From assembly GCA_045106435.1 (NCBI GenBank), contig JBGCEN010000317.1, positions 776 to 64,775 on the forward strand: a stretch of DNA of 64,000 nucleotides. Reading direction: 5' to 3'. Under the pieces are notes generated by a model. It ran no database searches. It was not told the DNA's origin and saw only the letters and a program-made list of their open reading frames with translations. The position numbers and the translations under genes were made by a program. Numbering within the stretch: position 1 is the stretch's first letter; the number at the start of each line of letters is the position of its first letter. Below, piece by piece: positions 1 to 64,000 of this stretch. The DNA is from Rhodothermales bacterium (GTDB lineage: Bacteria > Bacteroidota > Rhodothermia > Rhodothermales > JAHQVL01).

Positions 1-711
1 ACACCGCCACCATTGGCCGGCCAGAAAACGAGTTGGAGACAGATCATGGGTATCGATGCTTTAAAAGCATTGAGAACGAGATCATTTATGATTTTCCTTC
101 TTGCAGCTACGCTGATCTTCATCGCCTTTGGGACGTACTTTCCCTATGCGCCGGTTTACCTGGGAGATGTAAATGTCCAGGTAGGTATTGATCATTTTCA
201 AAACCCAAGCTGGGAAATGTCGCTGGGACAGTTTTCCGAAATCTTTTTCATGCTACTCATTCCCTTCTTTTTCGCACGATTGGGTGTGAAATGGATGTTA
301 TTACTTGGAATGCTCGCGTGGATTGCTCGTTTTACGCTGTTTTCTGCTGCCGCGTTAAGTGGTACGTTTTGGATGATTATGCTGGGGATAGCCATTCATG
401 GTATCTGTTACGATTTCTTCTTTGTAACAGGGCAGATCTACATTGACAAGAAAACATCCACGGCCATTAGAGGGCAAGTACAAGGACTGCTTGTATTGCT
501 TACGCAGGGCGTCGGATTCTTTCTTGGCACGCAGCTCTCTGGTGCTTTTGTAAATTCCTATGGCGTAAATGGAACGCTGACCATGGAGGACTGGCAATTG
601 TTCTGGGGCATTTTTGCCGTTGCTACGCTGGTGTTCACACTCATCTTCTTCTTCTTGTTTACAGATGAGACAGCGGACGAAACAGTAGATGCTGAAGCAC
701 AAGCTGCTTAG
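1..711 (+). CDS. Nucleoside:H+ symporter (NupG/XapB-type MFS transporter), C-terminal half. The 5' end lies outside the window.
   Basis: The frame is open from base 1. It is a multi-TM hydrophobic protein closely resembling the C-terminal half of E. coli NupG (FSEIFFMLLIPFFFARLGVKWM, YDFFFVTGQIYIDKKTSTAIRGQVQG, DWQLFWGIFA). Confidence 0.8.
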   Translation, partial: TPPPLAGQKTSWRQIMGIDALKALRTRSFMIFLLAATLIFIAFGTYFPYAPVYLGDVNVQVGIDHFQNPSWEMSLGQFSEIFFMLLIPFFFARLGVKWMLLLGMLAWIARFTLFSAAALSGTFWMIMLGIAIHGICYDFFFVTGQIYIDKKTSTAIRGQVQGLLVLLTQGVGFFLGTQLSGAFVNSYGVNGTLTMEDWQLFWGIFAVATLVFTLIFFFLFTDETADETVDAEAQAA

Positions 712-793
712 TTCACGTTGAACTTTAAAAATTGCTGATTGTAGGGTGGGTAAGACTGAGTTCTTGCCCACCCTTACTTTTTTACTCGAATTT

Positions 794-1681
794 ATGCGAT
801 TAAATCTAGTTTACATGTGCCTGGTCTTGCTTTTGGCAAGCTGCCAAGAAGTTGATACACCTCAAGCGGCAACGGCAGAAGCGCCTGCAGGCCTTGTGCA
901 AGAAACGCAGAACCGGCTTGAAGCCACGGCTGGAGGCCGTTTGGTCTTGCGTGCAATTGATGCGCATGGTGGACTGGCAGCGTGGTACAATGCGCCCACC
1001 AGTTCGTACACGTGGGAGTATTCGAATGCCGGCGCGAACATCAGGTTTAAATCGCTGCTTGTTGCAGACAATCGTACGCGGCAGGTTTACCATCAATTAC
1101 TGGAGATGGGTACACCGGATGCCCCGAAAGAAGTAAGTGGACGATTTACATGGGATGGAACGGATGCATGGATCAGTCCTGATACGCTGAAACAACCGAA
1201 TCCTAGATTTTGGGCAACAACAGGATACTACTTCGAGTCAATTCCCTTTATTTTGGCCGATCCTGGTCTTATTTACGACGTGATTCCTGAGGAGGACCTC
1301 GATGGAAAATTGTATGATATGGTGAAAGTATCTTACAGCGAAGGTATCGGGGATTCACCCAATGATCATTACATCCTCTTTATCAATAAAGAAACGTCGA
1401 TGGTTGATGCCATTCGGTATACAGTCACTTTTGGGCGAGGAGCGGCTGAATCGGGCGCGCCGCTTCGTGAAACGCTGTTTTATTATGAGGATTATACCGA
1501 AGTAGACGGACTGAAAGTAGCCAGGCGATTTAGAGGATTTAACGTATTGGATGGCGTTGTGACTGACTTTAAGAACGAAGCCTGGGCTGACTCCTTCTCA
1601 TTCAGAGAACCTTTTGATGCCAGTCAGTTGGTCATGCCGGCAAATGGACGAGTCCAGCCTCTGCCAACGCGAGCAGATTGA
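794..1681 (+). CDS. Hypothetical secreted lipoprotein
   Basis: ORF 746..1681. The internal ATG at 794 gives a lipoprotein signal (MRLNLVYMCLVLLLASC). I recognise no family. Confidence 0.5.
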   Translation: MRLNLVYMCLVLLLASCQEVDTPQAATAEAPAGLVQETQNRLEATAGGRLVLRAIDAHGGLAAWYNAPTSSYTWEYSNAGANIRFKSLLVADNRTRQVYHQLLEMGTPDAPKEVSGRFTWDGTDAWISPDTLKQPNPRFWATTGYYFESIPFILADPGLIYDVIPEEDLDGKLYDMVKVSYSEGIGDSPNDHYILFINKETSMVDAIRYTVTFGRGAAESGAPLRETLFYYEDYTEVDGLKVARRFRGFNVLDGVVTDFKNEAWADSFSFREPFDASQLVMPANGRVQPLPTRAD

Positions 1682-1728
1682 ATTTGGTGAATGATTAACT
1701 CAAGCTGTTTTTGATAACAGGGTGCTAT

Positions 1729-2133
1729 TTACAGACCACTTACGAGCGGTTCTTTGTCTCCGTTTACATAACGAACCACATCGCTTGTATCAATAACCAG
1801 CGAGATCCCATTACAAAGGATTACTGCAAAAATCCAGAGATTGAATGGTGCAAGCAGGTCATTTGAGTTGATCTGGAAGAGAAGATAAATGACAAGTGGA
1901 ATCCAGAGTATGTGTCCGAGGCCGAGTATGCGCGTGAATCCGTAAAAATGCGTGAGCAAGATCATCAGTATAAATCCGATCATAAAGACGATGATCGTCG
2001 CAATGGCTTCAATTCTTGGGAGGAAGTAGAGCGGGATAAATGCATTTAACGTTACAAGCAAGGCGAGCCACGTCCAAACGAGCGGACCCATTTTGTAAAG
2101 TCCCGTGTGGAATAGTATAGCAGAGCGAATCAT
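1729..2133 (-). CDS. Small integral membrane protein (about 4 TM), unknown function
   Basis: 134-aa ORF with four hydrophobic helices. It does not overlap neighbouring genes. Confidence 0.5.
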   Translation of the reverse strand: MIRSAILFHTGLYKMGPLVWTWLALLVTLNAFIPLYFLPRIEAIATIIVFMIGFILMILLTHFYGFTRILGLGHILWIPLVIYLLFQINSNDLLAPFNLWIFAVILCNGISLVIDTSDVVRYVNGDKEPLVSGL

Positions 2134-2331
2134 TGCCTATGGTTGATGGAAATCCTAATACCTGGATTTTAAACGAAAGGGTATACTGCAGCTGACCAGT
2201 GCGCAACGCATGGCACAATCTAGCTGACAATGATCTGTATACGCAAACGATTGTCGTGTGCAACGAATAAGGGTAGAACTGTATCTCATTCAATCGCTTC
2301 TAATTTAGCGAACCCTTTCAATCGATCACTT

Positions 2332-2607
2332 ATGGAAAACGAAGAGTCTTTAAAGGTACTTCAGGAAATTCGCGATCTGCAACAGAAGCAAGTTGAAACG
2401 CAGAATGAAATGTTAGCTTCGCAGAAAGAATATATGGCGTTGTACCGATCCCATATAGAACGCGTTGAGAAAATCAATAATCAGGCGGAGCGCATCCAGC
2501 ACAAAAGTGAGTCCATCATGGGCGCGGCAAAGAAAGCTACTTTCGTCATTATTCTGATTGTAGTAGCTCTTCTCGTCTATTTAAGCTGGATATTGTTTTC
2601 CCTGTAG
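2332..2607 (+). CDS. Small coiled-coil protein with a C-terminal TM anchor, unknown function
   Basis: ORF 2230..2607. The likely start is the ATG at 2332 (MENEESLKVLQEIRDLQQKQ...). The protein has a heptad-like charged region followed by FVIILIVVALLVYLSWILFSL. Confidence 0.4.
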   Translation: MENEESLKVLQEIRDLQQKQVETQNEMLASQKEYMALYRSHIERVEKINNQAERIQHKSESIMGAAKKATFVIILIVVALLVYLSWILFSL

Positions 2608-2640
2608 AAAAGCATACATTTTTTAGCTAGTTTTTAGGGC

Positions 2641-3141
2641 GTGTATTACAAAAAACAGAGCTGTCAATTTTCTGATCTCGATATGTTTTTAAGAAACGTC
2701 GGTGATACCATAAAAGGAAAAGAGATTTCTCTGGTGGTAGAGGTGTTGGCGCCGGCTGATGTTTATAGAGATTATGTACCATCGTACGTGTTTGGCATTT
2801 TAAGCAATGCCACGAAAGAAAGGGTAGGGCGCATTTCCCTGAGGATTGGCAGCAATGAGTTGATTGATCGATATGCCGGCAACATTGGCTACACAATCAC
2901 CAAGAAGCATCGCGGGAACGGATTTGCTGAAAAGGCCTGCCGCCTACTGGCAACACTGGCAATAGAGCACGATTTTGAACAACTCTATATTACCTGCAGC
3001 CCCGACAATGGGCCATCGAGACGTACCATCGAGAAGCTTGGTAGCACGTTGTTGGGAGTAGAAAATGTGCCAAGAAATACAGAGATGTACGAACGAGGCG
3101 AACGTATAAAGCTACGCTTTCTATGGAAGCCAGAAGAATAA
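2641..3141 (+). CDS. GNAT-family N-acetyltransferase
   Basis: Acetyl-CoA binding motif region (TKKHRGNGFAEKACRLLATLA) and typical GNAT length. The start is GTG at 2641 or ATG at 2683. Confidence 0.7.
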   Translation: MYYKKQSCQFSDLDMFLRNVGDTIKGKEISLVVEVLAPADVYRDYVPSYVFGILSNATKERVGRISLRIGSNELIDRYAGNIGYTITKKHRGNGFAEKACRLLATLAIEHDFEQLYITCSPDNGPSRRTIEKLGSTLLGVENVPRNTEMYERGERIKLRFLWKPEE

Positions 3142-3239
3142 AGCTTAAAAACGCCCGAAACTACCGCAACTCAATTCCCCGCAAAGAATAACCCAGAACC
3201 CTAAACACGAAACAAGTCACAGATAATCTGTGACCCCAC

Positions 3240-3773
3240 CTAACTCTCCGTACCTTCAGCCAGGAAGGGATATAACTCGTACACATCAATGCTTTGCCAC
3301 GGCAACCCATCTATAAAGATTGGCACTTCGTAAAGCTCTGCGCAGTAAATGATACGGTGGCTCAATTTGGGGAAATCTGTAAACAGATGGGGAATCTGGA
3401 AAGAGCAGAAACTGGGACCCAAAAGCATCAAACAGTCTTTTGAAATTTCAACACGTTGTACTTTCGTCCAATCGAGTGTAATCTTTTTTCTTGTATAATC
3501 GTAGGCTTCCACACGTCGGTCGGAGATCTTCACACACCATACCACACGACGCAGCATTCGGAGCCGCCAGGTAATCCACCAGAATGCGCCAAACCAAGTA
3601 AGGAGCACGCACACAATAATTAAGAGGAAATAGGGTTTATAGTTAAAACCCACAATAATACCGGCAGTCGTCACCACAAAGGCAGCCACCAGCATACGAA
3701 TTAGTCTCGTCGCTTGCTTTCGCGTTAAGAGTTGTACGCGATCGTTATCAAAAACTTCGTACCAGTGAGACAT
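3240..3773 (-). CDS. Hypothetical membrane protein (2 TM plus a cytoplasmic PH-like domain?)
   Basis: 177-aa ORF with two adjacent TM helices after a short N-terminus. I recognise no catalytic motif. Confidence 0.45.
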   Translation of the reverse strand: MSHWYEVFDNDRVQLLTRKQATRLIRMLVAAFVVTTAGIIVGFNYKPYFLLIIVCVLLTWFGAFWWITWRLRMLRRVVWCVKISDRRVEAYDYTRKKITLDWTKVQRVEISKDCLMLLGPSFCSFQIPHLFTDFPKLSHRIIYCAELYEVPIFIDGLPWQSIDVYELYPFLAEGTES

Positions 3774-3984
3774 CTAGGTTTGGAAATGATTATGTACTCG
3801 AATAGAAAATTATCGGATAAAATTAAAAGGGAACAGCTATGGATAGGGGACTAGCTACTGTACCGGGTTTTATCCGTCGTCTGAAAAGAATCTGTGCCTC
3901 AAAACCCGTTCCGGTCAGTTAGAACACTATACGGGACGCTGCTTCGTCGACTGCCAATTTAACACAACAAAAAATCACGGGATA

Positions 3985-6513
3985 GTGCAGAAAAAAATTC
4001 CCCTTCACAACTCATCTTTCTTGGAACCCGCTATTTTGTTAAGCCCTATCAGGTGCTTAATGTTTCTTGCTTTTTGCTTTTTTATATCAGGTTTTTCCTC
4101 CACTCAAATTGTTGAAGCACAGCACCTGGTGAATGGGATCGTTTCTGACGCAGAAACGGGAGAGTCTTTGCCTTCAGCCAACGTGCAAATTGACGGGACC
4201 TATCAGGGTACCATCACAAATGTTGATGGCCAATTCAGCTTACAATTACCCTCGCTGCCGGCTGTCCTTGTGTTTAGATACATTGGATACGAAAGCCAGT
4301 ATATAGATGTTACTGGCGATGCAAATGAAAACATAAACGTAGCGCTGCAACCGACGGTTTATAGCCTGGGAGAAGTGGTCATAACCGAAAAAGACCCGGC
4401 CGTTGATATTATGCGCAAAGTGATTGAGCGCAAAAAAATATGGCGGGAAGAACTGGCATCGTATTCCGCTGAAGCCTACAACAGGTTTACGCTTAAAAAC
4501 GATACGGGCATCGTTTCGATTATTGAGTCATTTACCGACACCTACTGGGATCCTGTTGAGGGTACAAGAGAGGTTATAAAAGCGCGCCGGCAAACGTCAA
4601 ATCTCGATATCAGCGATGTGCTGCCTGCGGCGCAGTTTGTTGCAAATCTCTATGATGACAATATTGATATCGCCGGCTATAATTTTCTGGGCGTTACACA
4701 TCCGAAAGCACTCGATCACTATATCTTTGAGCTGTTAGGATACAGAAGGCTGGACGATCAGGTGGTGTTTGATATTTCTGTCCGACCGAAGAATAAGTTA
4801 AAGACCGGCTTTGTCGGGAAGATTGCTGTCCTTGATGATGAATATGCCTTGCTGGAAGTCGAACTGCATCCGGGAGAAGCATTTCTCTTTCCACCGCCGA
4901 TAGAAGCGTTTGATGTTACATACGAACAACAGTTCTCAAATTTTGGTGCCGCCGCCTGGTTGCCGGTTGACTTTCGAAGCAGCATGTCTGTGGACATAGG
5001 ATTTAACAGATTGTTGTCTTTCCCCACTTTCTTTATCGAACAGGTATCGAGGATATCTAATTATGATGTCAACATTACCGTGCCAGACACCCTTTTTGCC
5101 AAGGGCAAGGCAGTTGTTGTAGACTCGGTTTCTGTTGCTGAAGATACGCTGCTTGATGTAGAAGGCATTGCCGTTCCATTAGACAAGGCAGAGGCCTCGG
5201 CCTATGAAACGATAGACAGCACCATGACCTTGGCAAAGGCTTACGAGCCTTCCGGTCCGCTCGCGAAAGTGATGAAGGTTTCTGCCAGAAATTCGAATAC
5301 TGATGATGAGGTAACGTTGTCTGGTGAAGAGGGAGCGGAAGGCAAAAAACGGTTAAACCTAAACTTGCGACCTCATGTGCGTTTTAACCGGGTAGAGGAG
5401 TTCTATGGTGAATTAGGGATTAGTCGCTCATTAGCCGAGTGGGTGCGATTTTATGGTTCAATAGGCTTCAGTACCGCACTTAAAGGGGAAGAGGCAATAT
5501 CCTATGTTGTTGGTAGTCGTTTTCGCCTGGATAAAAAGAATCGATTATCTCTTGATCTGAACTACGCAAGATATACAGATACTCAAACGGGTAGTACGCC
5601 GGTGCTGCGCACATTCAACGGCATTGTTACGCTTTTTGAAGGGATTGATTACTTTGATTACTACCGGAATTTACGATTTCGTTCGACCTTATCGTTCGAT
5701 GTGCCAAACTCGCAAATTGGCCTAAAAGCCGGCCTGCAGATCGAGTCTCACGGAGATCTTGCTAAGGCAACCGATTATGATATTTTGGGCGGTGATTTTA
5801 TACAGCGTTCGAATCCTGAAACGCGTGCATCAGGCGTACATTCTTTTGTTGCAGAGATCAGCCTGGGCGATAAGGAAGAGACGATGGGGCTTCTGGAACG
5901 TAAATTTTTATCGGTTGGTATTGAACATGGTTTGCCTGGATTGGATAGTGACCATGCATTTACGATTTACAACCTGGAGTTTGAATGGAGATTTAATACC
6001 TTTTTCCAACGCCGGCTTTTGCCCAACGCACTTGATGTGAAGGTCGTAGCGCAGAAAGGGTTTGGGGATGTAACGGTAACTCGTTTTGGAGCTGTAGATG
6101 GCAGGATGTCGTTCTATAATCGATTTGGTACCCTTAAAACATTACAGAGCAAACCCTATCGCGGCGAAGATGTCGTTGGACTTTTTTGGGAGCACAATTT
6201 CAAAACAGTACCCTTTGAAATTTTGGGCATGCGCCGATTTGCAGAGAACGGGTTGAATCTCATTGTATTTGGGGGGCACGCAAGGACCTGGTTATCGGCA
6301 AGTGTTGGGGCAGATCGTAGTGCGTTTGTCTGCTTGACGCTAGGGAGTGAATGTGACGTGGAATTTGTGGGTTTGGTTAATAGTGCACCCAACTGGCACC
6401 AGGAAGTGGGGGTGTCTCTAAGTGGGTTGTTTTCGCTCTTTCGCGTAGATTTTGCCACCCGGCTGGATGCGCCGGGGTTTACGGTGGGCATCGGCTCAGC
6501 AAGAATATTCTAG
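3985..6513 (+). CDS. CarboxypepD_reg-like domain protein with a large C-terminal beta-rich domain (DUF5686-like outer-membrane protein)
   Basis: Signal peptide (MFLAFCFFISGFSSTQIVEA; alternative start ATG at 4060). CarboxypepD_reg motif (VSDAETGESLPSANVQIDGTYQGTITNVDGQFSL..YIGYES). The long C-terminus is rich in aromatic/Gly residues and ends in F. The family name is from memory. Confidence 0.7.
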   Translation: MQKKIPLHNSSFLEPAILLSPIRCLMFLAFCFFISGFSSTQIVEAQHLVNGIVSDAETGESLPSANVQIDGTYQGTITNVDGQFSLQLPSLPAVLVFRYIGYESQYIDVTGDANENINVALQPTVYSLGEVVITEKDPAVDIMRKVIERKKIWREELASYSAEAYNRFTLKNDTGIVSIIESFTDTYWDPVEGTREVIKARRQTSNLDISDVLPAAQFVANLYDDNIDIAGYNFLGVTHPKALDHYIFELLGYRRLDDQVVFDISVRPKNKLKTGFVGKIAVLDDEYALLEVELHPGEAFLFPPPIEAFDVTYEQQFSNFGAAAWLPVDFRSSMSVDIGFNRLLSFPTFFIEQVSRISNYDVNITVPDTLFAKGKAVVVDSVSVAEDTLLDVEGIAVPLDKAEASAYETIDSTMTLAKAYEPSGPLAKVMKVSARNSNTDDEVTLSGEEGAEGKKRLNLNLRPHVRFNRVEEFYGELGISRSLAEWVRFYGSIGFSTALKGEEAISYVVGSRFRLDKKNRLSLDLNYARYTDTQTGSTPVLRTFNGIVTLFEGIDYFDYYRNLRFRSTLSFDVPNSQIGLKAGLQIESHGDLAKATDYDILGGDFIQRSNPETRASGVHSFVAEISLGDKEETMGLLERKFLSVGIEHGLPGLDSDHAFTIYNLEFEWRFNTFFQRRLLPNALDVKVVAQKGFGDVTVTRFGAVDGRMSFYNRFGTLKTLQSKPYRGEDVVGLFWEHNFKTVPFEILGMRRFAENGLNLIVFGGHARTWLSASVGADRSAFVCLTLGSECDVEFVGLVNSAPNWHQEVGVSLSGLFSLFRVDFATRLDAPGFTVGIGSARIF

Positions 6514-6522
6514 AGGAATACA

Positions 6523-8925
6523 TTGACGAGTCGAACGACTTATTTCTTGCTCATCTGTATAATCGGGTTATGCTGCTCAAACACTGTTTGGGCGCAAAAG
6601 GTCATCACCGGAGTCGTGTTGGATGCCGATACGGGTGAAACGCTGCCTTCGGTTACCCTGTTTGATTTTGCCAATACAGAAGGTACCATCACAAATGCTG
6701 CCGGCGAATTTGAGCTTCGTTTGGTTAAGGTGCCGGCGAAAATAGATGTGCGGCACATTGGGTATGAATCCATTCAGATTGAGGTGACAAACGAGACCTC
6801 ATCAAATCTGGAGATCTTACTGGTCCCGGTTACATACACCCTGGAAGAAGTGTTTGTGAGCGATGAGGATCCTGCGTACAATATCATGCGCAAAGTGATC
6901 GAGAAAAAGGCAGCATGGCGACAGCACATGGCTACCTATACTGCGGAGAGCTATTCAAGGTATATGCTGTATAGTGAATTTGATTTGGCTCAGGTACAGG
7001 AGTCAATCGCTATGCACCACTGGAAGAAGGGACAAGGGACACGCAGTTTTGTACGCGCCAAGCGGATGCGCCCGGTGTCGGCAAAACCGATGCGCTTTGC
7101 TTCTACACAAAATATCCCAAACTTCTACGATGACACGATAGAAGTGCTTGGCTTCAGTTTGATTGGTCCCACACACCCCGACGCAGTGAACGTTTATACA
7201 TTTACTTTGGGTGGATACCATACACAAGATGGAAAGAAAGTATACGATATTTACTTTAGCCCGAAGTCGGGATTGAGTACAGCATTCATCGGGCACGTTT
7301 CTGTGCTGGATGAAGACTACGTGCTGCTCAAAGCACAAATGCGGCCGAGTCCGTCCAATGTGCTGCCGGCGCCTGTGCAAGACTGGGATGTGTTTTACGA
7401 ACAGCAATTTGCGCCTTCAGGAGATTCTGTATGGCTACCTGTAGATTTGCAAATTGAAGGGTATGTATCCTTCGGGCGATTGGGAGTAGCGTATCCGACA
7501 GCCAGATATCGACAGGTATCCCGTCTAACGAAGCACGTATTGAATTTACCTGTTCCAGATTCATTGTTTGCTTCTGATAAAAACATCTTTGAAGCGGCCA
7601 ATGCAGATCGACAAGACTATCTGTTTCGATGGAATCCAGGCCTGGTCCCGATGACGCCGAAGGAAATCGCTGAGGTTGTATCTCTTGATCCCCGAATGAC
7701 CATTGGGCGCTCGTTCCGTCCGATAGGTATACTCGCCCAGTACACGGCCATTGATTTAAGCGAGGACGAACCAGCACAGGCGGAGGAGACGCGCGAAAGT
7801 TTGATTGGTGGCATTTTCTCAAGCGCCCGTGTCTTCTACGACAGGGCCGATGGGTTTTATCTAGGTGCTGAGCGATCTTTAAAACTCGCACCTCCTTTGA
7901 CGCTTTCGGCAGAAGCCGGCTATGGTTTATCAAGCGAAATGCCGGCATATGATGTTTCTTTGCGCTATGATTTTGGCCTGCAATCCAACCCGTCCTGGTT
8001 CTTCCATAAAGGCTACATCAAATCCGGAATCCTCGACAAAAGAGATACCCAGTATGCCTCGTCCAGTTATTCCAGGCTGATGGCTTCCTTGACGACATAC
8101 GTTGGCTGGGAAGACTACTTCGACTACTTTGATCGCCAGTCGAGGTTTGGTGAAATTGGATTTCGGTCTGATCGTTTACATACCATGTTGTCTTTGCGAT
8201 ATGCGAGGGAGAGCCATGCATCGATTGGCGCAAATCGGGATCGCAAAGGGTGGTTCTTTGGCAATACACAACGACCAAACCCGGAGATTCAGGATGGAGA
8301 TCTATCTCTCTGGGAAGGACGTGTAGAAATTGGTCAACTTCCAGATCCATCGATGTCCGGTGGAGGAAATGGTTTACGTTTGTCTGTAATCCATAATGCC
8401 GGCGGCCAGGATGATTTTTTAGGCTTTACAAAGTATTCTGCCGAGGCTTCAATAACGTTACCTACCTTTTTTAAGAGACGAACGTGGCCGAATGAATTGC
8501 GGCTGAAGCTCTACGGTGCAACGTACACAGGGAATCTTCCGGTAGAATTCGCGAGCGCTTTGGACGTGAGCCGCCGGCCTATTTCGCCTTTTGGCGGGTT
8601 TAAGACATTGAACGGGTTGCCTATAAAAGGGGAAAACGTGTGGTCCGTTTCCTGGGAGCACGATTTTTCAACGAGCCTTTTTGAATTACTTGGCTTGTGG
8701 GGTGTTGCACAAAATAGCATTGGATTTACTGTGCACGGGGCACATGGGCAAGCGCTTGGCGGTAGTGGGGCGCTTGATCCTTTTTCTCGTTTTTCCTCCG
8801 GCGTTCAAAACGAGCTCGGCTTTTCACTTACGCATTTCTTTAATATGCCCATGCGCATCGATTTCACCAAGAACCTGGACCAAAAGCACATCACTTTTGG
8901 CGTCGGCCTGGTCAAAAAGCTTTAG
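6523..8925 (+). CDS. Second CarboxypepD_reg/DUF5686-like outer-membrane protein, a tandem paralogue of 3985..6513
   Basis: TTG start with a signal peptide (LLICIIGLCCSNTVWA). It is collinear with the upstream gene (VLDADTGETLPS..GTITNAAGEFEL..HIGYES; DPAYNIMRKVIEKKAAWR vs DPAVDIMRKVIERKKIWR). Confidence 0.7.
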   Translation: MTSRTTYFLLICIIGLCCSNTVWAQKVITGVVLDADTGETLPSVTLFDFANTEGTITNAAGEFELRLVKVPAKIDVRHIGYESIQIEVTNETSSNLEILLVPVTYTLEEVFVSDEDPAYNIMRKVIEKKAAWRQHMATYTAESYSRYMLYSEFDLAQVQESIAMHHWKKGQGTRSFVRAKRMRPVSAKPMRFASTQNIPNFYDDTIEVLGFSLIGPTHPDAVNVYTFTLGGYHTQDGKKVYDIYFSPKSGLSTAFIGHVSVLDEDYVLLKAQMRPSPSNVLPAPVQDWDVFYEQQFAPSGDSVWLPVDLQIEGYVSFGRLGVAYPTARYRQVSRLTKHVLNLPVPDSLFASDKNIFEAANADRQDYLFRWNPGLVPMTPKEIAEVVSLDPRMTIGRSFRPIGILAQYTAIDLSEDEPAQAEETRESLIGGIFSSARVFYDRADGFYLGAERSLKLAPPLTLSAEAGYGLSSEMPAYDVSLRYDFGLQSNPSWFFHKGYIKSGILDKRDTQYASSSYSRLMASLTTYVGWEDYFDYFDRQSRFGEIGFRSDRLHTMLSLRYARESHASIGANRDRKGWFFGNTQRPNPEIQDGDLSLWEGRVEIGQLPDPSMSGGGNGLRLSVIHNAGGQDDFLGFTKYSAEASITLPTFFKRRTWPNELRLKLYGATYTGNLPVEFASALDVSRRPISPFGGFKTLNGLPIKGENVWSVSWEHDFSTSLFELLGLWGVAQNSIGFTVHGAHGQALGGSGALDPFSRFSSGVQNELGFSLTHFFNMPMRIDFTKNLDQKHITFGVGLVKKL

Positions 8926-8958
8926 CTGTGTTTAAAAAACAATTGGATAAAGCCGAGC

Positions 8959-9774
8959 TTACCATTTAACGGATATCACAAATCCATTCGGCATCGCAGA
9001 AGAGGAAATATCAAGCCCGGGGTTTACTACTTTCGTGAGATGTCTTCTCGTTAGATACCGGCCTGTGAAAAAACCTAGCGCAGCGCCGGCTATCACGTCA
9101 GTAGGCCAGTGTTTGTCCTGTGCCATACGGGCAATGGCCGTTCCAGTGCTGAGTGCAAACAACCCGTAAGTAATTGGATGCGGATAGTACAAAACCCATG
9201 GTGTGATCAGCGCAAAGGCGGCTGTAGTATGGCCGGAAGGAAAAGACGAGTTCGCTGAGAACGGTTCAAATTTACCTGCTCCAAAGCCATCTTCAGGTCG
9301 AAAGCGGCCAAAGCTGTGTTTGAGTCCATAAGAGAGAATACCCGAATATAACCAGCTTTGTAAGGATGTAAACGCCGCATCCTGCAGCTTTGTGTTTTTG
9401 GTGAACAACGTGGCTATGAAAATACCAGCAACCGGAAGTCTGACTTTTGTACCACCAATTTCATTGGTAATATCGAGATAGTGCCCCCATACACTATTAC
9501 TGGTATAAGATTTTTTAACATCATCCTGGAAGGGTTCATCAATCCGAATCCCTGTAAACAATGTGGCGCCTCCGGCAATGGCAAAAAGAGGGACTTTTGG
9601 TGCGATAGATTCGAGCAGTCCGCCGGCATCCTGGTAGCTCCATTTGAGGAATCGACTTCGCTGTTGAGCAGAACTGTCTAGCAGACTTAAAGACGCCAGG
9701 CATAAGTATATAATAATGGTGAAAACTAGAGAAGGACGTTTCTTCGCCTGCGTGATCTGCATATTAATACACAA
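8959..9774 (-). CDS. PAP2-superfamily phosphatase (membrane/periplasmic)
   Basis: All three PAP2 motifs are present: KHSFGRFRP, PSGHTT and ARMAQDKHWPTDV. It has an N-terminal signal/TM segment. Confidence 0.8.
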   Translation of the reverse strand: MCINMQITQAKKRPSLVFTIIIYLCLASLSLLDSSAQQRSRFLKWSYQDAGGLLESIAPKVPLFAIAGGATLFTGIRIDEPFQDDVKKSYTSNSVWGHYLDITNEIGGTKVRLPVAGIFIATLFTKNTKLQDAAFTSLQSWLYSGILSYGLKHSFGRFRPEDGFGAGKFEPFSANSSFPSGHTTAAFALITPWVLYYPHPITYGLFALSTGTAIARMAQDKHWPTDVIAGAALGFFTGRYLTRRHLTKVVNPGLDISSSAMPNGFVISVKW

Positions 9775-10450
9775 TGTTCATTTAGATTTCCTGTTGCTAA
9801 GATACAATCGGGATGTCGAGTACGTAATGCGTATGGAATTTTTTTTTAAAAACGGTGCTGGTGTCATCGCTGCAAACCGCAGAAGCCACCGTGTTTAACC
9901 AGAATATTGGATGCATCTGGTAGAATAAGTACGCCTGTGAGGCCATCTTCATCCGTGCTCGGTATGCCCCCGCAACAGCAGTGCCAATGATGGGCTTCCG
10001 GCATGAGCCGGCATATATAATTATACGCTGGGAGAATAATAATTTTAAAAGCTTATGCGTTATCTACTCCTCAAGTGTTGCTCGTGAAAATCCACATCGT
10101 ATTGCCCACGATTTCCGGCACGTACGCGAACAACGCACTTGAAGCTTTAGAATAGGGATGGATACAAATTCAAGAATTGATTTACGTGTTACTCCAGAGA
10201 ATTGAGTCATATAAGAAAATCAGACAGTAATTGATGCGGTCTGGTAAATGTGTTTAGCAGATATGCCCCTATGGTGAGATGGATAGCGAATCAGGAGGCC
10301 GCCGGGGATTTACCAATGTCGCTAGGCATGATCCTGGACGACCTCCATATGGTCCAGATTCGCATTCATTACGGGAAGCAAAGTGTACCCGCATACACAT
10401 GAGACATTCTTGCTGCGCTTGATACGTAATCTTTAAGATAAAATTACCAT

Positions 10451-10822
10451 ATGGAGCAAATCATTTTACATCTGGTGGGTGACTTTGTAACGCAAACACA
10501 GTGGATGGCTGTAAACAAATCTCAAAGTAACTTTGCCGCCGGCATACACGCATTGGTTTACGCATTGCCCTTTTTGTTTATAGGAAGCCTGGGGGCAGTC
10601 AGTTTTATTTTTGCAACGCATTTCTTGGTTGATCGCTTTACCCTTGCCAGATACGTTTGCTTTGCAAAAAATTGGGTCACAACGCCTTCCTTGAGATGGG
10701 CTGATGTTTGGGAAACGGGATACCCTAAAGAAGTCCCTGTATGGTTGGCCACGAGTTTGGTTATTGTGGTTGACAACACAATCCATCTTTCGTGTAATTA
10801 TGCCGCCTTGCTCTTTCTCTAG
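10451..10822 (+). CDS. DUF3307-like small membrane protein
   Basis: N-terminal HLVGDFVTQTQWMA motif typical of DUF3307, plus three hydrophobic helices. Confidence 0.55.
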   Translation: MEQIILHLVGDFVTQTQWMAVNKSQSNFAAGIHALVYALPFLFIGSLGAVSFIFATHFLVDRFTLARYVCFAKNWVTTPSLRWADVWETGYPKEVPVWLATSLVIVVDNTIHLSCNYAALLFL

Positions 10823-10842
10823 GGTGTATGTACTTAGTCACA

Positions 10843-12390
10843 CTATTTAATATCCCATCTGCCAGGATCGCCTGCAGGCATGATTTCGGGTAAATCTCCA
10901 AAGTAATAGCGATTCTGATCCCAGGGTGAATGACCAAATGCACGTGGGTCTTTGGCTTTCTGGAGATAATCGTCGAGTATCGATGTCAAGCTATCTGCTA
11001 CTACTGCGTACTCCGGATCGTCTGCAACATTGTTGAGTTGTGCCCGGTCCTTGCTTAAATCGAATAGTTCAAACGCCGGCCGTTGTCCCGTAGCTAATTC
11101 GTGATAGATTGCAAATTCAGGATCCGAAGCGATTTCGATGATAAAGTCTTTGGCGGGGCCTGCATCTATGTCACCAAAAATACCCTGGTGAATGGATATG
11201 TAGTCGGGGTCGCCGGCCGGCCATCGGTCAGGCTCGTAATTGTGTACCAGCAGATATGAATCTGTGCGCAATGCACGCATAGGATATCCGAGGTAATTTG
11301 GCCTTGCAATCGTATGGCGTTCAATGGCCATCACGATGTGATCTCGCTGTTTGTCAATTCTGCCAGATTTGCTCGTGGTAAGTTGTGGTTTCAAGCTTTT
11401 GCCATGCATGGCGGCATTGGGCCTGATGCCGGCAAAATCCAGGATGGTTGGAGCCAGATCCATCAAGCCAACAAAGTCAGAAACACGTCGTCCGGAGCCG
11501 GCGATGTCTGGTCCCGATATGAACAGGGGAATATGCGTGGCATCATCATATAGCCCCGTTGCCTTTGCCCTGGGGAAGGCCATGCCATGATCTGATGTAA
11601 CAATGATAATGGTATTTTCCAACTCACCTCGCGCTTCCAACTGATCGATCATTCGGCCAAAATGTGCATCCGCAAATTCAACTTCTATATCGTAATCAAT
11701 AATATCATTTCTGATGATCTCGTGATCCGGCAAAGAAGGAGGGACATACGCATCACTTAATTTCTTCCCGTTTTTGATGCCTTGACCAGCTTCAAATTTT
11801 CGATGCGGCTCGAAGGAGCCATACCAGAAGAAAAAAGGCTGGTTTGCTGGTCGATCTTCCAGGAATGCCTGAAAGTTTGCAGCATAGTTTTCATTGGTCA
11901 TGCCCGGAGGCGCAGGATCAGAAAGGATATCTTTGTAGGGAATACCCACCGGGTTTATGCTTTCAGGCCAACCGCCGGCTTCAAGACTTCCCGGGCCCCA
12001 TGCTTTGCCTGTATGGCCTACAAAGTAGCCGGCTTGTTCTAACATCAATGGAAACACGGGCAACTCAACCGGTAATGCTCCAAACAGGGTGCCGCCCTCT
12101 TTTAGGTTCCAAAGAGGCTGTCCCGTAAGGACAATGCCACGTGCCGGCGTGCAAGAAGGCGCGTTTGTAAATGCGTTTGTAAAGACCACGCCTTCTTCAC
12201 CTACGCGTCTGAATGCGGGGACGTTTTGGCTATCGGTGAAAGGGGATAAGTCGTCTGCGATATAAAACAGAAAGTTATAGTGTGTTTTCTGTTTTATGAG
12301 TTGATTGCAGCTGACATTCGTGAAAAGCACGCAGCCGCTTATCAGTAGAACTGCTGTTCGGGATAAATATCTAGCAAAAAATTGCGACAT
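10843..12390 (-). CDS. Sulfatase (formylglycine-dependent; N-sulfoglucosamine/arylsulfatase-like), secreted
   Basis: Signal peptide, metal-binding FYIADDLSP, formylglycine motif SCTPARG, and TSDHG in the catalytic core. Confidence 0.9.
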   Translation of the reverse strand: MSQFFARYLSRTAVLLISGCVLFTNVSCNQLIKQKTHYNFLFYIADDLSPFTDSQNVPAFRRVGEEGVVFTNAFTNAPSCTPARGIVLTGQPLWNLKEGGTLFGALPVELPVFPLMLEQAGYFVGHTGKAWGPGSLEAGGWPESINPVGIPYKDILSDPAPPGMTNENYAANFQAFLEDRPANQPFFFWYGSFEPHRKFEAGQGIKNGKKLSDAYVPPSLPDHEIIRNDIIDYDIEVEFADAHFGRMIDQLEARGELENTIIIVTSDHGMAFPRAKATGLYDDATHIPLFISGPDIAGSGRRVSDFVGLMDLAPTILDFAGIRPNAAMHGKSLKPQLTTSKSGRIDKQRDHIVMAIERHTIARPNYLGYPMRALRTDSYLLVHNYEPDRWPAGDPDYISIHQGIFGDIDAGPAKDFIIEIASDPEFAIYHELATGQRPAFELFDLSKDRAQLNNVADDPEYAVVADSLTSILDDYLQKAKDPRAFGHSPWDQNRYYFGDLPEIMPAGDPGRWDIK

Positions 12391-12617
12391 AGCAGACAGT
12401 GTAAATTATAGGTAGCATTCGGCCTATTGCCTTGATTCGAATCAATACAAGAATTAACATAGGAGCCGTGTATCTAATTTAAACATACTGATTATTGACT
12501 GGAAGAAGCCAGGAGGGGAAGCAATCTCTCACATCTTCCTTACTTCTCCTCACTCTGTCATTTTATATCTGACGGTAGCAACTTGCCAGAGAACGAGACA
12601 ACCAAATAGAATGCTGT

Positions 12618-13769
12618 ATGGGGACAATACCAGCTTTTTTTGAAAAGTCTGAACAAGATTTACTGGCATTTGATGCCATCTGTAGTCAGCAAACAGAACT
12701 GTTTGCGTACAGCTTCGCTGACCGTGTTGAGAAGAACGTTGTTATTTATAACGGAAGCAGGATGCGAAGTGTGCTGACTGCCGGCGACCAGGAATATGCA
12801 CTGCGATCGGAAATTAACAAATGTCTGAGTACAGGGCCCGGTGTGTTGGTCATTAAAAAAGCGTATCCAGATCTGGATATTATCGATGCGGTTACGGATC
12901 TGTTCAAGGTAATTATCAGACAAGAAAAAGCAGCCGGCAAAAAAGGTGGAGATCATTTTGGTGCCAATGAGCGCATTTGGAATTCGCTGCAGAAGGTATG
13001 CGTGATGGATCCTGCGTTGTTTATCGGGTACTATGGAGATGCGCTTCTTGCATTTATGAGCCGTGCGTGGTTGGGGCCTCACTATCAGATAACTGCTCAG
13101 GTGAATAATGTTAAGCCGGGGAGTGCTTCACAATCGCCTCATCGAGATTACCATCTTGGATTTCAGGCGGAAGCGGTGGTTGCGCAGTTTCCTGCACAAA
13201 TACAAATGATGTCCCAGTACCTGACGTTACAAGGCGCCATTGCACACACCGATATGCCTTTGTTGTCTGGCCCTACATTGTTGCTGCCCTTTTCGCAGCA
13301 ATTTCCTTCTGGATACATGAGGTACCGGGATCCTGATTTTGTCGCCTATTTTGAGGAAAATCACGTCCAGTTACCGCTGGAAAAAGGAGACGCGATTTAT
13401 TTTAGCCCGGCCCTTTTTCACGGCGCCGGCGCCAATCAATCTGACGCAGATCGATTGGCCAATCTTGTGCAAATATCTTCTGCATTCGGGCGTCCGATGG
13501 AAACAGTGAACCGGGATGTAATGATTGATGCCGTTTATCCGGTACTGGTTGATCAGCGTGAAAGCATGGATGAATGTGCAGCAAGAGACGTGATTGCAGC
13601 AATTTCAGATGGATACTCGTTTCCGACCAATCTGGATACTGATCCGCCCACTGGAGGTAATGCTCCGGTCACTGCCCAGCAATTTGTTTATAATGCTTTG
13701 AGTAAGGGGTGGTCGATGGAGCAACTTAGAAGCACATTGGATCTCTATGCTAAACGTCGAGTTGCTTGA
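12618..13769 (+). CDS. Phytanoyl-CoA dioxygenase (PhyH) family Fe(II)/2-oxoglutarate oxygenase
   Basis: HxD facial-triad context (SPHRDYHLGF), a distal His (ALFHGAGAN), and length and overall pattern typical of PhyH-like proteins. Confidence 0.65.
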   Translation: MGTIPAFFEKSEQDLLAFDAICSQQTELFAYSFADRVEKNVVIYNGSRMRSVLTAGDQEYALRSEINKCLSTGPGVLVIKKAYPDLDIIDAVTDLFKVIIRQEKAAGKKGGDHFGANERIWNSLQKVCVMDPALFIGYYGDALLAFMSRAWLGPHYQITAQVNNVKPGSASQSPHRDYHLGFQAEAVVAQFPAQIQMMSQYLTLQGAIAHTDMPLLSGPTLLLPFSQQFPSGYMRYRDPDFVAYFEENHVQLPLEKGDAIYFSPALFHGAGANQSDADRLANLVQISSAFGRPMETVNRDVMIDAVYPVLVDQRESMDECAARDVIAAISDGYSFPTNLDTDPPTGGNAPVTAQQFVYNALSKGWSMEQLRSTLDLYAKRRVA

Positions 13770-13854
13770 AAACTTGTTCAAGTAAGTTGGCGCTTTCTTA
13801 AGGGCTGTGCAAACAATCAACTAAATACCAAATCAGAAGACTTCAGGACAATAG

Positions 13855-14415
13855 ATGACAGCGATAGTAGCAGTACGAAAGGGGAAAAAGGCCGTGATTG
13901 CGAGTGATAGTTTAACATCATTTGGCCGGCAACATGTATCAGAGCAAAATTACAGTTCAACAAAGATCAGGAAAATTGGCAATTCCTACGTTGCATTGTC
14001 CGGCTACTCTTTGTACAAAAATATTTTGGATGATTATCTAAAAGATCGTAGGGCGGTAAAGCTGAATACGAAGGAAGAAATATACAGGTTTGTCTTGAAA
14101 TTTTGGAAAGAGCTGAAGGACAATTACACCTTTGTGAATAACCAGAGCAATAGTAAGTATCACCCGTTTGCTGATTTGAATTCTTCGTTTTTGGTCTTGA
14201 ATAAGAACGGGATATTCACGGTCTCTGGAAATATGACCGTGACCAAATTTAAGCAATATTATTCGATCGGGTCAGGATCTGATTATTGCATGGGCGCAAT
14301 GCATTCGTTATATGATTCTGATATGTCGGCAAAGCAAATCGCACGTGCTGCTATTGGGGCCAGTATAACGTTCGACCCTTATTGCGGCGGCAAAATTCGC
14401 GTTAAACAGCTTTGA
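13855..14415 (+). CDS. HslV/proteasome-beta-like Ntn hydrolase (orphan; no HslU nearby)
   Basis: It aligns by eye with E. coli HslV. MTAIVAVRKGKKAVIASDS matches TTIVSVRRNGHVVIAGDG, giving Thr2 as the nucleophile. STKIRKI matches VKKVRRL (Lys33 equivalent). YSIGSGSDYCMGAMHSL matches IAIGSGGPYAQAAARAL. At 186 aa it is close to the 176 aa of HslV. Confidence 0.6.
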   Translation: MTAIVAVRKGKKAVIASDSLTSFGRQHVSEQNYSSTKIRKIGNSYVALSGYSLYKNILDDYLKDRRAVKLNTKEEIYRFVLKFWKELKDNYTFVNNQSNSKYHPFADLNSSFLVLNKNGIFTVSGNMTVTKFKQYYSIGSGSDYCMGAMHSLYDSDMSAKQIARAAIGASITFDPYCGGKIRVKQL

Positions 14416-14419
14416 AGGA

Positions 14420-15037
14420 ATGCATAGCGTTGCTTTTGAACATAACCAGATTACTTATGGCAGTTTGTTTCTGCTGTTGATGCTCTATGCATTTGCACCG
14501 CCGGCCATCAGCGCCCAGGGAGCTTCTCTTCAAAAAACAACCCGACTGGTTGCCGAAACGCACGCATCAACTGCAGATGAACTGATATCTACCATCAATG
14601 CTTACCGCGTGGCAAATGGACTGCCGGCTATTGCACCTTCGAGAACGCTCAATCTCGTTGCAAAACTCCATGTAGATGATTTGCAGGTTAATAACCCGGA
14701 CAAAGGCATATGTAATATGCATAGCTGGTCCAATGCTGGAGACTGGTCTGCCTGTTGTTACAAAGACATAAATCCCAAAACCGCCTGTATGTGGAATAAA
14801 CCGCGCGAGATTTCGGGATCTAAGTACAGCGCAAATGGCTACGAAGTATCGGCGTGGTTAAGTGAGCAAATGAATGCAGAGTCAGCTCTTGCATTGTGGA
14901 AAAAGAGCTCCGGACACCATGAGGTAATCATGAATAGAGGATCATGGAGTGCTGTGCGTTGGCGTGCAATCGGGGCCGCAATGTCAGAGAATTATGCTGT
15001 GGTTTGGTTTGGTACATCACGCGATGCACCGCGTTGA
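14420..15037 (+). CDS. Secreted CAP/SCP (PR-1-like, YkwD-type) domain protein
   Basis: Signal peptide (LFLLLMLYAFAPPAISAQG). CAP motifs INAYRVANGLPAI, LHVDDL and SGHHEVIMN...YAVVWFG. Its start lies 4 nt after the stop of the upstream gene. Confidence 0.7.
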   Translation: MHSVAFEHNQITYGSLFLLLMLYAFAPPAISAQGASLQKTTRLVAETHASTADELISTINAYRVANGLPAIAPSRTLNLVAKLHVDDLQVNNPDKGICNMHSWSNAGDWSACCYKDINPKTACMWNKPREISGSKYSANGYEVSAWLSEQMNAESALALWKKSSGHHEVIMNRGSWSAVRWRAIGAAMSENYAVVWFGTSRDAPR

Positions 15038-15120
15038 CGCATGAGCCTTTTTTGAAAAAAATTGTTTGGATGATTTGCTATATCCTGGGAAAGGACAGAT
15101 CTTCGCCTTGAGCAAATGTT

Positions 15121-15158
15121 AGTTTTCACTCGTAATCAGTTTTCACTCGTAATCAGTT
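15121..15158. repeat. Perfect tandem duplication of the 17-mer AGTTTTCACTCGTAATC (2.2 copies)
   Basis: Read directly: 15121-15137 equals 15138-15154, followed by a partial AGTT. It lies 9 nt upstream of the ATG at 15167. Confidence 0.95.
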
Positions 15159-15166
15159 CTCCAGTC

Positions 15167-15859
15167 ATGATACAGAAGACCATCTATTCTATTTTTGTGC
15201 TCTTGTTATTTACATCAGTACCAGCTTTGGGGCAATTGCAGTTAACAGAGCATCCGAATGCAATGCTGGATGGCTGGGTAGATTTGTTCAGCCCTGACTT
15301 GTCTAATGCGATTTATCCAGAGGGCATATGGACTGTTGAGGGGGACGTGTTAACCGCTTCAGAGGACGAAACGATTTGGAGTTCAATGGTTTATGACGAT
15401 TTTGTACTGGATCTTGAATTCAAAACTGCAGATGGAACGAACAGTGGCGTAATCATACATGGGACCGATATGATCAACTGGATTCCGAACTCAGTTGAGA
15501 TCCAGATAGCAGATGACCACAATAAGAAATGGGCAGACTCACCGAAAAATTGGCAGTGTGCTGCAGTCTTTGGCCGCAAGGCCGCGAGCAAAAGTGTTGT
15601 CAAGAAACCTGGTGAATGGAATAAAATGTCCATTAAAGCTGTTGGTCAGCATATTTCGGTTGTGCTGAATGGTGAGCCGGTAATCAATATCAGTATGGCA
15701 GACTATACCTCGGTCAAGGACAATCCGGATGGCTCAGAAGTACCCGACTGGCTGTCTAAACCCATGGCAAGTTTGCCTACCTATGGCCATATCGGTTTAC
15801 AGGGAAAGCATGGAGACGCAACGATATGGTTTAGAAATGTACGGGTAAAAGTTCTATAA
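15167..15859 (+). CDS. DUF1080 (3-keto-disaccharide hydrolase-like, LamG fold) secreted protein
   Basis: ORF 15116..15859. The ATG at 15167 gives the signal peptide MIQKTIYSIFVLLLFTSVPALG. The C-terminal signature GHIGLQGKHGDATIWFRNVRVKVL is typical of DUF1080. Confidence 0.8.
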   Translation: MIQKTIYSIFVLLLFTSVPALGQLQLTEHPNAMLDGWVDLFSPDLSNAIYPEGIWTVEGDVLTASEDETIWSSMVYDDFVLDLEFKTADGTNSGVIIHGTDMINWIPNSVEIQIADDHNKKWADSPKNWQCAAVFGRKAASKSVVKKPGEWNKMSIKAVGQHISVVLNGEPVINISMADYTSVKDNPDGSEVPDWLSKPMASLPTYGHIGLQGKHGDATIWFRNVRVKVL

Positions 15860-15880
15860 GAGATCGAAAGCTGTTAGCCC

Positions 15881-16627
15881 ATGATTTTAGGGAAACTTCC
15901 ATATTTGAAGGGACTATTCCGAAGAAGCGCTGCAAAAAAGGAAGTCATCGCTGAATTGAGGCAAAACCCGTTTGGTGGTTACGGCCTGTATCATATTATG
16001 AATGATGCCGGCCTTTTGTCTGTTAATGCTAAAGCTGAGTTGGCTCCGCTGATTGCGCATGTTGAAAAGCGGATGGATTTGTCAGAAGAAGATCTTGTAG
16101 TCAATCTGCCGCTGAAATTCGAACCGTTAACAGATGAAGAGCATGATACCCTCACGTATGTAATTGCCAAAGCTTTGCGTGAGTTTATCAATACCATTCG
16201 TACACACCAGGGCCGGTTCAGATTAGCGGCCATCACAGGCATCATAGACATGCTTGAAAGGCACACAGAGCATACAGCCTCCATTCATTTCGAAATTACA
16301 CTTGAAGAATTACTCGGCCCGATTCTGAACCATTGTGGAGAACAAGGACCGCTGTCTGATGAATATGCTCATATGGGGCGTGGATTCTATATACAGCTTG
16401 GGAATCTCGAGCGTTCGGGGAAGTTCTTCCCATCAAGCTATGTCGACGAACGTGCCTTGCAGCCAGGAGAAGTTGTTTGTGTGACTAAAAAACTACAAAA
16501 CAACTATTTCAGGGTTATGCGGTTTAATTATGCTTGTAATTACACGCAACGTTGGTACTTGAATAAGTCTCGGACTGTATTGTCGACGGACAATGCAGTG
16601 GCCGTTGTAAACCGAAAAGAAGGATAA
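15881..16627 (+). CDS. Hypothetical cytoplasmic protein, unknown family
   Basis: 248-aa ORF in the same-strand gene string. It has no signal peptide and no motif I recognise. Confidence 0.45.
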   Translation: MILGKLPYLKGLFRRSAAKKEVIAELRQNPFGGYGLYHIMNDAGLLSVNAKAELAPLIAHVEKRMDLSEEDLVVNLPLKFEPLTDEEHDTLTYVIAKALREFINTIRTHQGRFRLAAITGIIDMLERHTEHTASIHFEITLEELLGPILNHCGEQGPLSDEYAHMGRGFYIQLGNLERSGKFFPSSYVDERALQPGEVVCVTKKLQNNYFRVMRFNYACNYTQRWYLNKSRTVLSTDNAVAVVNRKEG

Positions 16628-16712
16628 TTTTATGTGCTACCTACGCCTTATCGAGAACCAATAGGACATCTTATTGATTTATACCTTTATCATATGAAGG
16701 ATAAATCGTACG

Positions 16713-17516
16713 ATGCATCTCAATACAAACCGCTCAGGAATTATAAAAAATCTGAAGAATAAAACACCTTTGTTGGCATTTCGCTTCCACGTGGTTGTCG
16801 TACTCAGTACGCTCATCGTCGTAAGTTTAATTGCTGGTTGTGGAAAAAAGCCCGTAGTGCCTCTGAATAAACGGACGCAATCTGTTGTATTGCTCCATGG
16901 ACTTTTTCGGTCGGCGAACTCAATGGATGCGATGGAGCACGCTTTGATTGAAGCAGGATATGAAACCTGCAACGTTAATTATCCTTCTACTGATTTCGAT
17001 ATTGCAACGCTTGCAAAAGAATACGTACTACCTGAAATTCAGCAGTGTGCCATTGCTTCTGACTCCGTACATGTTGTTACCCATTCAATGGGAGGAATTA
17101 TACTGCGATATTTGCATAGCAAAGGAGATCTAGACAATGTAGGCCGTGTGGTGATGCTTGGGCCGCCAAACCAAGGCAGTGAACTTGTCGATGAGTTAGG
17201 AGGCCTGGATTTGTTTACATGGCTCAACGGGCCAGCCGGCAATGAACTGGCTACTTCAGATACCAGCTTGGTGCAACAGCTACCTGACGTTTCGTTTGGG
17301 TTAGGTATCATCGCCGGCGACTATTCTTTTAATCCGTTTTATTCAAGCCTGATACCTGGTGACGACGATGGTAAAGTATCTGTAGACCGAGCAAAGATTG
17401 CCGGGATGAATGATTTCATCGTGATGCCTGTTTCCCATTCATTCATGATGAAAGACGAAGATGTAATCCGCCAGACCTTGTATTTCCTGGCAAAAGGGCA
17501 GTTTGACGTCAATTAA
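16713..17516 (+). CDS. Alpha/beta-hydrolase lipoprotein (lipase/esterase, PGAP1/LipA-like)
   Basis: Lipobox (LIAGCG), oxyanion-region HGLF, nucleophile elbow THSMGG, and a distal D...H (VSHSF). Confidence 0.75.
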   Translation: MHLNTNRSGIIKNLKNKTPLLAFRFHVVVVLSTLIVVSLIAGCGKKPVVPLNKRTQSVVLLHGLFRSANSMDAMEHALIEAGYETCNVNYPSTDFDIATLAKEYVLPEIQQCAIASDSVHVVTHSMGGIILRYLHSKGDLDNVGRVVMLGPPNQGSELVDELGGLDLFTWLNGPAGNELATSDTSLVQQLPDVSFGLGIIAGDYSFNPFYSSLIPGDDDGKVSVDRAKIAGMNDFIVMPVSHSFMMKDEDVIRQTLYFLAKGQFDVN

Positions 17517-17645
17517 ATAGCTTTTCAAGTTCAACGCCCGTTTTACCCACTACGCTGATTGGAATTTTGATATGTTAGCATTGCTCCGTCAATCATGATG
17601 CGCGAATGCTGTGCATGTTGAAATCTATGGTCGCCGAAAAAAGAG

Positions 17646-18179
17646 GTGCATATGAGAGACTTGATATATTACGTTGCTGTTTCGATTGATGGATATATCG
17701 CTGAAGCAGATGGAACGTTTGGACGGTTTGTATGGGATGACGACGTCGTTGCCGATTTTTTTGCTTCGTACGAGTGGTTTGATACGGTGGTCATGGGAAG
17801 AAAAACCTACGATGTTGCCTTGCTGCAAGGGATCACCGATCCGTATCCCAACTTAAAGGGTTATGTCTTTTCCAAGACACTAAAAACAGATCCGGATCCT
17901 AACATGGCGCTCGTGCAGGGAGATGTCGTTGAGCATGTGACTGCATTGAAAAAAGAAGCCGGCAAGCCTATCTGGTTGTGCGGCGGAGGGGACCTGGCAG
18001 GCCAGCTACTGGAAGCAAAGCTAATCGACCAATTGATCATAAAGCTCAACCCCGTAATTCTTGGTGGTGGGATTCCCATCTTTTCCAATATCACAACATT
18101 TGCCCGTTTAAACCCGACCGAAATCAAAGAATACGATTGCGGGATTTCATTGCGGCATTATACGGTGAGTTATGAGTGA
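17646..18179 (+). CDS. Dihydrofolate reductase-family protein (RibD C-terminal domain type)
   Basis: MRDLIYYVAVSIDGYIA... and IWLCGGGDLAGQLL...DQLIIKLNPVILGGGIPIF are typical of the RibD_C/DHFR-like family. Confidence 0.8.
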   Translation: MHMRDLIYYVAVSIDGYIAEADGTFGRFVWDDDVVADFFASYEWFDTVVMGRKTYDVALLQGITDPYPNLKGYVFSKTLKTDPDPNMALVQGDVVEHVTALKKEAGKPIWLCGGGDLAGQLLEAKLIDQLIIKLNPVILGGGIPIFSNITTFARLNPTEIKEYDCGISLRHYTVSYE

Positions 18180-18225
18180 GCAGTTCTGATAGGCAAATTC
18201 TCGCTAAAGGAAATACTGAAGTGCT

Positions 18226-19158
18226 TCATTTACAAGGAATGGGTAGTTGGTTCGTAGACAGCCAGTAAAGATTCGAATCCGCTGTGGCAGCATTTTTATT
18301 CTTTCTGTCACTGGAGAAAATCATAATACTGCCATCAGCTGTTAGCTTGCCACCACTCTCCATGGCCGGCGTGTTCACGAGGGGCAGGAGCTTTGCTTCT
18401 GTCCAGGTATTTTTTTCTGTTTTACACGCATAGAATAGATCACGCTCTCTTTTATCCTGTTGCTGCCCTTCCAGGATAGCCGTTTTGCTGTCAGGAGAAA
18501 GGTATAGATAGGAGACAAATGTTTGTGCGGAAGGGTCAGGGAGACTTCTGTCCTGCGAGATTTCATCGTATGTGTCGGGCTGGGCAGTGTATCGTGCACC
18601 TCCCCGGAATGGTGTTCGGAAGCTGTAGAAGTAAAGCGCGCCCGTTCCATCAATGGCTGGACCAAACTCATCTGCCATATCGCCTGTTAAAGGGGGCGGA
18701 TTGTCTGATGCAGCGCGTAGTAATTCGGGCTCAGACCAGCCATCTTCTTGTCTATGTGTTCGCCAGAGGTTGATGGTCTGTTCACCTAGATCGGTGGTAG
18801 GCCTTTTTGAATCGAAAAACAGTTGATCACCTGTTGGTGTGAGATACGGTGCGTCGTCACGATGTTGCCCGGAAAAAGGAGTGATTTCTGGCGATGTCCA
18901 CCCATTCTCTGCAAACCGGGAATGGTAAATGGTGTAGTCAAATACCCCGGGTGTTCTTCTCATGAAATATAGCTCATTCCGGGTTATATCAAGCGCTGGA
19001 CTATACTCTCCCATTAAAGTTGACACAAGTCCGGGAGCCAGTAAGGAGGGGAGTGCCGGTGGATTGATCTTCGGAAGGCTCTGTTGTGCAAAGATTCCTT
19101 GAGGGAGGAAAAATGATAGCACTACCACAAGTAAAAAAATGCGCATTGTTGATCCCAT
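18226..19158 (-). CDS. Secreted TolB-like beta-propeller (PD40/WD40-like repeat) protein
   Basis: ORF 18226..19194 (TTG start). The ATG at 19158 or 19146 gives the signal peptide MRIFLLVVVLSFFLPQGIFA. It has repeated PD40-like segments (LFFDSKRP, LYFYSFRTP, IMIFSSDRKN). Confidence 0.55.
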   Translation of the reverse strand: MGSTMRIFLLVVVLSFFLPQGIFAQQSLPKINPPALPSLLAPGLVSTLMGEYSPALDITRNELYFMRRTPGVFDYTIYHSRFAENGWTSPEITPFSGQHRDDAPYLTPTGDQLFFDSKRPTTDLGEQTINLWRTHRQEDGWSEPELLRAASDNPPPLTGDMADEFGPAIDGTGALYFYSFRTPFRGGARYTAQPDTYDEISQDRSLPDPSAQTFVSYLYLSPDSKTAILEGQQQDKRERDLFYACKTEKNTWTEAKLLPLVNTPAMESGGKLTADGSIMIFSSDRKNKNAATADSNLYWLSTNQLPIPCK

Positions 19159-19433
19159 GCTGACGTTGAAAAAGCAATTATTTTGGCTGTACAAAATATA
19201 ATTTCAACTCAAACACACCATGTTTTATCGACCAGCGGCTATTATGTGTAGTTAAGCGGATAAGATGTACGCTACGACTTTTTTATATATGCGAGTCAGG
19301 GGTTGAATCTGTTTTATTTCGATTCAACCTCCGCCTTCTACAACGTCAACCTCAACTTGATTGGGGATCCATCTCTCTTCCCATCTTCCTGTCAATCCGT
19401 ACCCTCCAATACTTGTCTGTCCGCCTAAGCTGC

Positions 19434-20372
19434 TCACCCACCGCCGTTTAGCACACCAGCTAATTCACTGCTCAAATCCCATTCGTGTTGATACAGGCCA
19501 ATGGAGCCGAAGAAGCCAAATCCATTTTCTACATTAGAGAGGCCTTCTGGCAGGGCTTGTAATTCCGGATCTATTTCGCCCTCTGGAAAGACCCATTGAT
19601 CATCCATGATTTGGGCGCGTATGCCCAGTCCACAGAAAAAGAGATTGGACGTTTGAAAACGCTCTGCCAATGTCTCTTTGTCTTTCGTTAGATTCAGCTG
19701 GAAAGACCAGCCTTCATCCGTTGCTGAACCTACTCTGCCATACGGCACGAGGTTGGGCGATGAGCTAAAACAACCTGGTCCGCCTGTGAAATAGATCATG
19801 TCAATTTCCCAGAGTGCATTTACGCCAGTAAGCAGCAGGTCTTGTACGGCATCTAGATCGGCTGTTTGTTGTATGCTTCCTTGCTCCATTCTAATGCTGG
19901 AAACAGCCGGCACTTTCGTTTCCGCTATGGTCATTATACCATCAGAACGAAGGATCTCGAGCCGGTAGCCTCGGTTAGGTGCTACAAAAAGCGGAAAGCG
20001 AAATACATGGCCCCATTTCCCGGGCTCAAATTCTTGTAGTGTATGGGGGAGTTCTTGTGTTTGCTCTGTTAGCAGGTCGGTTAAAAATGCCCGCCCGTCA
20101 AGGTCTGCCTGGGGATCGTTGGGGGCTGTAATATTCTCCGGTCTTCTGGTTACAGGAATCACGCGGATCGTCTGCGTGTTGTTCTGGAAGTTCTTTGATT
20201 GATCCAGGTAACCGTAAATGGTATAGTATTTCCCGTCGTTGTTGAAGGGGTCGATGGTTGCCGTGTCACATCCTGAAAGAAGAGCGCACACAAGAAAATA
20301 GCCGGCGAACAAGGTATAGGCCCTCATGGATTTCCTGATGGGCACTTGTCGCATATACATACTGGTTTTCAT
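19434..20372 (-). CDS. DUF4249-like lipoprotein, partner of the upstream TonB-dependent receptor
   Basis: Lipobox (LLSGCD), C-terminal NGFGFFGS motif, and a position directly downstream of a CarboxypepD_reg TonB receptor, as is usual for DUF4249. Confidence 0.6.
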   Translation of the reverse strand: MKTSMYMRQVPIRKSMRAYTLFAGYFLVCALLSGCDTATIDPFNNDGKYYTIYGYLDQSKNFQNNTQTIRVIPVTRRPENITAPNDPQADLDGRAFLTDLLTEQTQELPHTLQEFEPGKWGHVFRFPLFVAPNRGYRLEILRSDGIMTIAETKVPAVSSIRMEQGSIQQTADLDAVQDLLLTGVNALWEIDMIYFTGGPGCFSSSPNLVPYGRVGSATDEGWSFQLNLTKDKETLAERFQTSNLFFCGLGIRAQIMDDQWVFPEGEIDPELQALPEGLSNVENGFGFFGSIGLYQHEWDLSSELAGVLNGGG

Positions 20373-20422
20373 GGCAGGATCATCTGAGGGAATACCGATA
20401 CTTCTCTCGGCTTCTGATCAAT

Positions 20423-22717
20423 TTAGCGCAATTCTACTTTTAAGCCAATAGAAGGGATAAAAGGCAATTGATCAACCCTGCTGAAGGTAAATAAATCGTA
20501 GTAGAAGAGATTATTTCTATTGAGAATATTGATGCCTCCGGCGCGTAAAGTAACAACTGTTCTGCCGCGTTCAATACGACGCTCAAGCCATACATCAAGG
20601 CGCTGATAGGCCGGCTGGCGTCCTTCAAAAGGCGATCCGTACAAAATGCGATCCTGACCGGGATCGGAAGTCACATCAACATCAGGTGTTAATAAAAGGA
20701 AGACGTCAAATCCAGATGACTCTGTAAATGGGAGTCCGGAGCCATATTGTAATTGGGCCGTTATGCCGATGTTATCGCGTTCCGCATGTAATAGAATATT
20801 AAACTGATGCCGGCGGTCATGAGACGGCGTATAGGTAATCGAACTGGCTTCGTATTCTACCTTGGAAAAGGCATAACTCATGTACCCGTCTAGTTTCGAA
20901 TCATTCCAGAAAGGACGGTCATTAAAGTCGAGCCGTAAATCATAACCATACGCATCACCCGAAGCTGCCTGCAATGCCGTTGTGAATCTGGGCAAAACGC
21001 TGAAGATCGGGACCGTCAGGTTTTCAAAGCTTTTCCTGTAGCCTTCTACAGCAACTGAAAGCCAGGGCTTCACTTGCACATTGACACCAACAATTGCGTG
21101 CTGGCTTTCTGGTATGGCCTCTGCGGGAGAGGGGAGCCAGGCTGTAAACAGATTGCCCACGTCGCGCTCATCATTCAGTCCGGCAACGCTTTGATGATAA
21201 ATACCCCAGGCTCCGTTAAGCTTCACTTTGCCGTTGGCGGATTCTGGTGTGAAAGAAAGCCGGAAGCGCGGGTCAATCCATTGTTTATCGATATCAGGTA
21301 ACTGATACCAGTGAACACCAGGTTGCACTTGCAAATTTATCGATGGAAAAGAGAAATTTGCCTCAACGTATGCATCATGTTCTACAAGATCGTTACTGGC
21401 TATTTCCGGTACGCCCTGAAATTGACCACCCAGTTCATACTTTAAGGTAGATTCCCTGCGTGTAAATCCAGCATTAATGTCTGTGTTATTCAACGCATAG
21501 GTCAGGTGCGCACTCGCATCAAAGCTTTCGATACCCGAGGTACGTTCCGGACTGTTTTCTGTACCAATTTCATTGGTCATTTCCGACGTGTTGGCGGACA
21601 ATTCCATTTGAAGTGGAAGTCCGCGGGAAGTATAGGTGTATTTGCCACCGTACACCGTGTTGCGCCAGGCTACGGAATTGCTATCTACCGGTGCAGTGGA
21701 TAATGCATCCCCTTCAAACGTTTTTTGCGTGCCGGCAATATCCCCGCGGTCATAGGTATGAATACCCGTGAAGGAAATGCTGTGGTTGGCGTTGATAAAA
21801 CCATGTACTTTGCCAAAAATATCGCCAAAGCTGTATGGTAATTCCTGGCCCAGCATGTTTGGCATCACGTCTTCTATCAACGAGTGACGTACCGAACCAA
21901 TAACAGACAGGTGGTCTTTGATTAGTGGCCCTTCAATTCTCGCTGTACTAAGGAACGGTGCAACAGATACAGAGCCGGCCAAATTTTGCTTGTTGCCATT
22001 CCTGATTTTGACATCCATTACAGAGGACATCCGCGTGCCATACTTTGCACCGAAGCCGCCTGTGTAGATATCTGCATTATTGATAATCTCTTCCGGAAAT
22101 GCGGAGTAAAAGCTCAAAACATGAAATGGCATGTAGATCGGCATCCCGTCAATCAGTGCCAGGTTCTGGTCCAGGGCGCCACCGCGAACAAAAAATTGCC
22201 CCCCTCTGTCGCCTTGTAACGTGATGCCGGGCATGGTTTGTAGATAACTGGCCAGGTCGCCGGTCACACCGGGCATGGGAACGCGTTCGATTTGCGCCGG
22301 CACAACAGATTCCAGGCCTGCAGATACGGCAGTTACACCAGATTCCCGGTCTGCCTGAACCACGACCTCATCTAATTCTGCCTGACCAGGAGCCAGAATC
22401 ACATTGCGAGAGATTGTACCGCTTGCAGCAAACGTGATGGATTCCTCAAACGACTCAAATCCGATGAATGAGATGCGGAGCGTATAGGTGCCGGCAGGCA
22501 ATCGCTGGATCACGTAATATCCATCTCCGTCTGTAACGGTGCCAAGAAAAGTCTCTGCATCATTCTCCAGCACAACGGATGCACCTTGCAGTGCTTGCTC
22601 GGTTTCACCATCTGTAACAAATCCTTTTACAACAGACTGCTGTCCTGTAGCCAGTGTATTGGTACAAATGATAAGAATCAGAAAAACAAAAGAGATGCGG
22701 CAGAATAACTTAAGCAT
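20423..22717 (-). CDS. TonB-dependent receptor with an N-terminal CarboxypepD_reg domain
   Basis: Signal peptide, CarboxypepD_reg (VKGFVTDGETEQALQGASVVL..DGDGYYVI..LPAGTYTL), plug domain (PGITLQGDRGGQFFVRGG) and a long beta-barrel. Confidence 0.85.
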   Translation of the reverse strand: MLKLFCRISFVFLILIICTNTLATGQQSVVKGFVTDGETEQALQGASVVLENDAETFLGTVTDGDGYYVIQRLPAGTYTLRISFIGFESFEESITFAASGTISRNVILAPGQAELDEVVVQADRESGVTAVSAGLESVVPAQIERVPMPGVTGDLASYLQTMPGITLQGDRGGQFFVRGGALDQNLALIDGMPIYMPFHVLSFYSAFPEEIINNADIYTGGFGAKYGTRMSSVMDVKIRNGNKQNLAGSVSVAPFLSTARIEGPLIKDHLSVIGSVRHSLIEDVMPNMLGQELPYSFGDIFGKVHGFINANHSISFTGIHTYDRGDIAGTQKTFEGDALSTAPVDSNSVAWRNTVYGGKYTYTSRGLPLQMELSANTSEMTNEIGTENSPERTSGIESFDASAHLTYALNNTDINAGFTRRESTLKYELGGQFQGVPEIASNDLVEHDAYVEANFSFPSINLQVQPGVHWYQLPDIDKQWIDPRFRLSFTPESANGKVKLNGAWGIYHQSVAGLNDERDVGNLFTAWLPSPAEAIPESQHAIVGVNVQVKPWLSVAVEGYRKSFENLTVPIFSVLPRFTTALQAASGDAYGYDLRLDFNDRPFWNDSKLDGYMSYAFSKVEYEASSITYTPSHDRRHQFNILLHAERDNIGITAQLQYGSGLPFTESSGFDVFLLLTPDVDVTSDPGQDRILYGSPFEGRQPAYQRLDVWLERRIERGRTVVTLRAGGINILNRNNLFYYDLFTFSRVDQLPFIPSIGLKVELR

Positions 22718-22916
22718 GGGTTAACCGGGCTGGGTCAGAATAGTTGAATGAAGGTATCAAAAAAATTGAGGAACTGCTTCGTGGTCTCATCCATCGGGAG
22801 TATTCGGTCTCCGAATGGTATGTGAAGCCGCTAAACCATCTTTGGTTGTATTCGTACCTATATCCTGTAAATTTGTATATCCACTTTACGATAACCTCAG
22901 GAGCTGCTGTACCTTT

Positions 22917-25358
22917 ATGAGTAATTGGAAAAAACAGATCGCGCAGCTGAAGGGTGTTCAGTCTTTAAACACAGATTTAACGCGATACTGGCACATGGTA
23001 GGCCTGATTGATGCCGCGGGTGCCGGCCTTGCAATTACAACGGAAGAAGGATTGAAAGAACGCGTAAGAAAACTGAAGTTGCGCGTTTTATCAATGCATG
23101 AAGCGGTAAGGAAAACGGGTAATAATGAGGACATTGTATGGGAGTCGCTCCTTCCTGAAGCGTTTGCTTTGATCCGGGAAGTCTCAGCTCGTGTACTTGA
23201 TATGCGGCACTTTGATGTGCAGTTAATCGCCGGCATCGGGTTGTTGGAAGGCAAGCTTATTGAAATGAAAACGGGAGAAGGCAAGACCCTCAGTGCTGTA
23301 TTGCCGGTCTGTTTGAAAGCACTGACCGGAGCAGGAGTTCATGTGCTCACTTTTAACGACTATCTTGCAAAAAGAGATGCTGCATGGATGTATCCTGTCT
23401 ATTCATTTTTTGGTCTTTCTGTAGGCGTGGTACAGGAAGGCATGTCTACCATTGAACGTAAGGCTGCATATGCTGCGGATGTAACCTATGCGACCGCCAA
23501 AGAAGCCGGCTTTGATTTCTTGCGAAGCCACATGGCCAGAGAAGCCGAGGAGGTCGTGCAGCGGCCGTTTGGTTTTGCTATTGTTGATGAAGCAGATTCC
23601 ATACTCATAGACGAAGCGAGGGTACCGCTTGTGATCGCTGGGGAGCGGCCGGCCTCAGCGGCAGATCCCTATCAAGTCGCTAAGATGGTGCAGGCCCTGA
23701 TAGCGGGAGACGACTGGGAAACGGACGAGCATCGGCGTAATGTGTTGCTGACGGAAGCCGGCATCGACAAAGTAGAAGCGGCTTTTTCATGTGGAGATTT
23801 ACATGGTGAAGCTAATTTTGTGTTACTAACGGAAGTCAATCAGGCATTACATGCACACGTCTTGTTGCAAAAAGATGTGGATTACATTGTAAGAAATGAA
23901 CGGATCGAAATAGTAGATGAGTTCACCGGCAGGGTCGTTGATGATCGGCGTTGGCCAGATGGATTACAGGAAGCCCTGGAGGCAAAAGAGGGATTACCCA
24001 TTCAACCAGGTGGGCATATCCTTGGCTCGATTGCGTTGCAAAATTTCTTGAAGCAATATCCTGTACTTGCCGGCATGACAGCAACAGCGACACCGGCTGC
24101 CGCTGAGCTGGAGAAATTTTATGACCTCGATGTACTTGCTATCCCTGGAAATAAAGCATCGATAAGAGAAGATCTGGAAACGCGTATTTATACACACGCA
24201 GAGGCCAAGTACGCAGCAATTGTCGATGAGATAGCAAAGCAAAACAGGCAGTTAAGACCTGTTCTGGTAGGCACTAACAGTGTTAGAGAGTCAGAATTGG
24301 TGGCAGAGCGGCTTTCGCAAAGGGGGATCGAATGTGCAATCCTCAATGCAAAAAACGATGCGCTGGAAGCGGGCATCATATCGCTGGCTGGCTTGCCGGG
24401 AGCCGTGACCATCAGTACCAATATGGCAGGACGAGGGACCGATATAAAGCTTGGCGGTCCAGACGAAAAGTTCAGGGCAGAGGTTGTTGCAGCCGGCGGT
24501 TTATTGGTGTTGGCTACAAACCTGCATGAAAGCCGAAGAATCGATGACCAGTTACGTGGCCGCGCTGGTCGGCAGGGAGATCCTGGTAGTTCACAGTTTT
24601 TTGTGAGTCTCGAAGATCATTTAATGACAACTTTTGGTATTGAAGAACTGATTCCTGAAAAGCTGAGACCAGCAGAGCAAGCCGAGGACCTTGCCCACCC
24701 GATCATCTCGAGAGAAGTAGCCCGGATTCAAAGAATTGCCGAGGGGCAGAATTTTGAGATCAGGAAAACCATGTGGCGCTATTCTCAGATGGTTGAGGCA
24801 CAACGCCAAAAGTTGATGGCCTGGCGTAAAGAAGTGTTTGATAAAGAGGCTGAGCTAAAAGTGTTCAAACAGTATTGGCCGGCGCGCTATAATGAAATAT
24901 GTAATGCCTTAGGTACCCAGGTTATGTACGATGCTGAACGACTGGTTACCTTGCACTTTATTGATACATGCTGGTCAAATCATTTATCAACAATTTCGCA
25001 CATTAGAGAAGGAATACATCTCGTTGGCCTGGGCGGGAAAGACCCTTTGTTCGAGTTCCACAAACAAATTGCCGACGCCTTTTGGGTCTTGCTGCAAGAC
25101 ATAGAATCTAAAACAAGTACGTTTTTAGAAACCGTTGAAATCACAGCAGATGGAATAGACGAAAGTCAGGCGGGTATTCGTGGGCCTGCTTCAACATGGA
25201 CCTATCTGGTGAATGATCGTGCCATGAACGATTTGCAGCAAATGCTTTTTGGGCACGGATCAACAGCTTTTGTCGGCCTGGGTGTAATTATGACATGGCC
25301 GCTATTACTCGCCTGGGGAATATGGAAACGTATCAAAATGCACCGGCACAACCGCTAA
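22917..25358 (+). CDS. secA: SecA-family translocase ATPase paralogue (813 aa) with a C-terminal transmembrane helix
   Basis: ORF 22815..25358. The likely start is the ATG at 22917. SecA Walker A (MKTGEGKTL), TFNDYLAKRDA, DEAD-like VDEADSILIDEARVPLVI, and NBD2 TNMAGRGTDIKLGG / LRGRAGRQGDPGSS. The C-terminus is AFVGLGVIMTWPLLLAWGIWKRIK, with no Cys/His zinc-finger tail. Confidence 0.85.
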   Translation: MSNWKKQIAQLKGVQSLNTDLTRYWHMVGLIDAAGAGLAITTEEGLKERVRKLKLRVLSMHEAVRKTGNNEDIVWESLLPEAFALIREVSARVLDMRHFDVQLIAGIGLLEGKLIEMKTGEGKTLSAVLPVCLKALTGAGVHVLTFNDYLAKRDAAWMYPVYSFFGLSVGVVQEGMSTIERKAAYAADVTYATAKEAGFDFLRSHMAREAEEVVQRPFGFAIVDEADSILIDEARVPLVIAGERPASAADPYQVAKMVQALIAGDDWETDEHRRNVLLTEAGIDKVEAAFSCGDLHGEANFVLLTEVNQALHAHVLLQKDVDYIVRNERIEIVDEFTGRVVDDRRWPDGLQEALEAKEGLPIQPGGHILGSIALQNFLKQYPVLAGMTATATPAAAELEKFYDLDVLAIPGNKASIREDLETRIYTHAEAKYAAIVDEIAKQNRQLRPVLVGTNSVRESELVAERLSQRGIECAILNAKNDALEAGIISLAGLPGAVTISTNMAGRGTDIKLGGPDEKFRAEVVAAGGLLVLATNLHESRRIDDQLRGRAGRQGDPGSSQFFVSLEDHLMTTFGIEELIPEKLRPAEQAEDLAHPIISREVARIQRIAEGQNFEIRKTMWRYSQMVEAQRQKLMAWRKEVFDKEAELKVFKQYWPARYNEICNALGTQVMYDAERLVTLHFIDTCWSNHLSTISHIREGIHLVGLGGKDPLFEFHKQIADAFWVLLQDIESKTSTFLETVEITADGIDESQAGIRGPASTWTYLVNDRAMNDLQQMLFGHGSTAFVGLGVIMTWPLLLAWGIWKRIKMHRHNR

Positions 25359-25380
25359 AATGCAGCTTATACATTCAAAA

Positions 25381-25410
25381 ACATTGAACCCTGAACATTG
25401 AACCCTGAAC
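25381..25410. repeat. Tandem ACATTGAACCCTGA repeat (14 nt x 2.1, i.e. 7-nt period NNTGAAC)
   Basis: Read directly: acattgaaccctga acattgaaccctga ac. It lies between convergent genes. Confidence 0.9.
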
Positions 25411-25437
25411 GCGTCACGGATAAAGTATCCGTGACGC
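25411..25437. terminator. Perfect 12-bp hairpin between convergent genes (candidate bidirectional terminator)
   Basis: GCGTCACGGATA-aag-TATCCGTGACGC. It lies between the secA-like stop (25358) and the minus-strand stop (25446). There is no U-tract. Confidence 0.55.
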
Positions 25438-25445
25438 TACCCGTT

Positions 25446-26345
25446 CTAAGCGCGTTTCATGCCGCTAAATCTTGTCAGGTTGTCTTGTAAAGCCTCCAAT
25501 GGTGGATGGCCTTCGTGCTCATACTCAATGATATAAGATTCGACACCACCCACAGATTCGCTCAGGTTCATAATGGTAGGCCAATCGGTGCTATCCTCTC
25601 CAATGAAAGCATTAAATGGATCATCAGAACCGATGGTGTAGGGCTTGATATGCATACTCGCAATTCGTCCCGGATGCCCCTTCAATACTGCTGCAAGGTC
25701 TGCGCCGCCGGCTGAGGCGTTGCCTGTATCCAGTTGCAGGATGAAATCATCCGGTGTATTGTCTGCAATCAAATCCCAAACGCTTGTGCCGTCAAACAAT
25801 TGTGAAAAGCTATACGCATGGCAGTGATAGCCCGTCTTCATACCTAATGGTCGCAGTTTGTCGGAAATGGCTACAAAGTCGTCAATGGTTCTCATGAGCC
25901 CATCCTTTGAACCTGAACGCTCCTTGCTGATGCCGGCGACAATCAAATTGTTGTTGCCAATGGTCTGATTGTAAGCAACCGTTTTTTCCAACTCATCACC
26001 CAATAAAGGATCAATTCCGAGGTGCGTGCTTACGGCATTGAGGCCATTGTCGGTGAGCATTTTACGTGTTTCTTCGGCGGTGTACTCAAAATGGCCGGCA
26101 AATTCAACATCTGTAAATCCAAGTTCAGCGACTTTGGTAAGTGTGCCCGGTACATCTTTTTCCATGAGGTGCCTGAAGCAGTAGAGCTGTACACCAATAG
26201 GAACTGCAGTAGCCATAGCAGCGACAGATACAGCCGGCGTGTCGGATTCACCGCATGCGGCCATTGTTGTTGCTGCAAAAGCTGCGGTAACACCGCCGGC
26301 GGTTAAATGGAGGAAATCACGACGAGAGTAAGCGTTATCATTCAT
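25446..26345 (-). CDS. Tat-exported sugar phosphate isomerase/epimerase (xylose isomerase-like TIM barrel)
   Basis: ORF 25446..26489. The ATG at 26345 gives the Tat signal MNDNAYSRRDFLHLTAGGVTAAFAA. The overall pattern is AP_endonuc_2/TIM-barrel-like (VQLYCFR, GFTDVEFAGH, HCHAYSF, LDTGNA, YIIEYE). Confidence 0.7.
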   Translation of the reverse strand: MNDNAYSRRDFLHLTAGGVTAAFAATTMAACGESDTPAVSVAAMATAVPIGVQLYCFRHLMEKDVPGTLTKVAELGFTDVEFAGHFEYTAEETRKMLTDNGLNAVSTHLGIDPLLGDELEKTVAYNQTIGNNNLIVAGISKERSGSKDGLMRTIDDFVAISDKLRPLGMKTGYHCHAYSFSQLFDGTSVWDLIADNTPDDFILQLDTGNASAGGADLAAVLKGHPGRIASMHIKPYTIGSDDPFNAFIGEDSTDWPTIMNLSESVGGVESYIIEYEHEGHPPLEALQDNLTRFSGMKRA

Positions 26346-26517
26346 ACGTAGGGTGGTTAAGGTAGGGATCGGCACACAAGTGCAGATTTCTTTATAATAA
26401 AACAATGGATTATAACCCATAGATGCAATTTCACCCTGATCCGTGGTGCGTATAGTCACAGAAAATCTTGAGGATATGTACCTTAACAATCAAATCCCGA
26501 GCCTCCTGAATAAAGCC

Positions 26518-29500
26518 ATGCGTTATCTCAATTGTTTGATTGTCATGCTTGCCGGAGTAATCGCTTTGTCTGGCTGCATGCGTAAGTTACCAGATGATGT
26601 TATCCTGGCCTATGAATCGCTGCCGGCTGAAATTGATTTTAATGAACATATCAGACCCATTCTTTCGGATCGCTGTTTTACATGCCATGGTCCCGACAAT
26701 AATACACGAGAAGCATCGCTGCGGTTAGATACTGAGGCGGCGGCGTTTTCTCGTTTAACGGAATCACGTGGGCATGCTTTTGTAAGAGGAAATCCTCATA
26801 AAAGCATGGCCCTGCAAAGAATTGTATCTGATGATCCATCCTATATAATGCCTCCTCCGGTATCAAATTTACATCTAACAGCGATCGAAAAGGCCATGAT
26901 TGCCAAGTGGATAGACGAGGGGGCAAAATGGAAAGATCATTGGTCGTTCATCCCGCCAGAAAAAGTTGTCCTGCCAGAAATTGATGACTTTGTTGCAGCC
27001 AAAGTGATAAATCCGATTGATCTCTTTGTCCTGCGTGCGCAACAAGAAAAAGGACTCTCGTTTTCGGAAGAGGCTGATCCCGAGCGATTATTGAGGCGGG
27101 TGACGCTTGGTCTTACAGGGTTGCCGCCAAGCATCGATGCAATTGACACTTTTCTTGCTGCTTCATCAGCTGACGCCTATGAAACTGTGGTAGACCAACT
27201 CCTGGAAACGGATGCGTACGCAGAAAGAATGGCAATGGAGTGGCTCGATGTTGCACGGTATGCAGATTCTCATGGCATGCACTCAGATTTGACGCGGTAC
27301 AACTGGCCGTGGAGAGATTGGGTGATTGATTCATTCCGTGAAAACATGCCCTACAACAAATTTATCACGTTGCAAATAGCCGGCGATTTAATGCCTGATG
27401 CAACCAAGGAGCAAAAACTTGCAACAGCTTTCCTTCGCAATCACCCCACAACGGCTGAAGGAGGGGCCGTCAACGAGGAGTTCAGGCAGAAGTATGTGCA
27501 GGATAGAACCAATACAACGGCAACTGCATTTTTGGGATTAACGATGGAATGCGCTGGATGCCATGATCACAAGTTTGATCCTGTTTCGCAGAAGGAGTAT
27601 TACGAGATGACCGCCTTCTTCAACAATATTAAGGAGCTGGGCATGCAGGCGGAGGTGAACATTAAGGAAGGCTATTCTTCCGGGCCAACCATGCTTATGC
27701 CAGATGCTGACACAGAAAAGCGATTGGAGACATTGGCGCTTAAAATAGATCAGACATTAAAGGATATTCAGGATTGGCGGTCAGAGTATAAGATCCCTGC
27801 TGGTGTTTCAACAACGCCTGATCAACGTGTTGTGCAGATGCCAGAGGCGACCGGCTTGTTTCCCTTTGAGTCGATTGAGCCGGCAGACATGGATCTTGGC
27901 AATGTGCATCGCATTGTTTCGAATACGCCGATTGATAAAATAGTTGATGGTAATAAAGAAACACCGGCTTCCGGGAATCCTGAGGTGGTGACGGGTAAAG
28001 TTGGGAATGCCATTCGGTTTGTAAAGGAAAGAGAGCTCGTTTTTTTAAAGGATGTTGCTGACTTTGAAATACACGAACCCTATTCTGCCGGCGCCTGGAT
28101 TAAAATGGAAAAGGAAAATACCACCCAGACCATTATTGGCAATTCAGGCGAACTTGGCAATGCATGGCGTGGATGGGATTTTTATTTAGATCCGGATAAC
28201 AAGCTAAACTTGCGCATTACGAGCGCGTGGCCTCATAACTACATGCAAGTGACCTCCTTGCAGGGTATTTCATCAGAAGATTGGCAGCACGTGTTTTTCT
28301 CTTATGATGGATCCGGGAAAGCGGATGGGATACGACTATTTGTAAATGGGCAGCAGATTGATCATGAGATCCCTTATGACAAATTGTACAAGACGATAAT
28401 CCATACCTGGCGTAAGAAAAAGGGCTGGGATAACAAGCCGGTTATGGTAGGGCGGAGCGGTCGGTTTCACACGGGTGAAAACGGTGTGTTTGAGGGAGCC
28501 ATTGATCAGGTAGCTATTTTCCATGAGCAATTAACAGCGTTAGAAATTGCTAAAATGGTGCATGCAGATGACAATACCGCATTGGACTTTTCATCGTTAT
28601 CCCCTGAGCTTGTAAGGAATCATCACCTGGAGCGTCACGATGGCACATACCTCTCATTAATGCGTGAATTGCAGCAACTGCAGTTCGAAAAAATCACTTT
28701 GCTAGCGGATGTGCCGGAGATTATGGTGATGGAGGAAATGGCAGAAAGGAGAAAAACATATGTACTGGATCGCGGGCAATATGACGCACCGCTAGAAGAG
28801 GTTGTTGCTTCTACCCCCGTCTCTGTATTGCCCTTTTCCGAAGACTTGCCCCGGAACAGGCTGGGTCTGGCAAAATGGTTGACTGATCCCCAAAATCCAT
28901 TGACGGCCAGGGTAACTGTGAATCGGTACTGGCAAATGATTTTTGGTAGCGGGCTTGTAGACACGCCGCATGACTTCGGTATGCAGGGTGCTAGTCCGAG
29001 TCATCCTCAATTACTTGATTGGTTGGCGGTAACATTTGTGGAGTCAGGGTGGGATGTCAAAGCACTGGTTAAGCGCATGGTTATGTCTGCCACATATCGC
29101 CAATCGTCTGTGTTAACCGAACAGCTTATCTCGGTTGATCCAAAGAACAAATGGCTGGCACGTGGGCCGAGTTATAGAATGCCGGCAGAAACGATCAGAG
29201 ATGTTGCGCTGGCGTCAAGCGGTTTGCTTACAGAAAAGACGGGCGGAGAAAGCGTAAAGCCGTATCAGCCGGCAGGGTTATGGGCGGAGAAAACCGGTGC
29301 GCACATGACTTATCATCCTGATTCAGGAGATAGCCTCTACCGAAGAAGCATGTACACGTACGTTCGTCGTACAACACCTCATCCCGCAATGATTGCATTT
29401 GACGCGCCCGATCGGTCTGTGTGTACGGTGCAACGAGAAAATACAAACACCCCGCTACAAGCATTGGTGCTTTTAAACGATCCCCAATTTGTTGAAGCGG

Positions 29501-29796
29501 CTCGTGTTTTGGCGGAGAGAATGCAGGATGAAGGGGGGGACGCTTTGGTGGATCAGATTACGTATGCTTTTCGCCTGGTAACCGGGCGTATGCCATCCAG
29601 GGAAGAACTTGGATTGTTCGAGGCGCAGTATCTAAAAGGAAAAGAGAAGTATGACAAGTATCCAGATGAAGCCAGAAAGTTGATGCAGGTAGGGGCGTAT
29701 CCCTTTGACAAAAAACTGGACACAATAGAGACCGCAGCATTGACGATGGTCGCGAGTACCTTGCTGAATCATGATGAGGCATATATGATGAGGTAA
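26518..29796 (+). CDS. PSCyt2 (planctomycete cytochrome c-like) - DUF1549 - LamG - DUF1553 (PSD1) protein
   Basis: ORF 26443..29796. The ATG at 26518 gives a lipoprotein-like signal (LAGVIALSGC). Heme-motif-like CFTCHGPD and CAGCHDHKFDP. A Laminin_G_3-like insert (GNAIRF...AWIKM...WQHVFFSYDG...LFVNGQQ...GAIDQVAIF). A DUF1553-like C-terminus (NRYWQMIFGSGLV, FDAPDR). Confidence 0.8.
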   Translation: MRYLNCLIVMLAGVIALSGCMRKLPDDVILAYESLPAEIDFNEHIRPILSDRCFTCHGPDNNTREASLRLDTEAAAFSRLTESRGHAFVRGNPHKSMALQRIVSDDPSYIMPPPVSNLHLTAIEKAMIAKWIDEGAKWKDHWSFIPPEKVVLPEIDDFVAAKVINPIDLFVLRAQQEKGLSFSEEADPERLLRRVTLGLTGLPPSIDAIDTFLAASSADAYETVVDQLLETDAYAERMAMEWLDVARYADSHGMHSDLTRYNWPWRDWVIDSFRENMPYNKFITLQIAGDLMPDATKEQKLATAFLRNHPTTAEGGAVNEEFRQKYVQDRTNTTATAFLGLTMECAGCHDHKFDPVSQKEYYEMTAFFNNIKELGMQAEVNIKEGYSSGPTMLMPDADTEKRLETLALKIDQTLKDIQDWRSEYKIPAGVSTTPDQRVVQMPEATGLFPFESIEPADMDLGNVHRIVSNTPIDKIVDGNKETPASGNPEVVTGKVGNAIRFVKERELVFLKDVADFEIHEPYSAGAWIKMEKENTTQTIIGNSGELGNAWRGWDFYLDPDNKLNLRITSAWPHNYMQVTSLQGISSEDWQHVFFSYDGSGKADGIRLFVNGQQIDHEIPYDKLYKTIIHTWRKKKGWDNKPVMVGRSGRFHTGENGVFEGAIDQVAIFHEQLTALEIAKMVHADDNTALDFSSLSPELVRNHHLERHDGTYLSLMRELQQLQFEKITLLADVPEIMVMEEMAERRKTYVLDRGQYDAPLEEVVASTPVSVLPFSEDLPRNRLGLAKWLTDPQNPLTARVTVNRYWQMIFGSGLVDTPHDFGMQGASPSHPQLLDWLAVTFVESGWDVKALVKRMVMSATYRQSSVLTEQLISVDPKNKWLARGPSYRMPAETIRDVALASSGLLTEKTGGESVKPYQPAGLWAEKTGAHMTYHPDSGDSLYRRSMYTYVRRTTPHPAMIAFDAPDRSVCTVQRENTNTPLQALVLLNDPQFVEAARVLAERMQDEGGDALVDQITYAFRLVTGRMPSREELGLFEAQYLKGKEKYDKYPDEARKLMQVGAYPFDKKLDTIETAALTMVASTLLNHDEAYMMR

Positions 29797-29883
29797 GCAC
29801 GATGCAAACATCAAATGTCCTGCTTGATATTCTGCATGGATAACTCGCATGAAAACCCTGCATTGGAATAATACGGTATAACC

Positions 29884-31329
29884 ATGAGCTGTAACAATTT
29901 TACGAAAATACAAAGCCGGCGCGATTTTCTCGCAAAGTCAACGCTTGGTTTTGGTGCTTTGGGCTTGTCCTCGATCCTTAACCCAATAGATGCAGCAGCA
30001 GCGGATGATGAGGGGCTGGCGGGTGCGCTGGGTAAGCCTCATTTTGCCCCCAGGGCCAAGCGGGTAATTTATCTTTTCCAGAGTGGCGCGCCTTCTCATT
30101 TGGAATTGTTTGATCCCAAGCCTTTGCTGGAGACAATGAATGGCGAAGAACTGCCAGATTCAGTCAGACAAGGCCAGCGCTTGACTGGAATGACAGCAGG
30201 ACAGACCTCTTTTCCCTTGGCGGGCTCTCAGTATAAATTTCAGCAGCATGGTACATCTGGTGCATGGATGAGCGAACTCCTGCCGTACCAATCAGAAGTT
30301 GCAGATGAATTGTGCATAATAAAGTCGATGTACACGGAGGCGATTAATCATGACCCTGCAGCGACATTTATGCAAACGGGGTCCCAATTCCCCGGCCGGC
30401 CGGCTATTGGCTCATGGCTGGATTACGGGCTCGGAAGCGACAATGAGAACTTGCCAGCTTATATCGTTTTAATTTCAAAAAACCGGGGTGGACAACCATT
30501 GTATTCCCGATTGTGGGGGAATGGCTTTCTGCCGGCTCAGCATCAGGGGGTGCAGTTTCGGTCCGGAAAAGAGCCCGTCCTGTATTTAAAGACGCCCGAG
30601 GGGGTAGATCTTGAGGACAGGCGAGCACAGCTCAAGGTATTGCGTCAAATGCAGGAAATGCAGTTCGAGACTTTTAAAGACCCCGAAATAGAGGCGAGAA
30701 TTGCTCAATACGAAATGGCGTTTCGCATGCAAACTTCTGTGCCGGAAGTCACGGATACATCGGGAGAGCCCGAGCATATCTACAACCTGTATGGAGAGGA
30801 TTCCAAAACACCTGGCACATTTGCAGCAAACTGTTTACTTGCCCGTCGATTGGCAGAGAAAGGGGTGAAATTCATTCAGCTTTATCATCGCGGCTGGGAT
30901 CATCATGAAAATCTGCCGGCAGGGATTACACGTCAGTGTAAAGACACTGATCAGGCTTCAGCCGCACTGATTAAGGATCTTAAACAACGTGGTATGCTAG
31001 ATGACACGCTCGTTATCTGGGGTGGGGAATTCGGAAGAACAAACTATTCGCAAGGTGCCCTTTCGATAGATAATTACGGGCGGGATCATCACCCAAAATG
31101 TTTTAGCCTCTGGATGGCCGGCGCCGGTGTTAAAAAGGGATACTCATATGGCAAAACAGATGAGTTTGGGTATAACATTGTAGAAAATCCGGTGCACGTA
31201 CATGACTTCCATGCCACGCTGATGCATCTCCTGGGCATTGATCATGAGCGTCTGACCTATAAATTTCAAGGACGTCGGTTTCGATTAACCGATGTGCATG
31301 GTAAAGTGGTAAAAAGCATTTTGGCATAG
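29884..31329 (+). CDS. DUF1501 (sulfatase/alkaline-phosphatase-superfamily) protein with a Tat signal
   Basis: [18 protein letters not shown] Tat motif. DUF1501 hallmarks ([55 protein letters not shown]). Confidence 0.85.
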
Positions 31330-31483
31330 GGATCATCTTTTTTTGAACCACTATTAAGCCTGCCTACGATTAACCTTTTTACTTACAATTGAACTTAAGA
31401 CTTGCGTTGGAATGCCGAAACGGATTGAATGAACTATGTGCGTATGTGCACATCATTCTTTGAGCTAGTCTTTTGGGGTTTTC

Positions 31484-33427
31484 ATGTCAAGATTCGAGCA
31501 GGATGTATTCCTGGAAATGACCGAGAAGTTTGCGGGTATCGGTTGGTGGCGTATTGATTTGGTGGATAACACCCTGACGTGGTCGGATCTCGTGTATAAA
31601 ATGCACGGGCTTGAAGCTGATATTTATACCCCTGAGCTAGATACAGCCATTTCTTTTTATCACCCGGAGGACCAGTCTAAAGTAGAGCAATATGTAACTG
31701 AGGCCATTCAGGAAAATACTTCCTTTGAATTTGAACTGAGAATCATTCGACCTGATCACTCTGTTAGGTGGGTGCACTCAAAGGGTCAATGTGTAAGTGA
31801 CGCCGATGGCAATGTGACAGACGTCTATGGTATGTTTGAGGACGTTACAGAAGAGCGGAGAGCAAAAGCTCGATTTGAACTATCTATTGATGCGGCAAGA
31901 GCTGGTGTATGGGATTGGAGTATTCCAAAGGGGACATTCATTACCAGTCCTCTATTTCATGCCATGCTTGGCGAGGAGCCTGCAAGAACGCCGCTAGAGC
32001 TCTCATATTTTTTAAATTTGCTGCATCCCGAAGATGTGCCACGTGCAAATGAGGAAATTCAAAATGCACACAGCATCAAAAATTACATCTACGACATTGA
32101 TTTTCGTTTAAGGTGCAAAGATGGTTCGTATAAATGGATTAGGAGTGCGGGCCAGGTTGTTGAGTATGATGTTAATAATGCGCCGCTAAGGATGATTGGT
32201 TTGCATTTTGACATTAATGAGCAAAAAAACAATGAAGAACAGCTAAGAGGGGCCCTTAATCAAGCTAAGGATGCAAACAAAGCAAAAAGTGAGTTTCTGG
32301 CAAACATGAGCCACGAAATTCGAACACCGATGAATGGCGTGCTTGGTATGACTGACTTGTTGCTTGCCACAGCATTAGAAGATGAGCAGCAAGATCTGGC
32401 GATGTCTGTAAAGCGCTCAGGTGAGACTTTGCTTCGTGTTATCAATGATATTCTGGACTTCTCCAAAATTGAAGCAGGGAAGATAGAGTTGGCCCCAGTC
32501 GTGTTCTCAATTTCAGAATTACTGGGGGATTTACCCAAGTTGTACAATGTACTGGCAACTCAGAAAGGTATTTCTTTGCATTTGAGTGACTCGCTGGATG
32601 TACCGGAGTTTCTATATGGCGACGCAGACAGACTGAGGCAGATACTTGTAAATCTGATAGGAAACGCGATTAAGTTTACTCCCGAGGGAGGACATGTATG
32701 TGTTTCTGTTTTCGGGCATAAAAAGGAGGCTGACCACGTCGAAGTTATGTTTAGCATTAGCGACACCGGTATTGGAATCTCAGAGGAAAAGCAGCAAAAG
32801 ATTTTTGATGCTTTTGTTCAAGCAGATGCAACCACGACCCGGAATTTTGGCGGCACAGGTCTTGGTCTTGCAATATCGTCGGAGTTGGTTTCGATTATGG
32901 GTGGCACAATAGATTTAAAAAGCACGCCCGGCTTTGGTTCTACATTTTCATTTACTGCTCGTTTTGGAATATCAGAGGCGCCTGTATGTATAGATGAACC
33001 ACCTGCATCTATATCTGAAAAATGCCGATCGCTGAATATTTTGCTGACAGAAGACAACATCATCAATCAGAAAGTCGCAGGAAAATTTCTCGAGCATGCT
33101 GGCCATACTGTCGTGGTCGCTGATAACGGAGAAATTGCAGTTGATAAATTTAAAGAAGGGACGTTTGATATTATTCTGATGGACATACAAATGCCCGTCA
33201 TGAGTGGTGAACAGGCGCTTGTTGAAATCAGGGCATTGCCAACTGGTCACCAAATCCCGATTATAGCTTTAACAGCAAACGCCATGGCCGGAGACCGCGA
33301 AAAATACCTTGCGGAAGGGTTTGACGGGTATGTATCCAAACCCATCCGCAAAGAAGAATTATATGCCGAGCTCAAACGATTGAGTGATGCCTATAGAAAT
33401 CCTGCGCTTGTTAGGGAAAAGAAGTAA
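31484..33427 (+). CDS. Hybrid sensor histidine kinase/response regulator (PAS-PAS-HisKA-HATPase_c-REC)
   Basis: Two PAS/PAC-like units (WWRIDL..., VRWVHSKG; GVWDWS..., YKWIRSAG). H-box SHEIRTPMNG, N/G boxes (GNAIKFT, DTGIGI, GGTGLGL), and a receiver domain (ILLTEDN..DIILMDIQMP..ALTAN..K). Confidence 0.9.
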   Translation: MSRFEQDVFLEMTEKFAGIGWWRIDLVDNTLTWSDLVYKMHGLEADIYTPELDTAISFYHPEDQSKVEQYVTEAIQENTSFEFELRIIRPDHSVRWVHSKGQCVSDADGNVTDVYGMFEDVTEERRAKARFELSIDAARAGVWDWSIPKGTFITSPLFHAMLGEEPARTPLELSYFLNLLHPEDVPRANEEIQNAHSIKNYIYDIDFRLRCKDGSYKWIRSAGQVVEYDVNNAPLRMIGLHFDINEQKNNEEQLRGALNQAKDANKAKSEFLANMSHEIRTPMNGVLGMTDLLLATALEDEQQDLAMSVKRSGETLLRVINDILDFSKIEAGKIELAPVVFSISELLGDLPKLYNVLATQKGISLHLSDSLDVPEFLYGDADRLRQILVNLIGNAIKFTPEGGHVCVSVFGHKKEADHVEVMFSISDTGIGISEEKQQKIFDAFVQADATTTRNFGGTGLGLAISSELVSIMGGTIDLKSTPGFGSTFSFTARFGISEAPVCIDEPPASISEKCRSLNILLTEDNIINQKVAGKFLEHAGHTVVVADNGEIAVDKFKEGTFDIILMDIQMPVMSGEQALVEIRALPTGHQIPIIALTANAMAGDREKYLAEGFDGYVSKPIRKEELYAELKRLSDAYRNPALVREKK

Positions 33428-34402
33428 CTATTGTATTTCGATAACTGCACCCTCTGAAGCAGATCGGTATAGTGCCTGGATAGCAGCTATGTTGCCCCGG
33501 CTATCCGATAGAGAAAGGGACGGTTGGCGCTTCTCTATGATACAACTTGCCATTTCTTCAACTTCATCCAGATAGAGCAGATTGCCATCCACTGCAATCT
33601 TTTGTGTGTCATTTCCCTTGGTAAGATGAATATAACTCCTCATGCCTGGCTTAAAGGTCATGGGCAATGCAATGCTCCCTTCGCTTCCTGATACCTCTGT
33701 GAACATTCTGAATTGCGTTCGAAAGCCAGAATCAAATTGTGCAGTAATATCGTCTGGAAAGTGGAGCTGTGCAGTGAAGGAGACATCTATGCCTGAAGGG
33801 CTTTTTACGCTGTGTCCGTAAACGTGCGTCGGTTCTTGTCCGATAATGAATCTGGCATAATTCAACGGATAACATCCAACATCCCAAAGGCTGCCCCCGC
33901 CCAGCTGGTTATTCCACCGCACGTCGCCTTCCCGGTTTAGCGCAAAAGTAAATCCTCCCTTGACGTGATGGATTTTGCCAATCTCGCCGGCTTCAACCAA
34001 CTCCTTTACTTTTAGTGTTCTGGCATGATAGCGATACATGAAGGCTTCCATGAGCACCGTACCGGCGTCTTTGGCCGCTGCGGTCATTTTGTCAACGTCC
34101 TCTACCGTTAACGCAAGCGGTTTTTCGCAAAGTACATGTTTGCCAGCTTGCGCTGCTTTTATAGCCCATTCCGCGTGCATCGTATTGGGTAGCGGTATAT
34201 AAACTACGTCAATGTCTTTGTCAGCAAGCAGCGCTTCATAGCTGCCATAAGACTTAGGAATGTCTCTTTCTTTTGCATAGGCGCTTGCTTTTTCAGCATC
34301 CCGGCTTGCCACAGCAAGTAGCTGGTTTCTAAAAGAAAGACGAAGAGGTGGAATCAGTGATCTGTTGATACGAGCAGTGCCGAGTATACCCCAATTAAGC
34401 AT
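33428..34402 (-). CDS. Gfo/Idh/MocA-family NAD(P)-dependent oxidoreductase
   Basis: N-terminal Rossmann fold (NWGILGTARI) and EKP motif (HVLCEKPLA), with typical length. Its stop codon directly abuts the stop of the convergent kinase gene. Confidence 0.85.
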   Translation of the reverse strand: MLNWGILGTARINRSLIPPLRLSFRNQLLAVASRDAEKASAYAKERDIPKSYGSYEALLADKDIDVVYIPLPNTMHAEWAIKAAQAGKHVLCEKPLALTVEDVDKMTAAAKDAGTVLMEAFMYRYHARTLKVKELVEAGEIGKIHHVKGGFTFALNREGDVRWNNQLGGGSLWDVGCYPLNYARFIIGQEPTHVYGHSVKSPSGIDVSFTAQLHFPDDITAQFDSGFRTQFRMFTEVSGSEGSIALPMTFKPGMRSYIHLTKGNDTQKIAVDGNLLYLDEVEEMASCIIEKRQPSLSLSDSRGNIAAIQALYRSASEGAVIEIQ

Positions 34403-34538
34403 TATATTCTGAATGGTTTGTATTATGTTTGTGCTGGTAATTTTGCGCCAGGACTTCTTGGAGAAGTATAAGATAAATTGTTGTTATACCAAAACTGATT
34501 TGCCGTAGGCCGCGGCGTAATTTGAGTACCATCACCGT

Positions 34539-36722
34539 ATGCATGATTCTGTTAAACATCCACTGACGCTTCGTTTTTTAGACGCTGACCTGGAGACACA
34601 TTTCATACGAGATTATATCGATAAGTCTCGCCGGCCTATTGAGATCGGGATTATCGCAGGATTGATCGTATATGGATTGTTGTTTGGCATTATGGATTGG
34701 GTGCAGTCCACCAATGCATTGTCTCAGATTCTTTGGATACGCGCTGTTGTCTGTGTGCTGGGCATTCTTGTGATGTGGTACAGCAAATACGCCAAAGACC
34801 CGCAATATCTCCATGAGGCTGTTTCATTCCTGATTTTTGTTGCCGGGTTGGGTTTGTTGACCATGATTCTGCTTGATAACTCGGTAGATGCGTACCTGGA
34901 AGGGCCTGTATTACTCATCTTGCCGGCTTACGTGCTTTTTCGATTGCGTTTTATCTATGCGTCTGTGGTAGGCATTTTATTGTTTGTGCTTTACTGTATT
35001 GTGATTTACTTCCTCGAAGGCATGCGGGCCACCGACCTTTGGGCAAGCGCCATTTTTCTTTTTGCTGCAAACTTGATTGGCATGGTCGCCGGCTATGCAC
35101 TGGAAAACTACGCGCGAAAAGAGTTCTGGCAAACGATGGTCATTGATAAAGAGCGAAAGGCCAATGCGGAGTTGCTGGAAGTAAAGAACAGGTTCTTTGC
35201 CAACATCTCTCATGAAATAAGAACACCGCTTACGCTTATTGTTGGTCCGCTTGATGATTTGCTGAATGGTAAGGATAACTTGCCGGCGCATGTTGCCCGG
35301 GTATTAAAAGCTGCCCTGAAAAGCGGGGACCGTCTTCTAAAGTTTATCAATCAACTCCTCGATCTTTCCAGGCTTGATGCGGAGCAGGTGTCGACGACTT
35401 TTCACAGGACAGATCTGGTTGTGTATCTGGATGCGTTGATCGAGACGTTTCAGCCTTTTGCAGCATCTAAAGGGATCTCTCTCCAGTTTATACATGAAGC
35501 AGAGGAGATTGAGTTTGTAAGTGATTACGAGATTATCGAAATAATTGTGTCCAATCTCGTTTCGAATGCCGTGAAGTATACACCAGCTGGTGGTGCAGTG
35601 CGTGTGGCTGTAAAGCCACAAAAGGAGGGGGGCATGCTGATTGAAGTGAAAGATACCGGTGCGGGGATTCCTGCAAGCGCATTGCCGCATATTTTTGATC
35701 GTTTTTACCGCGTTCCGGCAACGGCTGATACAAAAATTGAAGGGCTTGGATTAGGCTTGTCTCTTACAAAAGCAATGGTCGCTCAGCTGTCCGGGGAAAT
35801 CGAGGTGAAGAGCGAAGAAGGACTTGGGTCTTTGTTTACTGTCACGCTGCCTCCTGTTGCGCCACAGTCAACAGTCATTGCACTGGAAAAGCCGGCAAGA
35901 GATCATCATAAAGAAGATGGTGCTCAACTGGAGGATCAGAATTCTGTATTTGAAGGATCACCAGAGGCAACAGAGCGAGCGTCGGTTTTAATTGTAGAAG
36001 ATGATGACAGTGTGCGCGCTTACTTACAAGAATGTTTGAGTACGTATGATACCTTTGAAGCCCATGATGGAATAACAGGGCTTCGATTTGCAGCCGAGCA
36101 TATGCCGGATATTATAGTAAGCGATTTGATGATGCCCCGTATGGATGGGCAGCACTTTGTGCAAAAAATCAGGTCGGATATGATGCTCAGCCATATACCT
36201 TTCATTATGCTGACAGCCAATGTGTCTGAAGAAGCACGATTGGCAAACCTTGAGGACGGTGTAGATGATTTTTTAACCAAGCCTTTTAATAAGCGCGAAC
36301 TTCAGTTGCGGATTCGTAATATGCTTGCCTCCCGACAGCGCGCGCAGCGAATAAATCGTTCACATGTGGTGATGGAGCCGGCACTTGAAGAAGTGCAATC
36401 TTCAGAACGTGTCTTTCTTCAGAGATTGCAGCAATCTGTTGATCAACATTTGGGTGAAGAGCATTTTAACGCGGATGCACTTGCCGATGAGCTTGGTGTA
36501 AGTGTGCGACAACTACAGCGTAAAGCAAAGGCCTTGCTGGATGAGACACCCACAGCACTCATCCGAATTATGCGATTAAAAAAAGCAGCACACCTTCTTG
36601 AAGGAAATTATGGCGGTGTTTCTGAAGTGGCTTATGCGGTAGGATTTAACAATCCTGCCTACTTTACTAAATGCTTTCGGGAATACTTTGGTGAAGCGCC
36701 GTCAAACTGGAAAAAGCAATAA
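34539..36722 (+). CDS. Hybrid two-component regulator: polytopic membrane sensor - HisKA - HATPase_c - REC - AraC-type HTH
   Basis: About 6 N-terminal TM helices. H-box SHEIRTPLT, with SNAVKYTP, DTGAGI and GLGLGLSL. Receiver domain (VLIVEDDD..DIIVSDLMMP..MLTAN). C-terminal HTH_AraC (VAYAVGFNNPAYFTKCFREYFGEAPS). Confidence 0.9.
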   Translation: MHDSVKHPLTLRFLDADLETHFIRDYIDKSRRPIEIGIIAGLIVYGLLFGIMDWVQSTNALSQILWIRAVVCVLGILVMWYSKYAKDPQYLHEAVSFLIFVAGLGLLTMILLDNSVDAYLEGPVLLILPAYVLFRLRFIYASVVGILLFVLYCIVIYFLEGMRATDLWASAIFLFAANLIGMVAGYALENYARKEFWQTMVIDKERKANAELLEVKNRFFANISHEIRTPLTLIVGPLDDLLNGKDNLPAHVARVLKAALKSGDRLLKFINQLLDLSRLDAEQVSTTFHRTDLVVYLDALIETFQPFAASKGISLQFIHEAEEIEFVSDYEIIEIIVSNLVSNAVKYTPAGGAVRVAVKPQKEGGMLIEVKDTGAGIPASALPHIFDRFYRVPATADTKIEGLGLGLSLTKAMVAQLSGEIEVKSEEGLGSLFTVTLPPVAPQSTVIALEKPARDHHKEDGAQLEDQNSVFEGSPEATERASVLIVEDDDSVRAYLQECLSTYDTFEAHDGITGLRFAAEHMPDIIVSDLMMPRMDGQHFVQKIRSDMMLSHIPFIMLTANVSEEARLANLEDGVDDFLTKPFNKRELQLRIRNMLASRQRAQRINRSHVVMEPALEEVQSSERVFLQRLQQSVDQHLGEEHFNADALADELGVSVRQLQRKAKALLDETPTALIRIMRLKKAAHLLEGNYGGVSEVAYAVGFNNPAYFTKCFREYFGEAPSNWKKQ

Positions 36723-36775
36723 GAAAATTTGCTTGAAGTCGAAGATTGCGTAATCTGAAGTGCTGAACAAAAAAT

Positions 36776-36814
36776 GGAGGTAGAGACCGATGCCCACGAA
36801 ATGTCTCTACCTCC
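36776..36814 (+). terminator. 12-bp perfect hairpin 54 nt after the kinase/AraC stop (candidate terminator)
   Basis: GGAGGTAGAGAC-15 nt-GTCTCTACCTCC. It is preceded by an A-run (acaaaaaat). There is no downstream U-tract on the plus strand. Confidence 0.45.
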
Positions 36815-36950
36815 GTGCCCAGTTGCAATGAACCATCCTTTTGCAACCTTGGGGCCAAAGAGCTAGATTGTCTAAAATAGCCGTTTTGAGGCACCTGGCT
36901 ATATTTAATGACTAAAAATACTGCACTATTGTGCGAGTGATTGTTTGAAA

Positions 36951-38246
36951 ATGCAAAAATCAGATAACAACCCAATGCCAACATTTCGATCGGTTTTATT
37001 CTTTGTTTTTATTTTCGTTAATCTCTCTGCGTGCCAGCCAAATGGGGGAGAGGCAGAAGAAGAGGTTGTCTGGCGCAAGGGGAATTTGCATACGCATTCA
37101 CTCTGGAGCGATGGTGATGACTATCCTGAAATGATCATCAAGTGGTACAAGGAAAGAGGATATGACTTTCTCGCCCTTTCTGATCACAATACATTGGCAG
37201 AAGATGAACACTGGTCTCCCGCTCATTATAATCGAGGCGGCGAGACTGCTTTTCAGCGTTATGCAGCTACCTTTGATTCGTCCTGGGTGGAGCAAAAAGT
37301 AGAAAATGATACGCTTTGGGTTCGCCTGAAAACGTATGCTGAGTATAAATCGCGTTTTGAAGAAGCCGGCGAGTTTCTATTGATAAAGTCTGAAGAAATA
37401 ACCGACGGCTTTGAGCGAAAACCCATCCACATCAATGCTACAAATATTGCTGAATATATTGAGCCACAAGGCGGGACTTCTGTCAGAGATGTTATGCAGC
37501 GAAATATAGATGCTGTATTAGCTCAACGATCGGCGTTAGATGTTCCGATGTTTCCACACATCAACCACCCCAATTTCGGCTGGGCTATTACTGCAGAAGA
37601 TCTCATTGCTTTGGAAGGCGAACAGTTTTTTGAAGTCTATAACGGACATCCGGCAGTAAACAATTATGGAGATGACGATCGTCCAGGCATGGAGCTTATG
37701 TGGGATATCATCTTAACGAGACGCATACTTAACAATCAGGAGATTATGTTTGGCATTGCTGTAGATGATAGTCATAATTACCACGAAGAAGGCCTGGAGG
37801 TAAGTAATACGGGAAGAGGATGGGTGATGGTAAACAGCGCCTCATTAAATGCGGCATCCGTTGTAGCAGCTATGGAGGCCGGCGATTTTTACAGTTCCTC
37901 AGGTGTAGTTTTGGATGCAGTTCAGTTTGATGGCAATCAAATTGATATAACAATCGCTGCAGAAGAGGGCGTCACGTATACAACATCGTTCATCGGTACC
38001 CGGGCCGGGCATGACAGTACCAGTTCAGCTGTTGAAGTTGATGGCGCTGCGATTACAAGGAAGTATAGCGAGGAGGTTGGCGCTGTGCTGGCTGCCGTAG
38101 AGGGCCCCCATGCTACGTATACGTTTAATGGCGATGAGCTGTATGTTCGCGCCAAAATCGTTTCATCAAAACTGAAAGCGAATCCTTACCAGGAGAATGA
38201 ACAGGAAGTAGCCTGGACACAACCTGTATTGGTTATGCAGAAATAA
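36951..38246 (+). CDS. Secreted PHP-domain-like metallo-phosphoesterase (CehA/McbA-like)
   Basis: ORF 36945 (TTG) / 36951 (ATG)..38246. Lipoprotein-like signal (FVFIFVNLSAC). PHP N-terminal motif GNLHTHSLWSDGDDYP, then FLALSDHN and VDDSHN. Confidence 0.6.
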   Translation: MQKSDNNPMPTFRSVLFFVFIFVNLSACQPNGGEAEEEVVWRKGNLHTHSLWSDGDDYPEMIIKWYKERGYDFLALSDHNTLAEDEHWSPAHYNRGGETAFQRYAATFDSSWVEQKVENDTLWVRLKTYAEYKSRFEEAGEFLLIKSEEITDGFERKPIHINATNIAEYIEPQGGTSVRDVMQRNIDAVLAQRSALDVPMFPHINHPNFGWAITAEDLIALEGEQFFEVYNGHPAVNNYGDDDRPGMELMWDIILTRRILNNQEIMFGIAVDDSHNYHEEGLEVSNTGRGWVMVNSASLNAASVVAAMEAGDFYSSSGVVLDAVQFDGNQIDITIAAEEGVTYTTSFIGTRAGHDSTSSAVEVDGAAITRKYSEEVGAVLAAVEGPHATYTFNGDELYVRAKIVSSKLKANPYQENEQEVAWTQPVLVMQK

Positions 38247-38257
38247 GAATGGCGTCT

Positions 38258-38298
38258 AACCCTGAACCTTGAACCTTGAACCCTAAACCCGGAACCCA
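38258..38298. repeat. Heptad tandem repeat (NNTGAAC-type): AACCCTG AACCTTG AACCTTG AACCCTA AACCCGG AACCC
   Basis: Read directly. It fills the 54-nt spacer between convergent stops at 38246 (+) and 38301 (-). Confidence 0.9.
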
Positions 38299-38300
38299 CC

Positions 38301-39758
38301 CTAGTAGGCACCAGAGCCTTTGACCACTGCAGTGATGGTTCGGATAAGAATGACTGCATCGAGCCATAGAGACCAGTTGCGGACGTAGTAGGGGTCCCAC
38401 TGCTCCATGCCCTCGTTGCCTGAGTCGCTTCTTCCTGATACCTGCCACAGGCCTGTGATGCCGGGTCTTACTCTTTCGCGCAGTTCGCGAACGCGCCGAG
38501 GCAATTCATTGCTGTGATATTGAGGTAGCGGGCGCGGGCCAACCAGTGACATCTCGCCACGAAGGACATTGATTAGCTGTGGCAACTCGTCGAGACTGAG
38601 CCGGCGCAGGATCTTGCCGATTTTTGTGATGCGGGGATCGTTACGCAGTTTGTAAAAGGTCTCCCACTCCTGACGCATTTCATCATCTTCTTCCAGCTTC
38701 TGGCGCAAGACTTCTTCTGCATTCGGGACCATGGTCCTGAACTTATAGGTTTTGAAGTTTTGCCCACCCCGGCCTACGCGGTCCTGACGGAAAAATGGAT
38801 CGCCTCCATCTTCCAGCTTGATAAGTGTGTAGAGGATTGCGCAAACGGGAAACCAAAAGGGCATACTCAATATGACCAGCAAGTAGTCAAAAAGGAGTTT
38901 GGCAAATCGGGAAAAAGGATTGATCAGGTTGGAGGTAATTTCCAGCCCAAGGATGCCATTCAGGTCTCGTGGTTTTACCCACAAAGATGGCGTATCAAAC
39001 ATGTTCGGAATAATCAAGACCGAACGATAGTAGGAGAGTGGTCCTTCAAGAAGCTCTGCTGCACGGGTGCTACTCATGCTAGGCATTGCCAGAATAGCAA
39101 CAGAAGCTTCGGGTGTAACCAGATTTGTGCCTCCTTCAATAGGCACATTCAAAAGATCAGTATTCCATGAATTGGGGTCATCATCAAAGATGCCAATGGG
39201 GTTGTAGCCCAGTCCCTTTTCTTCTTTAAGGAAGCGAACAACCTGCTCCGCAAAGTCGCCACCACCATATATTACCGTTGGTAAGCCCCATTGGTTGAAA
39301 GAAATCAAGGTCCTTTTAACAAGCCAGCGCATGAAGGGAACGGAAACGATGCTTACCAGCAGGGATAGGGTTAAAGTAATACGACTTACAGATTCAGACG
39401 TTTTGCTAATAAAAAGTACAACTGCTGCGCCGGCAAATACGGCTACGAGCAAGAGGGTCGTTCGCCTGAGCTCTTCCACAGGCCCCAGCCCCCAACTGGG
39501 TAGCAACTGAATAAGAGATGCACCAACCCACCATCCGGGAATGAGATACCACGCCCAATCGGGTATAAGCAGTGCGCCTTGCCAGTAATATCGAATCGAG
39601 CCAGCTACCAAAAAAGCAAACACAATGGCAATCATGTCGCCGGCCGCCAGGACCAGGACGTTTTGAACCCTGTGCTTCCAATAGGATACAAGTCTCTCTC
39701 CTTTTCTGGGAAGGCGGTCGAAGAATGACCGCTCGGAAAGTACTTCTACAAGTTCCAT
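38301..39758 (-). CDS. Polyprenyl-phosphate glycosyl-1-phosphate transferase (WbaP/WcaJ-type priming enzyme of EPS synthesis)
   Basis: N-terminal TM bundle plus a Bac_transf C-terminus (FRQDRVG..FKTYKFRTM, RNDPRITKIGKILRRLSLDELPQLINVLRGEMSLVGPRP, GITGLWQVSGRS). Confidence 0.9.
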   Translation of the reverse strand: MELVEVLSERSFFDRLPRKGERLVSYWKHRVQNVLVLAAGDMIAIVFAFLVAGSIRYYWQGALLIPDWAWYLIPGWWVGASLIQLLPSWGLGPVEELRRTTLLLVAVFAGAAVVLFISKTSESVSRITLTLSLLVSIVSVPFMRWLVKRTLISFNQWGLPTVIYGGGDFAEQVVRFLKEEKGLGYNPIGIFDDDPNSWNTDLLNVPIEGGTNLVTPEASVAILAMPSMSSTRAAELLEGPLSYYRSVLIIPNMFDTPSLWVKPRDLNGILGLEITSNLINPFSRFAKLLFDYLLVILSMPFWFPVCAILYTLIKLEDGGDPFFRQDRVGRGGQNFKTYKFRTMVPNAEEVLRQKLEEDDEMRQEWETFYKLRNDPRITKIGKILRRLSLDELPQLINVLRGEMSLVGPRPLPQYHSNELPRRVRELRERVRPGITGLWQVSGRSDSGNEGMEQWDPYYVRNWSLWLDAVILIRTITAVVKGSGAY

Positions 39759-40080
39759 GAGCTAAAATACTCGCTTAAAAGTGGGGAGCTTTCTTGAGAG
39801 AGGAAAATTGAGAACGAAATGCAGTAGATACTTTTTGTCTGCCTGCGTACCAAAGATACAAAACGAGCAGGTGGAATTACTCATCTTTTAAGCGTGTAAA
39901 GGATGCGCCATAACGCTTTATGGAGAGCCCCTTTTGCTTCTGGCCCTATTGGCAAAGAAGCGTCTGAGGCAATCAGTGTTTAGGTGGTGTCCTTAATCAA
40001 CCTTCGATCTGCATTTCAGTCTTTAATGAATTGCTACTACAACAATAGGGCCGAAGTGGGGCGGAAATACGCATAAACAA

Positions 40081-40112
40081 GAATGAGGCCCGGAAAATTC
40101 AGGGCCTCATTC
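40081..40112 (-). terminator. 11-bp GC-rich hairpin downstream of the uxs-like gene (candidate terminator of the upstream operon segment)
   Basis: GAATGAGGCCC-10 nt-GGGCCTCATTC, 37 nt past the stop at 40149. T-rich flanks on both sides (ttttcg on plus, ttgtttat on minus). Confidence 0.6.
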
Positions 40113-40148
40113 TTTTCGTATACCGTCAAATGTACTGTGAGCTCTTTT

Positions 40149-41099
40149 TTATACAGAAGTTAGCTCTGCTTCCTGGTTTTGGAAAAACTCCAGGGTTCTG
40201 CGTAAGCCGGCTTTTCGGTCAACCTGAGGAGACCATTGCAAGATATTTCTCGCTTTGCTGATGTCTGGCTGCCTTACTTTGGGATCGTCAGCTGGTAGAT
40301 CTTTAAATATGATCTCACTTTTACTGCCGGTCAACTCTACAACCTCGCGGGCGAAGTCAAGAATAGAGATCTCGTCAGGATTGCCAATATTTACCGGTTC
40401 AACCTCATCACTCATCAACAACCTGAAGATGCCTTCAACCAGGTCATCTACGTAGCAGAAAGAGCGTGTCTGGCTGCCATCGCCAAATACGGTAATTGGT
40501 TCGCCGGCGAGCGCCTGTTTCATGAACGTTGGGAGCGCGCGGCCGTCATCCAGTCGCATACGCGGGCCATAGGTATTGAAAATACGAATGAGCCGCGTTT
40601 CAACGTCATGATATCGGTGATATGCCATGGTCATGGCTTCGGCAAATCTCTTTGCTTCGTCATAAACACCACGTAAACCTATTGGATTTACATTGCCCCA
40701 GTATTCTTCAGACTGAGGGTGAACCAGAGGATCACCATATACTTCACTGGTTGAGGCAATAAGGAACCTTGCCCGCTTGGATTTTGCTAGTCCAAGTGCT
40801 TTGTGCGTTCCAAGTGCGCCAACTTTTAGGGTCTGTATTGGATATTTAAGATAGTCTACAGGAGACGCTGGACTTGCAAAGTGCAGGATATAGTCCAGCG
40901 GGCCTTCAACGTATATATAGTTGGTTATATCATGCTCAATGAAAGAAAACTTGGGGTTTCCAAACAAATGCGCAACGTTGTCAGGGCGTCCTGTGATGAA
41001 GTTGTCAACACAAATTACTTCATGACCTTCCTTAATAAATCTATCACACAGATGAGACCCGAGAAACCCCGCGCCGCCTGTTACCAGAGTACGTTTCAT
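40149..41099 (-). CDS. uxs: UDP-glucuronate decarboxylase (UDP-xylose synthase), extended SDR
   Basis: [31 protein letters not shown], catalytic YDEAKR, and strong overall resemblance to UXS1/ArnA-C-type decarboxylases. Confidence 0.88.
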
Positions 41100-41123
41100 T
41101 TATCTACAACTATTTAAATTTGC

Positions 41124-42488
41124 TTATTCCGAGAAAACTGTTTCAGACGCCGATACAGGGTGGTGGGGCCGTCCGACTGAGAAGTATTCGAATCCTAGCT
41201 CAGCCATTCTCTCTGGCTTGAACAGGTTACGTCCGTCAAAGATAAGGGAAGATTTCATCAAACCTCGCATCTTCTTAAAGTCAGGACGTCGAAATTCGTG
41301 CCACTCGGTGCAAATAATAAGGGCATCCACATCACTTAGTAAAGAGTAACGGTCTTCTGCATAGGCAAGTTTGTCGCCCAGCACGGCTTTGGTGGTATCA
41401 ATTGCTTCCGGATCAAAAGCAGTTACGCTGGCACCTTTTTCAATAAGCTCGTTTATAATAACATGGGAAGGTGCCTCTCTAACGTCGTCAGTGTTGGGTT
41501 TAAAGGCTAAGCCCCATACTGCGAAGTTCTTGCCAGACACATCTCCATCGAAATAATCCATGATACGATCAACGAGAATTCTTCGTTGTTCTTCATTTAC
41601 ATTGAGAACTGCTTTTAAAATAGCAAAGTCGTAATCGTATTGATCGGCGGTTTGTTTGAGTGCTTTTACATCTTTAGGAAAACAACTTCCACCAAAACCT
41701 ATTCCGGGGTAGAGGAATAATTTTCCTATGCGGCTATCCAGGCCGATGCCGACACGTACATTATCTACGTTCGCTCCAACTTTCTCACACAGGTTTGCCA
41801 CTTCATTCATGAACGTGATCTTGGTAGCAAGAAAAGAGTTGGCCGCGTACTTTGTCATTTCAGCTGAACGTTCGTCCATAGCTAAAATAGGATTGCCCTG
41901 GCGTACGAATGGTTCGTACAGCAGCTTCATCAGGTCGGTAGCGCGCTCATTGGAAGAGCCGATCACAACGCGCTCAGGCTTCATGAAGTCCTCAACGGCA
42001 ACGCCTTCGCGCAAGAATTCAGGGTTAGAAACGACATTGAAGTTTTTATTAGACGCCAAGCCCTGCTCCTCCATAATTGCAGTGACTTTGTCGGCTGTGC
42101 CTACAGGCACGGTGCTTTTGTTTACAATTACTTTATACCCAAGGGCTGGATCAGCAACAAGCAATTTTGCTATGTCCCGGCCAACACCGAGTACGTATGA
42201 AAGATCGGCAGAGCCATCTTCTGAAGGAGGCGTTGGAAGTGCGAGAAAGATGATCTCGGCGTGCTGAACAGCTTTTAAAAGATCGGTTGTGAATTGCAGC
42301 CGGCCCTCTCTCAGATTGCGTTCGAAAAACACCTCGAGACCAGGCTCAAAAATGGTTATGTTGCCATTTGATAATTTCTCAACTTTCGATTCATCTATGT
42401 CAACACAGATAACATCATAACCCATTTCCGAGAAACAGGTACCGGAAACAAGACCCACGTATCCAGTTCCAACGATGGCAATATTCAT
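41124..42488 (-). CDS. ugd: UDP-glucose 6-dehydrogenase
   Basis: MNIAIVGTGYVGLVSG, catalytic GFGGSCFPKD, and AFKPNTDD(V)REAP. Confidence 0.93.
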   Translation of the reverse strand: MNIAIVGTGYVGLVSGTCFSEMGYDVICVDIDESKVEKLSNGNITIFEPGLEVFFERNLREGRLQFTTDLLKAVQHAEIIFLALPTPPSEDGSADLSYVLGVGRDIAKLLVADPALGYKVIVNKSTVPVGTADKVTAIMEEQGLASNKNFNVVSNPEFLREGVAVEDFMKPERVVIGSSNERATDLMKLLYEPFVRQGNPILAMDERSAEMTKYAANSFLATKITFMNEVANLCEKVGANVDNVRVGIGLDSRIGKLFLYPGIGFGGSCFPKDVKALKQTADQYDYDFAILKAVLNVNEEQRRILVDRIMDYFDGDVSGKNFAVWGLAFKPNTDDVREAPSHVIINELIEKGASVTAFDPEAIDTTKAVLGDKLAYAEDRYSLLSDVDALIICTEWHEFRRPDFKKMRGLMKSSLIFDGRNLFKPERMAELGFEYFSVGRPHHPVSASETVFSE

Positions 42489-42524
42489 CTGAATCTATAT
42501 TTAATGTAATATTTTTATGAAATG

Positions 42525-42557
42525 GCACTGCCCCTTCTTTGCGTGAAGGGGCAGTGC
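42525..42557 (-). terminator. 12-bp hairpin between sat/cysC and ugd (candidate internal terminator/attenuator or processing site)
   Basis: GCACTGCCCCTT-9 nt-AAGGGGCAGTGC, about 100 nt after the stop at 42658. It is followed on the minus sense by an A/U-rich sequence. Confidence 0.5.
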
Positions 42558-42657
42558 TTTAAGCGACTCATAAAGTAACTGTTTAGTATCTAATCAGTTG
42601 CTTTGTCTAGAAGCTTTCTTTGAGTTATTTCTAACTACCTGATATGTGAAAAACGGC

Positions 42658-44379
42658 TTATTTTTCCAGGTAGCCAAGCTCAAAGAGCTTCTCTAGTACT
42701 TTTAGTGCACTCTCTTCTACTGATTCATCAGCAGTCTTGCATACAACATCGGCATTTTCCGGTGCTTCATAAGGATCGTCAATACCTGTAAATCCTTTGA
42801 TGAGGCCGGCGCGTGCTTTGGCATACAAGCCTTTTGTGTCGCGTTCTTCAACAACAGCTAGTGGTGCGTCTGCAAATACTTCAAGATATCCACCAAGGCC
42901 TTTGATAAGGTCTTCGTTTACCTTACGATCCGCAAAGTACGGAGCGATTGGCGCACAAATAGCGATACCATGATGCTTTGTGATCTCACTTGCTACGTAA
43001 CCGATACGCTGTACGTTGATTGAGCGATCTTCAGCTGAGAAGCCAAGTCCTTTGCTCAGGTGCGTACGAACTACGTCGCCATCAAGCAAGGTAACAGGGC
43101 GGCTGGTTACTTCAAGAAGTTTGGTCAGCAACGCGTTTGCAATTGTTGATTTACCTGAACCTGAAAGGCCAGTGAAGAATACTGTAAACCCTTGTTTGTT
43201 CTTTGGCGGATGCGTTTTGCGCAGCTCAGCAACAACTTCTGTGTAAGAAAACCAATCAGGAATATCTTCACCTGTTGCAAGGCGCCGGCGCAGCTCTGTG
43301 CCAGAGATGTTCAGTGTTTCTTCTCCTTCTTTTACTTCGTCAATTGGCTTGTAGCCATCGATTGCTGGAGAGTAAACCATGAGGCGGAAAGGTACCATTT
43401 CAATACCCAGCTCTTCCCCGTATTTTGTTACCAGTTCCTGGGCATCGTAAGGACCGTAAATTGGGTCGCCATTGCTGTCGTTGCCAGGGCCGGCGTGGTC
43501 ACGACCTACTACGAGGTGTGTACATCCATGGTTTTTACGGATGATTGCATGCCAGAGTGCTTCACGTGGACCAGCCATACGCATTGCGAGTGGAAGGAGC
43601 GCGAGCATTGCACGGTTTTCTGGGTAGTGCTCGATCAGTTTTTTGTAGCAACGAACACGTGTAAAGTAGTCAACATCACCTGGCTTGGTCATGCCTACAA
43701 CCGGGTGAATCAACAGATGTCCGCCAATACCTTCTGCAGCACGGTCTGTAAGTTCTTTGTGCGCACGGTGCATCGGGTTACGCGTCTGGAAAGCAACTAC
43801 GCGGTCAGCGTTTTTGGCTTCAAACTCTGCACGCATCTGTGCAGGCGTTTTGCGTAATTCCATGAAGTCATAATGGATTGGCATTGCGATGCCTTCCAGT
43901 GATCCGCCGATATAGTGGTCGCCGGCCTGGTCCATCAAGTATGCAACTGCAGGGTGTGCACTGTCTGTGGTGCCAAAAGCTTCTTTTGCTTCTTTTTCTT
44001 TGTTCGGCTCCCAGATGTCAGATACAGTAAGAACAGCAACGAGAAGTCCTGTGTTATCCCGAAGTGCTATTTTGTCTCCAGCGCTGTGGTTACCCGCGGT
44101 CTCTGCGTTCACGTCGAGCGTGATCGGCATTGGCCATAGCGTGCCGTCGGCAAGACGCATGTTATCAAGCACGCTGTCATAGTCTGCCTGCCCCATAAAG
44201 CCGGTCAGTGGAGAGAAACCGCCAGATAATAGCAGCTCAATGTCGCACATCTGACGTGGCGTAAGCGTAATAGAAGGGTAGTTGATTGCTTCTTTTATTG
44301 CTTTATTTAACTCTTCATCTTTGAGAAGCAATTCACAAAGTTTACCGCCGTGTGGTTCAATCAGTGTAAGGGTACTCAT
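42658..44379 (-). CDS. sat/cysC: Bifunctional sulfate adenylyltransferase (Sat-type ATP sulfurylase) / adenylylsulfate kinase, i.e. a PAPS synthase
   Basis: ATP sulfurylase motifs (VAFQTRNPMHRAHKEL, VVGRDHAGPG). The C-terminal APS-kinase has a P-loop (FFTGLSGSGKSTIANAL) and DGDVVR. Confidence 0.93.
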   Translation of the reverse strand: MSTLTLIEPHGGKLCELLLKDEELNKAIKEAINYPSITLTPRQMCDIELLLSGGFSPLTGFMGQADYDSVLDNMRLADGTLWPMPITLDVNAETAGNHSAGDKIALRDNTGLLVAVLTVSDIWEPNKEKEAKEAFGTTDSAHPAVAYLMDQAGDHYIGGSLEGIAMPIHYDFMELRKTPAQMRAEFEAKNADRVVAFQTRNPMHRAHKELTDRAAEGIGGHLLIHPVVGMTKPGDVDYFTRVRCYKKLIEHYPENRAMLALLPLAMRMAGPREALWHAIIRKNHGCTHLVVGRDHAGPGNDSNGDPIYGPYDAQELVTKYGEELGIEMVPFRLMVYSPAIDGYKPIDEVKEGEETLNISGTELRRRLATGEDIPDWFSYTEVVAELRKTHPPKNKQGFTVFFTGLSGSGKSTIANALLTKLLEVTSRPVTLLDGDVVRTHLSKGLGFSAEDRSINVQRIGYVASEITKHHGIAICAPIAPYFADRKVNEDLIKGLGGYLEVFADAPLAVVEERDTKGLYAKARAGLIKGFTGIDDPYEAPENADVVCKTADESVEESALKVLEKLFELGYLEK

Positions 44380-44424
44380 TCGTCTATTAGTTTATCGTTT
44401 AGGTTTTGGCATGAAGCAAAATTC

Positions 44425-45192
44425 TTAGCCTGGTGCCTTGGCAGAAATTATTTGCCTGAGAAAAAGAAGTACAAATCGGGGATTATGCTTGAAATATCGC
44501 TTCCACAAACGTCTGGGTTCCATGATTAGCCTGAAAAGCCATTCAAGAGCCATCCGTTGCATCCATGATGGTGCTTGCTTTACGCGACCTGTATGGAAGT
44601 CAAAAGCAGCGCCAACGCCTAGCATAACAGCAGAACATTTATCTTTGTGTTCTGCCATCCATTTTTCTTGTTTCGGACATCCGATTCCGACAAACAGAAT
44701 GCGAACGCCCGATTCATTGATTTGCTTTGTGTACCGCTCATCTTCTTCAGGCGAAAGCGGACGAAATGGAGGCGCAATAGTACAATTTATTAGTATCCCG
44801 GGATAACTGGTTTCGAGAAATTTGACAAAAGCCTCGAGGCTATCCGGTGTACCACCATACAAACCAATTGGTATACCTTGTTCAGCTGCCAGTTGGCACA
44901 CGTGTAAAGTCAAATCAGGACCGTAAACACGAGTGGCTTCCTGGACGCCCAATAATTTTAAAGCCCAGACGAGCGGAACACCATCTGGGGTAACGAGGTC
45001 AGCGCCGTTGACCACTTCCTGAAAAGCCGAATCATCGTGGCTTTCCATGACCATGTGGACATTGGCTGCACACACATAACGAGATAGTCCATCAGATGCC
45101 CAGTTCACCACCCTGCCAGCAGCATCAGAATAGCTGGTCACATCTACGTGCATCTCTAATATGTCTCGAAAATCCCTTTGTGTTTGTATCAT
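44425..45192 (-). CDS. WecB/TagA/CpsF-family glycosyltransferase (GT26)
   Basis: VTPDGVPLVWALKLLG, ILFVGIGCPKQEKWMAEH and EWLFRLIMEPRRLWKRY are all GT26 hallmarks. Confidence 0.88.
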   Translation of the reverse strand: MIQTQRDFRDILEMHVDVTSYSDAAGRVVNWASDGLSRYVCAANVHMVMESHDDSAFQEVVNGADLVTPDGVPLVWALKLLGVQEATRVYGPDLTLHVCQLAAEQGIPIGLYGGTPDSLEAFVKFLETSYPGILINCTIAPPFRPLSPEEDERYTKQINESGVRILFVGIGCPKQEKWMAEHKDKCSAVMLGVGAAFDFHTGRVKQAPSWMQRMALEWLFRLIMEPRRLWKRYFKHNPRFVLLFLRQIISAKAPG

Positions 45193-45330
45193 TAGACCTG
45201 TCTAAGCAGGAAGGAGCATCCAAAGTTATCTATTCCAACCAAACTCACTTCACGTTCGTACCAGCATGGTTTTCATGCAGAAAAAGGATCTGTAAGTTCA
45301 GAGCCTTCAAAAAATAATGCGTTATTAAAA

Positions 45331-46566
45331 TTAATAGAGTGCTTTTTCTGGCAAATTCTTCACAACTGAATCGTACATTTTTGTCATTTCAGCCGCTTTT
45401 ATGGTCCAGTTATTACGCCTTGCAAATTCCAGCCCTGTTTTACTCATGCCGGATAGTTTTTCTGGATTTTCATGAAGCGATGTCAGCGCTTCTGCCAGTC
45501 TATTCATTGTTTCTTTCGGGTTAGATACCTTTACCCGAATACCTGCTTCATTCGGCACGAAGTCATGTGCTCCCTGATGATCAAGGGTCACTATGGCCAG
45601 ACCGTTACTCATTGCTTCCAGTAATTGCGAGCCAAATGAGTCTCTCAGACTTGTGAACAGAAATACTTCGTGTTCTTCATAAGCGGTTTGTACCTCATCC
45701 CAGGGTACACGTCCTTTCCACTCAACTTTTCCAGATAATCCTAATTCATTGATCCAATCATTAACAAAGGCGTCTTCCGGCCCGTCTCCTAGAATCGTCA
45801 TCTGGAAGGGGAAGTTAAGTTTAGCAACAACTTCCAGGGAAAACTTGATGGCCTTGCGTTCGAGCAGCCGGCCCACCCATAAAATATTCATCTTCTCATT
45901 TGAGAAGCCAGCCTTGGGTGCATCTGCAAAATAATGATCTGGAAGTCCAGTGTCCAGAAAAAGTTCAGAACGGATTGCACCCATTGTCTTTGCGATATTC
46001 AATGTGTCGCTATTTGTGGCCAGCAAGAGCGCTGTATGCTTGAGCATTCTCTTGGTAGCCGGCAAAGACGGCAGAAACTTCTCTGTAATATACGTGCGAA
46101 TAGACTCCTGGCGCCATCTTGTAGGAAAGTATTCCTTGAAGGCCTCCGGGGCTACCTGGCCGCCGCCGACAGGGCCAAAGATAAAGGGAATATTCAATTT
46201 CCAAAGCCACGAGCCACCAATAAGGCTTCCCCAGGTGACATGATGGGCAAGGTCGAACTTGTGTTCGTTTAGCAGTTCCTTGGCTTGCCGGTAGGCAGCC
46301 CGCTGCCATAAGAAGTAGTGTGCGTACACACCAAAAATGCCTTTCATCGCCGGCTTGTAGCGAGCCGGGATATCAACAAAAATAAAGCGCAGGTTGGGAA
46401 TGGGGTTCTCCCGCATTTCCTTTTCAACCGTTTCCCTCGCCCAGGTTCGCGTTACTACCCATACTTCATGCCCTTCCTTTGCCAGGTGTGTGGACCAGTT
46501 CCAGCCGAATCCTTCTTCGGAGCCGCGATGGGGTTCACAGGCATATGCGGATAGCAGTATGTTCAT
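45331..46566 (-). CDS. GT-B fold glycosyltransferase (GT4-like)
   Basis: N-terminal NILLSAYACEPHRGSEEGFGW and a C-terminal E-x7-E region (FGSQLLEAMSNGLAIVT). Confidence 0.8.
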   Translation of the reverse strand: MNILLSAYACEPHRGSEEGFGWNWSTHLAKEGHEVWVVTRTWARETVEKEMRENPIPNLRFIFVDIPARYKPAMKGIFGVYAHYFLWQRAAYRQAKELLNEHKFDLAHHVTWGSLIGGSWLWKLNIPFIFGPVGGGQVAPEAFKEYFPTRWRQESIRTYITEKFLPSLPATKRMLKHTALLLATNSDTLNIAKTMGAIRSELFLDTGLPDHYFADAPKAGFSNEKMNILWVGRLLERKAIKFSLEVVAKLNFPFQMTILGDGPEDAFVNDWINELGLSGKVEWKGRVPWDEVQTAYEEHEVFLFTSLRDSFGSQLLEAMSNGLAIVTLDHQGAHDFVPNEAGIRVKVSNPKETMNRLAEALTSLHENPEKLSGMSKTGLEFARRNNWTIKAAEMTKMYDSVVKNLPEKALY

Positions 46567-46571
46567 TTTTT

Positions 46572-46677
46572 AGTTTTCAGTAATCAGTTTACAGAAATCA
46601 GTTTTCAGTCTTCAGTTAGCTACAATCTATAAATCTGCCTATCAGCACCGAATACTGATAACTGATTACTGAAAACT
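46572..46677. repeat. Inverted repeat: 18-nt perfect arms AGTTTTCAGTAATCAGTT / AACTGATTACTGAAAACT around a 70-nt spacer, built from 7-nt-period TCAGT/ACTGA units
   Basis: Read directly. The arms are at 46572-46589 and 46660-46677. The left half continues as heptads (tttcagt aatcagt ttacaga aatcagt tttcagt cttcagt). Confidence 0.9.
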
Positions 46678-46684
46678 CTAAAAA

Positions 46685-48766
46685 TCAATATCGTTTTCCT
46701 ACACAGGAATTATCAGCGGGCAGACACGTTAAGTATCCGGTTATTAACTGCAATATAAGCGATGCGTCAAATGCTGTTACAGATCCATCTCCTGATGCAT
46801 CAGCGTAGAGAGATCCATTTAAGTCGAGCAATCCGCTCGCGTGCTGGAGTATAAGCGAGGCATCGAGTGCGGTAACGACACCATTGCCCGATGCATCACC
46901 CGCAATTCCCGATGGGGGAGGATCTTCCATGCCAAAAGTAAACTGGTCTGCTCCCACATCGCCGGCCTGGACCGGGCGGGGTTCGCCATCAAAATCGACA
47001 AGCAAAGGAGCGAGATCACTCGGCAGGGAAACACCTTTTCCTATGATCTGGGACTCTGCAGCCAGACGCCAGCCACTCACGTGATCCGTGGTGTCAACCA
47101 CGTGGGGCTGTGCTGGTTGTATCGTCATTGAGTTATAATCTGTTAAGGCTTTATTTTGCCATTCGCTGAGACTGGAGCTTCGTACAACACTGCCGCCACT
47201 GGTTCCTTTTACGCGGTACTGAAACGTATTATACTCATGCGTACTGTAGTTTCTGTACCAGAATACATTGCCTTCTCCTTTATTCGAGCGTGCATCACTA
47301 TCATTGGCGTGCTCTTCAAAAGAAATTTCACTGCTTCTGCGATCACTATTCCAATCAATCAAGGTGTTGGCAATAAAGAGATTGTTATAGTATCGGTTTC
47401 CGGTTGCCTTATCCCGATCGTCTGCGCGAATACGCATGCCACCGCCTTCATTGCTCATAAAAGTATTATGAAGCACAATGTTATTATTGGCTGCATGAAT
47501 GAGCAACCCATGCCCGTAGAATGAACCCCAGGCATACCTGGCTCTTGTTAAAACATTGTTTCTTACGAGTGTGCGGTCTGTTGTCCATTCGAGGAAAAGA
47601 TTGGCACCAAGATTACTGTCAAAGGTATTTTGCTCAATGACATTGTCAAAGTTGTCCATATCAAGCCATAATCCGGGGCCTTCGTTTTCGGAAAAATCCA
47701 GATTACGAAAAGTACTGTTTGACGTATAAAGCCATTTGCCCCCACCTGACTCCCAAAATGGCTTATATCCTTTCCAGTTATTGTATTTGCTTTCTGAATA
47801 TTCGACAAGGCAGTTGTCGCAGATATTGCCTCGGATTCCGCTCATGCCATTGTGATTTGCACGAACGCCGCGGACAACATGGTTATTCCCGGAGATAAGA
47901 AATCCTGAGCCGTTGGTCCATTCAACAGTAATGTTTTCAAGGATAGATCCTTCGTTGCCGGCGCATACCGCACCCATCTGACCATCATTGGCTGTATGCC
48001 TGAAGGTAATGCCAATCACGTGATAGTATCCTTTGACATTGCCAAAACGACAGCTCGGTTCGTTGTTAGAAGGATTGAATAGATGATTGAGCAAACTGGT
48101 TTGCATGAGCGCGTTGTTCGGATTTTTGTTGCCGGGCAACATCGCGAACATCGTACTCGGATTATCTGGCGAACCCTCTAAAAAGAAGGTGCCTTCTTTT
48201 ACATCAGCTCTTGTGTAAACTGCCTGGAGCATCTGGTCATCTGCAATTAAAACATCACGTCTTCTCGCAGGCCCAAATAGATCATTGGGGCCCTCGAAGC
48301 GGTGCCATAAAGCTTCATGTGGCCAGGTTAATTTCCACGCGCTTCCATCTTGCGTCCAGGTACCTGTAAGATTGATTGCGCCAGACACAATAACCTCATC
48401 GCCCGGGAATGAGGTTATGGTAATTCTGTTACCAGATGTACCACCTTTACCTGGACTGACCTGGCCGTAGTATGTGCCTTCTCTAATAATCACGGCATCG
48501 CCGGGATTAATCGTGCTGGTTTCTACGGCACGCTGAATGGTTTTAAATGGTTGGGCTTCGTTACCCGGATTGGTATCATTGCCTATGGCCTGGTCAACCC
48601 AGTAGACCGTGTTGTTGCCAGTGTTCAGCAACGACCGAATGGGTTGGCAAGTGCCAGATGAAGAGCACAACATTCCTGGGCCGCAGTCTTGCTGCAAATA
48701 ACAGGCTTGTCCATGTGCTAATGACGTAATCGAGAAAAAAAGTAGGAGGCTTAATAAGGGTCTCAT
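46685..48766 (-). CDS. Secreted right-handed parallel beta-helix protein (pectate-lyase fold) with C-terminal tandem dockerin-like repeats
   Basis: Signal peptide (LLLFFSITSLAHG), a Cys-rich N-terminal module, and PbH1-like repeats (NNHVVRGVRANHNGMSGIRGN, FSENEGPGLWLD, NVIEQNTFDSN, RNNVLT). The C-terminus has GDASGNGVVTALDASLILQ / DASGDGSVTAFDASLILQ. Confidence 0.7.
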   Translation of the reverse strand: MRPLLSLLLFFSITSLAHGQACYLQQDCGPGMLCSSSGTCQPIRSLLNTGNNTVYWVDQAIGNDTNPGNEAQPFKTIQRAVETSTINPGDAVIIREGTYYGQVSPGKGGTSGNRITITSFPGDEVIVSGAINLTGTWTQDGSAWKLTWPHEALWHRFEGPNDLFGPARRRDVLIADDQMLQAVYTRADVKEGTFFLEGSPDNPSTMFAMLPGNKNPNNALMQTSLLNHLFNPSNNEPSCRFGNVKGYYHVIGITFRHTANDGQMGAVCAGNEGSILENITVEWTNGSGFLISGNNHVVRGVRANHNGMSGIRGNICDNCLVEYSESKYNNWKGYKPFWESGGGKWLYTSNSTFRNLDFSENEGPGLWLDMDNFDNVIEQNTFDSNLGANLFLEWTTDRTLVRNNVLTRARYAWGSFYGHGLLIHAANNNIVLHNTFMSNEGGGMRIRADDRDKATGNRYYNNLFIANTLIDWNSDRRSSEISFEEHANDSDARSNKGEGNVFWYRNYSTHEYNTFQYRVKGTSGGSVVRSSSLSEWQNKALTDYNSMTIQPAQPHVVDTTDHVSGWRLAAESQIIGKGVSLPSDLAPLLVDFDGEPRPVQAGDVGADQFTFGMEDPPPSGIAGDASGNGVVTALDASLILQHASGLLDLNGSLYADASGDGSVTAFDASLILQLITGYLTCLPADNSCVGKRY

Positions 48767-48954
48767 AATTACTAAAATGGTACAGCAATAATTGAAGACA
48801 GAATAGTCTTTTGATGATTATGCGATAAAGCGTACAGAATGGTAAATAGGCGAGGGGGGAGCCGCCTTTGCTTATTATTTTTATTTTATGTGTGTCAATT
48901 ATTGGGCCGAAAAGATGCCGGCATAATCAAATTGATGTGGAGTGCAGGCGATTA

Positions 48955-49944
48955 TTAGTGAATTTCTTCTGGGACAGGCTCTGATTCGCCTAATACTTCG
49001 GATTTGACCTTGGAGACACCGGCTTGAACAGCATTATTCCAGTCTGTCCGTTTGGATTTGAGATTCAACGTTTCGTTTGTCAAATTACGAATGCCGCCCA
49101 CGATAGAGTCTGCATTATTATCCACAAGGATGGCCCAGTCTCCAAAGAGCTTTTCTGACAAGGTGGAACGGGTGGCGATGAGCGGGGTGTCGGATGATAA
49201 AGCTTCACACGCGCCGGATTGTTGCGTGGCAACCATATTGGTTAACGCAATCGCTGCTGAGCTTGAACACAATGTTTCGTGGTATTCCTTGGTGCTCAAG
49301 AACCCGGTAAGGCGCAGATTTTCACAGGCTTCGAGGCGATGTCGTTGAGCAGCCGGCAGTTTTTTGGGATCAGCAGTTATGACAAAATTATAATCAGGTG
49401 TCCGTTCTATTGTATCGATGATCGCATCAATAGGCTCGTCCAGGTCAAAGGAGCAGACAAACAGAATCTGGTTCTTTTTCCGGGAAACCTCTTTGGATTC
49501 AATAAACTGAAGCGGATCTGCAACAACAATAAATGGCTTCTGGGGATAGGTTTTTCCAAAAAGCGTCAGAAATTCAGAATTGTGAACAATGATCGCTTTG
49601 GATTTTTCCATGATCGTTGAAAAAAACGGGAGCTTGTGCCAGTATGATTGAAAGATGCCGTTGTGCCCATCTACGATATATGGCGTGCCCAGTAGCAGCG
49701 GGGGAAGCGCTGCATAGTGAGGAGGAGCCTGCACAATTGTATACGATGGCTTCGTTTTGATCATATAAAAAACGGTAGCCATCAGCTTATAGAAGTAGTC
49801 GAATGGACGCAGGTATTTGCTTCGGAAAAGATGTGGGATGAATTTGATGTCTGCGTCAAATAGAGGGGCCAGCACCTCTGCGCGGCGTTGATACCCCTTC
49901 CATACAATATATAAACACCGTCCTTTTTGTTGTTTTTTACTCAT
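48955..49944 (-). CDS. Probable GT-B glycosyltransferase
   Basis: C-terminal donor-binding-like region (QQSGACEALSSDTPLIATRS) and its locus context. The N-terminal half is unrecognised. Confidence 0.5.
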   Translation of the reverse strand: MSKKQQKGRCLYIVWKGYQRRAEVLAPLFDADIKFIPHLFRSKYLRPFDYFYKLMATVFYMIKTKPSYTIVQAPPHYAALPPLLLGTPYIVDGHNGIFQSYWHKLPFFSTIMEKSKAIIVHNSEFLTLFGKTYPQKPFIVVADPLQFIESKEVSRKKNQILFVCSFDLDEPIDAIIDTIERTPDYNFVITADPKKLPAAQRHRLEACENLRLTGFLSTKEYHETLCSSSAAIALTNMVATQQSGACEALSSDTPLIATRSTLSEKLFGDWAILVDNNADSIVGGIRNLTNETLNLKSKRTDWNNAVQAGVSKVKSEVLGESEPVPEEIH

Positions 49945-49973
49945 TGATCTATCTAACTATTTGCAGGAGCCGG

Positions 49974-50018
49974 CTGTCAATCTAATTACTGTCAAACTAA
50001 ATGCTGTCAATCTAAATG
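49974..50018. repeat. Three direct 15-nt repeats CTGTCAAnCTAAnnn
   Basis: ctgtcaatctaatta / ctgtcaaactaaatg / ctgtcaatctaaatg. They lie 30-74 nt upstream of the start codon at 49944 (minus-strand gene). Confidence 0.9.
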
Positions 50019-50073
50019 TTGCGCAGGAGGCTATTGCCTGTTCGCTCAGGTACTGAATGCAGAAAATATATAC

Positions 50074-50946
50074 TTATGAACTTGTGAGTTTTAATCTCTT
50101 CAAAAAATGAACCGTAATTCTAATCATGTCACAAGTAAGGAAGCTGATAAACTGAAAAGGTGATTTTGCCGTCTTGAGTGCGAAATAAAACCTGAATTTG
50201 AGCCAGAAGGAGGACCTAAAATCAAAAAAGTATCTGCGAATATCGCTTAGATGATACTCATCTTTGATATCAAACTCATACGTATTGTCTACATGGCTTC
50301 GTACGATTGCATCGTAAAAGACCACCTGTTTATATCCAAATTTTGACGCGCGTACGGGAAATTCTGTATCACCCCTGTGTTTAAAGCGGACCGCATCGTA
50401 CATGCCGGCGTCTTTGAAAACCTGAACGGGAGCGAGCATGCCGCGCCCGGTAAGTTGAGAAACTTCGAAAAATGAACCGTGCTCAAAATCGTCCAGGGAT
50501 TTTCCAACATTCAGAATCCGATCTTTGGCTGTAAACCAATTGGTCATCCTCCCGCCATCCCAAATGATATTGGGGTGCTTGATGTCAGCGACTATAGACC
50601 CAACAAGTGTTTTGGGATGATGATGGGCAAATCCTACGATCTTCTCGATGTAGTCGCTATCAAATTCCAGGTCATCATTGATGATTAAGACAAAGTCATC
50701 ATCGTTTGCTTTCTCGATAACATAAAGCAGTCCTTCGTTGGTACCGCCAGACCACCATAAATCCCCTGTTCCTCTGATCAAGGTGACATTGGGGTACAGA
50801 TTTTCGATCATATCGGACGTCCCATCTGTTGAGCCGTCGTCAATAATTACTACTTCGATATCTTTATATGTTTGATTTAACAAACACTTAAGGAATCTCC
50901 CGGTGAGTTCCTTTCTGTTATATACAGGTGTAACAACGTAAACCAT
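50074..50946 (-). CDS. Family 2 glycosyltransferase
   Basis: VVTPVYNRKELTGRFLKCLLNQTY..IEVVIIDDGSTDGT and a DxD-like NDD. Confidence 0.85.
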   Translation of the reverse strand: MVYVVTPVYNRKELTGRFLKCLLNQTYKDIEVVIIDDGSTDGTSDMIENLYPNVTLIRGTGDLWWSGGTNEGLLYVIEKANDDDFVLIINDDLEFDSDYIEKIVGFAHHHPKTLVGSIVADIKHPNIIWDGGRMTNWFTAKDRILNVGKSLDDFEHGSFFEVSQLTGRGMLAPVQVFKDAGMYDAVRFKHRGDTEFPVRASKFGYKQVVFYDAIVRSHVDNTYEFDIKDEYHLSDIRRYFFDFRSSFWLKFRFYFALKTAKSPFQFISFLTCDMIRITVHFLKRLKLTSS

Positions 50947-51008
50947 TCCGCCAATTCTTTTCTAACACGTGAATACATTCAGCAAAAATGCTGACTTCTT
51001 CTTGTGGA

Positions 51009-51911
51009 TTACGCGATGGGATGTAGCTCCTGGGGGCGGATTTTGGCTTTGATTGAAGACAAAACGAGTCTTACATAGGGTAACGAGCCAAAAACGGGCC
51101 AGAGTAGGCCGGCGTGCTTTTTCGAAAACAACATCCAGTCTGAAGGCGGCAAGCCTTTAGGGCCACTCATCTGTTTCCAGCGTTCTTTTAGCGGTAGAGA
51201 CGTATCCAGCCAACTCCCTTTTACAGGGTTTGTTGAACAAGTCCCGACAAAGCCAGGCGTTATCCATATGGATGCACCTTTGCTTCCTGCTTTTAATGCA
51301 TAATCAATGTCACCTATTGCATGGGAGTAGCCGGCATCCATGTTGCCAACCATACGGGCCACTTCATCTGGTATCAGCACACAATTTCCATGCATGACAT
51401 CACATTGCATTGCTTCATTTGTTGGCTCCACCAACTTGAAATGGAATGGATGCCACTTACTATCGCGAATCATCCCGCCATAGGTAAGTTTTGAAGAGAC
51501 CGGATCCTTAACAGAGCCCACGACAATCGAACGAGAATTATTCGACTCCTGAAGCTTTTGATGCGTCTCTACAAGTCGCATCACTGCATCGGGGGCCAGA
51601 TTCGTGTCATCATTCAACCATAGATAATAATCTGCGCCGGAAGACAATGCTGCTGCAAATGCGGTGCGCATGCCTTCATTCCAAAAGTATGAGCCATCTC
51701 CTTTGATGACCTCTGCTTCAGGGAAGCTTGCCTTTACTGCTTCTGAGGTGCCATCTGTACTGCCGTCATCGAGCAAAAAAGCACGAATGTCCAGTTGATC
51801 GGATCGTTGGGTAAACAGTGCAGATAAACACTGCATCGTCAAATCCTTTCGGTTATGAGAAGCAAGAATGGCGGCAATCCTAACGGATTTATTTTTCATC
51901 GATTTGTGCAC
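51009..51911 (-). CDS. Family 2 glycosyltransferase
   Basis: AILASHNRKDLTMQCLSAL...FLLDDGSTDGT and WLNDD. Confidence 0.8.
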   Translation of the reverse strand: MHKSMKNKSVRIAAILASHNRKDLTMQCLSALFTQRSDQLDIRAFLLDDGSTDGTSEAVKASFPEAEVIKGDGSYFWNEGMRTAFAAALSSGADYYLWLNDDTNLAPDAVMRLVETHQKLQESNNSRSIVVGSVKDPVSSKLTYGGMIRDSKWHPFHFKLVEPTNEAMQCDVMHGNCVLIPDEVARMVGNMDAGYSHAIGDIDYALKAGSKGASIWITPGFVGTCSTNPVKGSWLDTSLPLKERWKQMSGPKGLPPSDWMLFSKKHAGLLWPVFGSLPYVRLVLSSIKAKIRPQELHPIA

Positions 51912-52285
51912 GCTTGGCGGGAATCTCGTTCTTTAACGAAAATAGATATCCCATCAGTACTGACAAAGAACACTGGGTACCAATGGGGGACATCAATGTA
52001 ATCTTTTGAAAAAGTATTTGCCTGCTATCAAGCAAATTATTAACAGGAATAGAATACGAACCCGTACGCAGGGCCTGCCAACAATTATACATCAAATTCG
52101 TTACAGGTCCATAGTTATTGCAGAAACAATACAATAACTATATAGCACCTGTTTTCGGTAATCGGCTGGAGATAAAAAATCTAAAATACCTGTGGGCTAG
52201 CGGGATACGATAAATTGTTTTAGCGCGCATTGTTTAATCGTACCATAAAGGTCGCTAAAACAAGCATTTTCAGTTATTTACCATA

Positions 52286-53266
52286 CTAAAGATGCGGATG
52301 AATACGCTTCAGGCCAGGCAAGCGCTTGAGCTTGTCCTGGAAAAGCCTTAATTCTGCAATTTGGTAGATGAATCCGTAGGAAATCCGCATCATATCACCC
52401 CCCATTCGTTTTAACGAAAACGGTGTGGCTTTCAGGTCATCAAGCAACTCTTTTTGCTCATATCCAACTGTATACAGACGTTCCTTTCCTATCCATTTAA
52501 GGTACGATTTGCACCATGATTTTCGGATTGGATTTCTCAGAGAGCCTTTCCACTTGTTAAGCGGCTTATCGCTGATGCTTTTATAAGACTTTGTGCCCGT
52601 CGGGTCGCCCATGTCTCCTTGTAGATCGACACTTTGAAAGTCCTCAATCATTATCGATTGAAAGGGGAGGTCCAGGTATGCGCAGATCTTTTGCGTAGTT
52701 GTTTCCGGGTCTTTCAGGAGATCCTCGTAATTGACGCCGAGCACACGGTCTTTATTATCTGTGTATGCCTTCACCAGTTTGGCAAATCCTTCAAATAAAT
52801 CAACTTTGAAAAAGTAGAGATACCAATGACCTCTATGCCAGGTGTCTAGCATAGAGGCAATGATTGAAAGTGGATTTCTCCAGAGAAAGATGAACTTGGC
52901 ATCTGGAAATACTTCCATGATTTCTTCAACAACAAGATGGTATCGCGGCGTTTTGTCGAGGAAATACACTGCGCCTTTTTCCGCTCGCCGGTTGTACAGG
53001 TTTAGCGTGAAATCCTGTATTTCAGACAGAAACGCCGGCCGGCCTCCGTCGATGGAGGTGTAGAAGTCTTTGATGGCATCGACAACGGCATTTTGGTCGT
53101 AGTTGGTATAAATGCCTTCACTGCGCAGCGTGCTTAACATGGGGAGCAGCAACCAGGGCTCCGCGGCCGTATCTATCTTGTCGTGCTTGGCAAGAATACG
53201 CTGCAGCAGTGTAGAGCCGCTGCGTGGCAATGAAAAGAGAAATATGGGTGCGACAGATTCAGACAC
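52286..53266 (-). CDS. PAPS-dependent sulfotransferase (Sulfotransfer_3-like)
   Basis: 5'-PSB loop FSLPRSGSTLLQRIL and a 3'-PB-like FIFLWRNPLSIIAS. Its start abuts the wzx stop (53266/53267). Confidence 0.75.
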   Translation of the reverse strand: MSESVAPIFLFSLPRSGSTLLQRILAKHDKIDTAAEPWLLLPMLSTLRSEGIYTNYDQNAVVDAIKDFYTSIDGGRPAFLSEIQDFTLNLYNRRAEKGAVYFLDKTPRYHLVVEEIMEVFPDAKFIFLWRNPLSIIASMLDTWHRGHWYLYFFKVDLFEGFAKLVKAYTDNKDRVLGVNYEDLLKDPETTTQKICAYLDLPFQSIMIEDFQSVDLQGDMGDPTGTKSYKSISDKPLNKWKGSLRNPIRKSWCKSYLKWIGKERLYTVGYEQKELLDDLKATPFSLKRMGGDMMRISYGFIYQIAELRLFQDKLKRLPGLKRIHPHL

Positions 53267-54664
53267 TTAAGATGCTTTCTTGTTTTTAGGCCACCACAAC
53301 GCGAAACTTACAATTTTAAGTCGATACCAAACTACCATTGCAGCACCAATATTCCACAACAAGGTCGTAACAATCGTTGCAATGGCGGCTCCCTTGATGC
53401 CCATACTGGTGATCAGTATGCCATTGAGAACCAAATTGAGTAATGCACCGATAGCCATGATCTTTGCCGCATCCCGTTGATGGCCCGTCATATTTAAAAG
53501 CAATACAGCTGGGCCGGCGCAGGCATTGAAAATTTGACCGAAAATAAGGATTCTAAGCAGGGGAATAGGTTCAACATATTCAGCGCCGAAAAGTAAAGGC
53601 AAGAAGTCGGCAGCAAAATAGAGAATAAGTCCACCAATGATGGAAAGCGCGAACACTGCATTTGCGCCTAATGAAACGATGCGTTGTAATTCCTGACGCT
53701 TATTGTTTGCGTGTAAATCCGCTACAATAGGGTGGAGAATACCATTCATTGCCGTTAGGGCAATAACGATGGCTGCAGCTACTTGTGAGGCAATCCGGTA
53801 TACGCCAACCGCATCAGTGTTGAGCATAATGCCAAGCATTAAGCTGTCTGCCGAGATCAGAACATAGTTAAACCCTGATGTCAGCATCATGTCTTGCGAG
53901 GTACTAAACCACTCTTTTTTGTTGTATTCGGGCTGGGCAGTACCAACTTGCTTTGGGACGGCAGATTTGACGAGGTAGTAAGAAAGGAAAACTGCGCAGA
54001 TGGTGGCCGCCAGATTGATGAAAATCGCGAGTTCTGCGTGTAGGACAATGTCGCCGGCTTCTCTTGTAATGCGGCCTATATCTGTCCAGTAATATGTAAT
54101 GATCATCGCGATTGCGATCAGCGCCGGCCGCAGGGTGCGCATGGATAGCTGCGACAAAACAACGCGTTTCAAGCCATCTAGCATGCCTTCCTGGATCTCC
54201 AGACGTGCCACCAGGGGTAAAAAAAGCAGGGCAATTAACAGGCAGTTGTAAAAAGCGTCATCGCCGTATTTTGCGATGATATAGGAGCGGGAAAGGTAAA
54301 TAATGAGCCCAAAGCCCAGGGAGAGACCAATGGCAATTTTGAACGAGGTTCGCTGGCTGTATCTGACAAATCCATTGATCAATCCCCATTCTTTTTTTGA
54401 TCGATAGGAAGCTATATAGCGGATCGCAGACTTATTAAAACCATACCGTGCAATAATCAGGCACGTGCTCAGACAGGCAATAGCAAAGGAATAGGCTCCC
54501 CATTCTTGTTTACCAAGCAAACGGGTGAGCGCCATTGTGGAAGCGAAGATGACCAGTGTGGAGAGCATCTTGATCAAAAACCCGCCACCTGATCCACGAA
54601 TAAACTGGGCCAGATTGTCCTGTCCTTTTAAGCGCTCTATCCAGTTTTTCGAGTTACTTGACAT
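53267..54664 (-). CDS. wzx: Wzx-type oligosaccharide flippase (MOP superfamily polysaccharide biosynthesis protein)
   Basis: 465 aa with about 12-14 TM helices, and a typical Polysacc_synt topology and locus position. Confidence 0.8.
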   Translation of the reverse strand: MSSNSKNWIERLKGQDNLAQFIRGSGGGFLIKMLSTLVIFASTMALTRLLGKQEWGAYSFAIACLSTCLIIARYGFNKSAIRYIASYRSKKEWGLINGFVRYSQRTSFKIAIGLSLGFGLIIYLSRSYIIAKYGDDAFYNCLLIALLFLPLVARLEIQEGMLDGLKRVVLSQLSMRTLRPALIAIAMIITYYWTDIGRITREAGDIVLHAELAIFINLAATICAVFLSYYLVKSAVPKQVGTAQPEYNKKEWFSTSQDMMLTSGFNYVLISADSLMLGIMLNTDAVGVYRIASQVAAAIVIALTAMNGILHPIVADLHANNKRQELQRIVSLGANAVFALSIIGGLILYFAADFLPLLFGAEYVEPIPLLRILIFGQIFNACAGPAVLLLNMTGHQRDAAKIMAIGALLNLVLNGILITSMGIKGAAIATIVTTLLWNIGAAMVVWYRLKIVSFALWWPKNKKAS

Positions 54665-54923
54665 GGGAATGCTTCATCTCCTCTAGGTCGTAAAACCTAC
54701 TAATCAATACGCGCTGCACTAATAATAATCTTGAAAAGAAATGCTTTGCTTAATGAAATGAGTTATTAATTATTCAATGAGTTCTTCGTTCAATCCAGAG
54801 ACTATTTCAACCATACAACAGGTTGATATCAGCATTGAGATGCTATTTATATAAAAATAATCATCATTCTTACATCCCAAAACTTACAACCGAATACTGG
54901 CGACTGAAAACTGCAGTTAACCC

Positions 54924-55748
54924 CTAAACTTCCAATTCATTATATACGCCGGCGTAGCCCCATCTTTGCAATACGTCACCCAGTTTGTCTTCCAGAAGCT
55001 TGATGTTTTCATCAGAGAGCTCATTTCTCCATGAATCTACCTGGCCTTTGCGGAAGGTGTGCCGGCCTGGGCCAAATAGCTCATCTGCAACACCGGTTGA
55101 CTTCGACTCAGGAATTTCAAGCCATTGGCAGAGATTGCTTACCGTTTGCTCCTGGGATTCAATGGTGCCGCCTCCTTTGCTTCCCACAAGGTCCTCAAAA
55201 CGAATCTTTAATACCTGGTCAGAGGAAAGCCATCCATCGAGGGCAAGGCATCTGGTACGAAGTGGTTCGAGGTATGCTTTCTTAAACCGGTGTCCTTCCA
55301 GAACATACTGGAATTTCTGTTCTTCGCTTAGATCCTTGAATTCACTATGTAATACATGCTCTTTGAGTTTTGTCACATAGTGCACAAAAGAGACCAATAC
55401 AGCACGGGGATCACGGTGGACAACAATAGGGGCAATGCCATGCTCCAGAATTGCGTCCAATAAAGCTGTCGAATACCCAACGTGTGCTGTAAAAAAGGTG
55501 TTAGGTTTCCCTTTTTTTAGCCGGTTGCGAACAATGCGTTTGGATACCTCAACGGGCGTATCAATGCCCAGCAGGTACCCTTGCGAGAATGGATACCACG
55601 CCATTCTTCGGAATTTACTTAACATGCTCGGGCTAATCACTTGAGCAGAACCCAAATGGTCAAGCTCGGAATAACCCATGAGCTTGAGGCATTTGGCTGT
55701 CAGGTGTGTACCTGATTTAGGAAGGGAGTTAATAAAAGCTTTTCTCAT
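54924..55748 (-). CDS. PAPS-dependent sulfotransferase (Sulfotransfer_1-like)
   Basis: 5'-PSB loop SLPKSGTHLTAKCL and 3'-PB motif VVHRDPRAVLVSFVHY. Confidence 0.78.
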   Translation of the reverse strand: MRKAFINSLPKSGTHLTAKCLKLMGYSELDHLGSAQVISPSMLSKFRRMAWYPFSQGYLLGIDTPVEVSKRIVRNRLKKGKPNTFFTAHVGYSTALLDAILEHGIAPIVVHRDPRAVLVSFVHYVTKLKEHVLHSEFKDLSEEQKFQYVLEGHRFKKAYLEPLRTRCLALDGWLSSDQVLKIRFEDLVGSKGGGTIESQEQTVSNLCQWLEIPESKSTGVADELFGPGRHTFRKGQVDSWRNELSDENIKLLEDKLGDVLQRWGYAGVYNELEV

Positions 55749-55803
55749 AATATTATAATACTACACAATACTGATGGCCACGCAGTCAATATGTTGAATA
55801 TAC

Positions 55804-57246
55804 TTATGCATTATAGTGTGCATTCATAGCGCGCATGTATTGATGCATGGCTATTTTTTGTTCAGTATGGTTTAGGCTTATCGCCATGCCGAGCCCCACA
55901 AACATCCATGTAAATGGTTCGAAATCGTAAGCGATATAATAGGCCGATGAGCCCAGAATAATTACGAGTGCAAGCAGGCAAGTCATTTTATAGAATGGAT
56001 CAGCCGTCTCTTTATAGGTTCTTTTTAATCTAACATACATCTGAATAACAAAACCTAAATAGAGTAGCAGGCCGATGAGTCCAACTTGATATAGTAGCTG
56101 GACATATTGGTTATGGAGCATTTTAGTCACAATCAATCCGTTCGGCGCGCGCATCATGAAGTAATTTCCGAGGCCTTTGCCCTCGAGTAAATGCGCGCTT
56201 GATTGCTTAATGGCATCGAGCCAAATGAGATAACGCCAGTTTGCCGTCTCATCTTTGGTCGGATCTGTTAAGGCTACCAGGCGCTCTTCCATGAAGCCGA
56301 CCAGGTCCAGATCATCATAAAAAAAGTTGATCAAGAGGAGGGCTGTGAAAGCAGCCATCCCCATCTTCATCAGATTGCCCAGCTTTAAATGTCCCATGAG
56401 AAACAGCACAAACATCGATACCATGGCTGCAAGCCAGACGGACCTATGGCTAGCAATAACCGTGAGGGCCATCGATAGGGCAATGAGTGTGGCAAACCAA
56501 AAATTACCATACTTCCAGAATCCATAGCGCTGCATTAAGTAAATGCCAAGTGTACCCCAGACAAGGCCAAGTGAGCCATGCTGATACAGCCATTTTGCAT
56601 ACGCTGCAAATCTGAATTTATGTACGTAGCCGCCACGGAATAACCCAATGGCAATCATGATCATGGTCACCCATATCAGGACCTTGAACATTTTCCATTG
56701 CTCAGCCCGTGTAGCCGCAAAGATCACGATGTAAGGGATGATCAATATCTCCCTGAAATACGTTCTGAACTCACCCAGTGGGCTAACCAGACCAAACATG
56801 GAGGCTGATCTGGCGAGTTCAAAAATCATCCAGAGCATAAAGATACTCCAGATTGACATCTCCTTGAAGAATGCTCTTTTCGCCCTTGGATCGCCGATAA
56901 AGAGCTTTGCCATCATGGCGGACAACATGCTGAATAATATGGGGTCTCCATATAACATATCGATGCCGCCGCCAATATTTATCGATGGCTCTATGTATTT
57001 GGAATAGTCCCAAATGATCATTTCAACCATGACCTGGGTAGAGAATGCCCACAAGGCTATCATAAAAGAAGGATAGCGATAGGCAATCACAAAGAAGATA
57101 AGTGCAGCACACAGGCCATTCAGCAGGATGACGATTTTCTCGCCGCCGAACACAAGAATGGCAAAAAACAAAACGGCACCAATGCAGAGCGCAATGAGCT
57201 CTACCGGGCTCCATTTGCTTCCTATGTTTTCCAAAAGGCTGGACAT
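55804..57246 (-). CDS. wzy: O-antigen ligase/polymerase-family membrane protein (Wzy-like polymerase)
   Basis: 480 aa with about 10-12 TM helices and one larger loop. A+T-rich. The locus also has wzx and wzc. Confidence 0.7.
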   Translation of the reverse strand: MSSLLENIGSKWSPVELIALCIGAVLFFAILVFGGEKIVILLNGLCAALIFFVIAYRYPSFMIALWAFSTQVMVEMIIWDYSKYIEPSINIGGGIDMLYGDPILFSMLSAMMAKLFIGDPRAKRAFFKEMSIWSIFMLWMIFELARSASMFGLVSPLGEFRTYFREILIIPYIVIFAATRAEQWKMFKVLIWVTMIMIAIGLFRGGYVHKFRFAAYAKWLYQHGSLGLVWGTLGIYLMQRYGFWKYGNFWFATLIALSMALTVIASHRSVWLAAMVSMFVLFLMGHLKLGNLMKMGMAAFTALLLINFFYDDLDLVGFMEERLVALTDPTKDETANWRYLIWLDAIKQSSAHLLEGKGLGNYFMMRAPNGLIVTKMLHNQYVQLLYQVGLIGLLLYLGFVIQMYVRLKRTYKETADPFYKMTCLLALVIILGSSAYYIAYDFEPFTWMFVGLGMAISLNHTEQKIAMHQYMRAMNAHYNA

Positions 57247-57425
57247 TGGGTGACGTCTAAAAAGTAAATATTATATCGAAAAATTCTGGCTAGCCGGCAC
57301 ATTTTGTTTTTTTGTTAGCTAGGCCGGCTACCTTAAAAAGTTTTTATACTATTGATATATCGACTGCAATATTGTAGTCATCAGTTTTGTTGCCTAAACA
57401 ATCTACAAAGATATCAATTCTATTG

Positions 57426-60224
57426 TTATGCCAACGCTGATGTTTGGATAATAAGCGACACCGCCTTTACGTCTGAGTAGGCAGTGACCAAAAGCGGTGT
57501 TTGCGGCATTACGCTGTTTAGTCTCGTTAATGGCATCGTTCCGTCCAGACCTGTTCGCGTACCGCGGATCAGTTCACCGGACAGGGTACTAATTTGTACA
57601 TCCGCATCGGGTATTAACAATGTGGCTGGTAAGGCACTGGTTGGCCGGCGTCCTGTGTCTTTTGATGCAAGATAGAGCGCACTGCCTCCGCGTGGGTCCT
57701 CGTCTGGTGGATCTACCAGGTTTCGTATCGCGAGGCTCGTATTTGGATCCTCCAATTGCGGGTTAAATTCCATTTGGAGGAAATTCCAATAGAATACACC
57801 TTCTCTGCTTCTCAGGCTTGGTGACTCATAATCTGCATGATATAATGCGTAAACTCGCAACGTGCGCCCGTCATAGTCTTCCATGCGTTCGCCAAAGTCT
57901 TCTTTGGGAGAGCGCCCGGAGCCCCGGCCAATAGGGCCAAAGCAACATTCTGGAAGTCTGTGCTCTTTGTTTACCATTATACAGCCGTTGTGTACATCAC
58001 CGTAAACGGTTGTAATGCCTTCCCGACTACCTAACAGATTTAAGACGCGGTCGGAAGCTGCTTTAACCCAGCCGGCATAGTCTGCAACAACACGATCTCG
58101 CTGCTCGAATTTTTGTCCTGTTTCGCTGTTTGTTTTTACGCCAGACCAAATGGTATGCAGTCCGTTGATGCCTGTAACGCAGACCAGCGGAGAGGCGTCG
58201 GTTTTTATCTGCTGTTCAAGCCAGCTAAATTGTTCTTCGCCGAGGAGGGTGCGCGTAGGGTTGGCGCGGTCATAGGCGTTGTCAAGATGCCCCCAGCCTT
58301 CGTCATCCCAGATGCGCGTGTCTTGTGACGTTCGCCAGAGCCTGGCATCCATGATGTAGATGCTGAAATCCTTGGCCGGCATTCGCCATTTGCGCCAGTT
58401 TTTAGGGTTGGAAACAGCGTCGGGTGCTTCGTCACCAGAAATCAGGTGTTGCACAATCTGAAAATTACGACGCATGTACGCCGGATCCTGGCCTGTATTT
58501 TCTTCTTTTCTGACAATCAACTGCTCTGGGCCTTTTACGTCATCCATTCCGAAGTCGTGATCTCCGGGGTTTATAACATTCCAGTGCCGCATCATTTGCC
58601 AGCGCGTGGTCGGGCCGGCGATGGTTGTGTTGATTACTTTATAGGCATCGTCCGTGCTGGGTGGAGCAAACATGAGCTCCAGGTACCAGACATCATCTTC
58701 CCAAAGCATCACCTGGAAGTCATAAGATTCAAGGTGTTGAAAAGCGCGAGGAGTCGGTTGGTCGTGTACGTACCAGGACTGATATTCTTGCCAATCAGGT
58801 AAGTCGGGGTTGTTTTTGTGTATAGAATGGCAGCTCAGTCCACAAATTTTGTAAGGTGCAACCAACTGAGGCAAGCGGCCGATATATTGTCCGGTGCGGG
58901 GTACTTTCCCAATAAAACCCGTCCCCGGACCAACGCTATTTGAGCCTATGCGGAGATCTTCAGTTACGTCGACACCGTCTTTCCATACAGTATAATATAG
59001 GGTTCGGCTATCAGGCGGGTAGGGGAGTTGTGCATCTAGCACTGCCGTGTTGCGCCTGAAGTTGTTTGTTACAATAGGTGCAACTGCTGCTACAGGAACG
59101 TTTGCCCAACCTTCTGCAGGAAATTCCGTGTCGGAAATTCTTAGCGCAACTTCCTGTCCATGATTCCTGAATATTGAGATGAATTTGCATTGCCATCCCG
59201 CTGCAGTTTTGGTCAGCGTGTCTCCAAGGGGATAACACACTTGAAGCTCATTGGTTGGAACACTGAGTTGGAGGTTTTCGCCAGGATCAAGTGAGATGTT
59301 AGAAACCTCAAAGTCAATCAATCCTCTTGCTACGAGACCGAAATACCCGTTGGTATACAACATCCGATTGACGCGTGGCAACTGAATTGTATGCCAGTCA
59401 TCATCAATCTGCAGGATGGCAGAGATATCAGCGTACTGCTCATCGTCGCCGGCTACAAAAAGGGTAATCGATCCGATAGCGCCGGCTTTAAGCTTGCCAA
59501 AATTTAGCGCCGCATTTTCGTCAACTGGATTCAGGTCATCGGTGAGATGGCTGTAAAATCCAAAATTGGCGTCGTCTGAAACGAGCGCCATCCATGCGGC
59601 TTCTTTTGTGTTTTGACCGGGTAGCAGGGACTTGAGCAGCGAGACTTCCTGGCCGGTATTGCTCCCCGTCCAGCTTTCGTGCAGGCAGCTTGAGCCAAAA
59701 GCCAGGCCTAATACACCATATCCGGGCTGGGTTTGTAGTTCTTGTGCTTCAGACTGGTTTGCAGGCTTTGGTGCGTATTCTGGCAGGGCGAGAACCTTAA
59801 AATCAAAACGAATGGAGAAATTGCCAGAAAGCTGCCAGTCGCGCCGCCATATCATTCCAAAGGGTAAAGACGGATCACGATCTATGGGAATTTTTTGATC
59901 ACGATGGGTTTCATAATGCCAGGGAAACCAGTCGCCGGGCCTTTTGTCGCCTTCATTGGTGAGCCGTCGCCGCAACACATTGTTTTTGATTTCCCAGTAT
60001 CCAGGATTCATAGATTCCCATTCATTACCAATGGAAAATGAATCACTGCGTTCGAAATCATCAATGACAAAAGCACTGCTTCGGGCGGGGAGGCCCGGTG
60101 TGCCAGTGTTCGACGATGGTTGTGTGCATGACGAAACAATGGCGCCACCGCCAAGGCTGGTGGCGCCAATCATTCCCATACGCTGGAGAAAATTCCTGCG
60201 GGAAACAGGCTTCGATTTACTCAT
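57426..60224 (-). CDS. Tat-exported lipoprotein with a C-terminal PhoD-like metallophosphatase domain; the N-terminal approx. 450 aa are unknown
   Basis: Tat signal plus lipobox (SRRNFLQRMGMIGATSLGGGAIVSSC). PhoD-like motif series: NPGDHDFG, YIMDARLWRT, LLGEEQFSWLEQQI, VYGDVHNG. Confidence 0.5.
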   Translation of the reverse strand: MSKSKPVSRRNFLQRMGMIGATSLGGGAIVSSCTQPSSNTGTPGLPARSSAFVIDDFERSDSFSIGNEWESMNPGYWEIKNNVLRRRLTNEGDKRPGDWFPWHYETHRDQKIPIDRDPSLPFGMIWRRDWQLSGNFSIRFDFKVLALPEYAPKPANQSEAQELQTQPGYGVLGLAFGSSCLHESWTGSNTGQEVSLLKSLLPGQNTKEAAWMALVSDDANFGFYSHLTDDLNPVDENAALNFGKLKAGAIGSITLFVAGDDEQYADISAILQIDDDWHTIQLPRVNRMLYTNGYFGLVARGLIDFEVSNISLDPGENLQLSVPTNELQVCYPLGDTLTKTAAGWQCKFISIFRNHGQEVALRISDTEFPAEGWANVPVAAVAPIVTNNFRRNTAVLDAQLPYPPDSRTLYYTVWKDGVDVTEDLRIGSNSVGPGTGFIGKVPRTGQYIGRLPQLVAPYKICGLSCHSIHKNNPDLPDWQEYQSWYVHDQPTPRAFQHLESYDFQVMLWEDDVWYLELMFAPPSTDDAYKVINTTIAGPTTRWQMMRHWNVINPGDHDFGMDDVKGPEQLIVRKEENTGQDPAYMRRNFQIVQHLISGDEAPDAVSNPKNWRKWRMPAKDFSIYIMDARLWRTSQDTRIWDDEGWGHLDNAYDRANPTRTLLGEEQFSWLEQQIKTDASPLVCVTGINGLHTIWSGVKTNSETGQKFEQRDRVVADYAGWVKAASDRVLNLLGSREGITTVYGDVHNGCIMVNKEHRLPECCFGPIGRGSGRSPKEDFGERMEDYDGRTLRVYALYHADYESPSLRSREGVFYWNFLQMEFNPQLEDPNTSLAIRNLVDPPDEDPRGGSALYLASKDTGRRPTSALPATLLIPDADVQISTLSGELIRGTRTGLDGTMPLTRLNSVMPQTPLLVTAYSDVKAVSLIIQTSALA

Positions 60225-60243
60225 TGACTGGGATTGGTCGCGA

Positions 60244-61317
60244 TCAGGCAGGGTGATTTTCTTTGAGTGTCAGTTCTGCCTTTGCGGTAGCAAGGTCGGC
60301 TGCAACCATTTCGGCAACCATTTCTGCGAGGCTGCACTTGGGTGTCCAGTTCAATATCTCGCGTGCTTTTGCGGCATCTCCCAGGAGAAGTTCTACCTCG
60401 GTTGGGCGATAGTAGCGTGGATCTACAGCCACCAGCTCTTCGCCGGTATCTTTCCTGTATCCTTTTTCTTCTTCATTCTTGCCTTCCCATGCAACTTCGA
60501 TCCCTACGGAATTGAATGCTGCGTTACAGAAATCTCGTACCGTTGTGGTTTCACCGGTTGCAAGGACAAAATCTTCAGGCTTGTCTTGCTGTAGCATTAA
60601 CCACATGCCTTCAACATAGTCGCGCGCATGTCCCCAGTCTCTCTTTGCGTCGAGATTGCCAAGGAATAGTTTGTCCTGCAGGCCAATGCTGATACGTGCT
60701 GCAGCACGGGTAATTTTTCTTGTCACAAAAGTCTCGCCACGGCGCGGGCTTTCGTGGTTGAATAGGATACCATTGCAAGCATACATATTGTATGCTTCAC
60801 GATAGTTAACAGTGATCCAGTATCCGTAAAGTTTGGCTACGGCATACGGGCTTCTTGGATAGAAGGGGGTAGTTTCGCTCTGAGGAATTTCCTGGACTTT
60901 ACCGTAAAGCTCTGATGTTGAAGCCTGGTAGAATCGCGTTTTTTCCTGCAGTCCGAGAATGCGAATGGCTTCAAGTAAGCGAAGAGTACCCAGTCCATCG
61001 GTATTTGCTGTATACTCAGGTGTTTCAAAACTGACCTGCACGTGGCTTTGTGCAGCCAGGTTGTAAATCTCGTCGGGCTGTACTTCCTGGACAATACGGA
61101 TAAGATTCGTAGAGTCGGTCAGGTCGCCGTAGTGCAATTTGAATCGGGCACCGCTGTTGTGCGGATCTTCATAGATGTGATCAATCCGTTGTGTGTTAAA
61201 AGAACTTGCTCTTCTTTTAATCCCGTGGACTTCATATCCTTTTGCAAGCAAGAGCTCAGCTAGATAGGCTCCATCCTGACCCGTGACACCGGTGATTAAT
61301 GCGCGCCGATTTTCCAT
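60244..61317 (-). CDS. gmd: GDP-mannose 4,6-dehydratase
   Basis: [56 protein letters not shown] and [19 protein letters not shown] give a near-canonical Gmd. Confidence 0.95.
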
Positions 61318-61366
61318 TCTATTTCCTTATTTCTTTCCCTAATTAATAGATTTAGTTTTGTAATTA

Positions 61367-61399
61367 CTGAGCCGGCAAATAAGATGCCGACAGGCTCAG
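61367..61399 (-). terminator. Imperfect hairpin between fcl and gmd (weak attenuator/terminator candidate)
   Basis: CTGAGCC..GGC..GCC..GGCTCAG. It sits in the 122-nt fcl-gmd spacer and has no clear U-tract. Confidence 0.3.
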
Positions 61400-61439
61400 C
61401 CAATTTGAACACAATAGGATGCTGTTATGAATAGATTGC

Positions 61440-62417
61440 TTACGAGGTGGCTAAATAGTTATCGCAAAACCACTCGTGTGACATTCTGATACCATCTTCA
61501 AGAGACGTTTTTGCCGTCCATCCAAGTTTTTCCATTCTGGATACATCCATCAATTTTCGAGGTGTGCCGTCTGGCTTGGATGCGTCGTAAATTATTTCGC
61601 TTTTGCTATTGAGAATTGATCTGATAAGCTCAGCAAGTCCACGAATGCTAATGTCTTTGCCGGCCCCTACATTCAGAATGCCATCAGGGGCAATGCTGAA
61701 GATGGCCTCTGAAGATTGCTCCATGGCAAACACACAAGCGTCTGCCATGTCATCTACATACAAAAACTCACGCAAGGGTGTACCGCTTCCCCATAGTGTA
61801 ACGGAAGCATCTGGCATGCCGTCTGTGCCTTTGGCTTCGTGGAATTTTCTGATGAGTGCCGGCAAAACATGACTCGTTTGAAGGTCAAAGTTGTCATGTG
61901 GGCCATATAGATTGGTTGGCATCACGCTGAAAAAGTCACTACCATACTGCTTTCTATAGGCTTCGCACATTTTGATGCCAGAGATTTTGGCAATGGCATA
62001 CCATTCATTTGTTGGCTCAAGCGGGCCTGTCAGCAAGCAATCCTCCCGTAGTGGCTGCTCCGCCAGTTTGGGGTAGATGCACGAACTGCCCAGAAAAAGC
62101 AGACGCTTCGTTTTTGCCTGATGTGCAGCGCGAATGACATTTGCCTGAATGGCTATGTTGTCGCTAATGAAATCTGCAGGATAAGTGTTGTTGGCATGAA
62201 TACCACCAACTTTGGCCGCTGCAAGAATCACGCACGCTGGTTTATATTCGTTGAAAAATGCTTCAACATCTGCCTGGCGAAGGAGATCTAGCTCCTGGCG
62301 TGTTCTAACGATAATATTTGTGTATCCACCAGCCGCTAATCTTCTGACAATGGCTGAGCCTACCAGACCACGATGGCCGGCAACAAAAATGGGTTCAGTT
62401 TTTCCTACTTGTGGCAT
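61440..62417 (-). CDS. fcl: GDP-L-fucose synthase (GDP-4-keto-6-deoxymannose 3,5-epimerase/4-reductase)
   Basis: IFVAGHRGLVGSAIVRRL, LGSSCIYPK, YAIAKI, NLYGPHDNF, and REFLYVDDMADA. Confidence 0.93.
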   Translation of the reverse strand: MPQVGKTEPIFVAGHRGLVGSAIVRRLAAGGYTNIIVRTRQELDLLRQADVEAFFNEYKPACVILAAAKVGGIHANNTYPADFISDNIAIQANVIRAAHQAKTKRLLFLGSSCIYPKLAEQPLREDCLLTGPLEPTNEWYAIAKISGIKMCEAYRKQYGSDFFSVMPTNLYGPHDNFDLQTSHVLPALIRKFHEAKGTDGMPDASVTLWGSGTPLREFLYVDDMADACVFAMEQSSEAIFSIAPDGILNVGAGKDISIRGLAELIRSILNSKSEIIYDASKPDGTPRKLMDVSRMEKLGWTAKTSLEDGIRMSHEWFCDNYLATS

Positions 62418-62422
62418 AAAAA

Positions 62423-62983
62423 TTAATTTCCAGAAGTTAGCCGTTCAACCAGCAATAATGTAGAGAGAAGAGGTCCAATGACGGTGAAAACATCCCGCCA
62501 ATTCATTTTCCGTTTCTGCTCAATGTCGATAATAACAATATCTCCTTCAGAGAGTGTCGGGGAATCCGCAGCGCGGTCCATGACCTCGCTAAAAGATGCT
62601 TCATATGCAAGCGATCGTGCACTGCCGGAATTCCGGTACATGCGAACTGTAACAGTTTCTTTTACATCCGGCTGGCTAAATATGCTTGGACCGCCGCCCA
62701 GTGCTAACAACAACGCGAGGTTTGACCCTTCTTCAAGAACATATACCCCTGGATTCTTGATTTTTCCAAAGGCTGAGATTTGAATGGTAGCAGAGCCAGG
62801 TTCGACGAGATAGTAAAACGCATCGATGTTTGTATCTGTATCCTCTATTCGGCCAAAGCGTGCTCCTGAATCAGGATTAGTGACCTGTGCGTGCGCAGTG
62901 TGAACGAATTGGAAGCATAATATAAGGCCAAGAGCGAGCACCCACCGGGCGCTCGCTCCTGAAGCTGGAGCAATAATAGACAT
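62423..62983 (-). CDS. Small secreted SLBB-domain protein (minimal polysaccharide-export/OPX-like component)
   Basis: Signal peptide (ALGLILCFQFVHTAHA). SLBB-like segments (ISAFGKIKNPGVYVLEEGSNLALLLALGGGP, LSEGDIVIID). Hydrophobic C-terminal helix. It sits between wzc and fcl. Confidence 0.5.
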   Translation of the reverse strand: MSIIAPASGASARWVLALGLILCFQFVHTAHAQVTNPDSGARFGRIEDTDTNIDAFYYLVEPGSATIQISAFGKIKNPGVYVLEEGSNLALLLALGGGPSIFSQPDVKETVTVRMYRNSGSARSLAYEASFSEVMDRAADSPTLSEGDIVIIDIEQKRKMNWRDVFTVIGPLLSTLLLVERLTSGN

Positions 62984-63051
62984 AACTATTAGGGGGAAAT
63001 GGATTAATAAATAATACTGGAAATGTTAAATCAGAACAATAATGAAATGGC

Positions 63052-64000
63052 TTAGCTGGCTACATAACTGTTAGAGCCGTAACTATATCCATATGTATTT
63101 TTATAGCCGTACATACTAGAAGGATCAAATCTATTTAATACTGTCCCAAGTATTTTGGCATTCACACTTTTCAGTTCTTCAAGCGTCTGGTTCAGTGCTT
63201 CCATGTCGGTACCATCAGAAGAAGCTACAACAACCACGCCATCACACTGACGAGATAAGAGTACAGGGTCAACACATCCCAGAACAGGCGGTGTGTCAAA
63301 GATAATAATGTCAAATTCGGTCCGGAATCTTTCGATTAAGTCAATCATCTTCCGTGAACCAAGCAGCTCAGCCGGCTGTGATACAGGGATGCCTGTAATA
63401 ACATAGACATTTTCTATCCCCGTAAAGAACCGCTCCGAATCCCATCGGCTTTCGTCTTCAGACAATAACTCAAGGAGACTTGGGCCTTCAGGCAATCCTA
63501 ATTTGTCGTGCAAAGAAGGCCTGCGCAAGTCAGCGTCAACTACCAGTGTTCTTTTACCCGCCTGGGCGGTCGTAAACGCAAGGTTGAGTGACGTTGTGCT
63601 TTTGCCGGCGCCGGCTTTCGGACTTGTAATCATCAAGTTCTGAATGCCCATGTCATCGCGGCTGAATTGCATCTTAATATATAGCCGGCGATAAGCCTCG
63701 GCAATTGGCGACATCGGCGCAATGAGTGCAGCAAGTGAAGTACTCACTTCCCTGCCTTCAAAGTCGATTTTCAATCGCTTGCCAAATTCCTTCTTGATCA
63801 ACTGACGCATGTCAGGCACAACGCCCAGCATGTTGATGTCGCGGTCATTCAGGTCATCTGGAGAGTAGACTTTCGTATCAAACTTGCGTCTGGCTACTGC
63901 TACACCAATACCCATCATCAAACCGAGCATCAAGCCCATGATCATGTTGATGAGTTTTTTGGGTTTGATTGGATCTTTAGCGCTTAAAGCAGGGCTAAGG
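63052..64000 (-). CDS. wzc: Wzc-type polysaccharide co-polymerase/BY tyrosine kinase, C-terminal part. The 5' end lies outside the window.
   Basis: The reading frame stays open to base 64000 (checked codon by codon). It has a TM helix and then the kinase domain: Walker A SPKAGAGKSTTSLNLA, Walker A' VVDADLRRP, Walker B IIIFDTPP, and a C-terminal Tyr cluster YGYKNTYGYSYGSNSY. Confidence 0.88.
   Translation of the reverse strand, partial: LSPALSAKDPIKPKKLINMIMGLMLGLMMGIGVAVARRKFDTKVYSPDDLNDRDINMLGVVPDMRQLIKKEFGKRLKIDFEGREVSTSLAALIAPMSPIAEAYRRLYIKMQFSRDDMGIQNLMITSPKAGAGKSTTSLNLAFTTAQAGKRTLVVDADLRRPSLHDKLGLPEGPSLLELLSEDESRWDSERFFTGIENVYVITGIPVSQPAELLGSRKMIDLIERFRTEFDIIIFDTPPVLGCVDPVLLSRQCDGVVVVASSDGTDMEALNQTLEELKSVNAKILGTVLNRFDPSSMYGYKNTYGYSYGSNSYVAS

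Follow-up and report, generated by a model that had tools for sequence, protein, structure and literature searches.

We found that a block of 19 genes in the window, the 64,000-nucleotide stretch of DNA analysed here, probably constitutes a Wzx/Wzy-dependent exopolysaccharide (EPS) or capsule locus for a sulfated polymer of fucose, xylose and glucuronate; that it makes and exports a sulfated sugar polymer of some kind is very probable. This reading of the sequence draws on profile and PDB matches to biosynthetic and transport genes, on the conservation of their order in related contigs, and on intact cofactor motifs in two sulfotransferases.

Organization and conservation of the locus

The 19 genes are consecutive, all lie on the minus strand and occupy ~26 kb (38301-64000); the ORF listing agrees exactly with the originally predicted order from 38301 to the window end. 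Coding sequence makes up 23,356 of the 25,700 bases (91%), and the widest intergenic gaps, of 390 bp (39759-40148) and 374 bp (51912-52285), hold only ORFs of ≤81 aa. The claim that no plus-strand gene intervenes also held. Ten of the 11 plus-strand ORFs of ≥100 aa in the block were scanned against Pfam without a match at E ≤0.01, and each of the ten is contained within a minus-strand gene; the eleventh (62478-62783, 101 aa) lies within the SLBB gene. Searches of Pfam, NCBIfam and PDB placed 15 of the 19 gene assignments above curated thresholds. The other four were weaker, namely the GT-B (329 aa), the PhoD-like protein (932 aa), the SLBB protein (186 aa) and, in the case of the beta-helix protein, the assigned function. 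The window belongs to a Rhodothermales MAG, and the organism is known as a MAG only. The host is described as a marine-type Rhodothermales bacterium, and the locus is read as chromosomal.

Seven further contigs (L002, L003, L007, L008, L010, L012 and L013), each showing part of the block only, jointly span all 19 genes in identical order and orientation, with amino acid identities of 44 to 92%. L001, a partial assembly of the window's own sequence, is not among the seven. Because order and orientation are kept jointly across these contigs, from wzc to the priming transferase, the comparison with relatives indicates that the arrangement is not due to chance. The 374-bp noncoding gap (51912..52285) corresponds to a variable slot, occupied by a 329-aa DUF4915-like gene in L002 and L008 and by a reverse-oriented BCCT transporter in L007. 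In L012, GT2a and the GT-B-like gene are missing but all precursor genes are retained; beyond the priming transferase, the downstream context in L012 and L013 differs.

Precursor and PAPS genes

The predicted precursor logic (Gmd plus Fcl, Ugd, UXS and Sat-CysC) is supported by profile and PDB matches; here and below, all gene coordinates are on the minus strand. The gmd product (60244..61317) scored 617.6 bits against TIGR01472 (cut-off, 415), and the GDP-L-fucose synthase Fcl (61440..62417) matched NF047922 (GDPFucSynFcl; E 3.8e-147) with 489.6 bits, slightly below the cut-off of 500. The UDP-glucose 6-dehydrogenase Ugd (41124..42488) contains all three UDPG_MGDP_dh domains and scored 454.8 bits against TIGR03026 (cut-off, 189.8); its best equivalog was TuaD (E 1.4e-164), at 548.4 bits against a cut-off of 700. 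The uxs gene (40149..41099), encoding UDP-glucuronate decarboxylase (UDP-xylose synthase), matched the human UXS1 structures 4gll and 2b69 at E ~1e-109 across residues 2-309, against 1e-41 at best for ArnA and other SDRs.

A fused sat-cysC gene (42658..44379) encodes a PAPS synthase that scored 886.7 bits against NF004040 (cut-off, 669), the family of bifunctional sulfate adenylyltransferase/adenylylsulfate kinases. Its position is unchanged in L007, L008, L010, L012 and L013, and its product shares 74-82% identity across the syntenic contigs, which argues that Sat-CysC moves together with the locus rather than being a housekeeping gene that lies there by chance.

Repeat-unit assembly genes

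The block's last gene (38301..39758) encodes a WbaP-type polyprenyl-phosphate hexose-1-phosphate transferase for priming (TIGR03022 WbaP_sugtrans, 446.8 bits against a cut-off of 403; Bac_transf, E 4.8e-61). Glycosyltransferases are represented by a GT26 (WecG/TagA/CpsF) enzyme (44425..45192; PF03808, E 1.6e-62; TIGR00696, 195.6 bits against a cut-off of 69), a GT4 (45331..46566; Glycos_transf_1, E 4.5e-26) and two GT2 enzymes, GT2a (50074..50946; Glycos_transf_2, E 4.4e-27) and GT2b (51009..51911; E 2.6e-12). A 329-aa protein (48955..49944) is probably a GT-B-type glycosyltransferase: it scored 24.3 bits against Glycos_transf_1 (cut-off, 26.4), its orthologue profile gave marginal GT-B matches in PDB (E 0.08-0.17), and it carries a GT4-like motif, SGACEALSSDTPLIATRS, that is mostly invariant.

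The predicted Wzx/Wzy architecture is supported by matches to Polysacc_synt, Wzy_C and TIGR01007. The repeat-unit flippase gene wzx (53267..54664) matched Polysacc_synt at E 2.9e-20, and the polymerase gene wzy (55804..57246) scored 47.4 bits against Wzy_C (cut-off, 31.7); Wzy orthologues share 62-85% identity over their full length and 92% over a fragment in L007. The wzc gene (PCP-2a/BY-kinase; 63052..64000) extends past the window end, with its ~315 C-terminal residues inside the window. These matched GNVR (E 1.1e-6) and the TIGR01007 tyrosine autokinase family (145.9 bits; cut-off, 108) and include a Walker A motif, GAGKST, and a Tyr-rich tail, YGYKNTYGYSYGSNSY. The Wzc orthologue in L002 is 787 aa long, with Wzz, GNVR and AAA_31 domains.

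Sulfotransferases

Both putative sulfotransferases scored above Pfam cut-offs and keep invariant PSB and PB loops among orthologues of 61-82% identity, so the profile searches did not move them to other families, an outcome that would have counted against the original prediction. Sulfotransferase A (ST-A; 54924..55748) matched Sulfotransfer_1 with 42.5 bits (cut-off, 22; E 6.8e-11). It has the PSB loop LPKSGTH and the 3'-PB motif RDPRAVLVSF, and inspection of its sequence revealed no visible signal peptide. Sulfotransferase B (ST-B; 52286..53266) matched Sulfotransfer_3 (E 8.6e-36), and its PSB loop, PRSGSTLL, and RNPLSIIAS motif aligned with the CurM sulfotransferase 4gbm (E 1.4e-12); its sole NCBIfam match was NoeE. 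From their sequences, both appear to be bona fide cytoplasmic, PAPS-dependent sulfotransferases.

There is zero gap between the wzx stop and the ST-B start. Homologues of ST-B with 49-50% identity occur in flippase-containing EPS loci of Nostocales and Rubrobacter, the flippase gene being directly upstream in Nostocales and one gene away in Rubrobacter. Identity of the two sulfotransferases to XssA and XssE is 18-22%, or similarity is undetectable in the case of ST-A, so function cannot be transferred from those enzymes by orthology.

Secreted proteins with weaker assignments

The 186-aa secreted SLBB protein (62423..62983) matched SLBB at E 0.0021; in its family, 17 of 21 members matched SLBB (best, 2.9e-7) and none of the 21 matched Poly_export or Wza_C. 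The family has 23 members in all, and the four with named sources come from three Rhodothermales and one Bacteroidota MAG. An AF2 model (pLDDT 64.6) places a beta-grasp at residues 64-158 and a helix at 162-184, and a hydrophobic helix at the C-terminus is conserved. Foldseek ranked the Class-3 OPX protein WzaB (9n9a) first (E 3e-3) and Escherichia coli Wza (2j58) sixth. The gene adjoins wzc in syntenic loci, and its product is a candidate for a minimal OPX-like export component.

The 932-aa protein with a Tat signal (57426..60224) scored 23.6 bits against Pfam PhoD (cut-off, 27). In its SRRNFL motif, R9, R10 and F12 each show at least 90% conservation. In Foldseek, its AF2 model (pLDDT 83.6) matched Bacillus subtilis PhoD (2yeq; E 7e-15), and the N-domain matched VIP36, lectins and PL14; as modelled, the protein joins a legume-lectin/ConA-like N-domain to a C-terminal PhoD-like metallophosphatase fold and is PhoD by fold only. 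The gene is flanked by gmd and wzy in L002, L003, L008 and L010 and is fragmented in L007. Since the ~50%-identical homologues examined elsewhere are standalone and outside EPS loci, it may be a passenger.

The secreted right-handed beta-helix protein (46685..48766; Beta_helix, E 7.4e-15; also NosD and DUF1565) has a visible N-terminal signal peptide and a C-terminal dockerin (Dockerin_1, E 1.7e-8). Its N-terminal 90 aa matched the GH120 xylosidase 3vst (E 1.8e-8), and its relatives carry T9SS tails, malectin domains and CBMs. We placed it in an uncharacterised secreted family and consider it a probable polymer-processing glycanase, lyase or epimerase.

Proposed pathway and alternatives

From the gene identities, order, conservation and intact cofactor motifs established here, we infer each biochemical step, which sugars the polymer contains, where and when it is sulfated, and what the SLBB, beta-helix and PhoD-like proteins do. 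The locus would have its own branch pathways to GDP-L-fucose (Gmd, Fcl), UDP-glucuronate (Ugd), UDP-xylose (UXS) and PAPS (Sat-CysC). The WbaP-type enzyme would transfer hexose-1-phosphate to undecaprenyl phosphate, and the GT26, GT4, GT-B-like and two GT2 enzymes would build on it, giving a repeat unit with at most about six sugars drawn from fucose, glucuronate, xylose and housekeeping hexoses. Using PAPS as donor, the two sulfotransferases, neither of which has a signal peptide, would O-sulfate the unit in the cytoplasm while it is bound to lipid, after which Wzx, whose gene abuts ST-B, would flip it, Wzy would polymerize it and Wzc would control polymerization and export. The small SLBB protein may take part in outer membrane exit, and extracellular trimming or modification of the polymer is the probable task of the beta-helix/dockerin enzyme. 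To call the locus self-sufficient, as the original prediction did, was an overstatement: the 19-gene block contains no manB/manC, cysQ, sulfate permease, Wzb phosphatase or canonical Poly_export-type Wza, and the window ends within wzc.

A sulfated fucose/xylose/glucuronate polymer stands as the best reading of the genes, but its composition is read from the precursor genes alone. It is possible, though clearly less likely, that the polymer is sulfated and at least one of the three sugars is not incorporated, or that other sugars dominate. UDP-glucuronate might serve UXS alone as the precursor of UDP-xylose, so that glucuronate need not enter the polymer; donors for the six transferases are not assignable from sequence; L012, with all precursors and fewer transferases, suggests that these contents are partly uncoupled; and the reported Rhodothermus marinus EPS has Xyl, Man and Ara and no fucose (PMC9590192). 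Against this, the four precursor-sugar genes are 74-92% identical among syntenic loci, so each product is likely used, and the same four-gene set recurs with sulfotransferases in Sagittula. We regard it as improbable that the same Wzx/Wzy chemistry makes an LPS side chain resembling O-antigen, or a glycan on a surface protein or S-layer, in place of a free EPS or capsule. In the related Salinibacter ruber, the O-antigen cluster is reported to contain sulfotransferases and glycosyltransferases (PMC6060240), the block lacks a canonical Wza, and O-antigen ligases also fall within Pfam Wzy_C. However, Wzy is conserved at 62-85%, in contrast to hypervariable O-antigen loci, and the operon is headed by a PCP-2a tyrosine autokinase, Wzc, followed by the SLBB protein with its OPX-like fold matches. 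Such autokinases are typical of capsule and EPS pathways, not of O-antigen Wzz systems.

It is very improbable that the sulfotransferases and Sat-CysC serve assimilatory sulfur metabolism or the sulfation of a lipid or small molecule, leaving the polysaccharide unsulfated. Acceptors are not predictable from sequence, and the nearest solved relative of ST-B, CurM, belongs to a polyketide pathway. NoeE acts on Nod-factor fucose, yet sulfation of a fucose residue is compatible with a fucose acceptor here. ST-A and ST-B are interleaved on one strand with wzy, wzx and glycosyltransferase genes, ST-B directly against wzx; this arrangement is kept with Sat-CysC in all syntenic loci, and the ST-B homologues of other phyla also sit in flippase-containing EPS loci.

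Relation to known sulfated-polysaccharide loci

The sulfated-polymer reading places the block beside several known systems. Synechan is a sulfated product of the Wzx/Wzy xss locus, which has two sulfotransferases (PMC8205485), and PAPS genes together with sulfotransferases have been described as characteristic of such CPS loci (PMC11641403). Sulfated-CPS loci with both are published for Vibrio and Cobetia (PMC11641403, PMC11766843). Synechocystis is among the organisms with published loci, and sulfated-polysaccharide loci have been predicted in Pontiella and Actinoplanes (PMC7356697, PMC13390465). An independent plasmid locus of Sagittula stellata has the window's precursor-sugar set (UXS, Ugd, Gmd and Fcl) along with three sulfotransferases, a Wzy-like protein and a sugar transferase. 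The earlier view that few sulfated-EPS loci are known, with synechan and rhizobial sulfation as the examples, overstated the novelty, given the Vibrio and Cobetia loci. Lineage-level hints from Salinibacter and R. marinus count against novelty as well. Xylose is the main sugar of R. marinus EPS, whose FT-IR spectrum has bands attributed to sulfate ester and carboxylate (PMC9590192), and sulfotransferases in the R. marinus accessory genome were linked by the authors to EPS differences (bioRxiv 10.1101/2021.05.17.444423). The locus in this Rhodothermales bacterium is plausibly a further example of a locus type that is already known, and it is not a new type of system.

Layout and gene identities of the predicted sulfated polysaccharide locus

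ORF calling between positions 38301 and 64000 gave exactly 19 genes, all on the minus strand and in the order of the original prediction: wzc, a gene for a 186-amino-acid (aa) SLBB protein, fcl, gmd, a gene for a 932-aa PhoD-like protein, wzy, sulfotransferase A (ST-A), wzx, sulfotransferase B (ST-B), two GT2 genes, a gene for a 329-aa putative GT-B enzyme, a beta-helix protein gene, GT4, GT26, a fused sat-cysC, ugd, uxs, and a priming transferase gene. Coding sequence accounts for 23,356 of the 25,700 bases (91%), and neither of the two largest intergenic gaps (390 bp and 374 bp) contains an ORF longer than 81 aa. The region has 11 plus-strand ORFs that reach 100 aa or more, and a Pfam scan of ten of them (all but the 101-aa ORF at 62478-62783) gave no match. 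We treat these ten as shadow ORFs because all of them sit within well-supported minus-strand genes.

The GC content of the block (0.44 to 0.50) is the same as that of the rest of the window, and neither an integrase nor a tRNA was found; we therefore dropped the reading of the block as a recently acquired island. Scans for tRNAs and Rfam families detected none anywhere in the window. Matches to sigma-70 promoters were at background (36 found versus 32.5 expected), and this lineage may use other promoters. Terminator-like matches were about twice the shuffle mean, yet they formed no pattern between genes.

Searches against Pfam, NCBIfam, and PDB sequences bore out most of the original gene assignments, with weaker outcomes for the GT-B, PhoD-like, SLBB, and beta-helix calls that are taken up below. 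The wzc gene runs past the end of the window, which contains about 315 C-terminal residues of its product; the orthologue on L002, a related contig (GCA_041391505.1), is 787 aa long and has Wzz, GNVR, and AAA_31 domains. The portion in the window matches GNVR and TIGR01007 (145.9 bits versus a cut-off of 108) and has a tyrosine-rich tail, as in a PCP-2a protein with a BY-kinase domain. Wzx was identified by Polysacc_synt (E 2.9e-20) and Wzy by Wzy_C (47.4 bits versus a cut-off of 31.7). The priming transferase scored 446.8 bits against TIGR03022 (WbaP_sugtrans; cut-off, 403), which places it in the polyprenyl-phosphate hexose-1-phosphate type, and profile searches supported the assignments of the GT26, the GT4, and the two GT2 enzymes.

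Among the precursor enzymes, Gmd matched TIGR01472 with 618 bits, and Fcl was recognized at E 3.8e-147, slightly under the equivalog cut-off. Ugd has three of three dehydrogenase domains, and its best equivalog is the UDP-glucose 6-dehydrogenase TuaD (E 1.4e-164, with a score below the TuaD cut-off). UXS aligned with human UXS1 over residues 2 to 309 at E of about 1e-109, against 1e-41 or worse for ArnA and other SDRs. The fused Sat-CysC matched NF004040 with 886.7 bits.

The block had originally been described as self-sufficient, which overstates its content. The genes manB/manC, cysQ, and wzb and a canonical OPX (Wza-type exporter) gene are not in the block, and wzc is incomplete in the window. 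No cognate phosphotyrosine phosphatase, either Wzb or a PHP-type CpsB, was found among the 19 genes. A PHP-domain ORF at 36945-38246 on the plus strand was considered as a CpsB-like Wzc phosphatase and rejected: its match was weak and sub-threshold (E 1.9e-4), PDB matches had E values above 0.1, and nothing corresponding to it lies next to the locus in L012 or L013, two related contigs that hold the 3' part of the block.

Sulfotransferases and PAPS supply

Both sulfotransferases scored above the Pfam cut-offs, ST-B with Sulfotransfer_3 (PF13469, E 8.6e-36, 124.7 bits versus 27) and ST-A with Sulfotransfer_1 (PF00685, E 6.8e-11, 42.5 bits versus 22). We looked for PAPS-binding motifs using the patterns PxxGxT/S for the 5'-PSB loop and RxPxxxxxS for the 3'-PB motif. 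In ST-B, the PSB loop LPRSGSTLL and the 3'-PB motif RNPLSIIAS are in register with those of the CurM sulfotransferase (4gbm); ST-A has the PSB loop LPKSGTHL and the 3'-PB motif RDPRAVLVSF. All four motifs are invariant across orthologues that share 61 to 82% identity. The original assignment of the two proteins to PAPS-type sulfotransferases thus withstands profile searches, because both exceed the cut-offs and their motifs are invariant in the orthologues.

The start of ST-B abuts the stop of wzx with zero gap. ST-B homologues with 49 to 50% identity occur in a Nostocales cyanobacterium EPS locus, straight after the flippase gene, and in a Rubrobacter aplysinae EPS locus, one gene from the flippase. 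The abutment and the presence of these homologues in flippase-containing EPS loci fit sulfation before flipping.

ATP sulfurylase and APS kinase are encoded as a fusion within the locus, alongside the sulfotransferases, and the position of this gene is kept in five related contigs (L007, L008, L010, L012, and L013). The combination of in-cluster PAPS synthesis with sulfotransferases has been proposed as a hallmark of biosynthetic gene clusters (BGCs) for sulfated polysaccharides (PMC11641403). As annotated, the window locus bears this hallmark.

Conservation across related genomes

The 932-aa protein is identical to MFK7846885.1 and ST-B is identical to MFK7846881.1, both from a Rhodothermales MAG. 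The synteny comparison proposed with the original prediction identified seven other contigs that hold parts of the block in the same order and orientation, with 44 to 92% amino acid identity. Five of them carry the 5' part, from wzc onwards in L002, L007, L008, and L010 and from gmd onwards in L003; L012 and L013 carry the 3' part, ending at the priming transferase. Nothing related to polysaccharides was found upstream of wzc in L002, and the context beyond the priming transferase in L012 and L013 is unlike that in the window, which together delimit the unit as wzc to the priming transferase. Among full-length orthologues, Wzy is 62 to 85% identical, and Sat-CysC is 74 to 82% identical. By these comparisons, the locus is stable at the level of the clade and is no hypervariable serotype island, and its PAPS synthase travels with it.

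Variation was seen at a few positions. The slot between ST-B and the following GT2 gene (GT2b) is empty in the window (a 374-bp noncoding gap, 51912-52285). It is occupied by an extra gene for a 329-aa protein with a weak DUF4915 match in L002 (17623-18612) and L008 (11020-12009), and by a BCCT betaine/choline transporter gene in reversed orientation in L007 (10978-12492), which is from a Rhodothermales MAG. In L007, the PhoD-like and wzy genes are also split into several ORFs (3007-7494); either frameshifts from long-read errors or real pseudogenes would account for this. The stretch at 134-3297 of L012, a metagenomic relative, is without the other GT2 gene (GT2a) and the GT-B-like gene, so that the beta-helix gene comes directly after GT2b, and the remaining 3' half is kept. 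This suggests a variant with a shorter repeat unit.

Weaker assignments and accessory proteins

The 329-aa protein originally called a GT-B scored 24.3 bits against PF00534, under the cut-off of 26.4, and had no NCBIfam match. A profile of its orthologues gave marginal matches to GT-B structures in the PDB (E 0.08 to 0.17), and a GT4-like EAL..G.P nucleotide-sugar motif is visible. It is probably a GT-B-type glycosyltransferase.

The 932-aa protein scored 23.6 bits against Pfam PhoD, below the cut-off of 27, and a 54-sequence profile of its family found no sequence in the PDB. In its AlphaFold model (pLDDT 83.6), the C-terminal ~600 residues match Bacillus subtilis PhoD (2yeq; Foldseek E 7e-15, TM score 0.62 on the target), and the N-terminal ~270 residues resemble legume-lectin/ConA-like folds by Foldseek. 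The twin-arginine motif SRRNFL is conserved, with R9, R10, and F12 each retained in at least 90% of the 54 homologues. The original description of a Tat PhoD-like protein thus appears right at the level of fold; to that description the model adds a lectin domain.

In L002, L003, L008, and L010, this gene is flanked by gmd and wzy; L007 has it in fragments at the corresponding place. The family is large (of the 8,000 candidates that were scored, 426 proteins had E ≤ 1e-5), and we found no characterized member. Three homologues with about 50% identity, one on a contig from a Phycisphaera MAG and two on metagenome contigs (L004, L005, and L006), stand alone in unrelated neighborhoods, and on this evidence we rejected the idea that the family as a whole is dedicated to EPS; linkage to the locus is confined to the Rhodothermales copies. 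The gene could have been recruited as an accessory, for example, as a phosphodiesterase that acts on glycans, or it could be a passenger of long residence. On L005, the lectin-PhoD homologue adjoins a sulfatase gene.

The family of the 186-aa SLBB protein comprises only 23 proteins, and the few named sources are Rhodothermales or Bacteroidota MAGs. SLBB was matched by 17 of the 21 members scanned, and Poly_export and Wza_C were matched by none of them. A model of medium confidence has a signal helix, a single beta-grasp domain, and a C-terminal helix that is strongly conserved. The top fold match of this model is the class 3 OPX WzaB of Myxococcus (9n9a, E 3e-3); Escherichia coli Wza (2j58) ranks sixth. 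OPX proteins are defined in the literature by a Poly_export (PF02563) domain together with SLBB domains (PMC9603273). Outside that published definition, the 186-aa protein is a candidate for a minimal export component, and no other OPX candidate was found in the window.

The beta-helix/dockerin protein starts with a signal peptide; it is part of a large uncharacterized family whose members carry T9SS sorting tails, malectin domains, and CBMs. Its N terminus resembles a GH120 xylosidase (E 1.8e-8). It is likely a secreted polymer-processing enzyme, which could be a hydrolase, a lyase, or an epimerase. A comparison of four odd proteins of the locus with PADLOC gave no match to a defense system. 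Most of the residual novelty of the locus lies in three unexplained accessories, namely, the single-SLBB protein, the lectin-PhoD protein, and the beta-helix/dockerin enzyme.

Other genes in the window

On the strand opposite to the locus and about 1.6 kb away from its 3' end, positions 34539-36722 (plus strand) encode a hybrid histidine kinase that combines a receiver domain with an AraC-type HTH domain and resembles regulators of the hybrid two-component-system type; no counterpart of it adjoins the locus in L012 or L013. A sulfatase family gene (10843-12390, minus strand) and a PAP2 phosphatase gene (8959-9774, minus strand) lie some 26 to 30 kb from the locus and are not contiguous with it. 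At 26443-31329 (plus strand), a gene for a 1,117-aa PSCyt1/PSCyt2/PSD1 protein that contains a Laminin_G_3 insert precedes one for a DUF1501 protein; this gene pair is typical of Planctomycetes and Verrucomicrobia but here occurs in a Rhodothermales MAG. Two large tandem proteins (842 and 800 aa), each with a CarboxypepD_reg-like domain and DUF5686, are encoded at 3985-8925 (plus strand).

Comparison with known and predicted sulfated polysaccharide loci

The synechan xss cluster is carried by plasmid pSYSM of Synechocystis sp. PCC 6803 (Maeda et al. 2021, PMC8205485). Like the window locus, it is Wzx/Wzy dependent and encodes a priming sugar transferase, a GT26, several GT2 and GT4 enzymes, a PCP, and two sulfotransferases that belong to different subfamilies, with no canonical OPX inside the cluster; sulfation is likewise presumed to occur on the lipid-linked unit. 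We took the cluster from pSYSM and compared it by tblastn. ST-B is 22% and 18% identical to the XssA and XssE sulfotransferases (E 8e-7 and 3e-6), ST-A had no match on pSYSM, the GT26 enzymes are 32% identical, and the priming enzymes are 45% identical in the catalytic domain only. Unlike the window locus, xss is without genes for nucleotide sugars and PAPS. It uses the regulators XssQ/R/S, which are absent at the window locus, and the regulator flanking the latter has only generic histidine kinase similarity. Synechan is a polymer of Rha, Man, Gal, and Glc without Fuc, Xyl, or GlcA, and so differs from the product predicted here. By these alignments, the two loci are analogous in architecture, with parts that are not orthologous.

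Sulfated capsules with solved polymer structures are known from Vibrio sp. KMM 8419 and Cobetia marina KMM 1449 (PMC11641403, PMC11766843). Their polysaccharide BGCs resemble the window locus in having dedicated PAPS synthesis genes and sulfotransferases, but they specify ABC transporter (Kps) capsules, comprise about 70 to 80 genes, use CysD/CysN/CysC where the window locus has fused Sat-CysC, and yield rhamnose-based disaccharide repeats. Cobetia also has cysQ and a sulfate permease, both of which are absent from the window locus. Further sulfated loci have been predicted in Pontiella and Actinoplanes (PMC7356697, PMC13390465). The predicted building blocks overlap with those of brown algal fucoidans and xylofucoglucuronans (sulfated fucose, xylose, and glucuronate), a likeness that is confined to predicted composition; in algae, such polymers are produced in the Golgi with machinery unrelated to the window locus.

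Within the same order, xylose is the main sugar of Rhodothermus marinus EPS, and FT-IR bands have been assigned to sulfate ester (1219 cm-1) and carboxylate (PMC9590192). Sulfotransferases and glycosyltransferases were noted in the accessory genome of this species by authors who link the sulfotransferases to EPS differences (bioRxiv 10.1101/2021.05.17.444423), and in Salinibacter, sulfotransferases occur within an O-antigen cluster (PMC6060240). Unlike the polymer predicted for the window, R. marinus EPS is not reported to contain fucose, and no locus has been assigned to it. An ST-B alignment scan of genome contigs found relatives in two Rhodothermales MAGs only, using peptide patterns so narrow that it says little about absence elsewhere, including R. 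marinus. We found no sulfated EPS locus assigned in Rhodothermales in the literature on R. marinus and sulfotransferase or among the top-ranked papers on Rhodothermales sulfated polysaccharide.

Loci in other phyla temper the original suggestion that the gene set is novel. An uncharacterized locus on plasmid NZ_CP155733.1 of the Roseobacter Sagittula stellata E-37 (13658-38605) encodes UXS, Ugd, Gmd, and Fcl with 54%, 46%, 64%, and 55% identity, respectively, to those of the window, together with an ST-B-like enzyme (31%), two more sulfotransferases, a Wzy-like protein, a sugar transferase, and many glycosyltransferases. It thus shares with the window the precursor set and sulfotransferases in one locus; it differs in lying on an alphaproteobacterial plasmid, in having an annotated ABC-type ATP-binding protein where the window has wzx, and, in the stretch seen, in being without PAPS, Wzc, beta-helix, and PhoD-like genes. 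A full-text literature search (Sagittula, exopolysaccharide, sulfat*) found no chemistry for a Sagittula polysaccharide.

On plasmid NZ_CP086879.1 of Pseudosulfitobacter pseudonitzschiae (255739-280524), an ST-A-like "hypothetical protein" (30% identical) is encoded straight after a flippase gene in an EPS locus that also has Wzc, a polysaccharide export protein, gmd, fcl, and manC. This ST-A-like gene occurs on about 30 plasmids of the species, which is associated with diatoms. The actinobacterial contig LEKH01000012.1 of R. aplysinae encodes counterparts of ST-B (49%), GT26 (56%), Gmd (63%), Fcl (62%), and the priming transferase (38%), as well as three adjacent sulfotransferases after the flippase, a beta-helix protein, and a low-molecular-weight phosphotyrosine phosphatase. 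Given the Sagittula and Pseudosulfitobacter loci, the gene set of the locus is not unique; no instance of the set appears to have been chemically characterized.

Discussion

We read the block as a putative sulfotransferase-bearing Wzx/Wzy EPS locus with in-cluster PAPS synthesis, in agreement with most of the original interpretation. In the pathway that we propose, the WbaP-type enzyme would prime synthesis, and up to five further transferases would extend the unit from GDP-Fuc, UDP-GlcA, UDP-Xyl, and housekeeping sugars. The two signal-less sulfotransferases would O-sulfate the lipid-linked unit in the cytoplasm with PAPS from Sat-CysC; Wzx would then flip the repeat unit, Wzy would polymerize it under the control of Wzc, and export and extracellular processing would follow. 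Drawn from family knowledge and the synechan model (PMC8205485), the Wzx/Wzy pathway is the best-supported reading of these genes. The composition of the polymer is a prediction, not a finding. Taken together, the results are a well-supported annotation with a chemical prediction attached, and they hold no mechanistic surprise.

A wider reading would join several of these observations. The locus could represent a route by which bacteria recurrently make fucoidan-like polymers (sulfated fucose/xylose/glucuronate) and which has been overlooked; it would be vertically conserved in a Rhodothermales clade, be paralleled by independent loci in Roseobacters (Sagittula and Pseudosulfitobacter) and Rubrobacter, and use as noncanonical accessories the 186-aa single-SLBB exporter component and a lectin-PhoD phosphodiesterase recruited from a stand-alone family. 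We offer this combined reading as speculation and consider it rather unlikely to hold in full.

Genetically defined bacterial loci for sulfated polysaccharides are few, comprising that for synechan and the structure-linked capsule loci of Vibrio and Cobetia, and several recent papers still describe such polymers as essentially cyanobacterial. The known range would be widened by a conserved locus from Rhodothermales that brings its own PAPS synthase along with precursor genes for Fuc, Xyl, and GlcA, and this locus would supply candidate sulfotransferases and glycosyltransferases for fucoidan-like materials. Sagittula stellata E-37 is a cultured organism with the same precursor-plus-sulfotransferase logic. 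The locus would also bear on the question of which organisms produce the recalcitrant sulfated glycans in marine carbon cycling; if the fucoidan-like reading is true, part of the marine pool of fucose-containing sulfated polysaccharides regarded as "algal" would be bacterial.

Follow-up and report, generated by a model that had tools for sequence, protein, structure and literature searches.

Two dissimilar putative sulfotransferases flanking a Wzx flippase gene in a Wzx/Wzy polysaccharide cluster of an uncultured Rhodothermales bacterium

Positions 52286 to 55748 of the window (the whole stretch of 64,000 nucleotides analysed here) probably represent the modification-and-flipping core of a Wzx/Wzy cluster for a sulfated exopolysaccharide or capsule, in which two sulfotransferases, ST1 and ST2, would sulfate the lipid-linked repeat unit and Wzx would then flip it. 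The host is an uncultured Rhodothermales bacterium, known from a metagenome-assembled genome that is 93.7% complete. The ORF list agrees exactly with the initial annotation, in which a 326-aa and a 274-aa protein flank wzx, and all three genes lie on the minus strand, with wzx sandwiched by the two sulfotransferase genes:

52286..53266, minus strand, ST1, 326-aa putative cytoplasmic PAPS-dependent sulfotransferase (Pfam Sulfotransfer_3, TPST/CurM-ST-like fold)
53264..53269, minus strand, wzx stop TAA followed by ST1 start GTG, a junction of the termination-reinitiation type (sequence)
53267..54664, minus strand, wzx, MOP/PST-family repeat-unit flippase, 465 aa (Polysacc_synt 2.9e-20, Polysacc_synt_3 1.8e-13, MatE 1.3e-08)
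54665..54923, minus strand, AT-rich spacer of 259 nt between ST2 and wzx (sequence)
54924..55748, minus strand, ST2, 274-aa putative cytoplasmic PAPS-dependent sulfotransferase (Pfam Sulfotransfer_1, cytosolic-SULT-like fold)

Judged by family, invariant motifs and predicted fold, ST1 and ST2 are genuine PAPS-type sulfotransferases. ST1 matches Sulfotransfer_3 from residue 7 onward (E 8.6e-36, 124.7 bits against a cut-off of 27). Its start codon is the GTG at 53266; initiation at the following in-frame candidate, the TTG of codon 13, would remove the first β-strand, which the Pfam match covers, so that the GTG is the only sensible start. The 5'-phosphosulfate-binding (5'-PSB) loop was defined as a P-loop of the PKxGT(T/S) type after strand 1, and the 3'-phosphate-binding (3'-PB) motif as an Arg followed eight residues on by a Ser, in a strand plus helix. 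ST1, whose sequence includes ...LPRSGSTLLQRIL... and ...WRNP..., has the 5'-PSB loop L13-P-R-S-G-S-T19, which aligns with the PRSGST loop of the CurM sulfotransferase (CurM ST), and the 3'-PB motif W129-R130-N-P-L-S-I-I-A-S138. Among 31 aligned sequences, P14, R15, G17, S18, T19, R130 and S138 are invariant, as are E36, D104 and K105; E36 aligns with the Glu in the 'PPELH' segment of CurM ST, which is presumably the catalytic base of that enzyme. CurM ST is also the best PDB sequence match (4gbm, E 1.4e-12). The AlphaFold model of ST1 (pLDDT 85.6, pTM 0.85) is matched best in Foldseek by human TPST1 (5wrj_C, E 2.9e-10, TM 0.65/0.77); the leading matches are TPST1/2, tick TPST, OLS and CurM ST (E about 1e-9 to 1e-10), and the best 39 of the 88 PDB chains at E <= 0.001 are all sulfotransferases or sulfotransferase-fold proteins, one of them retinol dehydratase. 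With TPST1/2 and the CurM/OLS sulfotransferases, its best structural and sequence matches among solved structures, ST1 shares a PRSGST-type 5'-PSB loop, a DK(S/T)P segment and the aligned Glu. However, it is set apart from them by a C-terminal extension of ~90 residues with conserved D291, G298, K312 and a terminal HPH motif, and while TPST acceptors are peptides and the CurM/OLS acceptor is an acyl-carrier-bound beta-hydroxy acid, ST1 stands in a glycan-assembly gene context. The C-terminal tail has no notable amphipathicity, and therefore nothing points to membrane association.

The only NCBIfam match of ST1 is the model NF052394 for NoeE of Sinorhizobium fredii NGR234 (E 3.3e-21), and tblastn against noeE on pNGR234a gave 25% identity over 83% of ST1. 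NoeE is the Nod-factor sulfotransferase specific for fucose, and the present cluster resembles that system in also making GDP-fucose (gmd/fcl), but the substrate of NoeE is a lipo-chitooligosaccharide and not an EPS repeat unit. An assignment of ST1 as a NoeE equivalog was rejected, since its score of 75.5 bits falls short of the cut-off (500 bits) and the match is confined to the N-terminal PAPS-binding half (residues 6-143).

ST2, whose sequence includes ...LPKSGTHL... and ...HRDPRAVLVS..., matches Sulfotransfer_1 (E 6.8e-11, 42.5 bits against a cut-off of 22) and carries the full SULT motif set of 5'-PSB loop, 3'-PB motif, catalytic His and RKG. P10, K11, G13, T14, H89, R112, D113, P114, R115, S120, F232, R233 and G235 are invariant in 35 aligned sequences, and the family also has an invariant GxKGGG loop (G189-G194); H89, corresponding to the SULT catalytic His, as well as RDP and FRKG...W, align with Arabidopsis SOT18. 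The ST2 model (pLDDT 89.4, pTM 0.88) is matched best by SULT2A1 (2qp3, E 3.7e-08, TM 0.55), the leading matches are cytosolic SULTs at E about 1e-7 to 1e-8, and the best 37 of 109 PDB chains at E <= 0.001 are all sulfotransferases. The shared features with SULT2A1, SULT1A1 and plant SOT16/18 comprise the PKSGT loop, the catalytic His, the RDPxxxxxS 3'-PB motif and the FRKGxxxxW motif, whereas identity is 13-19%, ST2 is shorter (274 aa) and the SULT acceptors are small molecules. The PAPS-binding role assigned to these loops by the initial annotation is supported by their invariance in both families, and the structure predictions it had proposed as a check gave confident models with a sulfotransferase fold. 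Its description of the two enzymes as dissimilar also holds, BLASTP yielding a single 39-residue segment with 28% identity (pairwise E 0.001), and the absence of signal peptides fits P-loops that begin at residue 13 in ST1 and residue 9 in ST2 and a Kyte-Doolittle scan with no TM-like segment in either, against 10 in wzx, in keeping with two soluble enzymes.

The surrounding cluster spans ~27 kb with 19 genes, including WbaP, wzx, wzy, wzc, six glycosyltransferases, gmd/fcl, ugd and a bifunctional PAPS synthase:

38301..39758, minus strand, WbaP-type polyprenyl-phosphate hexose-1-phosphate transferase, the initiating enzyme (TIGR03022, 446.8 bits against a cut-off of 403)
40149..41099, minus strand, SDR nucleotide-sugar epimerase/dehydratase/decarboxylase (equivalog models all below their cut-offs)
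41124..42488, minus strand, UDP-glucose 6-dehydrogenase, ugd (profile matches)
42658..44379, minus strand, bifunctional ATP sulfurylase/APS kinase, the PAPS synthase (NF004040, 886.7 bits against a cut-off of 669)
44425..45192, minus strand, WecG/TagA/CpsF-family glycosyltransferase (profile matches)
45331..46566, minus strand, GT4 glycosyltransferase (profile match)
46685..48766, minus strand, secreted right-handed beta-helix protein with dockerin, candidate glycanase, lyase or epimerase (Beta_helix 7.4e-15, Dockerin_1 1.7e-08)
48955..49944, minus strand, GT1/GT4-like glycosyltransferase, weak match (Glycos_transf_1 2.5e-05, below cut-off)
50074..50946, minus strand, GT2 glycosyltransferase (Pfam)
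51009..51911, minus strand, GT2 glycosyltransferase (Pfam)
55804..57246, minus strand, wzy-type polymerase, 480 aa (Pfam Wzy_C 2.3e-12)
57426..60224, minus strand, PhoD-like protein, 932 aa (PhoD 3.4e-05, below cut-off)
60244..61317, minus strand, gmd, GDP-mannose 4,6-dehydratase (TIGR01472, 617.6 bits against a cut-off of 415)
61440..62417, minus strand, fcl, GDP-L-fucose synthase (NF047922, 489.6 bits, slightly below the cut-off of 500)
62423..62983, minus strand, 186-aa ORF, possible small export component (SLBB E 0.0021, sub-threshold)
63052..64000, minus strand, Wzc-type PCP-2a tyrosine autokinase, C-terminal part; the gene leaves the window (TIGR01007, 146.1 bits against a cut-off of 108)

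WbaP, Wzx, Wzy and PCP, the set of the Wzx/Wzy-dependent pathway, are therefore present in a single locus (TIGR03022, Polysacc_synt, Wzy_C, Wzz plus tyrosine kinase); the open frame of wzc extends to contig position 66187, with a Wzz domain (5e-09) in its N-terminal part. No clear OPX (Wza-type) gene was found in the cluster, where the sub-threshold SLBB match of the 186-aa ORF is the only trace, and a Poly_export/SLBB protein of 1054 aa sits in a different locus (contig C329). For the 932-aa PhoD-like protein, a PDB sequence search returned no match, its nearest Atlas clusters are named 'alkaline phosphatase D family' (score 0.98), and its N-terminus, inspected by eye from the translation for Tat and lipobox features, is twin-arginine and lipoprotein-like.

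Genes for PAPS synthesis and sulfotransferases share this cluster, a combination described in the available text of PMC11641403 as a hallmark of sulfated polysaccharide synthesis. The Sat/CysC fusion, 8 kb away from ST1, belongs to the same series of co-directional genes and is the sole APS_kinase and sole ATP-sulfurylase match found in the 93.7%-complete assembly, while a CysH-type PAPS_reduct domain occurs in one ORF elsewhere. At least 13 further sulfotransferase-like ORFs lie in other glycan loci of the genome and would use the same sole activating enzyme, so that the PAPS synthase cannot be assigned to this polymer alone. Because two sulfotransferase genes flank the flippase gene of the cluster, the polysaccharide that is exported very probably carries sulfate, and it probably contains fucose and glucuronate. 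For the EPS of Rhodothermus marinus, FT-IR hints of sulfate esters are mentioned in the part of PMC9590192 consulted.

Three genomes from a second genus (G052, G066 and G091) share the whole gene order, ST2-wzx-ST1 included, with identities of 64-66% for ST1, 61-62% for ST2, 59% for the PhoD-like protein in its unchanged position and 47-49% for the 186-aa ORF; this synteny argues that the ST2-wzx-ST1 arrangement is not due to chance. Between the genera wzx diverges faster (44-47% identity) than the flanking sulfotransferases (61-66%). A relative from the genus of the window's organism (G037) retains the order from wzx onward, and the wzx-ST1 pair is also present in a member of another family (G057). 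The ST2 query found no match in G037 (97% complete; the contig there begins inside wzx) or G057 (96% complete), and ST1 with wzx can therefore exist without ST2.

The neighbourhoods of ST1 homologues provide several new observations, namely that ST1-family genes recurrently sit directly behind Wzx genes, that they likewise recur directly behind ST2-family genes, and that they are frequently fused to GT2 domains. Among 59 metagenome loci with an ORF upstream of the ST1 homologue, that ORF was Wzx-like in 12, Wzy in five, another sulfotransferase in 10 and a glycosyltransferase in eight, together 35 of the 42 loci in which it matched any Pfam family. An ST2-family gene is present in 9/80 metagenome loci of ST1 homologues and lies directly upstream on the same strand in seven of the 80. 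A GT2 domain is carried by 24 of 52 long ST1 relatives, and re-scanning of such proteins gave separate GT2 and sulfotransferase domains in 8/8. Also new is a single ORF in the window's own genome (P0241) in which GT2 is joined to a degenerate ST2-like and an ST1-like domain.

These neighbourhoods bear on the alternative that ST1 and/or ST2 sulfate another target, such as a nucleotide sugar or glycolipid, a secreted protein (on tyrosine) or a glycan from another locus of the genome, and are placed here only for PAPS supply. ST1's nearest solved relatives, the tyrosylprotein and CurM/OLS activating sulfotransferases, act on protein tyrosine or a polyketide intermediate and not on sugars, which counts against the preferred reading; those of ST2 are small-molecule SULTs, and many other sulfotransferase loci in the genome rely on this cluster's PAPS synthase. 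Nevertheless, both genes lie among wzy, wzx and glycosyltransferase genes in a position kept across two genera, the ST1 family has the neighbours and GT2 fusions described above, and a Pfam scan of the cluster revealed no candidate peptide or polyketide substrate gene, so that this alternative is rather unlikely.

It is very unlikely that one sulfotransferase alone is catalytic and the other, most likely ST2, is a non-enzymatic partner or specificity subunit, giving one sulfate per repeat instead of two. In P0241 the ST2-like domain lacks PAPS-binding residues (PGESDT stands in place of PKSGT and SDPR in place of HRDPR, with no FRKG motif), while the ST1-like domain retains all motifs, and an ST2-type fold can therefore serve without catalysis beside an ST1-type enzyme. 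ST2 itself, however, shares K11, G13, T14, H89, R112, S120, R233 and G235 with every one of its 35 aligned relatives, the pattern expected from purifying selection on catalysis.

The junction of wzx and ST1 reads ...TCT TAA GTG TCT..., with the TAA at 53269-53267 and the GTG from 53266 in the same frame and no spacer, exactly the abutment that had been reported. The GTG abuts or overlaps the wzx stop in 4/5 relatives: TAA and GTG abut in G037 as they do in the window's own genome (G000), the GTG overlaps a wzx TGA by 2 nt in G091 and by 8 nt in G052 and G066, and the gap in G057 is 27-36 nt. By its sequence, this is a conserved coupling-type junction; of the translational coupling proposed earlier, the junction type thus stands, while reinitiation as the mechanism may be suggested from it. 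An Rfam search of the ST2-wzx spacer returned no family, and sigma-70-like sites in 51800-57500 were not enriched (12 found against 12.6 expected from shuffles). That wzx and ST1 form one Wzx-sulfotransferase fusion gene, through TAA read-through or a sequencing error, is extremely improbable: although the frames are contiguous with the TAA alone between them, and a 777-aa database protein (P0244) bears Polysacc_synt_3 and sulfotransferase domains, the same-genus relative has the identical TAA|GTG junction, in three other relatives ST1 is read in another frame than wzx and overlaps the wzx stop, so that no fusion is possible in them, and the Arg/Gly/Ala-rich linker of P0244 resembles an out-of-frame read of a GC-rich gene. 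Because of this linker, P0244 is better read as evidence of adjacency.

PAPS is cytoplasmic. For this reason, and given pre-flip modification in the synechan system (partial text of PMC8205485), the ST1-GT2 fusions and the Wzx, Wzy, glycosyltransferase and sulfotransferase neighbours of ST1, cytoplasmic sulfation of the lipid-linked repeat before flipping appears to be the best reading; the acceptor would be the undecaprenyl-PP-linked repeat unit, sulfated at two different positions, and Wzx would thus handle a sulfated substrate, as the initial annotation had supposed. WbaP would begin the repeat unit on undecaprenyl phosphate and six glycosyltransferases would lengthen it at the cytoplasmic face, whereupon ST2, a SULT-like enzyme with a His base, and ST1, a TPST/CurM-like one with a presumed Glu base, might each move a sulfate from PAPS, provided by the cluster's own Sat/CysC fusion, to a hydroxyl of the lipid-linked oligosaccharide. 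Wzx would flip the sulfated unit, Wzy would polymerise it, and Wzc with an outer-membrane exporter would secrete the polymer, while reinitiation at the wzx stop codon may tie ST1 output to flippase output.

It is unlikely, as a further possibility, that ST2-type and ST1-type enzymes form a widespread two-enzyme module, possibly a heterodimer, docked on or stoichiometrically tied to Wzx so that only fully sulfated units are flipped; this idea draws on the ST2-to-ST1 pair in 7/80 loci, the tight Wzx-ST1 junctions, the P0241 fusion and the faster divergence of wzx.

The idea of two sulfotransferases in a Wzx/Wzy cluster is not new, as the synechan (xss) cluster on plasmid pSYSM (NC_005229) of Synechocystis sp. 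PCC 6803, the closest known system, provides a precedent. Like the present cluster, xss depends on Wzx/Wzy and has two sulfotransferases of distinct subfamilies (XssA and XssE); according to the accessible portion of PMC8205485, synechan has ~2 sulfates per repeat unit, with repeat units modified at the cytoplasmic face and then flipped. The two clusters also have in common a WecG-type glycosyltransferase, several enzymes of the GT2/GT4 families, a PCP, a priming sugar transferase and a sulfotransferase gene that adjoins wzy. In xss, however, wzx is not bracketed by the sulfotransferase genes, the phylum and the regulators are different, and the stretch of xss viewed is without PAPS synthase, gmd/fcl/ugd, PhoD-like protein and beta-helix protein. 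ST1 gave best pairwise segments of 18-22% identity with XssA/XssE in partial alignments (E 1e-08 to 3e-08) and ST2 a 29-residue C-terminal segment only; orthology with XssA/XssE was rejected, as similarity is not full-length. In Vibrio sp. KMM 8419, as far as the excerpted text of PMC11641403 describes it, a carbohydrate sulfotransferase gene lies near wzx in a putative O-antigen part, and its authors propose assembly in the cytoplasm followed by flipping, but the characterised sulfated capsule leaves via an ABC transporter, unlike the Wzx/Wzy route here, and PAPS comes from second copies of separate CysNDC proteins instead of a Sat/CysC fusion. The locus is a well-supported new case of a cluster type that has known examples among cyanobacteria and marine bacteria.

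The flippase gene wzx lies between two sulfotransferase genes, ST1 (Sulfotransfer_3) and ST2 (Sulfotransfer_1), in a region (38301-64000) whose genes are all carried on the minus strand. The initial annotation had described two dissimilar sulfotransferases bracketing wzx, and the open reading frames agree with it in coordinates, sizes and quoted peptide strings; the sole segment shared by ST1 and ST2 comprises 39 residues at 28% identity. Reading along the minus strand, the cluster contains the following genes.

Reaching past the window to contig position 66187: Wzc-type PCP/tyrosine kinase with an N-terminal Wzz domain
After wzc: 186-aa ORF with a weak SLBB match
After the 186-aa ORF: fcl and gmd
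57426-60224, minus: PhoD-like protein, 932 aa, with a Tat/lipoprotein-like (twin-arginine, lipobox-like) N-terminus, between gmd and wzy
After the PhoD-like gene: wzy, followed by ST2, wzx and ST1
54924-55748, minus: ST2, 274 aa
53267-54664, minus: wzx, 465 aa
52286-53266, minus: ST1, 326 aa, GTG start
After ST1: two GT2 glycosyltransferase genes and a weak GT1-like gene
46685-48766, minus: secreted right-handed beta-helix protein with a C-terminal dockerin domain, inside the cluster
After the beta-helix/dockerin gene: GT4 gene and WecG-family glycosyltransferase gene
42658-44379, minus: bifunctional ATP sulfurylase/APS kinase (Sat/CysC fusion; NF004040, 886.7 bits)
Cluster end: UDP-glucose dehydrogenase, then an SDR with no assigned specificity, then WbaP

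Judged by its predicted gene products, the cluster makes up a complete Wzx/Wzy assembly line that has its own supply of GDP-fucose, UDP-GlcA and the sulfate donor PAPS; no clear gene for an OPX outer-membrane exporter was found in it. One report regards the combination of PAPS synthesis and sulfotransferases within one polysaccharide cluster as a hallmark of the synthesis of sulfated polysaccharides (PMC11641403). The beta-helix/dockerin protein could be a chain-trimming glycanase, lyase or epimerase. The PhoD-like protein keeps its position in a second genus of the order, g3, at 59% identity; no sequence match to it was found in the PDB, and its Atlas neighbours are clusters of about 900 aa annotated as alkaline phosphatase D family from Planctomycetota, Verrucomicrobiota and Acidobacteriota. 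Just beyond the WbaP end lie two possible regulators, a hybrid histidine kinase/receiver/AraC-HTH protein (34539-36722, plus) and a PAS hybrid kinase (31484-33427, plus). The window also carries a sulfatase gene (10843-12390, minus) and PSCyt1/DUF1549/DUF1553 and DUF1501 proteins (26443-31329, plus), a pairing typical of Planctomycetota. Upstream of wzc and outside the window, about 1.7 kb (66188-67963 of the same contig, C317; locus L018, 1489-3264) is free of ORFs of at least 120 aa on either strand.

A scan of genome contigs with ST1 gave only one locus, and relatives were taken instead from a search of 101 genomes sampled from the order, seven of which, the window's own included, gave an ST1 match at E <= 1e-40. 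Synteny was assessed by tblastn of 19 window proteins against five relatives. In the g3 genomes G066 and G091, the entire order from wzc/fcl/gmd to the PAPS synthase is present, and in G052, also of g3, the order is kept from wzy onward. Identities between g3 and the window are 64-66% for ST1 and 61-62% for ST2, and just 44-47% for wzx; most other cluster genes are 56-81% identical between the two genera, which leaves wzx below the sulfotransferase genes that flank it. The same-genus relative G037 keeps the order from wzx onward, since its contig begins inside wzx, and in G057, which belongs to another family, a 5.4-kb contig preserves wzx-ST1. The ST2 query gave no match in G037 or G057; therefore, wzx and ST1 may occur without ST2, or ST2 may be unassembled in these genomes.

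In the window, the wzx stop and the ST1 start directly abut (TCT TAA GTG TCT), with a 0-nt spacer and in the same frame. G037 has the same abutting TAA|GTG junction, the ST1 GTG overlaps the wzx TGA by 2 nt in G091 and lies 8 nt within the wzx 3' end in G052 and G066, and the two genes are separated by 27-36 nt in G057. The GTG start is thus on or against the wzx stop in four of the five relatives, as in the window. This arrangement is the classic termination-reinitiation geometry, and the junction proposed in the initial annotation stands and is conserved, but translational coupling itself remains something that we infer from it. A Wzx-ST1 fusion or read-through product was rejected because the two frames differ in three relatives, and the single database case of such a fusion, the protein P0244, was dismissed for its junk-like linker.

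On the other side of wzx, the spacer from ST2 is 259 nt long and AT-rich. No Rfam match to a regulatory RNA was found across 38000-64000, and sigma-70-like promoter sites numbered 12 against 12.6 +/- 3.6 expected by chance, in a scan for sigma-70-type rather than Bacteroidota-type promoters. Terminator-like hairpins were commoner than in shuffled sequences (16 vs 5.9 +/- 2.6), mostly intragenic, and no conclusion was drawn from them; one weak hairpin lies immediately 3' of the ST2 stop (54906-54887). Downstream of ST1, the 374 nt before the next GT2 gene (51912-52285) hold just an 81-aa ORF of no family. In genus g3 an additional 329-aa gene occupies this place; it was rejected as a third sulfotransferase since it gave only a weak DUF4915 match.

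Both proteins score above the curated Pfam cut-offs, ST1 as Sulfotransfer_3 (E 8.6e-36) and ST2 as Sulfotransfer_1 (E 6.8e-11). By sequence, the nearest solved structure to ST1 is the CurM sulfotransferase domain (4gbm, E 1.4e-12), followed by the olefin-synthase sulfotransferase and tyrosylprotein sulfotransferases, and the acceptors of these relatives are not sugars. ST2 matched only the plant SOT18 (E 0.0027), in whose alignment His89, RDP and FRKG of ST2 fall on SULT motifs. Among 31 ST1 sequences, P14, R15, G17, S18 and T19 of the 5'-PSB loop, R130 and S138 of the 3'-PB motif, E36, and D104-K105-T-P-R-Y-H110 are invariant; among 35 ST2 sequences, the invariant residues are P10, K11, G13 and T14, H89, R112-D-P-R115 and S120, and F232, R233 and G235. 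AlphaFold modelled both proteins with confidence (pLDDT 85.6 and 89.4 for ST1 and ST2, respectively). In Foldseek searches of the PDB, the best match to ST1 was TPST1 (5wrj, E 2.9e-10, TM 0.65/0.77), with TPST2, tick TPST, OLS ST and CurM ST also at the top, and the matches listed were sulfotransferases and one sulfotransferase-fold enzyme, retinol dehydratase. For ST2, the matches listed were exclusively sulfotransferases, led by SULT2A1, SULT7A1, SOT16 and similar enzymes (best E 3.7e-08, TM about 0.55-0.59). The structure prediction that the initial annotation had called for thus points to sulfotransferase folds in both enzymes, TPST-like in ST1 and SULT-like in ST2. Its statement that neither has a signal peptide is consistent with the sequences: hydrophobic segments are absent and the P-loops begin within the first 13 residues, and both enzymes are therefore predicted to be cytoplasmic. 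The C-terminal tail of ST1 was rejected as a membrane anchor, with 0 TM-like segments and a position outside the eight most amphipathic 18-residue windows.

Of the 4360 candidates scored for the ST1 family, 3264 are relatives at E <= 0.001, and of the 835 scored for the ST2 family, 264 are. The closest relatives of ST1 (62-82% identity) come from Rhodothermales/Bacteroidota MAGs; relatives at 47-50% identity are, by name, from cyanobacteria, Thiomargarita, Rubrobacter and Planctomycetota. With the ST1 alignment as query, 80 metagenome loci were retained; among them, L074 is the contig of G057, and the pairs L029/L030 and L025/L026 are apparently duplicates. In 59 of the 80, an ORF of 150 aa or more lies upstream and ends no further than 700 nt away, and by Pfam these neighbours were Wzx-like (Polysacc_synt/_3 or MatE; 12/59), Wzy_C (5/59), Sulfotransfer_1 (7/59), Sulfotransfer_3 (3/59), glycosyltransferases (8/59), methyltransferases (3/59), PMT_2 (1/59), NKWYS (1/59), transposase (2/59) or of no family (17/59). 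Nine of the 12 Wzx-like neighbours share the strand of the ST1 homologue, and in five of these nine the gap is <=8 nt. An HMM of the ST2 alignment found an ST2-family gene in 9 of the 80 loci, on the same strand and directly upstream of the ST1 homologue in seven. Moreover, 24 of 52 long ST1 relatives (572-2000 aa) carry a GT2 domain, and in all eight re-scanned the GT2 and sulfotransferase domains are separate (GT2-ST, GT2-ST-GT2 or ST-...-GT2). The window's own genome encodes a three-part fusion, P0241 (902 aa; contig C206, locus L019, 6321-9029, plus), with a GT2 domain at residues 17-235, an ST2-like domain (28% identity to ST2) with degenerate PAPS-binding residues, and an intact ST1-like domain (33% identity to ST1 over full length). 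The neighbours of this gene encode an FkbM methyltransferase, a DegT aminotransferase, a GNAT protein, an epimerase and a hexapeptide acetyltransferase. Together, these predicted neighbourhoods and fusions link the ST1 family to glycan assembly in the cytoplasm, to Wzx and to the ST2 family.

PAPS is present only in the cytoplasm. ST2 and ST1 would each add sulfate to one hydroxyl of the repeat unit while it is linked to Und-PP, after which Wzx would flip the sulfated unit; this order, with sulfation before flipping, is the most likely. The closest system is the xss cluster for synechan of Synechocystis sp. PCC 6803, for which completion and modification of Wzx/Wzy repeat units on the cytoplasmic face is stated, together with two sulfotransferases and a rhamnose:mannose:galactose:glucose:sulfate ratio of 1:1:1:5:2 (PMC8205485), a precedent for two enzymes giving two sulfates. 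ST1 and ST2 did not qualify as orthologues of the synechan enzymes XssA and XssE, and the stretch of xss viewed is without PAPS and nucleotide-sugar genes, whereas the window cluster has both. NoeE is the sole NCBIfam match of ST1, far under the cut-off and at 25% identity by tblastn, and offers only a lead towards fucose. For Rhodothermus marinus EPS, an FT-IR band was assigned to sulfate esters (PMC9590192), which is a hint; a literature search joining "Rhodothermales" and "sulfotransferase" found nothing.

In the assembly (7.19 Mb, 93.7% complete), the Sat/CysC fusion was the sole APS kinase and sole ATP sulfurylase found, and one CysH-type PAPS_reduct ORF lies elsewhere, on contig C16. A PAPS synthase dedicated to the polymer is thus too strong a description, and the enzyme probably also serves sulfur assimilation. 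At least 13 further sulfotransferase-like ORFs would also draw on it, and all sulfation of the genome, at no fewer than seven loci, appears to depend on this one PAPS synthase. Among these ORFs, six of 308-345 aa are interspersed with GT4 genes over 12 kb of contig C338 (locus L017, 39-11493), which suggests a second glycan locus with heavier sulfation. On contig C329 (locus L020, 7896-13459, minus), three genes follow one another: one for a 1054-aa OPX protein (Poly_export/SLBB), one for a sulfotransferase-like protein of 294 aa, and a second wzx, with 20 nt from the sulfotransferase stop to the wzx start. On contig C498 (locus L023, 596-3440), about 1 kb separates another of these sulfotransferase genes from a flagellin gene in divergent orientation.

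The two sulfotransferases around wzx are a real observation and the sulfated-repeat reading is sensible, and such clusters are already known. The added value is modest and lies in the recurrent Wzx-to-ST1 arrangement with its inferred coupling, the ST2/ST1 pairing, the GT2/sulfotransferase fusions and the single PAPS source in a sulfotransferase-rich genome. Both enzyme families are large and uncharacterised, and the genes around them, together with the fusions to GT2, point to putative glycan-modifying enzymes, which makes them good targets for biochemistry. Sulfated polysaccharides are valued biomaterials whose bacterial producers and carbohydrate sulfotransferases are poorly characterised, and this locus offers, for Rhodothermales, a full set of candidate genes for making a sulfated polymer of fucose and uronic acid.
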